Below, piece by piece: positions 1-64,000 of a DNA stretch of 64,000 bases (positions are counted from its first letter, which is position 1; each line of letters opens with the position of its first letter). A program made the translations under genes and the position numbers. The notes beneath the pieces were generated by a model. It was not told the DNA's origin and made no database searches. It saw only the letters and a program-made list of their open reading frames with translations. This DNA comes from Ginglymostoma cirratum (taxonomy: Eukaryota), in contig JAHRHZ010000223.1 in assembly GCA_024137785.1 (NCBI GenBank), forward strand, positions 15,409,652-15,473,651. The letters are read 5' to 3'.

Positions 1-1455
1 GGATATATTTCCTGTAACACCTCAGTTTCCCGACTTTCCACTGGCTTTTCAAGCACAGTCCACAACACTCCCACCTGTGATCCAGTTATATCATTACCAA
101 ACATAAACTGTATTTCTGGAATTGAGAATCTCTCTATTACTCCTGCCACCACTTCACCATTTTTCACCAAACTCTCCAACCTCACTTTATATAATAGAAC
201 CATTTATCACAATCTTTTCTGACAATATTCTTTCTGACAATATATCTCCTCATCTCTCACCATCAAAGATTGGCTTGCTCCTGTATCTTTTAACATCTTA
301 AATTTCTTTACCTACTCCTCCTGATATACATGAGTAAACCTTATCCATGCAAGTAAATTCTGGAAAGAGATCTGGTACTTTCTTCTCAATCAACTCCTGA
401 TCAGATTGTACATTCTTTTGCAGCTTTTTATCTTTCAGTGTGCTTTCCTTTACCATTTCAACAAAACTCATTGGCTTATCCTGTTTTCCCACGTATACGT
501 CTTCCCAGTGCTTTTTCTGAACCACCAACACTGCAGCGTCATGTGACCTACTTAATTACAGACAAAACTTGTGTAACTTTTTACTTCTCTTTCCCCCTTT
601 TGGGTTTCCTTTTTACTCTGCAGTAAGCTATTTTCACTATCTCCAATGAGACCTCCTTGTCCCTTACTACCTGAGGCTTTTCATTTTTTCCTCAATTTCT
701 GTCCCTCACAGATTGAAATTGATGTTGGAAGCCACACTTTGATTTATGAACCAACTCAGAATCATCTGCCATTTCCAATGCTAAGTTTGCAATCTTAACT
801 CTTTGCTCTTCCACATCACTGTCCTCATCACTACTCCTACCTTCCACGTCTACCTCCGCCATTTTACGTTGGCTTTAAGTTTTCAGTTCAAACGTCCAAA
901 CTTCAAAACCTCTCTCTTTTTCCCTTTCTCCTCTTAGGGTCTTCCTTTCCTTTTCTTTTTGTTCTGCAAGGGCTATTCTTTCCTTTTAATTCCTCTGCTA
1001 GAGCTATTCTCTCTTTCTGCTTTTCCTCTGCTTTCAATTGAAAATCAAACTGTTTCATTTCCTTTTTATGTCCAAGCTGCATCATTTGTGAATCAATTTT
1101 AGCCATTTCCAAAGATTCCAATGGCATTTCTGGCAGTAGTAAATGGAGAGCTATTGCTGCAACAAACCCCCCCCGCCCCCGCTTTTTGCCCGGACAGAGG
1201 CAACTCCAACTCCAGCTTGTCTGCTAATTCCAAAAGCTTTACTTTGCTCACTTTCTGTAAAACTCCCAAACTGACCTCTTCCACCCCCAGGAAATTCTTA
1301 GTGACTTACATAAGGCATGCCCTATTTACGTTGCCCAAATGGAGCACGTGAAACAAAAAAAAACACCAAAACCCACCACTCACTGCCCTTGAGTCCAGTA
1401 ATTATAAACCCAACCTGGAATTAGAGATTTGGATGCCCATCAAGAGCTCCAAATT
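1..1455 (-). mobile_element. Ty3/Gypsy LTR retrotransposon, degenerate gag-protease region (truncated by window start)
   Basis: Minus-strand fragments: gag N-terminus (EVSLGVLQKVSKVKLLELADKLEL), E/K/R-rich coiled coil (903-1127), aspartic protease motif KMLKDTGASQSL (~270-300) and downstream IQFMFGND. Many stops and frameshifts. Resembles vertebrate Gmr1-like elements. Confidence 0.85.
1431..1455 (-). other. Degenerate primer-binding site (tRNA-Pro-like)
   Basis: Minus strand AATTTGGAGCTCTTGATGGGCATCC directly follows the LTR end ...CATAACA; it resembles TGGGGGCTCGTCCGGGAT. Confidence 0.5.
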
Positions 1456-1483
1456 TGTTATGAACCAGACCAAACCACCTCAG

Positions 1484-2035
1484 AAGATAACAAGGTGTAG
1501 AGCTGGATGAACACAGCAGGCCAAGCAGCATCAGAGGAGCAGGAAAGCTGACGTTTNNNNNNNNNNNNNNNNNNNNNNNNNNNNNNNNNNNNNNNNNNNN
1601 NNNNNNNNNNNNNNNNNNNNNNNNNNNNNNNNNNNNNNNNNNNNNNNNNNNNNNNNNNNNNNNNNNNNNNNNNNNNNNNNNNNNNNNNNNNNNNNNNNNN
1701 NNNNNNNNNNNNNNNNNNNNNNNNNNNNNNNNNNNNNNNNNNNNNNNNNNNNNNNNNNNNNNNNNNNNNNNNNNNNNNNNNNNNNNNNNNNNNNNNNNNN
1801 NNNNNNNNNNNNNNNNNNNNNNNNNNNNNNNNNNNNNNNNNNNNNNNNNNNNNNNNNNNNNNNNNNNNNNNNNNNNNNNNNNNNNNNNNNNNNNNNNNNN
1901 NNNNNNNNNNNNNNNNNNNNNNNNNNNNNNNNNNNNNNNNNNNNNNNNNNNNNNNNGCTGCTGCTTGACCTGCTGTGTTCATCCAGCCCCATGCTTGTTA
2001 TCTCGGATTCTCCAGCATCTGCAGTACCTTTTATC
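1484..2035. mobile_element. Penelope-like element terminal sequences in inverted arrangement, spanning the gap
   Basis: GATAACAAGGTGTAGAGCTGGATGAACACAGCAGG left of the gap; the reverse complement of a related subfamily right of it. Confidence 0.75.
1557..1956. other. Assembly gap (400 N)
   Basis: Run of N. Confidence 1.
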
Positions 2036-2102
2036 ACTTATCCATAATAATAGAAGAATTGTCTTAACTGTCACTGTCAAAATGTTTAACAAAATAATAT
2101 GT

Positions 2103-2700
2103 AGTGACGATAATATGGCTTTAAGTGGTATATTTCGTCCTGTTTGTTTTTGAAGAGAGGTTTTAAGGCAGAGGTGATGAGCAGTCTACACAGAACCATG
2201 AGAGTAAAATGTTTGTGAGGCTTTTTTTTAATGGAAACAATAGAATCAACTTGAATGGATGGGTTCAAACTCCAAATAGAACTCATTTCAGTAGTTGGGT
2301 GTTGAAGACGTGGAAGCTGTTTTTCCTCCCTCAGGTACAGCTAAAAGCTGCAAGATCTCTTCCTGCTCCTGGAGTTGCATGTGAGATAATCTGTTTTTCT
2401 GAATTTGCTTTTGTAAAAGGGGTGTTAGTGTATTGAAACAGTTAATTAGTAATAGTTACCGTATCTACATGATTGAGAATGTTGATTGAGTTATAGCTAA
2501 GCCATTCTTCTCTTTATTTCTTCTTTTGTTGCATTTTAACTATATGTATGAATAAGGTATGTTTTGCTTCAAATTTGGTAGTTGGCAAGTTGAATTGTAT
2601 CTGGAACACCACATCTTACATTACCTTTAAAAATGAGAAAAGGTTCGGTGTAAACTATCTTCTTAATATATTTTGATGAGGTTTACTCTGATCCATAACA
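2103..2700 (+). mobile_element. Solo LTR of a related family nested in inverted orientation
   Basis: Ends ...ATCCATAACA. Shares blocks ACAGCTAAAAGCTG, TTGCATGTGAGA and AACAGTTAAT with the reverse complement of 2701-3100. Flanks ATGT/ATAT are a possible 4-bp TSD. Confidence 0.75.
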
Positions 2701-3428
2701 ATATATATTAAATACTACTTATTAACTGTTCCAATATAGTGACATACTATAAACACATCCATGGCAAAGGCAAAGGCAATCAGTAGATTGTCTCACATGC
2801 AATTCTAGCAGCAGGAAAGGAATCCCAGCTTTTAGCTGTAACATAAAGACGACTAAGAGCTTCAATATTCTTCTTTAAGACCCCAGCAACTGCAGAAAGC
2901 CAAAACTAAAAATTATGGTTCTGTGGGAGCATGACCTCATCCATTCAGGCTGCTTCTGTTGTTCCAAATTTTTAAAAAATCTAAGGCCTCAAAGCTGTTT
3001 ACTTTATTGGTTTTGAGCAGTCTACTTGTTACCTCTGTCTCAACCTCTCTTCATTAAAAAAGGGCACAAAAGAACCTCATAAATCCATAGTGCTGTTACA
3101 ATATACATTGCTAGAAACTGCAAAGGCTTTGATTACTTTTATGTTTAGAACCAAAATAGAGTAGATGAATACAAGGAAAATATGAATGGAACAATTTTAT
3201 GAATATACAATCCTGGCAAGGAGTGACTGGGCAGGCATTCAGGAAATTGTTGCATGGGTTCCTCATAATTTTTCATCCCTAAACTCAAGCAAATCAGACC
3301 TCCAATTTGTTGGATCTGTGCCCCTGGATGATTCAACCCATCACTGAAAGTGCACATTTCTAACCATGGCCCTTGTATGTAACTGGAAGAGCAAATTATT
3401 GAAGTAGGACAGATGAGCAATAAAATTT

Positions 3429-3681
3429 GGAACAAAAACAAAGTTGCTGGAAAAGCTCAGCAGGTCTTGCAGCGTCTGTGATGGAAAAAACAGAGTTAAC
3501 GTTTCGGGACCGGTGACACTTCCTCAGAACTTCTGAGGTTCTGAGGAAGGGTCACCGGACCCCAAACGTTAACTCTTGTTTTCTCCTTCACAGATGTTGC
3601 CAGACCTGCTGAGCTTTTCCAGCAACTTTGCTTTTGTTCCTGATTTACAGCATCCGCAGTTCATTTGGTTTTTACTTGTGT
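3429..3681. mobile_element. Palindromic Penelope-derived insertion with two opposed hammerhead motifs
   Basis: Arms ~3429-3530 and ~3538-3645 are reverse complements. 10-bp direct repeat AATAAAATTT at 3419-3428 and 3682-3691. Confidence 0.8.
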
Positions 3682-4959
3682 AATAAAATTTTGTTGAAAT
3701 GAAACAAATTTGGAAGACAAAAACAAAAATTGCCGGAGAAACTTGGCAGATCTGGCAGCATTTGTGGAGAGAATGCTAAGCTAATGTTGTGGGTCCAGTG
3801 ATCCATTTCAGAGACAGAATTTGGGGGATATTGGTGACATACTCCTGATGTTTATAGTCTAAAAATTTCAGTGATGACTCAACTGTATGTATGCTGTACA
3901 AATCTAAGCTGCAATTGACAAAATCAGTCCTAACATTAGAAAGACATATAAAACTGTGATGACATGCAGAGAAGTAAAAAGCAGAAACCAAATGCCAGAT
4001 AAAAGCAGATAAATAGAACTAAAAGATGAAGGAAATATATTTTGAGAAGATAATTGAAATTAAAATGATAGGATAAAAAAATCAAGGAGACCTAAGGACA
4101 GATTTCCAGATGGAAGGTGTATGGTTGATGAAGGAGTCAATGATTAAATATAAAAGGCAGTGAACAAACAGTAAAGCGTCCAATTTGAGATATAGGACTG
4201 AAAAGAAGTCACTGAAATAGGCTGGTGCAGGGATATGGATGATATTTGATGTTGATATGGAAGAGTGCAAATTATTGGTGACCATTGCAAAGATTTAGCA
4301 TGATGCAATGCATAAAAAAGTGGGCAAAGGAATAGTTTGCAATTTATGGAGAACACAAGTGAGAAGTTTAGCTAGGACAAGTCAAATCTGGAGGTGACAC
4401 AGGAATAGATTAGAATATCAGCAGAGTGGACCAAACTGGATGGACATTTCAAAGATGAAAGAGCAATAAATAGAGGTTATTTTATCATAACAGATAACTT
4501 TAAAACCTGTCAGGTTTATTATTTTATCTCTTGTAATAAAGTTTGCCAATGTAATAGAAAGGTATAAAGCCTCGAAGAGAATAAAACAAAAACTACTGAT
4601 GCTAGAATAAGATCAATATGAACTGAATATTTCTCAGCTATTCAAACAAACGACTAATTCAACTTCTCATGACATATCTTGCTATTAGTTATAGCAAATG
4701 ACTATTAAAATTAAATGAGAACTTTTGCTGTTGAAGTGGGACTGAATCTAATGCATGCTAACAAAGTCACCTGGTTTGGGAATTGCAACATACTCCTGAT
4801 TTCATCTGCATTCGTGAGAATATATTTGCATGCAAGGCAAAGTTCCAGTTTAAATTGTGAAGTCCGGGAAAACCTCCACGTAGATGTACAGTTATTTGAT
4901 TTTGTACAAGTTTCCTCGAAATGGATTTTAGAATTAATTATGATAACACATTTGGATGA

Positions 4960-5490
4960 GACCATAAGACCAAAAGAGGTAGGAACAGAAGTAAGCTATT
5001 TGGCCCATTGTGTTGCTGCACCATTAAATGAGATCATAGCTATCTGATCGTCCTCAACCCCACTTTCCTGTCTTTTTCCCATAACCCTTGATTCCTTTAC
5101 TGATTAAAAACCTGATAAAGAATTCTGTAGATTCTCTACACCCTTAGAGAAGAAGTTCCTCCTCATCACTGTCTTAAATATCTGACCCCTTTTCTGAGAT
5201 CTTGCTCTCTGGTGTTATACATTCTTTCAAGGGGAAACAACCTTTCCACATCTACCTTGTCAAATCCCCCAAGTTTATTGTATATTGCAATAAAGTCACC
5301 TCTCATCCTTCTAAATTCCAACAAGTACTGGCCAACCTATTTAGCCTCTCCTCATCAGACAGTACTGCCGTATCTGGTATCATCCAGACAGCTTTCTCTG
5401 GACGGCCTCAAAATCGGTGTATCTTTCCTTAGATAAGGGACCAAAACTGGTGACACTATTCCAGCTTTCTGACCATTGCTTTGTATAACC
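4960..5490 (-). mobile_element. CR1 LINE 3' fragment
   Basis: Reverse complement of the CR1 3' end (GACCATAAGACC tail, CCCCATAACCCTTGATTCC, TTCCTCCTCATC); homologous to 6500-7040 and 40335-41750. Confidence 0.85.
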
Positions 5491-5736
5491 TGCAGGGTGT
5501 GCATCCCATATTGTGAAAATTAACATCTATAAATTAGTCTAAAATGGGCTGAGAAAAGAACATCAATGTGCACCAATAGTATAACCAACCCTAACTAGAG
5601 AGTTAAATATTGGCATACACTTACTCTATTTAAGTGTAAGCCTGTCTGACATATATAGGCTACTAATATTGCAGAGCTTTCTCTTGGAGACATTTTCCCA
5701 GAAAAAACTTCCATCCTTGATAATGTTGATACTTAC

Positions 5737-5897
5737 CTGAGATTGTATTCCTGTTTCTATGTTAGTCAGACTGAGTTTCTGTTTTACTCAGAGCTGATAC
5801 CTTCTTTAATGGCTGATCAAGTTCTGCGCAGGCTGGAGGCAAAGGGTTGAAACTTGCTATGATGAAGGGATTGGGATGTTATGGTCTACTTATATGG
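5737..5897 (-). promoter_or_regulatory. Candidate TATA promoter plus non-coding first exon of a gene running leftward
   Basis: Minus strand: CCATATAAGT (5897-5888), pyrimidine-rich Inr-like TTCATC ~31 nt downstream (~5863), an ATG-free ~127-nt segment, then a perfect donor CAG|GTAAGT at 5737/5736. Confidence 0.5.
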
Positions 5898-6023
5898 CAC
5901 ACTGCTGTGACATTTAACATCTTTGAAAGCACAAAGAAGTATTATTATGTTGGCTCACAGTACCTCTAACCGGTAACATGGAGCTGTCATATGATATGTG
6001 CTGCCAAAGTGTACCTTGAGTAA

Positions 6024-6217
6024 GAGAGATAAAAGGTACTGCAGATGCTGGAGAATCCGAGATAACAAGCATGGGGCTGGATGAACACAGCAGGTCAAGC
6101 AGCATCATAGGAGCAGGAAAACTTGACTTCTGATGAAGGGTTTAGGCCCGAAACATCAAGTTTTCCTGCTCCTATGATGCTGCTTGACCTGCTGTGTTCA
6201 TCCAGCCCCATGCTTGT
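6024..6217. mobile_element. Palindromic Penelope-derived insertion
   Basis: Near-perfect ~60-bp inverted arms (6064-6126 and 6156-6217). Direct repeat TGTACCTTGAGTAA at 6010-6023 and 6215-6228. Confidence 0.85.
6125..6162 (+). ncRNA. Minimal type I hammerhead ribozyme motif (Penelope-associated)
   Basis: GACTT-CTGATGA-A-GGGT(TTAG)GCCC-GAAAC-ATC-AAGTT: core boxes CUGANGA and GAAA, stem II, stem I GACTT/AAGTT and an NUH triplet. Confidence 0.7.
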
Positions 6218-6499
6218 ACCTTGAGTAAAGCAGTTTTCGAAGACCAGGATGAGAACTATGCCCATCACATATCTGTCCCCTCCCTTCGTATTACAGTTTG
6301 GTCAGAGGAGTTGAAATGACCAATTGAAGAATTGGTATGTCATGTGGGCTGCTAATATTTATGCTGTGTATTGTAATTTAGACAATGTTCATTCATTTTA
6401 TGGTCTTAAGTTTAACAGCATTAGTTTCTTTACCAGACAACATTTGGAAATTATACAGTTTATTTGTTCCCATATTGTAAGACCTAATAAATTATTGTG

Positions 6500-7040
6500 T
6501 GCAGCTTTAGGCCCCATATCTCAGGAAGGATGTATTGGCCCTGGAGCAGGTTCAGAGGAGGTTCACAAGAATGGTCCCAGGAATGGAAAGCTTAACATAT
6601 GAGGAACGTTTGAGAACTCTGGGACTATACTCATTGAAGTTTAAAAGGACGAAGGGGGATATAATTGAAACTTTCAGAATACCGAATAGCCTGGACAGAT
6701 TGGATTTTGGGAAGATGCTTTCATTGGTAGGAGACACTTGGACCAACGGGCACAGACTTAGAGTAAAGGGAAGACCTTTTAGAATGGAGATAAGGAGAAA
6801 CTTCTTCAGCCAGAGAGTGGTGAATCTATGGAATTCACTGCCACAGAAGACTATGGAGGCCAGCTCATTGAGTACATTTAAGACTGAGATAGATAGGTTC
6901 TTGATTACCAAAAGGGTCAAGGGTTACTGGGAGAAAGCAGGAGAATGGGGTTGGGGAACTTATTAGCCATGATTGAATGGCAGAGCAGACTCGATGGGCC
7001 AAAAGGCCTAATTTCTGTTCCCACGTCTTATGGTCTTATG
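6500..7040 (+). mobile_element. CR1 LINE 3' end (ORF2 C-terminus still open, 6535-6966)
   Basis: ALEQVQRRFTRMVPGMESLTYEERLRTLGLYSL...RRNFFSQRVVNLWNSLP is the typical CR1 ORF2 C-terminus; tail CTTATGGTCTTATGG. Confidence 0.95.
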
Positions 7041-9594
7041 GCCTTATAGTCTAAATTAGAATCACAATTTTGTTGCAATTTGCAATTTTGTTGCAAATCC
7101 AGACACTTTGATCATTAAAAACCTTTTCAGAAAACTTGTTGACTTGAAACCTTAACTTTATTTCTGTCCCCACAGATACTGCTTGACCTATTGAATGTTC
7201 CCAGCACATTCTGCTTTTATTTATCGATTTTGTGACTTTCTGCTTTTTTTATACAATAAAATATTTACATGTGGAACTTGTCACTGAAATCAATCTGCAT
7301 CTCTGTTTTATTCATCAATTGAGATTTTAAGAGTTTGGGATTTTCTAACAGCCACATGAATTTTAAATTAGGAGACATGCTGACAGTTGAGTCCATTGCG
7401 CACAATTTGAGGTGGTAAATCAGAAAAATTCTGGCAAGGGAAGAGATCACATCCAGTTCAGTAATGGTATCTATTTTCCTTACTGCCTGTTGGAGAATGG
7501 GGTAAAGAAGAGCCAAGGGCATTCACATGCTTGAAACTATATAGATCCATTGGACCAGGAAAATCACGCTGAGCATTTTCACTGTCAGTAAACTACAAAA
7601 TAAAATTTGTTGAATGACAAGGAATGACAGACGGTATTTTTTGTTTTGTATGATATTGTAACGGAGCATACAAGAAAATATATTGAAGAGGGATTAACAT
7701 TCAAGAAAATTAACTATAACTTTTATAATGCTCCTCATATAAGTACTGCACAGTGCAAAGTTGAAATTTAGTTTTCTTGAGACTTATGAACTTTTGAAAT
7801 GGTTAGTTACTTTAATGAGCTTCAGAATCCATAGACCTCGCAATACTTTCCAAATCCCAGTGCAGTCAACTACTGATAGGGAAGGATTATCTCTCTGAAT
7901 GCTATGTCAAATGTACTGCAATGTAGAGCTTTGTTTCAAATTCCCAGAATGCATTACTATGCTAGGTTCATGACATACAGTCAAATCTAAAAAGCAAACA
8001 GCTTTTAGTATTCCAAGCAGTGTTAAGTGATTGATTAATTGGTGTTGAGCTCTCTGAGTGTGGCTTAGCTTGTTGCAAATTTCTTAGATTAGACAAGAGA
8101 GTCCCTGTGCATTGACCGAGCGTAGTTTCTTGATGAAACCAGATGTATCCGCTCAAAAAAAACTTTACAGCATTTTGAATTAACAACTATTTTTTGGCAA
8201 ATTTATAGCCAAGACAGTTTTACTGTCAAAGTACTAGGTTATCTTAATTCTTGCGAAAGTAATTAACTTTCCAATAAAAGGATGTGTGTGTCTTTCAATC
8301 TATTTTTAATCTGTGACAAAATGTCAACATTAACAGGGCTATTGTCTTAGTATAGGATCTAAATATTCATATGTTGCTGATGATAAGTTGTAAGTACGAT
8401 TTTATGTTATTTTGAGGTAATGCAATTCTGAAAATAAGAGTTTTTAAGAATCTCATGAGCATCAATGAAATAATTGTAGGTGAATGTTAGGTTCACTTCT
8501 TCTGCAAATCCAATTGTTCACTAATAGATTAATTTGTTGAGCATTTGAAGAAATTTACCGGTAAATATTTGAAATCCCCAATTTAACTTCAGGAAACCAT
8601 GTCAGCCGATGCATGCTTTTCTTGCCAAACACCAGTGTCTCTTAAGTTAGATGAGAAATGCCAGGATCTCTCAGTGAAGCTACTTGTGGTTTGTCTCAAG
8701 CTGACAAACAAACATTCAGAAAATACCATAGCACAAATTTAGGAGTGGCCTGCTTCAGCAAAGACACAATATATATTTAAAATTGACTCACACATTGCCT
8801 TCCAGATTTAAATATGTGCAAATATACTACTTAAATTTTCAGTTTTCAGTTTAGAACAGAGAAAATCTGAAAAGGAATTCTCACAGACCAATCCTGACAA
8901 TTCTAATACTTTTTTTGTTACAAAATGACAAAGTATATAATAATTTGAATTAAGCAAGTATAGAAAACAAAGTACAGTGAGAATTTGATGCCAACATAAA
9001 TCATGTGACTGAAGGAAGCAACTTTACATTAAGAAGAGAAGGCTGGATTATTTTATGATCACACACTGATCTTTTATAAAAAATGTGCTCATTTTATTTA
9101 TTATTTGGAAGATCTGCATAAAACATAGAAGTAGAAATTCATTGTTCACTTTTATTAAACTCAGTACACAGTTCCCCTGAATACAGGAAGGAGGAAACAC
9201 CATAAAGGACATTGAAATGGTGAATTTAGTGACTTTTAATCATTCACAATCTCCTCTTTAATATAATTCAAAGATTTTTAATTTTCTTTGATGAGTATTT
9301 GTAGTACCCATTCATCACATAAGCCATCCTAATTATATAGTTTGACTCAAGCAACATTTGAGATGATACTTAGAAATTAAGAATATAAACATAGGAATAT
9401 GAGCACAGAGTAAACAGTAAGAATCAGCATTTTGGTGGGAAAAATGATCACACATATCTTTAATTTTGTGTTTGAGGTTTTCTTAGGATTAGTATCAGCT
9501 CTTCTCCATGCTTAGTTTGGTGCTTTCTCCTTACAAAACAACATTGACTGAAAAAAAAGCAAGCTCAAAGTTCCATCATCATTACTTCTTTCCT

Positions 9595-9890
9595 AAATTT
9601 ATTTACAGGATGTGGGGATCACAAACATTTATTGCCCATTGGGCAGTTAAGAGTCAACCACATTGGTATGGGCCTAGAGTCACATACAAGCAAGTATGGT
9701 AGATTTGCTTCCCTGAATGACAATTGATAGGGCAGGGGGTCACATTGTGGCCATTAAGTTAGTGCTTTTCATTTTGGAATTTTAACTTTTTGGAAATTCC
9801 ACATCTGCTATAATGGGATTTGAACCTATATTGGCCTGGGCTTCCTAGATTGCTAATCTGGTGACATTACCATTACACCACTGCCTTTCC
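9595..9890 (-). mobile_element. tRNA-derived SINE (common shark family)
   Basis: CATTTATTGCCCA, GGCAGTTAAGAGTCAACCACATT and GGGATTTGAACC (B box on minus strand); homologous to copies at 14960, 37165 and 45105. Confidence 0.75.
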
Positions 9891-11059
9891 TGGATGTCCC
9901 AATTCCCTCATTGTAAAATAAGGCTGAATGGTAAGAAAAGAATACATTAAGAACTCAGACTAAATAATTAACTCGACTTAATCAACTCAATTAGAAATAG
10001 ACCATAAAAACATTGCGCATTACTTTCTGTACATACACACCAGTTAGGTTCAATTCTGATGATGTATTAAAATAAGAACAAAAACCTAAGTGAATATTTT
10101 GCTGTATGCATTTTACATAAGAAATAGAATCACTTCAGCCAAGGTTCATCAAGAATAACTCTAACAGGTTAGTGTAGCAATGAGGAATGTACATCTAAGA
10201 AAATTTAACACAAAGTAACATGTAAGAGATTTGTTAGTCATCATAATAAATATACTAATGTGTCATTAAGTTTCACAATAACTACCTATAGAATTGACTT
10301 CTTATTAAAGTTAATTTTTATTTTGTACCATTGAAACTCAAAGCTGTAGAGAAGATGACTAATTGACAGATACGTTAATATAGATTAATCAGATTTTAGA
10401 TTGTTAACATCAAAAGAACACTTGGTCTTCTGTCCTTTTTGCATTATACCAGAGGACTGTTATCCTCTATGTAGGAGTCGCAATTTTATATCAATGACAT
10501 CAAATTAAATAATGTCAAAGTTATTGTCATCCTGAGTTATGCCACGGATATTTTAGGAAGTATGGTGCAACTGCCAAAGATTTAGGCCAAGGAAAAGTTT
10601 GTATATGTATACAATACATATCATCTTCTACAGTAACAAGTGCAAATCTGCAACTCTTCTTGCAGTCTTCCCACACAGAATCAATCATTGCCTATGCAAA
10701 ACTCAAGGCGGTTCATGTAAGTGAAACTTTGTTCACAAATAGCAAAAAATATTTCACAGTGATGAATATGCACATAACACTGAAATATCTCAAAAAGATT
10801 TGGAAGAATGACTCACACTCTGGTGTAGTTATTGCTTAGCAGAAGTCACATTTGCAATTAAGTGGACTGTTGCTGCCTAGAATTTTCATTCACTATCTTA
10901 TATGTACTTAAGAAAAACATTTCTTTCTGCAAAGCGGTGGTCTCACAGCAACTGTTTTTGGTACTTTTCACATGCCAAAACATTTTTAGGCACTTCACGT
11001 TGGACAAAGAACTGGAAGAAGAGGTGTTAAATGGCTGGTAATTGATGATTTGATCAAAG

Positions 11060-11800
11060 AGGTAGGTATTAGACAAGGTCTTGCAAAATGATGGGAGGGA
11101 GGTAAAGATCTGGACAGTCAGGGAGGAATTTCAGAGCATTGTGCTTTGGTAGCAAAATGGTTTTTAAGAATGGAGCAACTGAAGGGGATTGATGAAAGGT
11201 TTAGGACAGGAATGCTAAATCCTGGCCTTTATAGGAAAGAAGACAATTACAGAGACTGGAAGGAATAAAGTCATGGATTTAAATATGAAAGTGAGAATTT
11301 TAAGTTGAAGGCAACATGGGGTCTTAAATTCAAAGTAGCTCAGCATGGACAGGAGTTATGGGTAAACTTGCTGTAGGATAAGGTATGGTTCACAGAGTTT
11401 TATTTTGCATGAGGGGAAGGTGCTGGATGAGATGCTTTCCTTTGAAATTGTCAATTTTGGAGATGATAAAAACATGAATCGAGGTTTCATCAGAGGATAA
11501 GGAGGCTATAAGCAGTGAGACAGAGATGGAAGCAGACAGTCATCAGGAAGGAGAATATATAGAGATAGAGGTTTAGCTCAGGTTCATATAGGATACAGAG
11601 ATAGTGAATAATCTAATAGAGGAATGGAATCAATAGTAGGATATAATCATTACAACAATACAGTAGCTTCAATCTTCCCATTTTAAGACAAATTGCATTT
11701 CATCCAGAATTGGATTTTGGCAAACAGTCTGATAACAGAGGCAGTAGAGGGGTCCAGAGAAATGAAAATGTGGAAAATGGTCTATTATTGTGATGTGGTC
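11060..11800 (-). mobile_element. Old L2-like LINE fragment
   Basis: Purine-rich antisense blocks (AGGGAGGAATTTCAGAGC, GTGAGAATTTTAAG) similar to 39270-39910 and the reverse complement of 46690-47225. Confidence 0.55.
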
Positions 11801-11869
11801 TTTTGCTTCCAGCAGAGTCTTTGCCCCTAATGAGATATTATTATTTGTTAACTCCCAAACAAAATAAAG

Positions 11870-12065
11870 GGGAGGCAATGATCTAGTAATATTATCACTA
11901 GATTATTAATCCAGGGGACTAGGTAAGGTTCTGGGACCTGGGTTAAAATCATTTGTTTATATATCATAAGCAATGTTCACGCCGGATGGTAGAATTTGAA
12001 TTCAATGAAAATCTTGAATTAAGAATCTAATGGTGACCATGAAACAATTGTTGACTGTTGGAAAT
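11870..12065 (+). mobile_element. tRNA-derived SINE, 5' half
   Basis: GGAGGCAATGATCTAGTAATATTATCACTAGATTATTAATCCAG...GAATTTGAATTCAAT, same family as 37165-37460. Confidence 0.75.
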
Positions 12066-12079
12066 GTCAATGGTTAATA

Positions 12080-12450
12080 AAGGCAAAATACTGCAGCTGC
12101 TGGAAATTAGAAACAAACTCAGCTGGAGAAACTCAGCAGACCTGACAGCAGCTGTGGAGGGAGAAACAGAGTTAATGTTTCAAGTCTGGTAAGGCTCTTC
12201 TTCAGAATTCAGAATGAGGCACTGTTCCTCCAGCTTGTGTTGGGTGTTGCTGAGACACTGCAGCAGACCTGGGACAGAAACAATAACATGGGCATGAGGG
12301 CAAGAGACTGTATTGAATGGCAAGCAACTGGAAGTTCCAGGCTTCTAGGCTATTCTTGCAGGCAGAGCAGAAAATTCCACAAAATGGTTCACCACTCTGC
12401 ATTTGGTTTTGTCAATGTAGAAGAAACTGCATTGAGACAATGCTGAGTGA
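12080..12450 (-). mobile_element. Penelope-like element 3' fragment with GIY-YIG endonuclease remnant and hammerhead motif
   Basis: Minus-strand SQCSFFYIDKTKCRVVNHFVEF and ELPVACH resemble the Penelope GIY-YIG pattern (CSxCGLLYIGETKRRLxxRFxEH...PVAxHF). CTGAAGA...GAAAC-ATT-AAC at 12169-12208. Confidence 0.75.
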
Positions 12451-14689
12451 TAGTCTTAAATACAGAGGTCACATAAGGAGGAAGATGGGCTGACTTTCAA
12501 CGTCTGTACAGATGAAAGATGTTGAGAATTACCGATGACAGTCAGGTAAATAGGTTGTGAATTTATCCAGAACTCCTGGATTCAAGTCCCATCTGCTCCA
12601 GAAATGGGTCTGAACAGGCTGATTAAAATATCTATAAGTTGTGAATTCACCAGTACTGGTTCACTGTTGTGGTGGAGCAGAACCCAACTTGGACAGCTTC
12701 AAACATAGAGTTGCAGAACAAATTGATTTCATTCGAAAAGGAAAGGAATATCACAGGTGAAGCTATAGGATGCAAGGAAAAAGGAATTCAAAGTGAATTT
12801 TATGAGAACGGAAATGAAGCCTTTGATTTTGAATGGGAGTTGAAAGAACCATTTACATTCAAACATTGAACCTGGAAGAGAAAGTTAGCTGGTAACAATT
12901 TTATTGGGAATTCATTGGAGTCAATACTGCTGGTGGGTCTCCTGGACTTGGTAAGGGGTGTGAAATTAATGAAAGCATAGGGGTCTGTCTGTGTCAAAGG
13001 CAGATTTGAAAGTAGTTTGACATGTTGAGTAACAAAAGGTTGCTGGACACGAAACATGAACTCCGTTCTGACTTCACAGATGCTGGCAGATCTGCTGAGT
13101 TTCTCCAGTGATTTATGTTTTTGTTTGCTTAAGGATGGTTAAACAACAACTATTGTGAGAGAATGTATTGTAGATATGAGGGAACATCAGGCATATCCTG
13201 TGGGCAATGTGGCTTTGTGGCTATTGTGCTATTACACTGCAGGTGAAGGGTAATGTCAGATTGCCAACACTTGCCTGGGTGCCGAGCAACCTTTTTGAAA
13301 ATATGGGAGCTGAGGATGCTGGTGTTTCAGGTTTATCTGGTAAGTGGCGAGTTCTTCCAAGAAGGCTGGGTGGTAGAATGGGGCTAGAATCAGACAAGAG
13401 GGGCACCATAGGAGCATGGTAGTTAGTAAATGACACACGTTTGGTGAGTTGCAGCAGGAAAACTTACTAGGCTTCGTAGAGATAAATCCTCTGTGATATT
13501 CAATGTAAGTGATACAGTCTAAAATTTAAGATTCAGCCATGTGTCACTTGTGCTGTGATAATCTTATTGACCAATGATATAGAAATTACTTATATTATTC
13601 TAGCTGTGATGACTAGATGTCACAATATGAACATTTCAGACCCAATTGATAATGACAGTATAACTATAAATCTGAAAATTACTGCTGTTGTTCAAAGGAT
13701 GAAACAAGCTATATTTTTCTGTCAATATTTTAACACTGATGTTAACCAATATATTTTAAATGGATTATTGTCTTCCCAATAAAAGAAGACAAACAAATCC
13801 CTTGAAATTTGTCTATTGGTATAGCAAGAGGTAATTTCTTGTCTATAATGTCTATTCATGCACTTCTTTTCTTGATTTGAAGACACTTTTGTAAAACTAT
13901 TACAACACCAAGTAAAAAGGGACTAAACAGCACAATATAGGATTCCTCTCTCTATATTTTTTACTTCAAAAGGCAACCAAATAACCATGAGTGAGACTGA
14001 AATGTGAAGAAAGGCTGAGGTGAGGAAAATGAGATGAATAGAAACTGAATTAGGAAATAAAGACCAGCGCAGACTCTTTGTGCTGAATAGGCCATTTCTT
14101 ACTGAGCAGTCTATGGCATTCAATGCAATAAACAAAGCAGAAATGATGCAACATCTTGCAGACAATCATTTTATTGGTATCAGTTCGGATAATTCAAGAA
14201 AAATTTAAGTGCTGACTAAAAATAAATTGCAGTTTAAATTAAACATATCTCGCGCATAAATAGAGAGACCTTGGGCGCTGGATTTGGCATTTGTATTTTA
14301 AATGTGTTTTGAACACCTCGGTATTTTTTTAAAAAAGTCAGTGAATCCCGCTCAGGCATCTATCATTGCAAAATCAGTTCAGTTCACATCTGTGTAATTC
14401 AGCTAATTTCCACAAATATACACACATTTCTCTAGAATGCCCAGTCTGATGTAGATTGTTGAGAAAGTAGTTGTATCATTCGACTGCCATTGAATAGAAT
14501 AACTTGCAGATTACAGATACTAGTCTGACACCCATATATGTATTGTATATACAGGTTGCCTACTTTAAATGGTCAAATTTGGCATCCAAGTAACATAAGT
14601 TTTCACATTGTACCTCTCAGAATGCATAACATAACTGTCATATAACTGAATAAAATTTAAAAGTTGGAACTAGACCTTTTTAGATTGAA

Positions 14690-14925
14690 ATTAGGATATA
14701 AATGTTACACATAAAGTTTGAGAGAACTTTGGAACTCTCCTGCAAATGGCAATAGACACAAGGTTAACTGCTAACTTTATATGTGAGAAAGGGGTAGATT
14801 TTTTTGTTAACCAAAGGCATCGAAGATATTTGACAAAAGCAGATATATGAAATTATCTTGCAAGTCAGCCATGGTCTCATTGAATAGCTGAACAGGCCGG
14901 AAAGGCCAAGCTGTCTACTGTTTGT
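14690..14925 (+). mobile_element. CR1 3' fragment, old
   Basis: TTGGAACTCTC...GTAGATTTTTTGTTAACCAAAGGCAT...TCAGCCATGGTCTCATTGAAT. Confidence 0.7.
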
Positions 14926-14959
14926 CTCACATTACAGAAATCAATTTGAAGCAATTTGT

Positions 14960-15290
14960 TTTTTAATTCATTCACGGGATATGGCTATCGCTGGCCAGGC
15001 TAGCATTTTATTACCCATTCCTCATGCCCAGACGGCAGTTAACCATATTGCTGTGGGTCTAGAGTCACCTGTGGGCCAGACCAGGTAAGAAACCAATTTC
15101 CTTCCCAAAAATGGCAAATGCATTTTTCCTGGTAATTGTTTGATAATCATCATTAGACATTTAATCCCAGATATTTATTGAATTCATATTCCACTGTTTA
15201 CCATTGTGGGATTTGAAACTAGGTCTCAGAACATTATCAAGGTCTCTGGATTAATAGTCAAGCAATAATACCATAAGACCAATACCTACC
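14960..15290 (-). mobile_element. tRNA-derived SINE, near full length
   Basis: TTTTAATTCATTCACGGGAT tail through GGGATTTGAA...TCTCTGGATTAATAGTC head. Confidence 0.8.
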
Positions 15291-17782
15291 TGTTGATCTA
15301 CATTTGAAGACTTTCTCAGATATGCTGTAGAAACATTACCTTAAGACAGGCTTACATTGTTTCTACTTCACACTATCTATGAAACTTTACAAATTCATGT
15401 TTTTAAGCATTGAAATTATTTGTTTTTCCAAACAACAAAGCAGCAGAGTAGCTTGCTGAAAACTAACAAAACATTCAATATTTAGATGCCAGTGAACAAA
15501 TGAACCACTTTCAAAACAAGCATATATGTCAAACAGGCACCTGCAGTACAACTGTTGCAGTAATTTTTTTTTGTATGAAAAAGGCAACTCACGTCCTTGC
15601 CTCCCTTAAAAAAAATTGATTTGCAACCTGATTCAGTTTTCCTTTTTCAAAAATTCTGAAAAGCTGAGATGGAAAGCTAAACTGATCTATTTTCAGTGTA
15701 AATGTGAATTAAGATTAATTCTGGTTCAAATCTGTGCTTAACATTTAAGTAACTGGATTTCTGTTTAAATCAAGTGAAGAGTGAACAGATTGTTCCATGC
15801 TTAGGGATTTTAAAATTTCAATTTTATGTCGTTCCTGAGAGCCCATATTGGAGTGTTCAATGACAACTGCAGTTATTCTGCCCATAGTGTAAAACAAATG
15901 CTTCAGAAAATGCCTTTAGAAATGCATTTACACTAACTTCTGTAATAAGTTTACATTGTTTAAATGTTTACATTGTTTCCTTATGTTGTAATTTTCACTC
16001 TTGTAAATCTCACTATTTTTTAGTTATTCATATCATTTCCCAACAATCTCATTAAATGTATCTCAAACCTCAGGGATTTAAAACCTAACATTAAATACCT
16101 TTTGCATTTAAACAAGCAAATGCTTTTACAAGCAAATCTCACGATCATTTATATATGTCAAATTATAGACTATTTAGAAATGTTAGCGCATAGATGATCC
16201 AATAAGACGCATTTTCATTGATTTTAACATTAGTATCATTTGTGAGGTGATGACAATGAAAGTTGTTCAGGTTCTGCCCATCATATTTAATTATCTCAGT
16301 GAAACTGCTTCTATGTATCGCACAACTTTGCTTTGGGGGCATCAAGAATAAGATCTAGGTGGACATTTGTATGTTTATGAATCATTTAAGAATTATTTAG
16401 ATTAGTTAAAAGTATTCATTTTGACCAACAGATAATAAAAATGAAAGAATTTCTTGTATCTGGTATTTGTTGTACAGATTGTTTCTACAGTGTGGACACC
16501 AGATGTATTATTTATGGCTGGATAGTGGCATTGTGGGATCTTCACTGGACCCATAACCCAGAGGTGAAATTTTAAGGTCTGAGGGCATTAGTTCAAGTCC
16601 TGCTATGAAGTTGCTGATTTTTTAAAAAGAGTACACCTTTCCAAGGGGGTCTTTGTTAGTAATGCAGATAAATAAGAAAAGGGTAGTGACTACAGATTGA
16701 CCTTTTAAACGTTGGAGCAGACGTGAGGGGCCGAATGATCAATCCTGCTTTTAATTCGTCTGCATTAATTTAAAATGATTAAGATGCCGTTGGACATCTG
16801 ATTTCGATATGATAATTACTCAGTACAAATACTTGATGCCAGGTATAGTCCGCAACAAAATTGTACGTGATTGTTTTGCAGCATCTAAACAAGATTAGAT
16901 GCCCCAAACGTGATCTGAACATTTTTTGTTTTCCATCGGCTTGTGCTAAATACTACAGCCAGATGGATCGTTTGGAGTTGGAGTTGTGATTCACAACAAA
17001 GCATTTGCCTCACCTCTGGTTGAGAGAAGGGTCTCCGACTGAACAAGTGCCCTCAAAAGTGCAATGAAGGACAATTAGTTTTATTAGGAGGCTGGAAACT
17101 TGTCAGTTTAATCTGATGACAGTATCATTGCGATTTGAATTTACGTGCTAGCATCAAAAGATCCTCATTGATGCTTATATTGACATTAGTTTTATGCAAT
17201 GCAATTTTGAATCAAAACAACGGGAGTGTCTCAATGTCGCGGACATTGATGAAAATGTCGCGTGTTGATAAAGATAATAAGAATGTATATTAGAAAGCAG
17301 CATACGTCTTTCTATACGTTTATGGATGGATCATTTTATTTGTTCGCAAACCAAAGCAGATGAAGATGACAATTTGTAGCTGTGCATACCATTTGGTGAT
17401 TATCCCATTTAAAGCAAATATGTTTTCAAAATGTTATCTGCATGTGAATTCGAGAAAAGAGCTGGAACTGCCTAGTAATTCACCGCTGTCAATTTCTGCA
17501 TGAAGTTATGCAAAAAAAAAGTGCCGGAGAAGCAGTCAAAATGACGACGGTGGAAGTGAAGGATTTACATTGTCGGATCAGCGGTCAAATCCACGGCACA
17601 TGTACTGAAAGGAGTCTTTGAAGAATAAAGTAGTTTTTTTTCGCGAAAACTTCCTTGATATGTTTAGGATTAAAAGAAAATTATGACCTGTGTCCCAAGG
17701 CCTTCCGAAAGTAATTATGAAATCAAAAATGACCACACAACGCAGCAGGGAGAAAGTTTGGGTAGTGGTATAAGGTGTTGAA

Positions 17783-17881
17783 CCACCCACATATCTATAA
17801 AAAGAATCAATTATTTTCACCAGGTTATGCGGTGAAGCGCCATGGGTGGGAACCGAGTGATAGTCTGCGCGAACGGTGAGT
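17783..17881 (+). promoter_or_regulatory. CACCC plus TATA promoter and short exon with Kozak ATG and splice donor
   Basis: CCACCCAC 17783-90, TATAAAAAG 17796-804, GCGCCATGG (ATG 17842), donor ACG|GTGAGT at 17875/76. An acceptor TTATTTTCACCAG ends at 17823. Confidence 0.4.
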
Positions 17882-19530
17882 TATTTACATTTTCCTGGAA
17901 ACGTTAGATATAGTTTGTTGGTAGGCCTAGTTTTGATTTGGAAGTGAATAGAAGTGGGGATAAAATTGGACAAGCGCACCACTTGAACTTTGTAATAGAC
18001 AAACCATAAAGAACCTTATGCAAACGTCCATATTCTCTACAATTCATCAACTTAAGCAATTTGTGATTGGCAAGCCTTTATACAAAAAAAATCAAGGCTT
18101 CAAACTTTGTAACAACAAAATGTCGGAATGATTAAAGAAAACCTGGCAAGTATAAAAGTGGCACATGATTATAATGAAAACGAGACAGCCGTCTTCCCTC
18201 AATTGCAGAGCAGATTTGTTAATTTCTTCCCATACCGCTTGCTGAACTAAATGTAATCTAACACGGAAAATGTAATTGCAAACGAATATTTTAATTCAAT
18301 TTGAAAGTTGTAAAACATTGGAATATGAGAACGAATAGTTCAATTCAAACGTTTAACTGTGTTCTGCCTGGAAAAAGTTAGCCAGTCAGTGCACCTTTTT
18401 CGATTTTACTTGCCCTTCCTAGGCTGATTTCCTGTTTAAGAACATCACGCATAAGACTTTTGTATCACTTTTAGGGTTAAGACGCTGTTCAAGGCATTGT
18501 AGTTGTTCGACAACAATGAAAATATTTTGGGAATCAAATGGCATAAGTTTTTTCTTGGTCAGCATACTTACCCAATCCAATCAGCATATCCAAATTGTAT
18601 CTGTTACAATGCATATGCTACACGCATCAATACAGAACTAGCTAATAGGGGCAAAATCCTCATATTGATCCATCTCGCAGTTTTATGTTTGTCAATGAAA
18701 AAATTGAAACTTTGAAACAATCATTCGTTGTGCTTTACAAAAGGAAATTGTTGGATTCGCTGTTGTTTTAAGTGATATTGTCATCTGATTCCAGTTCAAG
18801 ACTTTATTTTTCAATTTACTACACTGTCAACAGTGCTGAATGCAATACCTACCGAAGCTGCATGAAGTATGTATTTGAATACCGCACTCAGCAAATTGAC
18901 ATTTAAACTATTATCAATTAATCGAAGACTGTTTCTTGCATGGAAAATAAAGCTATCCTTGATGTTTGATAAATAGTGGAAACCAAGATCGTGAACATAC
19001 AAAAACTCACTTCAGCTGTTTTTATTTTAAAATGTAATAGCTTTGCTTTTCACAATGTTGGAGCATGCATGTTTTCGAAAATTCCTGTTATACGTGCAGG
19101 CAATTGTGCCGTTGACACATTGTTCTTGACTTCGCCCAGATGTCCTGCCTCGAGAAGCAATACATTATAGAGAGACTTCAACATGGTTAATGTAACTGAA
19201 AGCAAGCCCTATGGATTTCGAGGGAATATTGAAGTAACTTACTGAAGAGCTATCTACTGATTTTTCCAAACACACATTTAGTAACAGAAAAAATGATTTA
19301 TTTTTCTGCTTTGAATATTGAACAATTACTCGATTGAAATCCATTCAAAACTCTGAAACTATGCTGGAAGGACAGAATAAAGCTCTGAAGGCTGGGGCTA
19401 TCTGTATTCAGAAGCAAAATTGCGTACAAGGCAATCCATTTGCTCCCTATTAAAAATAATCTTCTGGGAACTGAATCCTAGGCTAGTAGACTCTTCTCAT
19501 TTAAAGGCGAGTTTCCAGCCAAGCCAGTAG

Positions 19531-19550
19531 AGGTTAAAGGGGAAAGGTCA
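19531..19550 (+). promoter_or_regulatory. Tandem DR1 nuclear receptor element
   Basis: AGGTTA-A-AGGGGA-A-AGGTCA: three half-sites, each spaced by 1 nt. Confidence 0.4.
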
Positions 19551-22129
19551 GATACTGGAGAAGTACACTGGCGCCCAGAACAGCAGAGTTCTAAGAAGCA
19601 GACAGCCTCTCCCAGCTAATTTCCTTCAGTTTGGCTAAATGGTTTGTCCAGTATCGCTGCACCTCTCTCTTTTAATTGCGCTAGAAGTCGTTAAGGAATA
19701 AAACACTCTTGTGTTCATATTTCGCGGACGAGATTGAAACAGATGCTTGTCTAAGTTGTTACTTGAGGTTATTATTTGACAAACTCTACATTTACTGTTA
19801 CGTCTCGGTTAAAATTCTGGTTAATCGTTCGACTTTGTTCTTTCCTCGTTCTTTCAAATGAATAAAGGTTAGCGACTATTCGGTGATAAAATGTTAATTT
19901 AGCATCGTTATTCTTTATGCCATTAGGTGACAAGGCACCTACATATTTGAACAAGACACACATACTGCAAACACATTGCAAGCAGATCTAAAAGAGACAT
20001 ATCAAAACAACGTGATAGAAGATTATTAATTACACGAGTTCACACAAGGGACAATGCACTATTGTGTTGTCGATTACAGACTTTTACATTTAATTTTACA
20101 GGTATCCATCATGCACATTACATTAAGGTCCTAGTTTCTGAGCAGCATTCAGAACATCTACAACTTTTCTTCGCCACTCAGCAGTCAGAGTTTATGAGAC
20201 TCGTATATTTTAGACAAAGCGGGATGAGGTGGAAAATGGTCCATAAATTCTGACGTTGATTTACGCAGGAGTCCATTTGCAGACCATCCCAAGGAGTCCT
20301 TGCTCAGTCCTGATCTGCACCAGCTGGAACCTGCCATGCCAGGGAAACGCTGAGCAGAGTTCACTAACTGCAGACAGAGCTAAAGTAAACAGAGGTGGTC
20401 ATTCACATTCAAGTTAGCAGCCTTTGGACAGATGATCGGGACCGGAGACCACACACCCGGACCACACAAGGACCAGACCGTCCCACTTGCACGCCAACAA
20501 ACGCGGATTTCTCCTCCTACTCTGGTACACTGTTCAGCGCGGTCCTAAAGACAGCTTGTCATAGAAATGTAGTCCGGCACTTGACATGAAAATCCGATCT
20601 TTACATGACGAATTCACAGAATAACACACTTACTATAATCGTAGATACCACGATAAAGCTAATAAGAAGTTTAATTTAGCAGTGCCTTTCAATTTGAATA
20701 TAAGAAACGAAAGTCAGGCACATACTATCGTATTTCATTTTCTGCTCGCTTACATTTTGGTTGATTTGCTTCTGTGTGCTTTTTAGCCTGTTGTATTCCC
20801 CAGATTGTAAATCGAACAAACTACAGAGAAGCGAGTGGTGTGTGGCTTGAAATGGGTAAAAAGGCCATCGAGATGCGATTGAACATCTCAGTCTGTCCGT
20901 CATTAAGGCGACATTTTATTCCTGTCTATTAACGTTTACGTGGAAAGTGCACTTTAAATTGTGACAGGCATGTATTTCATCTTTTAACGTTGGTATTGAG
21001 ATTTTCCTTTATAGAGTGTTTCCCAAGCTCGCCAAAACAAAGCTTTTTGTTTCCTTTTTACACCTTCAACATAAACACATGATAAATTCAGTTTTCATAT
21101 GTCCACCAGCAGCATTCTCAGTGAGACATAAAAGTATATTTCATTACATGTCTCCCAGTTAACTGGAGAGCACTTTATTCAACAACACGGTTAAAATGTT
21201 CAGGATTTTCTAGTTGTAATTTTGGGGTGCTCGCATTGATGGGAACGTCAACGAGACAATGTCAGAATGAACGAGAACGCAAGCGAAAAGTCAAATTCTC
21301 AGTTATGTCAACCTGCCAACATTTTCAAGCTGAGTTTATTGGATTGTCCAGACCTACGCATATACTTAATGTTTGCAAACACATATCATGGTATAATGTT
21401 TCATAAATGGCTGAATTAATTTTCACGCACAGAGTTACGACATGGAATGTATCATTTCTACAATATCAGCTATTTCTGAGTAGATTTCAATCATTTAGAG
21501 AGAAAATCTGAATTACTTTACTAAACAAATGTATTTATTAGCTGAGCTGTGTATTACATATTTGCAGTTGTCATCTACTGGTCGCCAATACATACCACTC
21601 AAAAAAAAAGCTGCAGTAAAATTATTTGTATGTGCGTTTACTAGTTGTTTCGTATTCTGCCGGTAAATTAAAGTCAGGCCACTTTCCAACAGTTTCAACT
21701 TCACGAGTTCAAAGTGGCTGTTTACAATGAGAGGGCAAGTATCAGGCAAAGATAACACTTTTCACAATGTGACAAATGTTGTGTTAACACCTAAAGCTGT
21801 GCATAGATGGGGCCGAAAGATCCACTAAAACCCTATGATTTTGCTTCTAAACAAGTCACATTTTCTTAAGTGGCACGATTAGTATGTACATTTAAATATG
21901 AAACAGCTTGTGACTTGCTGATTCTAAAATGAGTGATACAGAATCAGTTGGCATATTTGGCACATTTTAAAAATCTTACTTTCAAATACATGGCATGGCC
22001 TAATTATGTCATTTAAAAACTTTATTATCACAATGTGATCCAATTAGTGAGATGTGTTAAACATATATGAATGTATAAAATGAAAGGCGCGACGGTTCTA
22101 TCTATGATCAAGATAGGAGTAATGTTCAA

Positions 22130-22240
22130 AATAGAAACAAAAACAGAAAATGCTGGAAAAACACAGCAGGTCTGACAGCATCTGTGAAGAGAAAGCAGAG
22201 TTAACGTTTCGAGTCAGGTGACCTTTTTCAGGACGTTAAC
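22130..22240 (-). mobile_element. Penelope-derived short insertion
   Basis: AACAGAAAATGCTGGAAAAACACAGCAGGTCTGACAGCATCTGTG...GTTAACGTTTCGAGTC. Confidence 0.75.
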
Positions 22241-22693
22241 ATTAAATAAATTGTTTTACTTCCATGATCAAATGCCAGTGTTTATATGTATGAAATTGTT
22301 TTCTGAACAAAGCCCTTACATTTAGAGAGAGGGAGAACATTGTAAGCGGTAAGCCAAAAGCACAGAGGCATCTTTTCATAACACAGTCACTGTCTTATCT
22401 CTGACTCCAGCATCGGCAGCTCTTATTACCTTTGAGGTAACTTTTCATCATGTCTTGTAATTAACTGAGAATTTTACAAATGAAGTGATTTCTGATAAAT
22501 GCAATTCGGCGGTCAGATTTTGGTCAAAAAGAAGAATTTGACCGAGATGTTACTTTTTCATGGGTTGGTTGAGTGCGTCTGGGGTATATATCCCTGCTGG
22601 GATACATGAAAGTCATGCTCTTTCAGAGCAACGAACCTCTGGGCCGAGCAGAGAACTTGCTGGGAGAGCATTTCAAATCGTACTATTGTTTGT

Positions 22694-22828
22694 GAGAGAG
22701 ATAGTAGGAACTGCAGATGCTGGAGAATCTGAGATAACAAGGTGTAGAGCTGGATGAAAACAGCAAGCCAAGCAGCATCAGAGGAACAAGAAGGCTGACG
22801 TTTCAGGCCTAGATACATCTTCAGAAAA
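22694..22828 (-). mobile_element. Penelope-derived short insertion with hammerhead core
   Basis: GAGATAGTAGGAACTGCAGATGCTGGAGAATC... Minus strand CTGAAGA...GAAAC-GTC. 7-bp direct repeat TGTTTGT at 22687-93 and 22829-35. Confidence 0.8.
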
Positions 22829-23764
22829 TGTTTGTATCCAGGCTGTATTGCTCCCAAGAAGTCAGAAGTGGTCAGGCAGCCCTGCGGACATAGAACTCAT
22901 TGCAGGCCAATTTGGAAGTTAGCGATACACGTGGAGTATGGCCTAGCCCTTTGAATCAGGGTAAACCAAATAAAATTGCGAGGTTACCTTAGAATTTCTA
23001 TGACCTGAAATATTCTTATGTGTTTTTCAAACTGTACTTCAGTTTCTAGGACAAAATGAGAGCAGAGCTCTCATCCTGAATTTTGCTTCAATCTTTTCTG
23101 TTAATCTATTTCTAATTCTTAACCTCTTTTGATTTAATAATCCGCAGATTTGAAATTTGCTAGGCAATCTATACTCGCAACGTTTTGTAGTAGTTTGAGC
23201 AGTTTTTTTCTGATTATGGCAAGCGTTAGTTATGGGAAATATTAATTATGTTTCGACACGTCATAAGAACAGCGTCGGAGACAATGCTCTAGCAGCGTCT
23301 GGTGTGAGAGAATCAGAGAACGCTCCGAGTCCGAATTAACTTTTCTTCAGAACTGTTTTTATTTCAGATCTCCAACATCCGCGGTATTTTAGATTTTTTT
23401 TTAATATACACGTGTTCGTCCGCGACAGACTTCAAATAGATGACAATCATCAACAGTTTTAATTCTGGATTCTGAATCACATGAGATTCCGAATTAATCA
23501 TTTACTAGTCATTTACAGTATTTGTTCAACATGACAACAAGAAACATTTTCATTGCAATAACTAAGAGTGCTAGAATGTTTAATTAACAAGATATGTCGA
23601 TTTAAAGGCTTATTAAAATATGCATGTTTTAAATTTGATATCTGCGTTTTCCAGTGATGCACTTGGAGCTTCAACAATATCAGTTTTGTAGGCCGCTTCG
23701 TTGCAAAATTATTTCCTTCTGAGTGGATGAGTACCACAAAATATCTGATTAGAGTTTCGCGTGT

Positions 23765-24210
23765 AGAGTGGATTGGAGAGGAAGACCGCCCCTTCGCTTC
23801 TTGAAGAAACTGTCTCCCAAATAACGCACAATGTACCAGGAAGAGTGGCACTCCCCCCAACAAACCCACCCCCACCCCTTTCTCTCCCTCCCCTCCCCCA
23901 CCCAAATCTGCAGAGCCCTGTCCTGGCCGGTACACCTCACTCCCTGAATAGCGATTGGAGTTTCCTTTTTCAGCTAGGCTTGAAGCCGAAAAGAATGACC
24001 CCGGCAGCTTTCCAGGGGAATCTGTTTATTCGTCAGAGACATTTGTGGATATAAGTTGCGTGACTTTTGCAGATCACAAGATTTGCTCTGCCTGTGACCC
24101 TCTGCGTCATCTCATTTAAACAACACCACTTCACCTTATCTCCAACCCCACCCCCAAACTCCAGTCCGCCTTTAAAAAAAAGTCAGTTAGCAAACCCAGC
24201 CTTGTGAGTT
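23765..24210. promoter_or_regulatory. Promoter-like motif cluster
   Basis: Two reverse CCAAT boxes (23771, 23953), GC box CCGCCC (23786), C-run tract 23851-23905, TGCGTCA, CTTATCT (GATA), CCCCACCCC, and a donor-like GTGAGT at 24204. Confidence 0.5.
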
Positions 24211-25633
24211 AAGAATGAACACTCAAGCTATAGATATTGAGACATTAAATGAGTGCACTAATGTCGATGTTTGGAAACCAAACGGAGATTATGTGCAAAT
24301 ACCGGCGGCGTAATACATTGCCACCGAATGGGAATAAATTCCGTCAAAATAGGAGGAGGGTACCGTTTTGTGTGCCGTTACCTCCACGTGTGGAATGCGA
24401 CTAGTGCATGCACCAGTTAGCAAAAACCATCTAACCAGTGTTCCCCCGACTTGACGAATGTGGTGTCAGGTCGGAATATTTCAACAACATGTTTCAGCTA
24501 AAGAAATACAAAACCGACCGCTGGTTAAAGCCTCGACATTTCTCAGTTATTGACAGTTGCACGCTCTGTTACATTATTACATCTTGGCTAATGAAACCTA
24601 CACAAGCCTCTCATAGAATATGCGCATTCATCATTGTCCACTCGTCCGCCGAACTGTCTGAGACCCTCACATGCATAGGTCTTGATGTCACCTTTATTCA
24701 TTCGAATAGAAAATACATAAGGGGTTATTTTTAATCATATATATAGAGAGAGACTAAGTAGAGTGCAGATTGGAATTCCCGGCGGATTGCGCTAATGACC
24801 ATGGAAGTATTCGGTTTATTTCTATTTTTTTCGTTGCAATCACTTCTCAATTGTACACAAAACGGTCGGCCCGGGCCCTTAATGAGATGGATTAATGGAA
24901 TTTTTGGGTAATTTAGACGGCAATCCTGTTTGGGAAAGAATGCCAGCAAAGTGCTCACTGTTGAAAGGATTCCGTTGCATCATAACTGTAGGTGCACATA
25001 GTCAATTCGCATTCAGTCTCCTTAGCACCGCGAGATTGACTATCCTAGTTTCTCCATGTAGGCAACACAGAGAGAATTGCACCACATAGTTTTTTAAATT
25101 TTATTTTAAAAATCTTCATTTACATGATGTTACAGTTAAACGTTAAAACAAACAGGACAGGGGTGCACTGGGGTATGTATGAATATGTCACTCATAGCTA
25201 TTTCACATTCTGTGCATTAATCTTCCACCAGCAGTTTAGACGTGTGCTGGAATGTACATAGCTGTAGGCTACCAAGGAAAAGCGCTGTCCAACTCTCACT
25301 GCTTTCCACTTGATGCCTCATTTAACAACGTGGGCAGCTCATGGGGGATGGAGATCTGGGCAGCCCAGAAACAGCAGATCCAAGACCAGGAGGAGCCTCG
25401 GAGTCTAAAAAGTACAACCCGGTGACAGGAGAATAAATAACTCTCCAAGATTTATACCATGCATGCATGAAAGGGCAGAGATTTATAGAATGCTTACTTA
25501 AGGCGGGGTAGCTGGGGGCTGGGGGCTGGGGGGTGGCTTATTCGGGATTGGGACCTCTACATGTTACAGTACATCCTAAAAAGGCCTGATGCTTTTGAAA
25601 GACAAACCTAGGTTCCTTCAACTTGAGCATGCA

Positions 25634-26162
25634 AGGTTAAAAAGTCATAAAATGTTAACTTCGCAGCAGCTAAAAATACTTTTTCTAATATTAACTTGCC
25701 GAGGATATAACAACTTTTATGTGAGAAACTGTTACTGCAGACAGATGCTGCCTTGCCAAAACATAATTCCACTATCCATTGTATAAAGAGATCATTTTGA
25801 AAAGTGCAGATAAATATTACCGTAAGTTCTCATGCATTACCACACAGTGTGCCATGAATTTAGCTTATTCTTATTTCTTTTAGCTTATACTTAATATCAA
25901 AACAATCTAAATAAAGAAACTATTCTGTCATGACAATAGAAATCCCAGCTAAAAACAAGGAAGATTTAGAGTATAATTTTGTTTTAATTAACAAAACCGT
26001 GTGAAAAAAACCAAAATTGATGAATCTGCTGATGTTGTGGTAAACAGGTTTTTAAATTTCTCCGAATATCACATTAAACAGTAAACGCATACATTGAAGG
26101 CCGTTCTTGTCCAGATTTTTTTTTGTCTTTTGTGCAAGTTAAATGCATGGTTCCAATGCTGA
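25634..26162 (+). pseudogene. Speculative homeobox relic (ANTP class-like)
   Basis: RLKSHKMLTSQQLKIL...Y25...R31, then in the +1 frame A35..L40 AKT*; ~370 bp later a pyrimidine tract plus CAA GTT AAA (T)GCA TGG TTC CAA. Could be chance. Confidence 0.2.
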
Positions 26163-27419
26163 GTATTAATTGTGTTAAACACCCGAAAAGTTCACTGAGG
26201 TGGGGACAAGGAAAACAAGTTTGTTGGGCCTAATCACAGTTTTCCTTTCCCTAAAACAAAACTTTTTTTCTCTGTTTTGAAAAGTTTAAGGAAACCATCG
26301 GAAGGAATGCAATAAATAATAAACCAGACATAATCCTCCACGCCCGGAATGTTGAACTAGTCAGTCATTGCTGATCAACTTTTACAGACGTTCACCCGTT
26401 TTGAGTTAAAAGTGTAAGTTTTGTTGACATTCGGTTTGCTTTTGTTACTGAAATAAAAAGTGGGTTTAAATGTAAGTAACAGTGAAATGGGTAACTGTTG
26501 CAGGAACTTGTCATAATCTAGGTATATTTATACAATAAAATAAAAGTCACGGATAGAAGTTTTCAGATTTTCCGAAAGGGGCGAGACATTAATTGACCTT
26601 TCTGCATACGAAATATGTGTGCTTTTACAGCGCGTCAGCCAAAGGAATACACGATTTCATCATAATCTACCAAGGGTGTTGCAAGCTGCTTATGCTAGGG
26701 AAATATATGCATTGTCATTTAACCTGACTCCTTACTTCATACGCAATGTGCAATCCCATAAAGCATATATTAATTATTTAATTATTGCAGGGTATAGCTC
26801 ATGTGAAATGCACAGTATTACATCATTTTTTAAAAAAATCCTATCCCCCATCGCCACTTACGCTCCAAGTTGCAACTCTTGTTGTATTGCACTGTGTTGG
26901 GATTATCGTAGATGGATTGGAAGTAGCAACGTCGACAATCCAATTTCCTCCAGAACCTGAATTTATATGGCGCCTTTCAGGACCTTAAGATGTCCCTGAG
27001 GCGCTTTGCCACTATCATCGTAAGAAATTTATGTGAAATGTCTGAACAATATCAATCATTATGGGTGCAGCCACCTCAAAAAAAATTATTTGCCTCCATT
27101 CACCTTAGCTGATACTTTCTTTGGATCTGAAGGGTACTGTAAAAATGGAGAAAAATATCAGAATGGTCGGAAGTCTATGTACACAAAGGGCCTTTCTCCT
27201 TCTTGAAATAATGCTTTCATTATTTGATGGATATTTTACATTTGGTCCATTTTGCGTTAACTTGTTTCCAATTTCCATCTCTATATTTTACAAGAAGCCC
27301 CTGATATGTCAGTTTCTTGTGCCGTGTGCTTTATCTAGTTCGGTCTGTGTGGGGTGAGTAGACTGTTTTGACAATCGAGCAAGGATTGATGTCGAACCAA
27401 TTAACAATTAGTGTATCAT

Positions 27420-27620
27420 ACAAGGGTGGCCGAGAACGAATCGGTTAAACGCATTATTGCTTTGCTAATGCCTCAATCCCCAGAAGACAACGGGATAATC
27501 ATAAATTTACAAACTCCGTGTTGATTTTTTCAAAGGCTGCGAGGCGTCAAGTGACAGGACAATTTGTTCAATGGCATCACGACCTACAAACTCAGCAAAA
27601 TACCTCGGGCATTTGCTTTT
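27420..27620. promoter_or_regulatory. Enhancer-like block
   Basis: Non-repetitive, with TAATCATAAAT (Hox-type), TCAAGTG (Nkx2), TGACAG (Meis), TTCAAAG (TCF) and ACAAT (Sox). Confidence 0.3.
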
Positions 27621-29497
27621 TTTAAAACTTGAAGAGTCCTCACTTTTTGTGCACTTTAACCCTTTCGGGACTAGTTCAACTAATTCGAAAGTGCAATGTC
27701 ACAGGCGAAGGAGCTTTATGAATTTCTCCATAAATGCGGATATTCGGCCTTAGGAAGTTCAGATATAACGTTGGCACTGATGTTATAAGCAACTAATGGG
27801 ATCTCACCCTTAGAAGGTTGAGGTAATTTGAATGGACGCAGTGCAAACAATTCAAACCATGTTAAATCACGCTGTGTTTCCAATGGAGAGTCGATCCAAT
27901 TTCCTTCCGCAAAAATGTACAATCTTCATGTGGAATTTTACAACAAAATGCGCACTTACAACGTCAAACCTGTCGTGCGGTCGGACCCCGTGGCTATCAA
28001 ACACACAATGAACAGAAGAGGAAACTCATTTTAACTGATCATCAAAACAATTAACCTCAAATCTACTGTGATAGTTTTACTATACCTCATACCTTATTAA
28101 TAACTAAAACCTCATCGGTAGTGAAATACATAACTAGCACGAATTAATAATTTAATTTTTTTTAATCTCTTTGTAACCACCACCTTCTCAGGGACGGGCA
28201 ATAAATGCTGACCCAGCCAGAGACGCTCACCTCCCGCGACTAAATAAAATAAACCTACCAAATTTAACGCAATGAAATTATAAATGCAACTATCATTTCA
28301 ATGTATTAATGAGAGTAGGAAGGGGCCCTCTAGTTTTAGCTACCCTCCCCCCATGCCGGCAGCTATATATATGTAAAGTTTTGAATTATATGCCTTATAG
28401 TTTAACGACACAATAATCGAATATTTGAAATTCGATACATGAAACAACAAGCAAAGCATTATTCCCTGCATATTGAAATTAAATCGTTATTGAACACCTG
28501 CATGTAGCTGGTAGTAAAATTGAAATATCTTATTCATAATTTTAAAAATACCTCATCGTTCTTTCTGTCAAATATTGTGGAACAGATCAATCTGGGTAGG
28601 AACTGAATCTGGGTAGCTCCAAACATTTTCCCAGATTGAAGCGCTTTTAGCTGCAATGATTGCTCTGTTTATACTATGCTGGGCTCTTGATATTGAGACA
28701 ATAGCTCGAGTTTGCCTACTTAGGTTTGCCGATGGGAGGTTTACTTTCCCATTCACATCAGATGGAGTTTCTTTTGGGAGAAGTGTCAGGACAGCATCTA
28801 ATTGCTTGCCTCAGGTAGAACTGAACCCTACAAGTAACTGGGGTGGTGTACTATCACCAGAGGGATCCCTTTCAACAAAGCGTCGGAATAACGTGTAAGG
28901 CGATATCCTCGCTGTAAAATTGCTCGATAATTTGCACAACACTTCAGTTCGCTTGGCTTTTCGGACTTTGCAATGGCGAGGCTCCTAAAATTCGGCAGGA
29001 ATGGTCAAGAGTGCTGTAGACTACTTACCTTTCCAAAAAAAAAGTCCAATGGGTTAAAGTTTTGCTCAGAGAAACCTTCTTTCATTTCTTGTTTAGTTTT
29101 AGTCTTGCTGAGCAGAAATAATGGAGCTGTGTTTTACCCCATGTTTAAATAGACATAAGCTGCTTCTCTTAAGAAAGAAACACATTTATCTTACTTGTGC
29201 ATAATAAGTCAAGCAACACTTTCGACCGTTACTCTGCACCAGTTTTATCCGGTACATCTGTCTCTTGTTACGTTAACAAATGTGAGATATAGCTTGTGAA
29301 AATTACTGTGGTTTTACTGTTTTACCTTTCTCGTTCTAAGCGTCAATTCAGAGAGCAAGCTGTTTCTGAAGGACTACCAGCCGCCCCACACATTAACTAT
29401 AACCATGCCGGTCATTTTGACACTTTGGGGATGATTTTTTTTATGGTTAGATTTTGAGCAAAGCGCAATTTTAAACACGGACATGGACCACAGAAGA

Positions 29498-29710
29498 GGT
29501 TTCACTTTCCGAACGCCTTCTCTTTGCCTGCCACGCTTCACCAGTTTCTCTTCGGTGATTCTGTGAATGTATCACTAGTTACTTCCGGGACTTCACTGCA
29601 ATTCGCACAGTTTCGAATCTACTTCAACCGACGGGACTCTGTGGAGAGAGAGGACCTCCCATTGTGGGTGACAAATCTTGGAACGTGACGTGACGGGAAA
29701 GCTTCCCCCC
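29498..29710 (-). promoter_or_regulatory. IRF/ETS/CRE/kB-like motif cluster
   Basis: GGAAAGTGAAACC (minus, 29510-29498), ACTTCCGG 29581, ACGTGACGTGACG 29683-95, GGGAAAGCTTCCC 29695-707. Confidence 0.45.
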
Positions 29711-29964
29711 TCCCCCATTAAATCTATCTCCCCATTCTGGAGGTTCATTTCATTTTTGGATGAACAATCTTAGAACAGTGTATACTTTCCAGTCAATAGA
29801 TACAGCTGAGATCAGATACCAACAGTTCTGTCATTTGCCTAGGAGGCACATTTGAATGGATCTTGTAACAAAAATACATGACTACACTAATTTATACACA
29901 TACAAGCGTCCCATTTATTGAGAGTGTTGACTTTAGCTCTGCCAATAAATGCATTGACATTTAA

Positions 29965-30190
29965 TCAACTTGTTCAGTCATACCTCCAGAGTAAGTCGTT
30001 CATGAGCCCGACTCCGAGCTTCCTGACTCAGAGGTAGGGACACTACTACGTGCCACAAGAACCCCCCAGACCCCCCACTGATAGACATTTTCCAATCAAA
30101 CTGTTCAGAAATGTTACCACCTACATCTGAAGCAGGTGGGACTTGAACACGGGTCTCTGTGACAGGTAGGCATACTACCACTGCGTCACC
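29965..30190 (-). mobile_element. Tandem dimer of a short tRNA-derived SINE
   Basis: Two ~110-bp units on the minus strand (GTGACGCAGTGGTAGT...GTTCAAGTCCCACCTGCT and GTGGCACGTAGTAGTGTCCCTACCTCTGAG...), each ending CTGAACA.TTGA. Related fragment at 12570-12635. Confidence 0.7.
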
Positions 30191-30569
30191 GAAAATTCAC
30201 ACAGCAGAGACTTCAAGGCAAAACACCTATTTGTAACCAATTCACACACAGATACACGCTCTGGTGAATGGCAGCCATACTTCTGCGCCAAACATCAAAT
30301 TATCAATCCAGATCTTAAAACGTGATTGAAAAATACCGTCTCAAGTTACTGTACATGCCCGGTGCTACCGTTCATGGCAAGTAGCCTTTCATTTTTAACG
30401 GTTAACATTCTTTCAATTCACTTTTTCACAATTCATGCAAATTTGAAGTCTTCACGCTGATAGAATTTACATTTTAAAAATGTTTGGCTGGAAAATGAAG
30501 ATTAGCTATTTTTCTAATATTGAAATCCATTTCTGGCATTCTCTGAATCCTTTCCGACATAGAGTTCTC

Positions 30570-30760
30570 AAGGCTGAGCCCTTCAGGTTAATGGAAGCTG
30601 TTCTAGACTGATGTTTAATTTTTAATCAACAAGAGAATCAAGTATTTATGAATAAAAACTAGGAAAGTGGAGTTGAAGTTGATCAGATCAGCCATAATTT
30701 TATCGAATGGCGGTGTAAACTTGATGGCCGGAATGGTCTATTTCTTCTCCTATGAGTTAT
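30570..30760 (+). mobile_element. CR1 3' fragment
   Basis: GATCAGCCATAATTTTATCGAATGGCGG...GGCCGGAATGGTCTATTTCTTCTCCTATG. Confidence 0.7.
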
Positions 30761-31974
30761 GGTCACTTTATTGCTCCAGTGAAATGGATTCTTTCCGCAG
30801 GACATTCCCACAACTATGCCATGATTTTACGCAATGTGGACTGAATTGGATTTTGACGCCATTTCACTTCTGAGTGGGGCCTTTAAGAGCCCGGAAATTC
30901 ATTTCTGCGGTTGTACCAATATTTTACCCAAATCCGTTTCTCCAAGTTGGAAACAAACGGCGTTATAAAGCAGGTAAGAAGCGGCCCCGTGTTTATAAGG
31001 ACAATTCATCTCTGGCTGAGCTGGTTACACCAAGACAAAACTTCGTGTTATTCACCTATGATCCCTGGAGGTCTTCAAAAATCAGAAATGTCGCACAACG
31101 AGCTGTGATATTTATTTGCTTGTAAATGAGCAGGTTTTGAATCAGAAAGTGCCGAACGTGCATGGGATAGATGTGCAACGTTCTTCCAAATGTGGCGATT
31201 GGACCATTTGAAATGAGAAACGCAGTCCCTATTGTGCAATTGACTCAGTGACAATGAATAAGGCGGCGTAAGAGAGGACAGCATTTTGAACACGAGTTTA
31301 AACAACAACTGTGCAATCATGTAGCGAAACTGAACAGGTACAATGCACCGTCGACGCTTATTTTGGACGATAACTGTTTCTATTGTGCCTCGCAAATGGC
31401 TTTCATATTAAATCTAATTTGATACTGACATTGGCGTGAGAACCACGAATCAAAGCGAAACGGCAGAGATTAAAATGTAGGCTGCGGAGAATTCTGAGCT
31501 TGCTGGTACTGTCAGTGATAGTTTGCATAACCGTGCAGTGACCCACTGAAGACTTATTATTGCACCAACATAACCATGAAACGAAATCAGTTGTGATTTG
31601 TTTCTTAAATCGGGCCTGGCAGCGTCTGTAGAGAGAGAAACGGTGTTCGCGTTTCAGGTCAACGACTTCTTGTTAAATCACTTTCTGGTTTTATTGCAGA
31701 AGTCCAGCATCAGTGGATTTTGCTTCTCATTTCTAAACGTGTGGGTATGTCTTGTGAACTTTGTCTAACAAGGGTCCTGAACTGGTTCAGTTTTTTTTTT
31801 ATTTTCTGCATGTCTAAGCTATAGATCAAAAATATATTAACACAAAACTAAAATAGATTAAACTGGTACATTCAATTATATGCTGGGTTTACCATGGGTG
31901 AGACTACGTCATTACCTCACAGATTTTCATTCTAATTGCAGGTGAACGTTATATATATTGTATATATATATATA

Positions 31975-32390
31975 CGTTTATGGGTGTGAGTATTGCTAAC
32001 AAGGCCAGCAGTTGTTGTCCTTCCCCAATTTCCGATGAGATCATTGGTGCGTCACCCTCCTCGAACTGCTACAGTCAGTGTGTTGTGAATGCACCCACAG
32101 TGTTACTTTTCTGTAGCAGCTCTATGCATTTGAACGGCAACTTGAGAGGGCAGTCAAGCATGTTAACTATCGGCCTTGGAATTGCATGTAGACCAGACTG
32201 TGGAAGGCATGGCAGCTTTCTTTCCCTGAAGGAGCAGAGGGGTGTTTACAATAGTCAATAGTTTCATGGTCATCATTACTGATACTAGCTTTTTAAAAAA
32301 AATTTCAACTCTATTAACTCGATTCAAATTCCACAAGCTGGTGGAATTTATCCTCTTGTCTCTGGAACATAAGTCTGGGGCTTTGGATAA
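31975..32390 (-). mobile_element. Degenerate SINE/LINE-tail fragment after a short (TA)n tract
   Basis: ATGGGTGTGAGTATTGCT...GGCAGCTTTCTTTCCCTGAAGG...TTTCATGGTCATCATTACTGATACTAGC. Confidence 0.6.
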
Positions 32391-32599
32391 TCAGAAATCA
32401 GAACGGTTCATCATTGCTTTTAGTAGTAATTTAGCTTTTTCTTCATATTCTCAGAAGATTCTGGAATCAATCAGAAGTTAGAAGGAGAGATTTGTGTCTT
32501 TGCCACCTGGATGTTAAACATGATGAGGGCAGAATGCCAAATGGAATATCTCGTAGGGAGGATCACATATGTGACTGAACTTACCTGATTTTTCTTGTC

Positions 32600-32860
32600 T
32601 GCCTTGGCTAAGTCGGTGCATTCTTACCCCTGAGTAAAAGACTTTGATTCAAGCAACATTCCAAAGTCTGAAGCACATAATCCAGGTTGACACTTAAGTG
32701 TAGCACCACAGGAGTGCTGCAGTGGTAAAAGCTCTAGTCTCTTAGATGAGCCCATGGCTCATTTCCAAAAAGAGCTAGAAAGATCATGCACTATCTTCAT
32801 CAATATTTAACCCTGAATGTGCACCACTGAAATAAATGATCTACATAATTGTAAAATTGT
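32600..32860 (+). mobile_element. Deu-domain SINE (SacSINE1/AmnSINE1-like)
   Basis: tRNA-like head, then GCACATAATCCAGGTTGACACT...GGAGTGCTGCA...CCCATGGC...CAATATTTAACCCT. Confidence 0.6.
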
Positions 32861-33729
32861 CATTTAATGTAATTTTGATGAGGGATTCAGGAACAAAGCA
32901 GATGCAAGTACGAACGAATATTATACACCATTTTACAAACAGCTGTTTGGCGTATTTGGTCCATATCAGTGATTATGGTGTTCATGTTCCACTTCAGTAT
33001 CCTCCCAATCCTTTTTTTTATCTAACTTGAACAGCACAACTATTTATTTCTTATATCTATCTGCCATCCCCATAACTGTGTGGTGCTTACTTCAAGTCTT
33101 CCTTGGTTTGTGAGTTTAATATTCTAATAGCCCATTGATAAAAGAATTTTCACATGAATGCTCTGTTGAATTTGATAATGACTATCTTCCACTTTTGGAC
33201 TCATCATGGATGAAAACATGTCTATGTATACTTTATCAAATTCTTCCACAATCTTACCTTAATCAGATATGACTCTTTGGAGAATTCAGTTTGGGTCTTA
33301 AGAAGTTCGGCAATGCTTTTATGTAATAGAGCAAGCATGATTTTGGTGTAAGGTGATTGAGGAACCTATTTTTTAGAACATGGAACAATTATGAAACTTT
33401 GTATCATTATTACCCTAGAATTGTTTTGTAACAAAGCATGACAGTATCATAAATGTTAAAATATTCCCTGTTGTTGCAGTAGAAAATATTAAACTTATTT
33501 TAAAAGGTATTGGATATATAGGTTATGGCTTTTTCAAAACAAAGCAGCTTTTCTTTACAAATCTATCGCATGATGTTGAAGGAAGAAACTACATTTCATA
33601 TTTGGTTTTGAAAAAAAGAATCTTCCAGTCCCATGGTGCTATCTTCCATTTAAGAAAAAAAACTTTCTACCTGTCACTTTGGTTGTCTTCCAGTTAAGAA
33701 GCTGTCTTCTTCTCCAATGATGTAAAACT

Positions 33730-33980
33730 GTACAATAAGCTTAGCAGGCCTAATGAAAGCTGGCAGGAGCAATGGAAAAAATTGCATTAGCAATGCAAAT
33801 ATGAAATGGAATAAAAAAATCAATAATGGAAAAAGATGGAAGATTGTAAATCAAGCACAATGACAGCTGGCTGCGATTATGTTATGGGTTGTGTTATGCA
33901 CTACAGTATTAGAGTTTCCAATTATTATTAGGCTCTTGACCATCAATTTTATGACAGTGAATGATGTGATAATGTTACAG
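33730..33980. promoter_or_regulatory. Candidate conserved non-coding element
   Basis: Repeat-free, with octamer ATGCAAAT, TAATGA/CATTA, CACAATGACAGCTG (Sox/Meis/E-box) and TTTTATGACAG (Hox/Cdx-Meis). Confidence 0.4.
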
Positions 33981-36129
33981 TCTCATATCATACTCCCAGT
34001 CATCTTTTAACCTCCACTCCTCAATGCCAAGACAGGGTTATCAGTTTAACATATTTTCACTAAACAGCCAACCATAGATAACAGTAAATTTATATCCCAT
34101 AGGATTAGTTTATCAAACCTTATTTATTCTGTTATATTGTGTACTGTGAATTCATGGTTGATTCCAAAAAGATGATGTAAGTAACATGAAGATATAGTCA
34201 GCATTAGTTTAAAATTAAGCAAAAATGTCATTTTCAGGTATTGGTTTAACATTGATTCCCAGGAAAAATGTCTGTTATATGTGGGTTTAAAGTTGCTGGA
34301 GTAAATGGTTTTCTTTAATTCCAGTGTTTCAGTATACTAGTATAGCTGACCAGGACTTTCAACAAGACAGGAATTTGACACTGTCTGACCTATGTCCTGG
34401 CTCAGGGCAGAGGTATACTGTTAACTCCAGGGAGATTAAATTTGGTCAGAATCAACACAACCTGAATTAGATTGGGCTCACTCTACAAACATGTATTTGT
34501 TTTATTACTCGTCTCCAAACCTCAATGCATCAGCATCTTAGTGGGAAAGAGATAAGGGAAAGTTAAAACAGGGTGTCATGCTCAATTGAATGGAAGGGGA
34601 TTCAAGATTTACTTAGAAAGAGAATGATAACAAAGAAATGCAAATGAACTATGTTTTGCAAGCCCTTAAGAAATGCATTTGAATTGCACTGTGGATAAGG
34701 GGTTTATTGTCACCAAGACATTTTGAATGGCAAATTCATTGTGTTTTAATCTCTAACGATTTATCCCTACATTGCTACCTCTCACACTGGGGCATTGGGG
34801 CATAACCGGAGATTATTTTCTCAGAAAGAAAAAGCCAGAATTAAAGAAACTATCAAAAACACCAACAAACTGTATCACTGGATCACAGTACTAACCGTAC
34901 AGTGTAGATTTGAATGCAATTTCAAAAATGTTGTGTTACTTTTCTCTTTTGATTCCCAGATACTGGCAAACTGAACATACTACAATAGTTATATTGTAGA
35001 AAGGACTTCTGAGAAACGTGGTTTGTTGCAGAAATTGTACAATTGCCTTTTTAATGTTCTTCATCCTAAGTGAGCATTTGTATGGCTTCTAATTATACAG
35101 TGTACTAACATTTATGGACGTGTAAGCTGAAGTTTACTCACCCCACTTCCCACAATTATGTTTTGCCATTCTTCTCATTCATGCTAATTTATATGGAAAT
35201 GTAGTTCCATTGGATTTTTGTACCTAGTAAGTATTTTGAATGTGAGCTTTACCAGCCTAGTTTACTCTGGAGCCCATCATTTCTCAGGCTGACTTGTTCC
35301 CCACCATTATCCACCAGGGATCGATGGATGGTAATCATAACTAGGAATTTTCGCTTATCTTTCCCCTTTCTAGCTCTGGAATGCTGTGTCAAATTGTTAA
35401 ACTCAAGTTGCTGCCTGAGCTGAATCATTCAATGCAGGACAGACCAGGAACTGAATTTGGGAATTGATAGCTCATTTGCATTGTGAATTTATTCATGAAG
35501 TTGTCAGTGAGCTTAAATTGAGGATAATATGAATACACATGTTGCTGGCAAGCTTTACAATTCTTACATGTACAGCTAATGTTTGCAAGGCTAATTTCCA
35601 TCTCTTGTGGATCTCTAAAAGCAGGCAGTTACCATGGATCTTCTTTGAATTTTGGAAGGAAGACTACAACATTAGTTACACTCTTTCAGCAAATGAAAAC
35701 AGATGCTAACAAATATAATTTACTTATGAATTAATAAAACTGTAGTATTTCGGATTGTTCAGCTACAAAGAAAAACTGCAAATTGATATAAGTCTCATGG
35801 GGTCTATCAGCTTCATCTATGAATTACCTTCAGACATATGAGATTGCAGATTATTGAAACATAAAAATGAGTTAAATGAGTTAAAGTAAATATTGATTAC
35901 CATATTTTCTATGTTACATGGTGATGACACTTCAAGAAATATTCAATTGGCGTAAAGTTCTTTGAGATATCAGGTGGTCATGAAAAGTTCTATCTAAATG
36001 TAAGATGTTTTTCTGTAAAATAACAACATTGCTATTGTTAATTATTTCAGTTTTACAGATTGAGGGAGGACCAGGGTATGAGTTTAAAAGCAAGAATAGG
36101 ATACAATTTCATAGGGTGCGCACAAGCAG

Positions 36130-37140
36130 AGGGACTTGGGTGTATGAGTATATAATCATTGAAGGTGGCATGACAGGTAGAGGGAACTGGAAATAAAGCA
36201 AACAGTATTCCAGGCTTAGGAGATAACAAGCATGGGGCTGGATGAACACAGCAGGTCAAGTAGCATCATAGGAGCAGGAAAACTTGACGTTTTGGGCCTA
36301 GACCCTTCGTCAGAAATGGGGGAGGGGAAGAGGGTTCTGAAATAAATAGGGAGAGAGGGGGAGGTGGATAGAGGATGGATAGAGGAGAGGATAGGTGGAG
36401 AGGAGGCAGACAAGTCGAAGAGGCGGGGATGGAGCCAGTAAAGGTGAGTGTAGGTAGGGGGCTAGGGAGGAGATAGGTCAGTCCAGGGAGGACGGACAGG
36501 TCAAGGGGGCGGGATGATGTTAGTAGATAGGAGATGGGGGTGTGGCTTGAGGTGGGAGGAGGGGCTTCATATCTAAGAGTATATGGCACAAGAGCAGGGC
36601 CGATATGATGAACTTACATAGGACACTGGTTGGACCTCACTTGGAATATTGTGTACAGTTCTGGGTGTCACACTTAAGAGTAACATCAGTGGGTTGGAAA
36701 GAGGGCAGAAAGTTCCAATTATCAGGAAAAATTGGAGCGTTGGTACAATTTTCCTTGGAAATGAAAAGGCTGTGAGATTCGATTCAAGTTTCAACAGCAT
36801 GAGAGTTGAGACAGAGCAGTCAGGTGGCAACTGTTCCCACTCACAACCAGATTAGAAACCAAGAGCATAATTTTAATGTGCTTTACAAAAGCAGCACCTA
36901 TAAACTGAGGGTAAAAAAAAACTTTTTCACACAGTGAATAGTTAGGAAACAGAATGCACGGTCTAGAAGTGTGATGGAAGTTGAGGGATTCAAGAATGCA
37001 TTGTATGATTATGTAAAGAAACAATGTGCAGGATTATGTGGAAAGGGCAGGAGATTCACACCAAGTTAAAATACACAGACAGACAGTGCAGACACAATGG
37101 GTCAAATCATCTCCTTCTGCACGAGAACAATTCAGTGATT
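36130..37140 (+). mobile_element. CR1 3' fragment interrupted by a Penelope insertion
   Basis: GAGGGACTTGGGTGTA..., ACTGGTTGGACCTCACTTGGAATATTGTGTACAGTTCTGG, TTTTTCACACAG, 3' UTR ACACAATGGGTCAAAT. Confidence 0.75.
36218..36565 (-). mobile_element. Penelope-like element 3' end (pyrimidine-rich UTR plus terminal repeat)
   Basis: Same terminal sequence as 6060-6125, followed by a GA-rich tract. Hammerhead motif at 36281-36317 with GAAA mutated to AAAA. Confidence 0.8.
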
Positions 37141-37164
37141 TTGTAATTGCAAAATTATTTTGGG

Positions 37165-37460
37165 GAGTTGATAGCTTCGTGGTATTATCACTGGCCTATT
37201 AATCCAGAAACCCAGGTAATGTTCTGGATTGAAATCCTCCCACGACAGATGGTGGCATTTGAGTTCAATAAGTATCTGGAATTAAGAGTCTAATGATGAC
37301 CATGAGTCTATTGTTGCTTGTTGAAAAACCCATCTGGTTCACTTGAGGGAAGAAAACTGCCATCCTTACCTATAAGTCCAGACCAGCAGCAATATGGTTC
37401 ACTCTTATCTGTCCCTGGGCAATAAATGCTGGCCTCGCTAATGACACATTCATCAAATGA
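37165..37460 (+). mobile_element. tRNA-derived SINE, near full length
   Basis: GTGGTATTATCACTGG..TTAATCCAGA, AAAAACCCATCTGGTTCACT, GGGCAATAAATGCTGGCC. Confidence 0.85.
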
Positions 37461-39269
37461 ACCTGCTGGACTATAACCTGGTGTCGTGTGATTTTTGACC
37501 CTGAAGAAAGTCTAGTTTAGTTCGCTATACTTACACAGTAGCTGATCAAGACAGTCTTTGACCAATGCAACCATTTTCATGTTGTTCTATTTTATCAATA
37601 TGACTACTGTCATTGCTTCTCTTAACTTTATTTTCTTGTTCATTATAAGCTTTCAATCTGTCAACCCACTTTCTCCTCCTGTCTGTACTGTTATAATATT
37701 TAATCATCACTTAAATTTATTTTTATAGTACATTAAGACATCAGAAATCTTTACCTCCTTCAGCATTATCTTTCTTTGCACTTATGTGTGTCAAATCATC
37801 AACCTCCTTTGTCACTTCCTTTGACAATCTTCCTTTGTCACTCTTTACAACTGAAGGCTTCCTATAGAATGAATTTAGCACTTTGGTATTTTGATAAAAG
37901 AAGCATTTATTTTTGATGTGACTATTATGAGGCTTATCAATTGTTTTACAAAACTAGTCTTAAAAGGAAAGATGTACCAATCATACTTAAAAGTTCGCAA
38001 GAGACAAGTATGAATTGGCTCACCAATATTTACAATACAGCAACTGCTTCTATCAATACATTTAGAACCCATACAATTGTATAAGAACCAAATATGTCAT
38101 AAACATAATGGAAATGAGCAGCCAAAGTCTACAATAGACTGTTTTTAGTACTTTATATACCGAGCTGTGCTTTAAATTCCAATAATTTAAATTAAATAAT
38201 TCTTTAGTTAAAACAAATCTCACCAAAAGCTAACACTCTTATCTGTTCAACAAATCTAAATTCAACAAAACAATGACCTCTCTAAACTTGGATTGGTTTA
38301 GAGAGTGAGATGATAAATCACTGTTTGGTTTGTTGAATACTCTAATTTAAATAATTTAAATCAAATTTAATGTAAATTAAATCATTCAATTTAACCTGTT
38401 TAAAAAGGCTTTATTATAATTTGTTCCCTTCTCTATGTGCAGTTTATGGGCCTGCTATGATTCCATAGACTAGTCTTTTTTAGGGTGGGGGTAGCCCCAG
38501 TGATAAGCTGAAAGGCCAGGGCAACTTTGCCGAGGTGTTTTGAGGGAGCCCCAACTATGTTGTTACCAATTCAGCAGCAGGTGAGTGATCAAATAGAGGG
38601 TCAACAGCTCTTGAGTATCACCAGCACCACTAGGAATGATGGCTACTTTGGAGCTGCATCCAGCATAGAGCTCTCGTAGTGGAGAGGTGAAAGGGGGTAG
38701 TGTAGCTGTCAGACAGCCATTGTCATGGAACATTCCTTTCGCAAGCCATAAAATGCCTGAATAGGAAGGTCCCTGATCAGCATTCCCTCTAATTCTTTTT
38801 TTCTCCTGGGCCACTGAGGTCTGTGTGCAACAGTGACTTCCGGAACTGAAAGTCAATGCTGCAAACTGCGTTGATACGACAATTGCCATGCTTGGAATGT
38901 CAGATCAGCTGAGCATATATGCATGGTGAAGCTCCCAGTGATTACTAGTATACTCATGACTGTCGCAAGAACATTCCTTTAATTAGCTATTAACGTATCA
39001 CAATTAGCTTTTAAGTGGATGGACTGCCTTCTTTTTCTTTCAAAACACCATGTCAGTGGAAAGGTAGTGAGAACTTCACAACCCTACTTTTCCTCCCAAC
39101 TTCCTGACCTGTCCACCTTTCGCTCCATTCCCCACTTTCTATCAATTGCCACAGTCACACAAATGTCAGCCCATGAGTGCTACCAGCCTTCAGGTTCTCA
39201 CCCAAGTAGTCAGATGTTGAGTCTCAGTGATGCAGCTGCGCAGCAGAAACAGGAGCTACATGTATTTTT

Positions 39270-39910
39270 TTAGTAGGTTTAGATAATGAAACATTCTGAA
39301 GCACTTCACTAGAGTGCTATATAGAGAAATATAACAAGACTGTGCTAACAGGGTGGATGACCAAAAGCTTAGTCAAAGATGTAGAGTTTTAAGGAATAAG
39401 TGTTGGAGTGGTAGAAAGGGTAGGACAGAGAACTCATGGTCTTAAAGCATTGAAATGACCCCCCAGTGGTGGAATGATCAAAACCAGAGATTCTTAAGAG
39501 GCCAGACTCAGAAACAGAGATATCTCAGAGCATTAGAATAGAATAGTTAGGTGGTTGTTTTTGACTGGCACGGACGTGAAGGGCCAAAGGGCTTTTTTCT
39601 GTGCTGTGGATCTCTACGACTCTACAACATTATACAGCAGGAGGAGATTACACAGATAGGGAGGACTGAGGACATGGACAGATTCAAAACATGGGTGGGA
39701 ATTCTAAAATTAACTTATGCCTTAAGTGGCAGCCACTGTGAGTTAGTAGACCAAGTATGGTGGATAAATGGGACTTGCTGAGAGTTTGCACATGGACAGC
39801 AGAGTTTTGGATGTCTTCAATTTTACAGAGGATAGAATGTGAGACACTAGTCAGGAATGTGTTGGTTTCTTCAAGTCTAGAGCCAACAGAGCCAAGCATG
39901 GGGTATTCAG
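39270..39910 (-). mobile_element. L2-like LINE 3' fragment
   Basis: GATGACCAAAAGCTTAGTCAAAGATGTAGAGTTTTAAGG, GGCCAGA, AGCAGAGTTTTGGATG. Confidence 0.65.
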
Positions 39911-40334
39911 CAGCAGGTCATGTTCATCCGTAATGCAAAGAGTTGTCATTCAGGCTGACATAGGGTCAACAGGGTAATTTATTCTGGCTTGTGTGGCACA
40001 TTTTGCAGTATCTCTCAACTGCGGTGCAAGCTGAGCAAGTTACCACAATTTTCAGATCAAATCTGGGACCTTGTGCACCAGTGTGGCTCAGTCCCATGTT
40101 GCACCATGTCTGAAGACACTGGGGGAACTACTTTGGGTTACTCTTGCCTGCATTTTCCGGTATAACAAATTGATGGAACTAAAAGTTTGACAACCATTTT
40201 CAGCTGCCCGTCCTGACAGTTGAGAAATGGTTGCATTCCCACATTGGGGTGGGGAGGTGGAAGGTAAAAAATACACTTTCTAGACATTTTGTGCAATGTA
40301 ACTGGCTCTTCATTAAGCATATTTAAAAAGTACA

Positions 40335-41750
40335 TGACCGTAAGGCCATAAGACGTAGGTGCAGAAATAGGCCGTTTGGCCCATTGAATCTGTTCCACCT
40401 CATCTAATGATACTCAATTCCTCTTTTCTGCTTTTTCCCTATAACCCTTGATTCTTTTACGGATCAAAAATCTATCTATCTCAGCCTTGAATATACGTAA
40501 CGACTGAGCCTCTACAGCCCTGCGTGGAAAAATAATCAGCAGATTCACTACGATCGAAGAAACAAAATTCCTCCTTCTCTCTATCCTATCTCTATCTCTA
40601 TCCTAACTACCCTGAACCTTACATTATAGTATCCCTACTTTGCAGATAGAGGTCATTTGGCCCTTTGAGTCAGCACCAATCCTCCAAAGTCCATCCCAGC
40701 CTATCCCTGTAACCGCGCATTCACCAAAGTTAGCCAACCTAGCCTGCAAACTACAGAGTATTTAGCATAGCCAATCCACCTAACTTTTACTTCTTTGTGA
40801 CTGTGGAAGGTAACCTGGAGGAAACCCATACAAGACATGGGGAGAACATGCAAACTCCACAGAGAATCACCTAAGGCTTGAATCAAACCCAAGTGCCTCA
40901 TGCTGTGAGGCAGCAATTTTGAGAACAGTGCCATCATCTCACCCCATGTACCAGAGTTCTGTAGTCTCCCACGACTCTGTCAAGCCCCCTAAGAAACTTA
41001 CATGTTTCAAAATGTCCCACCCTCATTCTTTTAAATTTCAATGAGAACGGGCTCAAACTACTCAACCTTTTTTCATAGAACAATCCTTCCATGCCCAGGA
41101 TCAATGTGGTGAACCTTCTCTAGATTGCCTCCAATGATGTATATTTTTCTTTAGATAAGGAGACCAAAATTGTTCACAGCATTTAGTGATCTATTATCTG
41201 CGCTTGTATGCTAACTTCTTGTGATTCACGCACAGGGATCCTCAAATCCCTTTGTGTTACAGCTTTCTGGAGTTTTTTTTCCATTTAAGTAATATTCAGC
41301 ACCTCTATTGTTGCTTCCAAAGTCCATAACCTCACATTTTCTCACATTATATTCAATTTGCCAAGTCTTTGGCTACTCACTTAACCTGTTTATGGCTCTT
41401 CCAATTCATTTTGTGTCATTCACTAACTTGGTGATTGTGCATGACTTTTGTTAGTTAGCAAATCCCATGTCCAATACTAATATACTATCCCCAACACCAT
41501 TGGCTCTTGATTAAAGACTTTATTGTGTTACCTTTCTGAATGCCTTTTGGAAATCCAAATCTACGGGTTCTCCTTTATCTATCCTATTTGTTACCTCGTC
41601 AAAGATTTCTAACAGATTGGTGAGGCATGATTTTCCCTTCAAGAAGACATGCTAACTCTGATTGTTTACATTGTTTACTTCTAAATGCCCTGTTATTGCA
41701 TTCTTTATAATAGACTCTAATATCTTCTTAATGACAGATGTCAGGACTGA
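40335..41750 (-). mobile_element. CR1 LINE 3' ~1 kb, interrupted by an HE1 SINE
   Basis: Tail GACCGTAAGGCCATAAGAC; GTGAACCTTCTCTAGATTGCCTCC; GCCTTTTGGAAATCCAAAT (reverse of the RT LDFQKAF motif). Confidence 0.85.
40625..40945 (-). mobile_element. HE1-type V-SINE
   Basis: Minus strand TGCTGCCTCACAGC...TGTGGAGTTTGCATGTTCTCCCCATGTC..GGGTTTCCTCC...GTTAGGTGGATTGGCTATGCTAAA matches the V-SINE central domain. Confidence 0.85.
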
Positions 41751-42019
41751 TTAGGAAGCTATCAACTCGCAGACCTGCATATTTACTTTACTTGTGAATT
41801 TTTCTCACATTAAGTTATAAATATCAGTCATAATGCAGTAAAATGCCACATTGGCAGGGGTGTAAAATGCATGAAAGCTCCTTGTTACACACCCTGTCGA
41901 TCTGATATCATGTGTCCTCTGTCCCAACAGATATTGAATTTCAACAAATCATATTTAATTATATTATTAAGTATAGAGCTGCTTCAAAACCCTCTCATTA
42001 GTTAAAAATCTCATCCCAT

Positions 42020-43400
42020 GCAGCCAATCTTCATATAAATTATCACTATTACTGGAAAAGTAGTTTGTAGACTACAACACATTTTAAAACAGTTTTTATT
42101 ATGCAATTATATCTAGGGACCAGTTCTGACTCTGATACTTATTTGTTTTATAATCTGTAGTAAGATCCCTCAAATCTGTCATTTCCACAGTGAACTGAAT
42201 AATTGACCAGGTCAAAACAGGAGACAGTTTGCCCAGCAGTTTGACCTTTAACTTTCCTTTGCTAAATAGCCCTTAATTGATGCAGTTGTCTGTCATCTGG
42301 GTAGCAAATGATTTCAGTAAGGTCAACAAGGGAAAGTCTGCTGGTTTCATAACAGGATTCTCATGAACAATTTCAGATTAAACAGATTGAATGAAAATTC
42401 AAATATAACAGCTATATCACTCTAAGTTACTTTCCATAGTGTTGCATTGCTCAGGAATGGTTTGTTCATTCTTCTGCTCAGGTCAAACTAAAAATACGCG
42501 TAATTCAGACAAATTATATAATATTACATGGCTTGGAAATTGTACTGTGAAATGTTAGTATTTGAATGCTTAATGTGTCAGCACAGAATACTTTCCTCTG
42601 TTTTTACTGAAAAGAGATATTAACTCATTTTTAGATAGGTATGTTGATGTCTTCACACAAATAGCAAAGGTATGTTATTTGCGAATATTAGATATTTGAA
42701 TAACAGCCATATAATTTCAACCTGATTTAATACTCTGATTATTTAATGTTTTTCATACTAATTTGCCTTAAAACACTTCACACAGTGAATTAGATTTTGA
42801 AGTGTAAAACTATAGCAGCTATTGGGGGAAATATTAGAATATTCGAATGTTAGAATATTTAGCGGCAACTAAAAGTTATAACAGGGAATATATCCAGGCA
42901 GTCTACAAAAGATGCTGGTTTGTAAAAGGTTCATTGATTTGAGAATTGAGTTCTATTGTTACTTTTGTTTATTCTTGATTTGAACACCGGATTGGCAGTC
43001 AAGCAAGCCAACGAATTGTGATACCACTTCATTCATCAAAAACCTAACACTAAATTTTAATGTTAGCAAGGGGCAATAACATTGCTGACACAAATACTAC
43101 TAAAATCATTTAAATTTAGATTAACAAGTTCACATATAGCTACTTTGGATCATTTTAACTGTCAGTTTGCTCTGCACAGCAAATCACCTATGTAGTATAT
43201 GAGTTAGCACTTTTATCAAAGCAGTGTTTTTGGACACAATTTGCTGTTTTAAAAAAGTGTAATCTATCTATTAGTATGCAACTCTGTATAGCAACTCTAC
43301 ATTAAACTGAAAGTTGATAGTAAGTTGTTGATGATCTCCAGTAAGGTCTCTAGATTCTGTCATTTCTATTATGAACTGAATAATTGACGGGGTCTAAACA
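42020..43400 (+). repeat. Ancient dispersed direct duplication (~200 bp; copies ~42020-42220 and ~43170-43400)
   Basis: TCTGTCATTTC and TGAACTGAATAATTGAC are identical at offset 1181 bp; the flanks align with many mismatches. Confidence 0.7.
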
Positions 43401-45104
43401 ATTCTATGATACAATCTCTTGAAGATGCCCTTCCTTTATTCATAAACCCACCCAAGTTACATCCTCAAACTAAAAGCACTTCCTATTCATACAAAATTTG
43501 TTGTATAACTGTAGCAACAGGAGATGCTGTTTAACAGCCTAACAATGTCACATTACACCTTTGGATTCTTTCTGGGGACCATAGGCTAATAAGGACATTT
43601 GTTCAGGCAATGAAAATGGTAACATGAGATTGTCCCTTGAGGACTTCAAACGTCTGTTACCCATCATTGTGCCTGACTGGCTTACTGAAAGAGGAAATGT
43701 CTGCAAGTGCATTTATAGATCAACAAGCCAACTAAAATGTCAAAGACAAATATTGTGATATAAGACTTCTATACTTGGAATTAGTAATTCTTTCACTTAT
43801 AAAAGGGAACCAATTGACGCAGATTTATGTTTAATTTACATAATAGTGAATTGAATTCAAATAGTAAGATAAACAAAATCCCACAAAGAAATACACTTTG
43901 TATATTTACCAAATTGGGATATGATTTACATCAGATGGAATGGATTAGCAGATTAAAATATTATAATGTGGAAAATAGCATTGCAACATTGATATTAAGA
44001 TGTAACAAGATATGGAGACAGATTAGCTGATAAGAAACTTGGATAAATGGATGGTATGCAAGTCAGAAATAAGAAATTGAAATAACAACCATTCGTGTAA
44101 CAGTATAGAATATTAAAAAAATGCTCTATTGAAATTGTGTCAGAGATGTTAACTTTTAAGAATGGAATTCAGAGGTTTTCATTTAACAGAAATCTTTAGA
44201 ATGAAAAGAACTTTGATTGGAGTAAGAAGTTTAAATACTTGTGCCCATCATGCTAAGGATTACTAATTCTCAGTAATGGAAAATTTTTCACTTTAGACAT
44301 CAGTAGTCACATTAAAATTAGTCTCTACCAGAGATAACAGGATAACTGGATGCAGAGTAAATCTTTCTTCACCAACAATATGATATAGTCCCAAACTTAG
44401 AAGATTATGTCCTCTGGTATTTGTGTGACAATATTGTCCATTTTCCAAACCAGTCCTCTTGATGTCTTCCTGGTTTTAAATTGAAATGGAATTGTTTTTA
44501 TACTGTGTATTTTACAATTTCAGAATGTTTCAAAGCACTTCAGAGCTAATGAAGCAATTTTGAAATGTAACCACTGCTAAAATGTAATGAAACATGGTAG
44601 CTGATTTGCGCATAACAAGGATACACAAGCAGTGCTGAGATTTGGGTTGCCAATTGGTTCCGGATTATTGACTGCTTTGTGCTGTAGGTGCGTGTCCATT
44701 AGCAGTCCAATCAACATAAAACCCTTACAGCCAGCCCCAAACAAAATAACACAAACTTTGCACTTAAGTACGAGCTTTCTTGCCCTTGGGAAGTTCAAAC
44801 ACTTCACAATGAGGGAATTAATTTTGAAATCGAGTCATTATTTTTATGGATTAAAGGCTTTGATTTAAACCTAGGTTTCACAGGTACCAGAAATACAAAA
44901 TATAAGAAATGAAAACTATGTAATATAATTATGCATCTTACTTTAAAAGTATCACAACTGCATGTACAACGCATTTTGCATAACAATTTCATTTCATTTC
45001 ATTTTAAAAAAAAATTCAACTACAAATCTGAAGCAATGTAAGTTAGAGTCAAACTGAGATTAAAAGAAAATTCATCTTGAAGATACCATACAGCAGAATT
45101 TTTT

Positions 45105-45430
45105 GTACAATTCATTCTTGGTATTTGGGTATGGCTGGCTAGGTCAGCATTTATTGCACAGAAGGTAGTTAAGAGTTAATCACATTGCAAAGTCTTTGGA
45201 GTCACATGTTGGCCATCCCAGGTAAGGATGGCAGGTTTCCTACCCAAAAAAACATCAGTGAACAGATGGATTTTTTTGTGACAATCAACAGTGGTCATCA
45301 TGAACATTTTATATGAAATTGTTATTAGATTCAGATTTCTGCCATGGTGGATTTAAACTCACATCCCTAGAATATCAGTCTAGGACACTGGATTATGAGT
45401 CCACTGAATGATCTCTCAGCCACTGCCTCA
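45105..45430 (-). mobile_element. tRNA-derived SINE
   Basis: CAGCATTTATTG, CAGGTAAGGATGGCAGGTTTCCT, CTGCCATGGTGGATTTAAAC. Confidence 0.75.
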
Positions 45431-46689
45431 TCCATTTCATTCAGATATTATGGGCCTGTTTGTACAATATGTATTATAGATGATGAAAGAATTTGTTTAA
45501 AGATCATGTAAAAATGGTGCACATAACAATGAATTGTGGGCATGTTTAAATACTGTTTCATTGAACAGAATTGAATTGTCTGAAGAAGAGGTAAAGAAAT
45601 TTATGGTACCTGGGAACTATTGTTTATTTCCCAGTTGTTAATGACAGTGATATTATTTTGTGAAAGAATGTGAAGATAAAAGTAAAAGAAATAGTGCCAG
45701 AAATTGGAAGGAAAGACAGGAAATTATGGAAATGCACAGCAGGTGAGTCAGCACATGAATGAGGAAAGGCAAGTTAAAGCTTCTGAATGAATATAATCTT
45801 CTTGAAAATAAACCTATCTTTCTCTTTCAGCTACTCGACAACCAGCTTTGGACTTTAATCATTTCCTATTTGATTATACATTGATGTTGTCTCAAAAAGA
45901 GGAAAGCAGCAGAGAGGAAATGCAATGGAAGGTGGACAGATTTGACCTCATCCAGCTTTTAGCTGAAGATTAAAAAAAAAGCATTGGAATGATTTATGAA
46001 ATGTTTATACGTAGGTAATAAACATGCACTTCTTGCCTGGATAAGACTGCAGACTCTCACAGTGGCTGTCGTGAGAAGAATAGTTTGGCTCGCATCTTAC
46101 AGCTATTATTCAAATGTCAGTGTTTGATATTAAGCTCTTATCCATGCAAAAGGTACTGACTCCTTATGTATAAACATGCAGTCAGCATGGCACCAGGCCT
46201 TGAAAGGACATTGGAATTATTAGACAGTTTGCTGTAAAATCTTATACTGAAGTAGCATCATGATGTTGGTGACAGGAGGAAAGTTCGAGGTTGTTTTTCC
46301 AGAATACCGCACTCATTTATTCATTTCTGGGTTAACAGCCTTCGTTTAACCTAATCTGATTTGGATATTTAAAGTCTTCGCATATATTGTTAAATCTTGA
46401 ATTTACATAAAATATCAGCAGATTCATTATGGACAATACATACTGCTATCTACAGGCCAGCTTATGATTCTGTGTAGGGACAGCTTTGATGGTAACTGTG
46501 TAATAGCAGATAAGGCATTGTAGGGTTTAATAAGAGTCAGTAGAGTCATATAAGAGGATTCTAATAAATCAGCAACCTCAAGGAATGGAAAATGAATGGT
46601 TTATATTGGCAACTGTCTCAGGCTAAACCAGACTACTTACAACATTTGTATCATATTTGAAACCGTAATGAGATTTTGGCCACATATGC

Positions 46690-47225
46690 AAACATTACTA
46701 ACTATACCTATTTCAAACTCTGACACCGCATAACCCTGTCCCTGCATCAGATCATTTACTCTTGAAATCTTTCTCTATGCCTTTTTTTGTCTCTAGAAAT
46801 GACTAATCTGAGCACTTCTTGCCAACTGCACATCTTCCACACTTCATCAACTTAAAGGCGTGTAACATTTCACTGGTTGAGTTCTATCTCACATCAAATC
46901 CTGTTCACTCATCACCTTAGTGTCCGCTGAACTATATTGACTCCCAATTAAACAATATTGTGACTTTATAATTCTTATTCTTATTTCAAATCCTTCCATT
47001 GTTTTGACCCTCCCTGTATCTTTCCAACTCTTGCCCTTCTTTATTTGTCCTTCTTTAATTCTAACTCTCAAGCATCTACAATTTTAATTGATTTACTATT
47101 GATGGATGCGCCTTCAGTTCTCAAGATTCTTTAAGCTCTGCAAATCTTCCCCTAAGCATCCCTGCTTTACTCTCTGTTTATTCCTCCTTTAACACACTCT
47201 TTAAAATTTATCCTTTTGACCAAAC
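46690..47225 (+). mobile_element. L2-like LINE 3' fragment
   Basis: CTGTTCACTCATCACC.TAGTG, TTTATAATTCTTATTCTTATTTCAAATCCTTCCAT, CTTTAAAATTTATCCTTTTGACCAAA. Confidence 0.65.
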
Positions 47226-47329
47226 TACAGAGAATTTTTCCAACAGTCTCCAGGTGCACAATATGAGCAGCATGTTACCAGCTAAAGAAGAGCTGGTGGG
47301 AAACAATGAATGATAATAAAAATAGAAAT

Positions 47330-47765
47330 TCTCAGAAGGTCTTATGCTTTGCCCTGGATGGTGCCAATCTTCATGAGTGCTATTGGAGTCACCCATCCAG
47401 GCAAGTGGAGAGTAATTCGATCACATCCCTGACTTGTGTCTTGTAGATGTGGACAGGTTTTGGGGAGTCAGGAGGTGAGTTACTTGCTGTAGGATTCCTA
47501 GTCTCTGACTGCTCTTGTAGCCACTGTATTTATAAGTTTCTTGTCAATGGTAATCCCCAGGATGTTGATAGTGGGATATTCAGTGATTGTAATGCCATTG
47601 AATATCAAGAGGTGGTAGTTAGATCGTTTCTTATTCATGATGACGTTGCCTGTCATTTCTGAGGCACAAATGTTACATGATACTTTTCAGCCCAAGCCTG
47701 CATAATGTCCAGGCCTTGTTGCATTTGACTGCTTCGGTATCTGAGGAGTCACAAATGGTGCTGAA
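47330..47765 (-). mobile_element. LINE (CR1/L2 group) RT-region fragment
   Basis: CATCCAGGCAAGTGGAGAGTA, TGGGGAGTCAGGAGGTGAGTTACT, GTCAATGGTAATCCCCAGGATGTTGAT, GTATCTGAGGAGTC. Confidence 0.7.
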
Positions 47766-47769
47766 CAGA

Positions 47770-48235
47770 GGGTGCATAGAATAATTACAGGGATGTTGCC
47801 TGGGCTGGTGAGTTCTGTATGGAAAGATTATGGAATTGCTTTCCTTGGAGCAGCGAAGGTTATGAGGGTACCTGATATGAGTGTATAAGATTATGAAGAG
47901 CATAGACGGGGTGGATGGAAAGGCAGTTTCCATTAGTAGAGGGGTCAACAACGACGGGACATAGATTTAGGTAAGAGGTAGAAGGTGAAAAGGAGTGTTG
48001 GGGAGAATGGTTTTTCACTGAGAGGTGGTGGAAATTTGGAAGCTGCTGCCTGAAAGGGTGGTTAAGTCAGAAATTCTGGTAATATTTAAGCACTGCGTAA
48101 GTGTTCAGTTGCAATGTCACAGTCTCCAAGGCTATGTGCGAAAAGATAGAAAATGGCATTAGTGTAGTCAGATTTTTGTTGACCGACAGGGAGACAATGG
48201 GCCTGATGGCTTCCTTCTATGATGTAACCATCTAT
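47770..48235 (+). mobile_element. CR1 3' fragment
   Basis: ACAGGGATGTTGCCTGGGCTG...TCCTTGGAGCAGCGAAGG...TTTTTCACTGAGAGGTGGTG...GACAATGGGCC. Confidence 0.8.
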
Positions 48236-48269
48236 AAGTCAAGATTAAAAAAAAATTGAATTGCATCGG

Positions 48270-48705
48270 GCTTTTCACAATTTAAAGATCTCAGTTTGAT
48301 GTTTTAAATGGAGCTACTTTCAATGTGTAGTCACAGTTGAAATGTAGAAAGCAAAACAGCATAGGAAACCTCCATAAACAGAAGAATAATTAGGTTTTTG
48401 GTGTTGTTGCTTGCAGGATAAATATTGTACAGAAAATTAAGCGTAACACCCAGCTTTTCTTCACATTAGTGCTGCGAGACTTTTACAACTACGTGGGAGG
48501 CCCATCGTTTAAAATATCTTATCTAGAAGGCAGCATCCAAGGACAGTGCAACATTTTCTCAGTAGTGCACTGGAGCGCTAACCAATATTTTCCCAGTGCT
48601 ACACTGGAGAGCTAACCAACATTTTTGTACTTAAAGCTCTGGAGTAAGACTTGAGGCCCCGACTTTTGATTCCGAATGTAAAAGTAGAACCCATTGAGCC
48701 AAGAT
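48270..48705 (-). mobile_element. Deu-domain SINE with internal ~35-bp duplication
   Basis: Reverse complement of the 32600-type element (ACAGTGCAACATTTTCTCAGTAGTGCACTGGAG, CCATTGAGCCAAG). Confidence 0.6.
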
Positions 48706-49519
48706 CACTTCATTAGAAAAGCACCACTGAAAATAATATGATGCAATTCCTTTCTTAAACTGTAACTACAATGTTGCCTCGAACATTCTTGATGATATTT
48801 AAAGTTGACAGTCCAGTTTTTGAGTTAATTGTGGGACCTTGGGAATTTTATTGTTCCAACGCTAAGATGGATGTTTATTTTAGTACCAAAATAAATTCTA
48901 ATCACCAGAGGAAACAGCATCGTGCAAATCTTGAGCTAAGTATAATGTTAACTGCAAAACAGATGCTGCAATGTACAATTTCCTTTCTATTTTTAATACA
49001 CTTTCATCTTGTTTCAATGGAAGCCATGGAGGAAAAAAATTGTTTGTTCTATTGGAAAGCAGTTTCATTGCTTTTAATAAAATTGATCATTCCTTTCATT
49101 GCGAAACAGCTAATACAAGGTGGGTAGTGTTACAGGAATCAAACACATAGAAAGGTCCAAATGACACCGTAACCATGGAACAATGCTTAAGTGGCTGATG
49201 AAGTGAGAGAATAGACAAACTGATGTTTAAAGGGTAAGCCTTTTTTGAAATCGTTCTAGTCTTAGCAAAGTTGTACACTAAGAATATTATCCTGCCTTTT
49301 CATAAATAAGGAATGACCTAATGTGCATTTCTAGCATTTTGTGCTTTTTTTCCTCTATCTCCAGCATTTGTAGTTAATTTTCTTTGGAGCTGATGAATGA
49401 TGTTGAATTTACATCATCATAGGAATGGATTGGATGATTCCAGCAATAGGTATGAACAGAAATGATCAAATGTATAAGACATAATGGAGTCCAAATCAAA
49501 CCACATTATTGGAATAATT

Positions 49520-51350
49520 GAATCATAGAAAGTTGTATCACAGAACTTGGAGTCTTAGCCCATGCTATCAATGCCAACCAAGCAATGCAGCCTCATCCCA
49601 CTTTCCAGTTCTCAGTCCATTGCCCTGTATAGTGCAATTTTGCAAATGCACATTAAATACTTCTTCAATATGACAGAGTGGGTGAGACACAAAATCTCTT
49701 CAGGAAATGCATTAAGTCTCATAAACCTCTGGGTAAATAATTTCTCAACTCCCCTCTAATCTTCCTAACAATTACGTTGAATTACTTTTGTTCTCTGATA
49801 GTTGTCCTTTCTGCCAAGGGAAATAGATTTTGCCTCTTCTTTCTGTCTAGGCCTCATATAATTTTGTATACAGCCATCTGTCCAAAAGGAAACAACCAAA
49901 AAAGCATCCTAAAGGAAAAGACAGAGTTAACATTTTGGGTCTGGTGACCCTTCCTCAGAACGGTCAAGTTTTGAGGAAGGGTCACTGGACCTGAAACGTT
50001 AACTGTGTTGTTTCCTTCACAGATGCTGCCAGACCTGCTGAGCTTTTCCAGCAACTTTATTTTTGTTCCTGACTTAGAGCATCCACAGTTCTTTCGGTTT
50101 TTATTCAAAAAAGCATCCTATTTAGTCTATCCTTGCAGCTGAAATTTGCTAGTTCTAGCAACATGATCAACCTTATCCTCTCGAAAGCAATCATATCTTA
50201 CAGAGAATGCAGAGGCCAGATCTGCATGCAGTATTTTAGCTGTGTCTTATCTAAAGTTTTATACAGCAACATCGCCCACTCTTATATTCTATACCGTGAT
50301 AAATAAAGGAGAGTATCTTATATGCCTTCTTAACCACATTATCTACATGTCCTGCTATCTCTAGAGATTTTGGCTATGTACTCCAAAAGTCCCTCTACAC
50401 TACTACAGTTCACAGTAATCTATCATTTAATGTGCATTTGCTTACCTTGTTTGTCTTCTCAAATGCATTACCTCATACTTTTCTGGATTGAATTCCATTT
50501 TTTGCTCCTTTGTCATCTTGTCTATGAATGTATTTTTGCAGTATGCACCTTTTATTACTATCAATCACACAGCAAATTTGCAAATATTATTTGCAAACCC
50601 TTTAATCATATATCATGTGTATGTCTAAATGATGGATATATGCTTTGAACAGCTAGGGACCCAGAACAGAATTCTGTGAAGCCCACTGAAAACAGAAGTA
50701 AGAGTTACGAAATGCTGAATAGCCATTACCCTCTGCTTGCTGCCACTGAGTCAATTTTGGAACGACAATGCCACATTTCTTGGGTCCCTTTGACTTCTGC
50801 TTTTCTGATTAGACTGTCAATTGAGACCTTAGAAAAATCTTTGCTAAAATCCATGTAAAGCACTATCCTCATCAACTGTCCTTGTAACCTCTTCAAATAA
50901 TTTAATCAAACTATTCAGGCACAACTTTTCCTTGACAAATCTGGGCTGACAGTTCTTGATTAATTCCTACTTTTCTCAGTACCGATTAATAATGTCACGC
51001 AACAGTTTTTCCAACAATCTCCCTACAATCAAGATTTAGCTAGTTGGTCTGTAATTATGTCTTTCTTCCCTTCTAGACAATGGTGCAATATTCACAGCAT
51101 TTCAAGTGTCGTGCACCCTCCTCTGTAGCCTGAGGATTGGAAAATGATGCTCAAAGCCTCCATTGTTCCTCTTACTTCTCTTTGTAGTCTGGGATCATTG
51201 ATTCATTGTGATTTATCTGCTTTCAAAGATTCCTAGCAATTTAATAGATCATCCCTTACTGATTTATCCCATCCAATGTTCTTCACCCTTCTTGACAACA
51301 ATGGCTGCATTGCCTTCTTTCTCTGTAAGTACAGGTGCAAGGTATTCATT
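49520..51350 (-). mobile_element. Old CR1 fragment (~1.6 kb)
   Basis: CTCTGGGTAAATAATTTCTC, CCTTCTTAACCAC.TTATCTAC.TGTCCTGC, CTTGCTAAAATCCATGTA (reverse of YMDFSK). Confidence 0.7.
49912..50105. mobile_element. Palindromic Penelope-derived insertion with 15-bp TSD
   Basis: CAAAAAAGCATCCTA at 49897-49911 and 50106-50120. Inverted arms carry opposed hammerhead motifs. Confidence 0.85.
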
Positions 51351-54179
51351 CAGCACTGACATCTTGTGGCTTTATTTGCAGCTAAAATATTACTTATAAT
51401 GTAAAGGAATCTTCAGACACAACCTGTGCCTTGAATGTTGCAGTGCACAGAGCCTATGATCATGTGATAACAGCCCTGTACCGGCTTGTTTACATATTCA
51501 TCGCTTAAAGGTACATCACTCTGTAGGTGATAACACAACCTTTCCTATTTTGACAATGATAACTCTCATACATCACAAGAACACATAAACAATGGGCAAT
51601 AGCAAAACTAGTTATACAGAGGTAGGGATTGTGATATTTTCAAGATTCTGAACCAAATATTGTTTTGGTAGTTTGATAACTCTTCCAAATCTTGTTGTGA
51701 TGTAACCTTCTGGGAGTGTGGATTTCACCTTTGCTGTTTTAAATCTTCAAACGTGTTGTCAGTGTGATGATTCCATAACTCTGCCATTGTTTGAGTATGT
51801 TGTTTCATGTTTGCTGTGTACAATTGGCATTTTGCACAATTCCATTAGTTGGCGTCCGTTCCTCCCCCGGTTGCTCCCATTAGGTGTTGCGACTTCACAA
51901 GATGGGCTCGTAGCACACTTTGGGAACTTATGCAGGTAACTATGCTCCCATTGTGGAGTGTGTGATTCTGGTCTTAACACCCACATATGGTTGAGGTAGT
52001 TCCATATCATTACTAAACATTCCAAAAACAGTATGTTTAATATTTATCCATGGTTTAGGCCGAAAGTTACGGGCAGTATTAAACTATGAGAAGAGGTTTA
52101 TCATTTTATAAAGAATGATTACAAGCCTGAGAATTGGAAGACATTTCAAAACTAGTAAATGTTGATGAAAATGGGAAAAAAATAACAAATAGGACAGTAA
52201 AGAAGCTAGGAAATGAAAGTATATTGTTTATGCTATTATAAATGGAAAAGAAGGAGAGTAGCTAAAGTAAATATTGCTCTCTTACAGGCAGAAACAGGTG
52301 AAATTATGAAGATAAAGTCTTATGGAATGTAGGCAATGTATTAACATGTATAGAAGATTGATTAATTGTTAGGAATTAGAGGACAGGAATAAATGGGCAT
52401 ATCAAACCAGGAAACTGTAACAACAATGTATCTCAGAAGTCCAGCAACTTGCAGATTTTAGCTAAAGCAATTCAAAAGCCAGCTGTAAAAGCTATCCTTC
52501 AATGGAAATTGGCTGTTCTTATACTATTTATTTCTGTTGGATGTTCACTTGGTGTTCAAGTGCATGTACATTGACTGGTGGTGAGAAAAAAAGCAAACTC
52601 ATTTAGCATTAGCTTTCTGAAGTACTTAGTGCAGAGTGCTGTTTAAACCTTAAGTAATACACATCATTTTAAATGATTTCAAACAATGCTTCAGGGTTAA
52701 GCAGCCTTCACAAATACCCCTTTTCAGCTTCACACGAAATATGTTTTCAAACCATTTATTTCTGCCAGGTGGAGCATATAAAATAGGGGAGACAATGGAT
52801 CAGCCTCAGGTTATTATAACATTGTAAAATGTTGTAACTGCACTGCGCATCAGATACTACCTTATCAAACCTGATAAGCCAACAGCTTTGACCACTTATA
52901 AGATTTGGTATCATTGATCTGTGGCAACTCTTTACAAAGCTGAACAGAATGGCGGAGGTCTTGTGACATATTTGAACTCACAACTTTTACATTTTTCATG
53001 CCCCGTTGTTTGTTTTAGCCAGTCCTACAAAAGGGCTACTCTTCAGTCCAAGATGTCTGCTTTTTTGAAAGGGTCAACTCCGATGCTGGCTGACCTACTG
53101 CACACTTCCAGCGCTTCTCCTGATTGTCTTTCAGTTGTTCTTTCCCTCTCCAAATGTTGGGTTGGAACTTTATAGTTTGATGCTAACTTGGCAATGCTTC
53201 ATACACTGATGTCAGTTTTTCTATTATTTCCATGGAAGTGTTTATTTTAAGAGGATTCACACCTTGGCTAACATGATGAAGAAATCATAAATTTCCAGAT
53301 TAATATATTGAATGCATTTACTCTGGCATTCCCTGGTTAGTATTCTGGGCCTCGGAAAACAATTAATGTCCACTGCTAGAAATAAAATATAACATGACTG
53401 GTGCCCTTTCCATTGCTAACCTTGATACAAAGCAGTCAGTAATACCATATTGGACTTCAGTTTTTCTTACCCCTACAGTATGAAATTCCCAACTCTCCCT
53501 TTCCTAGCCTCTTACCTTCCCCCAGTTACAATCCTCAGCTTGTACAGCAGATGGCTGTTCTTGAAAGCATTTGCACAGTATATCAAAATTGTATGCAGAT
53601 GACTAGCATTGAGTAAACTTTACTGCGAGAGATATTTTTAACTGTGAACATCGCTGTGGACTTACTCAATCTCCTAAGTGTACTTCAGACCACCCTTAAA
53701 ACACTTTGCATAATTCTGATGTCTACATTTATGCAATCTTTATCAATCATCTTGAGATTTACCATTACCGTCAGTACCAAACCATGCTCTCGTCTCCTTT
53801 GCTGTGTGCATTGCTTTCTGTGAAGCAGAAGTGATTGATTGCTTATGGAATATTTATTTGTACAATGTAAGTGGCCTTGTGACATCACATTTGCAGGGTC
53901 ACAAAGAATCTCAGCAAGGCTCTAATGTAGAGCTGGGTGCACAGACACAAACATTAAAAAATGAAAATTAAACTAGTGATAATGCATACAACTAATCCTT
54001 TGAAAATACTAACAATGATCAAATTTCTGATCATTGGGCAGTGCAGACAATGCGTTAGCAGTGGTTCAGTGGTGGAACTCTTGTCCTTATCTCTGGAGGT
54101 TCATGTACTAATGAATGTTTTTGATGCCTGGTTGCACAAACATGCAATATAAATAGAACCCTTTATTTTGTAAGTATGC

Positions 54180-55129
54180 TGTTGTGACCAAAGGATCATA
54201 ACTCCAGATCATCTATGCACATCTCAACTTTTAATTCCAAAGGAGATTTAGAAGAAGGCTGCTACAACCAAACAAATGACTCCAGATGTAAATTCACTGA
54301 CTGTCTGACTGAGTCCTGTGTGGTATCATGGAATGTTACACCTGTACAGAATGAAGGAAACTTCAAATAGAAAGACTATAAAGGAAGAAATAACAAGAGT
54401 CTGACTACCTGTACCACTCTCAACAGAAGGTGATCTCCTGCAGGTATGTTTGTGTTTTATCTTCTAGGAATTTCCAATTAAGGGATTTAAATGTGAGATT
54501 CAAATCTTGTCTGTACACGTCTGTGTCCTGGTTTGTGGACTCATATGCCATGAAGGCCGTAGTTTGACAACAGCCATTAAACACTCCTGCACCTCAGGCC
54601 AAGAAAGGGAAAAATCCGTCAGCCAGCCACTGTTAAAAGGAACCAGGACAACAGAATATCAATCAGCTTGCAACATCAAGAATCTCAGAATTTACTGTTC
54701 AACTAAGACTGTTAACAGTACTGATGGCATACACTATAGCTGCAACTAACTATCTACTCCACACAGAAGACTCCGTATATCTCTTCTTAATTTCTTTCTT
54801 TCTCTGGACTTATTTCTTATTTCTAATCTATTTATTGTGTTTTTTTTCTCATATTTAGTAACTAATAAACTCACTTACTTGTTAACTCAAGAAAACCTAG
54901 CTAAATTGATTCCTTTTAAAGCATTAATTCATTTGCTCTGGGAGAAAAGTATCCACAAAGAGAAGGGATCCTATTTAAATTCAACATTTTGAGAACAATC
55001 AATGAGAGGGTGAATGAATAAAGAAGGGAAGCAAAGTCATTCCTTTGTGCCCAGGAGCTTGGAAGATTTGAAGTATCATTTCTGAAGCTGAATCAGCTGG
55101 GGGAACCTTACCATGGTCTAGTTGTAACA
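54180..55129 (+). mobile_element. Solo LTR (~950 bp)
   Basis: Starts TGTTGTGA, ends TTGTAACA. Flanks ATGC/ATGT (4-bp TSD, one mismatch). T-rich tract, then AATAAA ~54864. Confidence 0.6.
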
Positions 55130-56199
55130 ATGTTAACAGACTGCAGTTTGTCAGTATCATTCACCTTATGTGTTTCAAGGTTCTAAGTTATCTTCAAGTA
55201 TTGAAGATCATCCATTATGTTCCTCAAATTGTCCCACATCACACAGATTGAAGCTAATCATTGTGGAGAGTGCTCCATGACATTTACTTTGGTGCTGTGA
55301 ACTTGAAGGATAATAATTTATATTACAACTCCCAAATGGCAATTTTCCATAGCAGCTTTGCTGTCAGTTTAAAATAGTTATTACTGTTTGATCTCCTGAA
55401 ATGCTAGTCAAGGGCTGGTTGGTTCATTTCATTGGTATCAGCCTTAGCTACTCCATGTTGTGCCTCTAATTATAAGCTATGATTAAATGGAGAGAGGAGA
55501 TCAGTTACACCAACAGGCAAAATGGAAATATTTCAGGTGTATATTATGTTGATAAGTTGAAAATAGATGCTTGTGAAAGGAAAACTAGACAGTATAGGCA
55601 ATAGGACAGACTGAAAGGGAAAAACAGTGTAGATTTATAGGTAATCACAAAGTAAGTACTGCAGCTAGGAGTTGTGAACGTGTCATAAAATGATTGGATA
55701 ATATAATCACATGTATGAGCATGAAAATGATGGATAATATAGTATATTACTAATTTGGAATATGAACAATGCAAAAATGATTGGGTAGAGATAGGAGTGA
55801 GTAAAGTGTCACAGTTTGCTTGGAAATTACTATTTTTAGGCGTAGTTGTGGAAGGTTGTTATCTGTAAAATAGGTATATAATTTTTGCTCCAATGGAAAA
55901 AAATTTGAGCTGTATGCTATTTTTTAATGTGTACATTTCCCATGTATGCATGAAGAAATGTTTAAATAAAGGAACTCAAGTGTTATCTCGTCCAAGAGGA
56001 AATAAAGGGTTAAACTCACTGTCACACTTACCGCCAGTTACCAAAGTAACATTTAGAAGAACAGCGGAAGCAGACTATTTGTTTCCTTCTCAGGTACGAG
56101 CAGCAAGCAGAAGAAACTTTTAGAAACAAAACTTTTCAGCTCTTTTGGGAGATTGGCACAAAGGGACATAACCTGAAAATCAGTGCCCAACTAGTTACA

Positions 56200-56440
56200 A
56201 AAGTTCAGAAACACTGCTTCACAGAAAGTTTGGTGCAAGTTTGAAATTGTCTGTCATTTAAAAAAATCCATTAGCTGCCAGCTCAATGAGTAATTTTAAA
56301 TCAGACACTAATATATTTTTGTGAGCCAAGGGCATTAATGGAAATGGAGTCAAGGTGGATGGTTGAAATTATGGTACTGATCAGTCCTAAACCTCATTGA
56401 ATGGAGGAACAGGCAGGAAGGCTGAATAGCCTACACACAT
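56200..56440 (+). mobile_element. CR1 3' fragment, old
   Basis: TTCACAGAAAGT...AATTTTAAATCAGAC...CTCATTGAATGGAGGAACAGGC. Confidence 0.65.
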
Positions 56441-56544
56441 CTTAATATTACTAAGTCATAAAAAAAACTCAATAAGGAAAATGATGGGTTCATAAGGAAT
56501 AATGTTTCCTTTATGGTGAGCTTCCTGAAGATTTGACAAAATGT

Positions 56545-56750
56545 AAACTGAAAGAACTGTGGATGCTGTAAATCAGGAACAAAAACAGAAGTTGCTGGAA
56601 AAGCTCAGCAGGTCTGGCAGCATCTGTGAAGAAAATATTTTAGTTAACATTTCAGGTCTGGTGACCCTTCCTCAGAACACTGGGTCTGAGGAAGGGTCAC
56701 TGGACCCAAAACGTTAACTCTGATTTTTCCTTCATAAATGCTGCCAGACC
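56545..56750. mobile_element. Palindromic Penelope-derived insertion
   Basis: AAAGAACTGTGGATGCTGTAAATCAGGAACAAAAACAGAAGTTGCTGG... with an inverted arm 56683-56750. Confidence 0.8.
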
Positions 56751-57269
56751 ATTTATTCCTTTATTATTATTCCTTTTAGGCTCTGAACTGGAAAGTGGAA
56801 ATTGGACACTGCTGTATAAGTTTAAAAAAAACAGAAGTTTTTTGTTTCCTGCAATTTGAAGATCAAGTGAAATTATGTGGTATATGCTTTGGGCATGCGG
56901 GACTATATTACTTATCGGAGCAATGACGTGGAGACACTGTGGGACCCAATAGCACCAGGAACCTTAGAGTTATAGAGAAACTGCCAAGTCATAGCCTTAA
57001 GATTTATCCAATTGCAGCTTGTTGTACACCTGTGAGTGCAGCACAACCAGGTAAATCTGGAAGTCTGCAAACAGGAAACATCTCTGTCTCCCTTATCTGT
57101 GAGTGGAAAGACAAAAAAAAAATAGCCTGATGACTCAAAGGATGGAATTTTAATACAAGAAAAGATCCAGGTCCACCCAAATGCTTGTGACTTGAAAATT
57201 GACTGTCACTGTGCAGATAGAACTAACTAATTATTTAAAGGTGGAATTGTCTTGCTGAGTTATGGTGAG

Positions 57270-57400
57270 GGGCATATAAATAAATGAATGGGTACTGGCC
57301 ATCCCTGACTTTCCTAAACTTTTAAGATGGTAACTGACGCTAGTCATGTGACAGGTGGCGTCTTCTTGCAAGATGGTGAATCAGGAAGTGACAAGCCAAT
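57270..57400. promoter_or_regulatory. Compact motif cluster (E-box, CTCF-like, ETS, CCAAT)
   Basis: TATAAATA ~57276, GTCATGTGAC 57343-52, CAGGTGGCG 57352-60, CAGGAAGTG 57382-90, GCCAATG 57395-401. Confidence 0.4.
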
Positions 57401-58029
57401 GGATGCTTTTATGAAGAATTAAATCACTATCAGAAGTACTCAATAGTGGAAAAGAAGACTTTGAGATTATTATTGCTTCTTCATCATTTTGAGGTCTATG
57501 TCTGTCATAGTTGGAAAGAAATGCTAGTATACACTTACCATATTCCTTAGCTTTTTAAAAGAAATCCAATACTTGAAATGCCAAATTGTTTCAATGGAGC
57601 TTATCAATTCAACCACTTAGTATATAATATCTTCACATTTTGGACAAAATGATGTAATAGCTGCATCACCAGAAATGCAGTTGTGTTGGGACATAAGTGA
57701 CTAAGTGGAGACAAATGGATATAATTGTCTTGTGTTTTATTTTTATTGATATCATGTTTACATGGAGATTAAACATATTTAAAAATGATGTTTTATCTCT
57801 TTAAATGTGGAGATATGTAAGGGACCATATATATCTCATTTTGCGGTATGAGATGGAAAATGGAAGTTGGATACTGCTGCATAGCAAAAACAAAACGTAC
57901 CTTGCAGAGAGAATTTTCTTTTTCCTTTACCTGGTGTTTGCACATATTTTTATATGTCTGTGTGCATTGTGTATTGCGTGCATGTGCATTTTGGGTAATT
58001 CAGGGGACATGATATTTTTGTGCTGCAAA

Positions 58030-59800
58030 CTATGTTAGATAGTTTTGCCATCTTTGTTGATTATATTGGACATAAAAATTGTGATTTTTGTGATGTGTCT
58101 GCTGATTTCAGTATGTGGTGCCAGACTGTATGCAGTATGGACCCAAGACATGTGAATTTATCAGCAATCTCCAGTATCACATTGTCTGTCCTGAATGAAG
58201 GTGACATAACAAAGTTCTATCAAGTTCATGGCATCTATCTTCCTATGTGATATTCAAACCAAACACTTTACAGGTATGACAGAGTCTGCCCAATTTATGC
58301 AGAGAGTGCTTCTCAATGTGAAGTACTCGTATAGCATCAGCAGCTCAGAGCAACTCTATGCTAATGATTTGTTGCACTTTTGTCTTGGATCTCAGGCAGA
58401 CAAAGCTGAACAGCTTACCATCAGTTCTGCTATGTAAGTAGACATCGGGCTGAATTTTTCCAGCCACTGAACAACGTGGACATTGGCAAGAAATTTCAGA
58501 TAACTGTGTAACATTGGTAGTGAAGGAGATTTTTGGTGTCAACAACAAAAAGTCCTATTTTCCAACCAATTATTGAATGGTGAGATGAGATTCATGCCAG
58601 TGAGATGCAAGAGACCTATTTTCATGCATTAGCCTGAGTGTTCATTTTGTTAATACTTCATTTCTCCTTCTGATGTGCAGTTTCCCATCCTTCCACCTAC
58701 CACATGGAAGCTAGATGCCAACAATTCCCAACAGACCTGAGGGAGTGGTAATCTTGCAACTCTAGCTGGTGACTTGGTCTTCTGGCCCTACATTTAGGAT
58801 GCCAGTCACCAAAATCTCAGGGCATGCTTCATGGACAGTTTGGTTAGATAGTATGAGATAACCTGCAGGGGCCGACAGAGGTAACCCTTCAATGAACTTG
58901 CAAAAATTGTCTAGTTGTCAATTTCTAGTAAGTTGTGACTCAATGTCTCCAAAATGTGCATGACAACGAATGAGGGAGGAATGCGTCAATGCTGGAATGA
59001 CTGACTCTGCTACAGACCTCCAAAGGTTCCAATGTTGCGCGATCATAGCCAGCCTTAGCCATCATGGTGTCATTGAAACAGGAGATCACACTAAGCAGCT
59101 ATAGCAGGCAGCTACTTTACTCTGACAGCTTAAATAGGCTGCGTCTGTTCACCTGTTCAAATGTCCTTGTGATATTGATGAAGATGATATATATTGTTAA
59201 CACTTTGTTCATGGCCTTGCTCTTTTTGCTGTGTATCCTTGAATTCTGAAATAACACTGGGATTCAGGAGAGATGCATTCATCCAAGCCAAGATCTGGAG
59301 TTTGACAAGGACAATGTGGTCTAAGTATTTTTCCATAACTCTCACCAAAGATATGGCTCAATAATTGTTGTAAAGTAGTTAGCCCTCTTCTTATACAGAG
59401 GCACAGTCTTTGCATCATACATATCCCGAGTCACTGCTTCCTGTCTCCTAAAGAGACAGAGATGTTTGTATAGATGTTGTGGAGGTGCTGGTGCCCTGTA
59501 TTCAATGAGTTCAGGCAGTATGGTGTAATCATTTGGAACTTTGCCAGTAGCAAGCAAATCAATAGCTTTGCTAAACTACTCCTCTGTGGATCTGATAATC
59601 CAGCTCTTTCATGATAAGCAGAGTCTCTCTGGTGCTTTGAGCTTCCATGGTGACTGTATTCTCCTTGAGCGTAATTTAAGATAATGTTGCACCCAATCTC
59701 TTCCATCACTTTTGGAAGTCAGCAATAATGTCTGCTTCTTTTATTTTCACTGTAGCTGTTTTCTTTGGTAAATAGACCTGTTACCTTGTTGATTCTATCA
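58030..59800 (-). mobile_element. RTE-clade LINE, degenerate RT (segments ~59150-59800 and ~58030-58445, separated by another insertion)
   Basis: Minus-strand LATGKVP...QHLYKHLCLF..EAVTRDMYDAKTVPLYKK, PESQCYFR, VYLHSRTDGKLFSFVCLRSKTKV..IELL*AAD and ILEIADKFTCLGS match the RTE RT pattern (GKAPG..VPQDMRDA, PESQCGFR, DGKLFNLARLRAKTKV..LLFADD, VDKFTYLGS). Confidence 0.85.
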
Positions 59801-60169
59801 TACATGTCCTTATTGCTCGTTGTGTTAAAGGAATGTAACTTTGTATCCTGTTTGTAATATGGAGGTCAGAAATGAACCAAATCAGATGAGAACATATGCA
59901 ATTTAACCTTTCACAAAACTTACTTCGAGTTGCTAAAATAGTTGTTTCCCTAAATGTTGTTTCAAAATATTTTGGCTTCAGATCTGTTATAATGGTGGGG
60001 ACGCTCTTTGCACTCAGTCATGAAATGGTTAGTGTTAACAAAAAGCCTTTACTTGCCACTTGCCTATTTCTTGACTTGAAAAATGTAGGGCAGCAAGTTG
60101 GAAATTGTAAGAGCACTGTACAGTCAGACCTCATTATACAAGTTTTAGGCAGGTTTCTCAGTATGAAAG

Positions 60170-60760
60170 CAGGCCACCTGCCAACTTTCATTTGATGATT
60201 GTGCTTCCCTGTCCTGGGAAATCCAAGCACAGCAAAAATAATTTTGCTATACAGACCTTATTGAATCCTTTTGCCATTTTAAGCATCTCAATTTGATCCC
60301 ACTTCGATTTTTGAAACTCAGGGTAATGCAATTAAGGTTGATGAAATCTGTGGTCATAATTTAGCACTTTAAGCCTCGATATCATTCTATTAAATCTGTG
60401 CTGGACCTGCTTTGAGACTATTTATCCTTCTTGATCTGCAGTGCCCAGAACTGATTGCAGTGCTCCAAACAGTGTCTGACCAAGGTTCTGTTAAATGAGG
60501 CAGAATTGCCTCTCAATTAAATACCAGCACCGCCCATCACCAACCCCACAAATGAAAGTCACATTTTTATTTGCTTTTTATATGATTTTAATGATTTGAG
60601 AATTAAGACTTTGAATGAAACTTGAGATTAAGTCCCTCTGATGATGCAACACTGATTTCAGTACTGCATTGAAATGTCAGCTTCATTTATATAATCTCTT
60701 CTTTGGACAGGGGCATGCACCCATCAAGTGTTGACAGTGCCATCACTGAGCCAAGGCTGT
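60170..60760 (-). mobile_element. Old CR1 fragment followed by a Deu-SINE 5' fragment
   Basis: GTGCCCAGAACTG...GTCTGACCAAGGTTCTG; TGCAACACT..TCAGTACTGCATTGAAATGTCAGC...CACTGAGCCAAGGCTG. Confidence 0.55.
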
Positions 60761-62229
60761 CACAAGGAGATGTGAGTAGAGTCTAAGATTGTATCAGAGT
60801 CTAAGATTGGTTGTGTTTGTGTCACACTGTTACTAGACATGGTTTTTTATGAGTAAATGCATTTCCACCAACATGTGACTAATACTTCATGGTTAGTGCA
60901 GAGTCAGGATTTGTATGGCTGTTTGTTGGCAGCTGCTATTTTGAGGGAAATGTTAAGAGTTCTCCAGACCTTTGAAAATGTGGAATGAATTAAACAACGG
61001 CCTTTAAATTCTCAGTTTTCTTTCTAAGTTGATGAGACCACGCCTGTCATCACCATCTAGTTTTATCATTGCTTTCTAAATTATGAGTCAGCAAAGTAAA
61101 TTGGCGGCAAGCCTATTGCTATATTTTGGTTTGGGTATGTTATTAAGAAAGTTATCAGAGTGAGATTGGGTCAGAAAAGGACAAAAGGTTACAATACAAA
61201 TCTATTGACTGAAGTTGGGAGCGAGCAGTGTTTTAAAGATGGATATTTATTCTGAGAAAAGTGATCTTGTTAGTTCCCAAATGTAACAAAGTTCTGCCAG
61301 ACTATTCTATTTGAATTGGAATGCATTGTGGAGAGATCTTCATGGTTGTGCTAAATTAAACCACATCACTGCCCTGCTTCCACAAGGACTTCATTTTTTT
61401 TTTGTATTTTAATAAATAGAATCTGTACAACATTTGTGGTTTCCCTGACCACATGGTGTAAATGTTTGATCTGCTGCAAAGTGTAAACTGGTAATTTTTT
61501 TTTTACAAATAGCAGTTTGGTGGGTTTGAAACTAATTTCTCCCACAAATTAGCTATTTAAAGGATGCACATAAGAAAAACACAATTTATGAAAAACTTTT
61601 TCTTGATAAGGAAATTGCTTAAAATTGTAATTCTCAAGGGTGTTCAACAGCAGACACTGATGGAAAACAGAAAAGGGAAACCTGAAAGATCCTGCAGTTG
61701 TTTAAAGAATTCTTCCTTCAGCATGTCTAGAGATGCCAACTAATATATTATGTAAAATTAATCAACAGTACATAAACCATCTATTGTGGAAATATTTAAA
61801 TTGTCATATCAGTATTCAATGCTAAGTATTTGTGATTTTGTGTGTGTAATGTTGCTAATAACTTTTTTAACCTTAAGGTTTGGTACGGTAAATATCGGGA
61901 ACCATAGGTAAAATTATGCATTAACTCAATCAATATACATTGTGGAACTACGCTACAAGACATTTAATATTGTTATGAAAGAAGCACTTTACAATAAATG
62001 TTTTTTTCAGTCCAACCAGGTTATGTGGATATAAAATTATTTGTATGTTATTTATACTTATGAGTCAGTATTGCCTTATTCTGAAAGTTTCTCATTTTGA
62101 CTTCCCTACTTTGGATTAAGATTTCCTACTTTGAGTAGTTTGCAACAAAGCATGAGTGTAAAATTTAAGTAGGAGATATAAACAGGGTAGTAGTGAACTG
62201 CCTACCCATTAAATAGCCTACCAGTTTTC

Positions 62230-62660
62230 CTTTTTAATGGAGCAATGGTTGAAACTACTTTTAGTGCCTAATTATTGTCCCAGCTAAAAACATTTTAGTA
62301 ATCGAACCTAGAACCAATTGGACATTTCAACTTTAACTACAGTATTCAAATCATTAATTGACACTTTTACACTGAAGATGTGTAAATGTGCAAAATTTCT
62401 GAAATATTTCACAAACTTTCCAATCTCAGCACTGTGGAGGGTAAATGCCCTTAATCAAATTTAATTACTGTATTAGAAACAAAATCTCATCTAAAGTAAT
62501 TCACTTCCAGGACATTAATTGTGAAATTAAGTTTGCAGATAAAAACATTTTATCCCCTTCTTTTTGGAGCCAGTTTTGTTAGATAAAAACTACTGCCAAC
62601 ATCAAAGCAATGCTTTGAAGATTTCCCATTGTGGCTCAGCTTTGAAAATTGCAAAAACAA
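62230..62660. promoter_or_regulatory. Candidate conserved non-coding element
   Basis: Repeat-free, with many TAATTA/TAATTG sites, two AGATAA, and ACATCAAAG plus CTTTGAA x2 (TCF/LEF). Confidence 0.4.
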
Positions 62661-63499
62661 TAGTCTAATGAGTAAGAGTTTTGTGGCCTTTTTAATAGAC
62701 TTTTGAGCTTTACCTTAGAGCACTGGAAGGCAGTTTGATCAGCTCAGATCAATGAACGAGTACAAAGCTTGCACGCAACTCAGCACTTTTAGATAAGAGG
62801 AGGAGGGAATCGGACCTTGTTTGCCAGTACCAGACTTTCCACATGAAAGCACCACCTCCTCTTGGGAAAGGGATTCCAGTCTCCTTGGTAAACATATAAA
62901 TTGGATATGATGCCCAAGAAAAAGTACTGTTTTGGCTACTATCCAAGACTTTTTTTCACTGAATGAGAGTAGAAGATTATAAAAAGGGAGTTGGGAGTTA
63001 CAGAGAGTACCACCTTGCTTATAAAGTAACCTAATCCTCTAAACTTTGAAGTTACTGTAATATATTTGCTCCCATTCATCAATTATGACAATGTTAACCT
63101 TATTAGTGAGCTAAGAGGTTTGTCTTAAGTAAATATGCAATCTCATCTTCTCCTGACAAAACATTTAAAACAGTGCCTTTTAGCTATTTTGCCATAAAAA
63201 TATACTGTCAAGTCAGAAAAGCTCCTTGACTTTTAAAGATATTTAATGGCTGATGTGAACCAGGGTTGAAAGTAGCAAATAGAATCTCCATGATGATGAC
63301 AATAAAGTTTACATTTAATTATTTTCTCCCCAAATCTACTCGTCCTTGTTCAGCCATCTTTAAAGAAATTTTAAGTCAATGGGAGACTTCTTCATGACCA
63401 TTAATATCAACATGCTTTTATTTCCTGACAGGAAAGGGTAAACCAAGTCAGTAAATGTAAGTTTTGTTATGATAATGACCATTGAGCAGCTATATTGAC

Positions 63500-64000
63500 A
63501 GTTGGATAAATGCAAGGTTTTGTATTTGGTAAAGTTAGCAAGGGCAGGACTGATACTGTTAATGGTAGGGCCCTGGGTAATGTTGTCGAACAGAGAGACC
63601 ACGGCGAACAGGTATGTCATTCTATGGAAGTTGTGTTACAAGTAGACAGAATGGTCAAGAACGATTCCTAACACATTTGCTTTTATTGCTCAGATCATTG
63701 AGTACAACAGTTGGGACAGCATGTTGAGGACGTTGGTGTGGACTTCTCTGGAGTGCTGTGTCCATTTTTAATTGTCCTCTTTTAGGAAGGATATTAGTAA
63801 GCTGGAAAAGGTTCAGAAGAGATTTACCAGGATGTTGCCAGGTTTGGAAAGTTTGAGTTATAAAGAAAGGCTGGGATGTTTTTCCCAGGAGTGTAGGAGT
63901 TTGAGGGGTGACCTCATAGAGGTTTATAAAATCAACAGGGGCACAGATAAGGTGAATTGTAAAGGTCTTTTCACTGGGGCAGGGGAGTTCAAAACTAGGG
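63500..64000 (+). mobile_element. CR1 ORF2 3' fragment (runs off the window)
   Basis: GATAAATGCAAGGTTTTGTATTTGG, GTTCAGAAGAGATTTACCAGGATGTTGCCAGG, TTGAGGGGTGACCTCATAGAGGTTTATAAAATC. Confidence 0.9.

Follow-up and report, generated by a model that had tools for sequence, protein, structure and literature searches.

The hammerhead ribozyme motifs scattered through a 64,000-nt stretch of Ginglymostoma cirratum DNA (the window, meaning the whole stretch analysed) are probably dead-on-arrival stubs of two Neptune-type Penelope-like elements (PLEs) whose terminal repeat bears the minimal hammerhead already known, the majority of the stubs likely being run-off DNA copies of the 5′ end of uncut RNA, a reading to which we give a probability of roughly 0.7. 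About half of the short copies start at the first letters of the motif, presumably because they were copied from the front end of such an RNA. The link between hammerheads and Penelope has been known from publications since 2014; what the present analysis adds is two more families, A and B, and a high count. The more than 100,000 anchor matches would amount to a fossil record of copies made from uncut RNA and starting at one site, which bears on where Penelope-like RNA starts and on what its ribozyme does.

Hammerhead motifs in the window

An earlier note on this DNA had reported about 11 minimal hammerheads, and every one of these eleven motifs was recovered at the same position and on the same strand. 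Their presence thus stands and their intactness does not: none of the 11 passes a strict minimal-hammerhead descriptor, the failures being individual changes in core or stems. G12 is lost in four copies (3538+, 36281−, 49923− and 56683+) and G8 in one (22198−); C3U occurs in one (49968+) and G16.2A in two (6125+ and 12169−), stem II is broken in two (3493− and 22792−), and a U15.2–G16.2 wobble is the sole failing of the copy at 56642−. The family A and B sequences offered as readings of window copies are wrong as such and correspond to the family consensus. In this family-majority form the minimal type I architecture is borne out, with the core boxes, helix I, helix II and the palindromic 15.2–16.2 all present. 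Stem I of family A pairs ATTT with AAG(T/C) rather than CTT with AAG, the C having come from the inverted junction of a single copy at 6125. Among 16 selected variants, stem II is paired in 98% and stem I in 77%; covariation between A and B, families too alike for much of it, is weak in this set, with one of eight pairs differing on both sides and a score reached by 42 of 500 shuffles.

Matches to the family profiles in the window reach an E-value of 1e-37, with none in the reversed window, and add older or gap-broken copies to the eleven. Rfam searches returned no hammerhead match in the window (E ≤ 5) or at any of four loci with intact copies (E ≤ 10). Such misses are expected for hammerhead motifs lacking helix III. 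The window holds four tandem repeats, none involving the motif, and a Pfam scan of 30 of its 138 ORFs gave two sub-threshold matches and identified no host gene.

Head-to-head pairs account for six of the eleven motifs; one more (6125) faces an inverted arm. The first family B pair comprises a minus-strand stub (3423–3532) that keeps the core letters with stem II broken and a plus-strand stub with a tail of about 35 nt (3536–3674; G12→C), flanked by a 12-bp target duplication with one mismatch (3417–3428 and 3680–3691). The second comprises a minus arm (49903–49963; G12A, C15.2U) and a tailed plus arm (49966–50103; C3U) within a perfect 15-bp duplication (49897–49911 and 50106–50120). In the third, the tailed minus arm (56545–56680) bears the most intact copy, with the wobble as its only change, and a hairpin with the partner plus arm (56681–56752; G12A) is predicted to conceal its ribozyme. 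For family A, a palindromic insert at 6020–6217 joins a tailed inverted arm on the minus strand (6020–6126), 5′-truncated inside the ribozyme, to a plus-strand stub (6128–6217; G16.2→A), with a perfect 14-bp target duplication (6010–6023 and 6215–6228). A further family A head-to-head pair (1485–2038; arms 1485–1556 on the minus and 1959–2038 on the plus strand), absent from the earlier list, has its ribozyme part in an assembly gap (1557–1956).

Two minus-strand solo stubs belong to family B (22120–22236; G8→A, stem II broken) and family A (22692–22829; tailed, with stems I and II broken and the core letters retained). A young family A 3′ end (36220–36560, minus strand; 96% identical to a long copy elsewhere) is laid out as 3′ UTR/pLTR, TATA-like box (36348–36342), initiator-like A (36317) and a ribozyme with G12→A. 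An older family B element end (12095–12210, minus strand; G16.2→A), missing its 3′ UTR, adjoins a broken family B remnant of the GIY-YIG endonuclease coding region. This remnant, previously placed at 12290–12450, does exist, and it occupies 12213–12488 of the minus strand (tblastn with family B peptides, 43% over 96 columns, E 7.8e-11; blastn match at 12213–12337, E 6e-8); tblastn with family A peptides missed it. A decayed inverted family B end lies on its far side (13023–13136, plus strand). The profiles also detect an older family B copy with a decayed ribozyme (3700–3815, minus strand; E 8.6e-17) and an old family-B-like copy (7124–7241, plus strand; E 9.5e-10), both previously unlisted, as well as two old family-B-like fragments on the minus strand (23265–23355, E 2.2e-5; 31591–31681, E 1e-7).

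Parent Penelope-like elements

The proposed Penelope origin of the motifs is borne out by long copies, in which a single ORF codes for a reverse transcriptase (RT) and, after it, a C-terminal GIY-YIG endonuclease. Pfam matches above cut-off were obtained in 3/3 proteins scanned, to the RT (PF00078, E 7e-8) and to GIY-YIG (PF01541, E 4e-5 and 8e-5), and a PDB sequence search with the element RT gave no matches. Translations of both families contain a CX4CxxC linker upstream of a CxxC-containing GIY-YIG core, and CCHH-type motifs are visible in the endonuclease. All coding copies read, in either family, are broken by stops or frameshifts.

The vertebrate clades of endonuclease-bearing PLEs are Neptune and Poseidon (bioRxiv 10.64898/2026.07.22.740005), and the Neptune clade is characterized by a CX2-5CxxC linker between RT and endonuclease and by CCHH in the endonuclease (Craig et al. 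2021, PMC8557442). Both families are accordingly classed as Neptune-type, a label given by motifs rather than by a tree, because Poseidon, the other vertebrate clade, lacks the linker.

The complete family B element comprises a TATA-like box (−31), an initiator-like A (−2), the hammerhead (0–38), copy-end points at about +100 and +135, an ATG at about +172, the RT, the CX4CxxC linker, GIY-YIG, a 3′ UTR and the same repeat again. Among 29 long family B bodies, 11 have the ribozyme 609–622 nt upstream of an ORF anchor; ten of these have readable flanks, six with an upstream pLTR and four starting at about −3 to +1.

Ends of the copies

Copies were sampled from two contigs by taking the exact matches listed first, which favours young copies, and those used for 5′-end counts were chosen by a downstream anchor, blind to the ribozyme; the two arms of one pair are not independent observations in these counts. 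Among the matches listed, 66 of 125 family B copies and 26 of 75 family A copies have their 5′ end at −5 to +1 of the ribozyme, an excess over a uniform distribution across −5 to 48 (p = 1e-33 for B and 2e-10 for A). The ends are spread over about six bases rather than fixed at one. Upstream of this edge, the long copies show TATAAA at −31 (family B, 25 copies) or TATTTAT at −33 (family A, 69 copies). The two boxes differ in sequence and stand at a similar distance from an initiator-like A at −2. They are called TATA-like and initiator-like by resemblance to the general consensus sequences. An extra G that could derive from a cap is present in 7 of 14 family B solo copies (p = 0.075, not significant) and in 2 of 3 of family A. 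The sole mapped Penelope promoter, from Drosophila, is TATA-less (PMC2377424).

On the 3′ side the stubs stop at either of two fixed positions, roughly 100 and 135 nt from the ribozyme start; among the matches listed, the short, tail and other classes number 55, 61 and 9 in family B and 37, 31 and 7 in family A. The stubs contain the cut site whole and match the autonomous family B element over its first 100–140 nt. Target duplications of 8–19 bp flank 22 of 67 solo copies of B and 15 of 42 of A among the matches listed, compared with 7 of 324 mismatched-flank controls. An inverted partner accompanies 55 of 113 short copies of B and 24 of 58 of A, again among the matches listed.

Abundance and decay

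The very large genome-wide number anticipated in the earlier note was confirmed: the count of exact intact motifs came to at least 32,861, with 29,142 of family A and 3,719 of family B, with control patterns giving 0 for each. Extrapolation from 16 strict matches in 416 kb puts the total of intact motifs at roughly 1.6e5. Family B copies decay at the CpG rate, the catalytic G12 included, which is changed in 16 of 83 copies, compared with 25–30% at other CpG sites; the ribozyme core is kept in 30 of 84 copies. With its 29,142 exact intact motifs, family A, a young vertebrate family, would be suited to testing selection against such motifs inside genes. Contigs from sequencing runs guessed to be RNA show neither transcript starts or ends nor strand, and give a low, scattered cover of unique sequence that cannot separate pre-mRNA from DNA.

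Folding and cut-site tests

For the four loci that hold the seven listed motifs in pairs or facing an inverted arm, folding predicts long hairpins (−89 to −170 kcal/mol). Head-to-head pairs were considered as double hammerheads and rejected, because the two motifs lie on opposite strands and the predicted hairpins hide the ribozyme. Even for two motifs in double-hammerhead form, the predicted fold is −17.3 versus −19.2 kcal/mol for two monomers in family B, and −6.3 versus −18.6 kcal/mol in family A. Hammerhead dimer cleavage is reportedly treated by Lunse et al. (2017).

In local samples, 2 of 27 internal starts in family A and 4 of 36 in family B lie no more than 2 nt from the cut site, which is at chance level. 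For one family A variant, exact-break patterns matched 56 times at the cut, 23 times two bases to its 3′ side and 8 times two bases to its 5′ side. When 55, 22 and 8 of these were curated, 11, 5 and 1 proved to be indels, and many others inverted junctions with microhomology. The excess that remains at the cut for this variant, put at about twofold by hand, is confounded by targets rich in A. With an unbiased break pattern (1,171 matches, 89 examined), 13 breaks fall at the cut and 15 at position 36; the 13 of 89 in the cut-site bin correspond to p = 0.03, uncorrected, for one of 12 bins, and solo copies only give 7 of 59 (p = 0.22). Among family B breaks (31 matches, 30 examined), position 29 leads with 11, and the cut has 7.

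Origin of the stubs

The stub structure suggests the following course. Pol II would start at the first base of stem I, and the element protein, by analogy with a studied relative, would nick host DNA and prime reverse transcription at internal sites 3′ of the ribozyme. Priming on the 5′ copy of the site would yield a 100–140-bp stub terminating at the RNA 5′ end, and priming on the 3′ copy would yield the longer, 5′-truncated copies with GIY-YIG. The likely source of head-to-head pairs is priming on both strands of the target, and inserted copies would then decay through CpG deamination. The relative is an anole element, for which nicking and internal priming have been shown in vitro, and tail ends, extension on both strands and an uncut RNA substrate are reported as well (PMC11167929). 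As for the ribozyme itself, the prediction is of a slow motif of the master elements that depends on a dimer or on protein, rather than of a cutter of host RNA at this locus.

More tentatively, and with somewhat less than even confidence, we suggest that the promoter starts transcription at the hammerhead's first base, that internal priming on capped, uncut RNA mass-produces stubs, and that the ribozyme brakes transposition. With the priming sites 3′ of the cut site, cleavage in the front repeat would remove the cap and cleavage in the rear repeat would sever the ORF from its priming site; the ribozyme would therefore act as a brake and not serve the processing step proposed in 2014. If true, transcription starting at the hammerhead would explain the abundance of solo minimal hammerheads in animal genomes.

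The 5′ edge could instead mark an RT stop or template switch at a folded or protein-bound ribozyme, or resolution by the endonuclease, with pairs formed by self-priming. In favour of this, stem I has its 5′ end at the edge in both families, inverted junctions are present in half of the short copies, self-priming has been proposed for such palindromes (PMC3846280) and the cap-G signal is weak. A structure should, however, stall RT at its 3′ side, yet the copies traverse the entire ribozyme; differing TATA-like boxes stand at similar spacing in both families; and the same edge starts 4 of 10 full-length family B bodies, which together make this account unlikely. A splice acceptor at the edge, as in Drosophila Penelope, where an intron ends at helix I (PMC4209133), would fit the pyrimidine tract and CAG directly 5′ of the family B motif. 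It is hardly credible given that family A has no AG at the edge, that many B stubs keep the AG or CAG (35 of 59 solo copies have A at −2), and that the stubs share no joined upstream exon.

Short units at very high copy number are also what a non-autonomous retrozyme or SINE-like family, replicating by ribozyme cleavage and circular RNA, would leave, and non-LTR retrozymes derived from PLE pLTRs are present in one chondrichthyan (bioRxiv 10.64898/2026.07.22.740005). Yet the unit forms no tandem array in the window, the stubs are the front of an autonomous element with the cut site whole rather than cut-to-cut units, and no distinct 5′ peak lies at the cut site, so we regard this as quite improbable. 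The earlier note had speculated that some copies might still be able to cut intronic or lncRNA transcripts, but no listed copy in the window is both intact and free to fold. That the host keeps dispersed copies as working ribozymes would draw on the genome-wide count of exact motifs, on intact same-strand neighbours 4–8 kb apart (seen by eye among the matches listed) and on the abundance of family sequence in contigs from runs guessed to be RNA. Against it stand the absence of intact copies among the window's eleven, G12 loss near the level of other CpG sites with most B cores gone, palindromic loci predicted to hide the motif, double-hammerhead folds predicted to be no stabler than monomers, and the poor cleavage of published minimal motifs, even as dimers (PMC4209133); we hold it to be very improbable.

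Comparison with known systems

Minimal hammerheads in metazoan PLE pLTRs were described by Cervera and De la Peña in 2014 (PMC4209133). Families A and B share with them the type I layout, both core boxes, the extra base between A9 and G10.1, the G10.1–C11.1 pair, the palindromic 15.2–16.2, a 4-bp helix I and the lack of helix III, as well as dispersal as thousands of mostly solo copies with pairs on opposite strands. Helix II has 4–5 bp in A and B as against 7–8 bp in Schistosoma, and the at least 32,861 exact motifs here compare with about 4,000–9,000 in coelacanth and Xenopus (PMC4209133). Parts of the main text of that survey name no shark, although its supplementary alignments may. In the literature searched, which lay outside subscription papers, Repbase/Dfam and supplements, we came across no account of PLE hammerheads in sharks or of truncation at the 5′ edge of the ribozyme.

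The Neptune clade resembles A and B in its RT, CX2-5CxxC linker and C-terminal GIY-YIG with CCHH, in 5′ truncation, partial tandems and an inverted 5′ copy, and in a 30–40-bp tail with variable target duplication (PMC8557442). In contrast to that clade, microsatellite targeting was not evident in the flanks viewed by eye, without counting. Nematis has the linker in common with Neptune, and A and B are set apart from it by vertebrate occurrence, not by a tree.

The anole Poseidon element PAc (Frangieh et al. 2024, PMC11167929) likewise has two internal copy-end points 3′ of the hammerhead and genomic copies from uncut RNA. Its ORF starts inside stem II, whereas the family B ribozyme and both end points precede the ATG at about +172, and stubs starting at the ribozyme 5′ edge, a feature of families A and B, are not described for PAc in the parts of that paper cited here (PMC11167929). 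Non-LTR retrozymes (Li et al. 2026, bioRxiv 10.64898/2026.07.22.740005) are similarly PLE-derived, non-coding, hammerhead-bearing dispersed monomers. Retrozymes are direct tandem units each with a ribozyme, whereas A and B copies are solo or inverted and, unlike retrozymes, match the autonomous element's own 5′ end.

Hammerhead motifs in the window

The assembly of Ginglymostoma cirratum comprises 4.36 Gb in 289 contigs, and the window (64 kb, 37% GC) contains one 400-N gap. All 11 motifs listed in the earlier note were found at the coordinates it gave: three of family A (6125+, 22792−, 36281−) and eight of family B (3493−, 3538+, 12169−, 22198−, 49923−, 49968+, 56642− and 56683+). Profiles built from the window copies recovered both families (best E value 1e-37), had no match when the window was reversed, and revealed older or gap-broken copies at 1485–2038, 3700–3815, 7124–7241, 13023–13136, 23265–23355 and 31591–31681. 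Target duplications are clear at three of ten insertions tested, with a 7-bp one at a fourth. The motifs work like the minimal hammerhead of the Penelope-like pseudo-LTR (pLTR) and, on the features tested, are it; a retrozyme array and the Rfam hammerhead were rejected as the identity of the motifs. No paper on shark Penelope-like hammerheads, or on the 5′-edge pile-up described below, was found among the literature listings and paper passages searched.

No match in the window satisfies a strict descriptor, which requires both core boxes, at least 4 bp in stem II, at least 3 bp in stem I and a Watson–Crick 15.2–16.2 pair. G12, the general base of the hammerhead (PMC6155905), is lost in 4 of the 11 copies and G8 in one; C3U occurs in one, G16.2A in two and a broken stem II in two, and the sole departure at 56642− is a wobble at 15.2–16.2. 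The family A stem I reported as CTT/AAG derives from one inverted junction, the family sequence being ATTT/AAG(T/C). Pairing of the stems was borne out across 16 chosen variants (stem II 98%, stem I 77%); covariation is weak, with two-sided change in one of eight pairs and a score reached by 42 of 500 shuffles.

Six of the copies form three head-to-head pairs with partners on opposite strands; the palindrome at 6020–6217 is a fourth such locus. Either strand of these four palindromic loci is predicted to form a hairpin (−89 to −170 kcal/mol) in which the ribozyme or its stems are paired away. Given the opposite strands and the predicted hairpins, the reading of these loci as tandem dimers, as in the published model, was rejected. 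The nearest same-strand pair among the listed copies is 22198/22792, about 600 nt apart, one with G8A; another, 3538/6125, spans 2.6 kb, one with G12C. Where two family A arms stand head-to-head, an assembly gap often separates them (1557–1956 in the window, and at many loci fetched from elsewhere), and inserts of this palindromic kind are therefore probably under-represented in the assembly; N at the junction removed 17 of 92 family A junctions.

Abundance and decay across the genome

The suggested large genome-wide number holds: exact intact motifs number 29,142 (A) and 3,719 (B), and exact downstream anchors, sequences 3′ of the ribozyme that pick copies without regard to it, number 90,622 (A) and 19,068 (B), with 0 in all four reversed-pattern controls. 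The strict descriptor, run over 416 kb of unselected flanks, gave 16 matches, 15 of them from families A and B, and none in shuffles; a rough extrapolation from two contigs gives a total of ~1.6e5.

Decay was followed in 84 family B copies picked by the downstream anchor, 30 of which keep the core. Among cells at the four CpG positions 86 of 334 differ, and G12 is altered in 16 of 83 copies. Change is found in 28 of 831 non-CpG core cells and 71 of 735 downstream non-core cells, the low core value arising partly from the choice of copies with an aligning 5′ part and from differences between subfamilies in the non-core part. This is consistent with masters under constraint giving rise to copies that then decay neutrally.

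Start and end points of the copies

Copies share a common anatomy with fixed ends, and the predicted cut site lies intact within stubs, the short 100–140-bp copies with ribozyme. In the numbering used here the motif opens with TTCTGA, whose first T is 0, and the predicted cut falls before +30 (A) or +32 (B). Ends were mapped on copies picked by the downstream anchor only, leaving out 17 A and 2 B copies whose junction contains N and setting aside 36 A and 24 B ribozyme-selected copies. The 5′ start falls at −5 to +1 in 26/75 A and 66/125 B copies, further upstream in 22/75 and 23/125, and internally in 27/75 and 36/125; the pile-up departs from uniform at p 2e-10 (A) and 1e-33 (B), arms of one pair not being independent. 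An inverted partner adjoins the 5′ junction in 24/58 A and 55/113 B short copies, and target duplications flank 15/42 A and 22/67 B solo copies versus 7/324 controls.

Long copies carry a TATA-like box, which is TATTTAT at −33 in A (69 copies) and TATAAA at −31 in B (25 copies); in both families it is followed by an initiator-like pyrimidine-A-pyrimidine site with A at −2. A TATA plus initiator-like site is described for a rotifer pLTR (PMC3846280), while the Drosophila Penelope promoter is described as TATA-less (PMC2377424). The 3′ ends form two classes about 35 nt apart; the extension, or tail, is tied to two internal priming sites in PMC11167929.

Source elements

In long copies of both families, coding sequence for a GIY-YIG domain with its CX4CxxC linker lies upstream of the motif, and Pfam confirmed reverse transcriptase plus GIY-YIG in 3/3 stretches scanned. 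Under the linker-based clade definitions of PMC8557442, these motifs point to Neptune or Nematis; Neptune, the one of the two found in vertebrates, is the putative placement. The GIY-YIG remnant noted earlier at 12290–12450 is real (E 7.8e-11), its position corrected to 12213–12488 on the minus strand; it adjoins the 12095–12210 copy with the 3′ UTR absent, and an inverted end lies at 13023–13136.

A search with the 5′ part of the family B ORF gave 41 matches from 40 of 1,992 candidates scored, which yielded 29 other loci. In 11 of the 29 the ribozyme lies 609–622 nt upstream of the ORF anchor, followed by the tail and then an ATG at about +172. Ten of these 11 had readable flanks: an upstream pLTR is present in six, and four start at about −3 to +1. 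Copies of the two families appear often to lie inside or directly beside one another (fetched loci L003, L005, L025, L073 and L385), which suggests targeting of existing pLTRs or template switching between families.

Proposed copying mechanism

We infer that the first base of stem I would be the transcription start, with the element's protein priming at about +100 or +135. Priming in the front repeat would run off at the 5′ end of the RNA and leave a stub, priming in the rear repeat would yield longer truncated copies, and priming on both target strands would yield palindromes. As both of these sites are located 3′ of the cut, cleavage would be expected to impede a round of copying, not to promote it.

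Cofolding predicted that a double hammerhead gains nothing over two monomers. For the family A monomer, the predicted fold pairs the core into an inactive hairpin, which could act as a lock. In the monomer of the L063 type (a fetched family A copy), the 5′ core box is predicted to pair with helix III and cut-site bases. Under energy models that ignore tertiary contacts and protein, the lack of gain and the inactive hairpin both fit the low activity of minimal motifs reported in PMC4209133.

Search for footprints of cleavage and cap

Local samples of A and B copies gave no excess of ends at the cut site. Exact-break patterns had 56 matches at the cut versus 23 and 8 two bases to either side, many of the former being indels or microhomology at inverted junctions. 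With an unbiased pattern over positions 27–38 (89 of 1,171 matches examined), 13 breaks fall at the cut (p 0.03, uncorrected) and 15 at position 36; among solo copies only, 7/59 fall at the cut (p 0.22). Position 29 is the most frequent in family B, where 30 of 31 matches were examined. A cleaved class, if any, would by hand estimate make up roughly 1% of copies or less, inseparable from noise. The test for a cap-derived G gave 7/14 family B solo copies (p 0.075), short of significance. Contigs from public runs, their RNA status guessed, contain thousands of pieces of the two families and are uninformative for starts or strand.

Six otherwise intact A copies (L188, L208, L216, L244, L245 and L251) have small indels at the predicted cut site, found with patterns that select for changes there; if real, these could record rejoining of cut RNA.

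Other features in the window

A 151-aa stop-free stretch at 6511–6963 (+), with short tandem 3′ tails and related pieces at 4956–5455, 30619–30710 and 40336–41178, has no Pfam match and resembles the C-terminal part of ORF2 from a CR1/L2-type LINE. Stop-free stretches at 59209–59718 (−) and 903–1223 (−), also with no significant Pfam match, give the impression of other mobile-element protein fragments. Another dispersed repeat of about 200 bp (71–80% identity among copies) occurs at 11869–12064, 15134–15290, 32204–32278 and 37162–37367. The segment 23700–24000 is GC-rich with G-runs inside AT-rich DNA, its Rfam match being sub-threshold only. An old inverted repeat, 2114–2458/2709–3089, is 65% identical over about 350 bp, and its two arms may be the termini of a degraded DNA transposon or LTR element.
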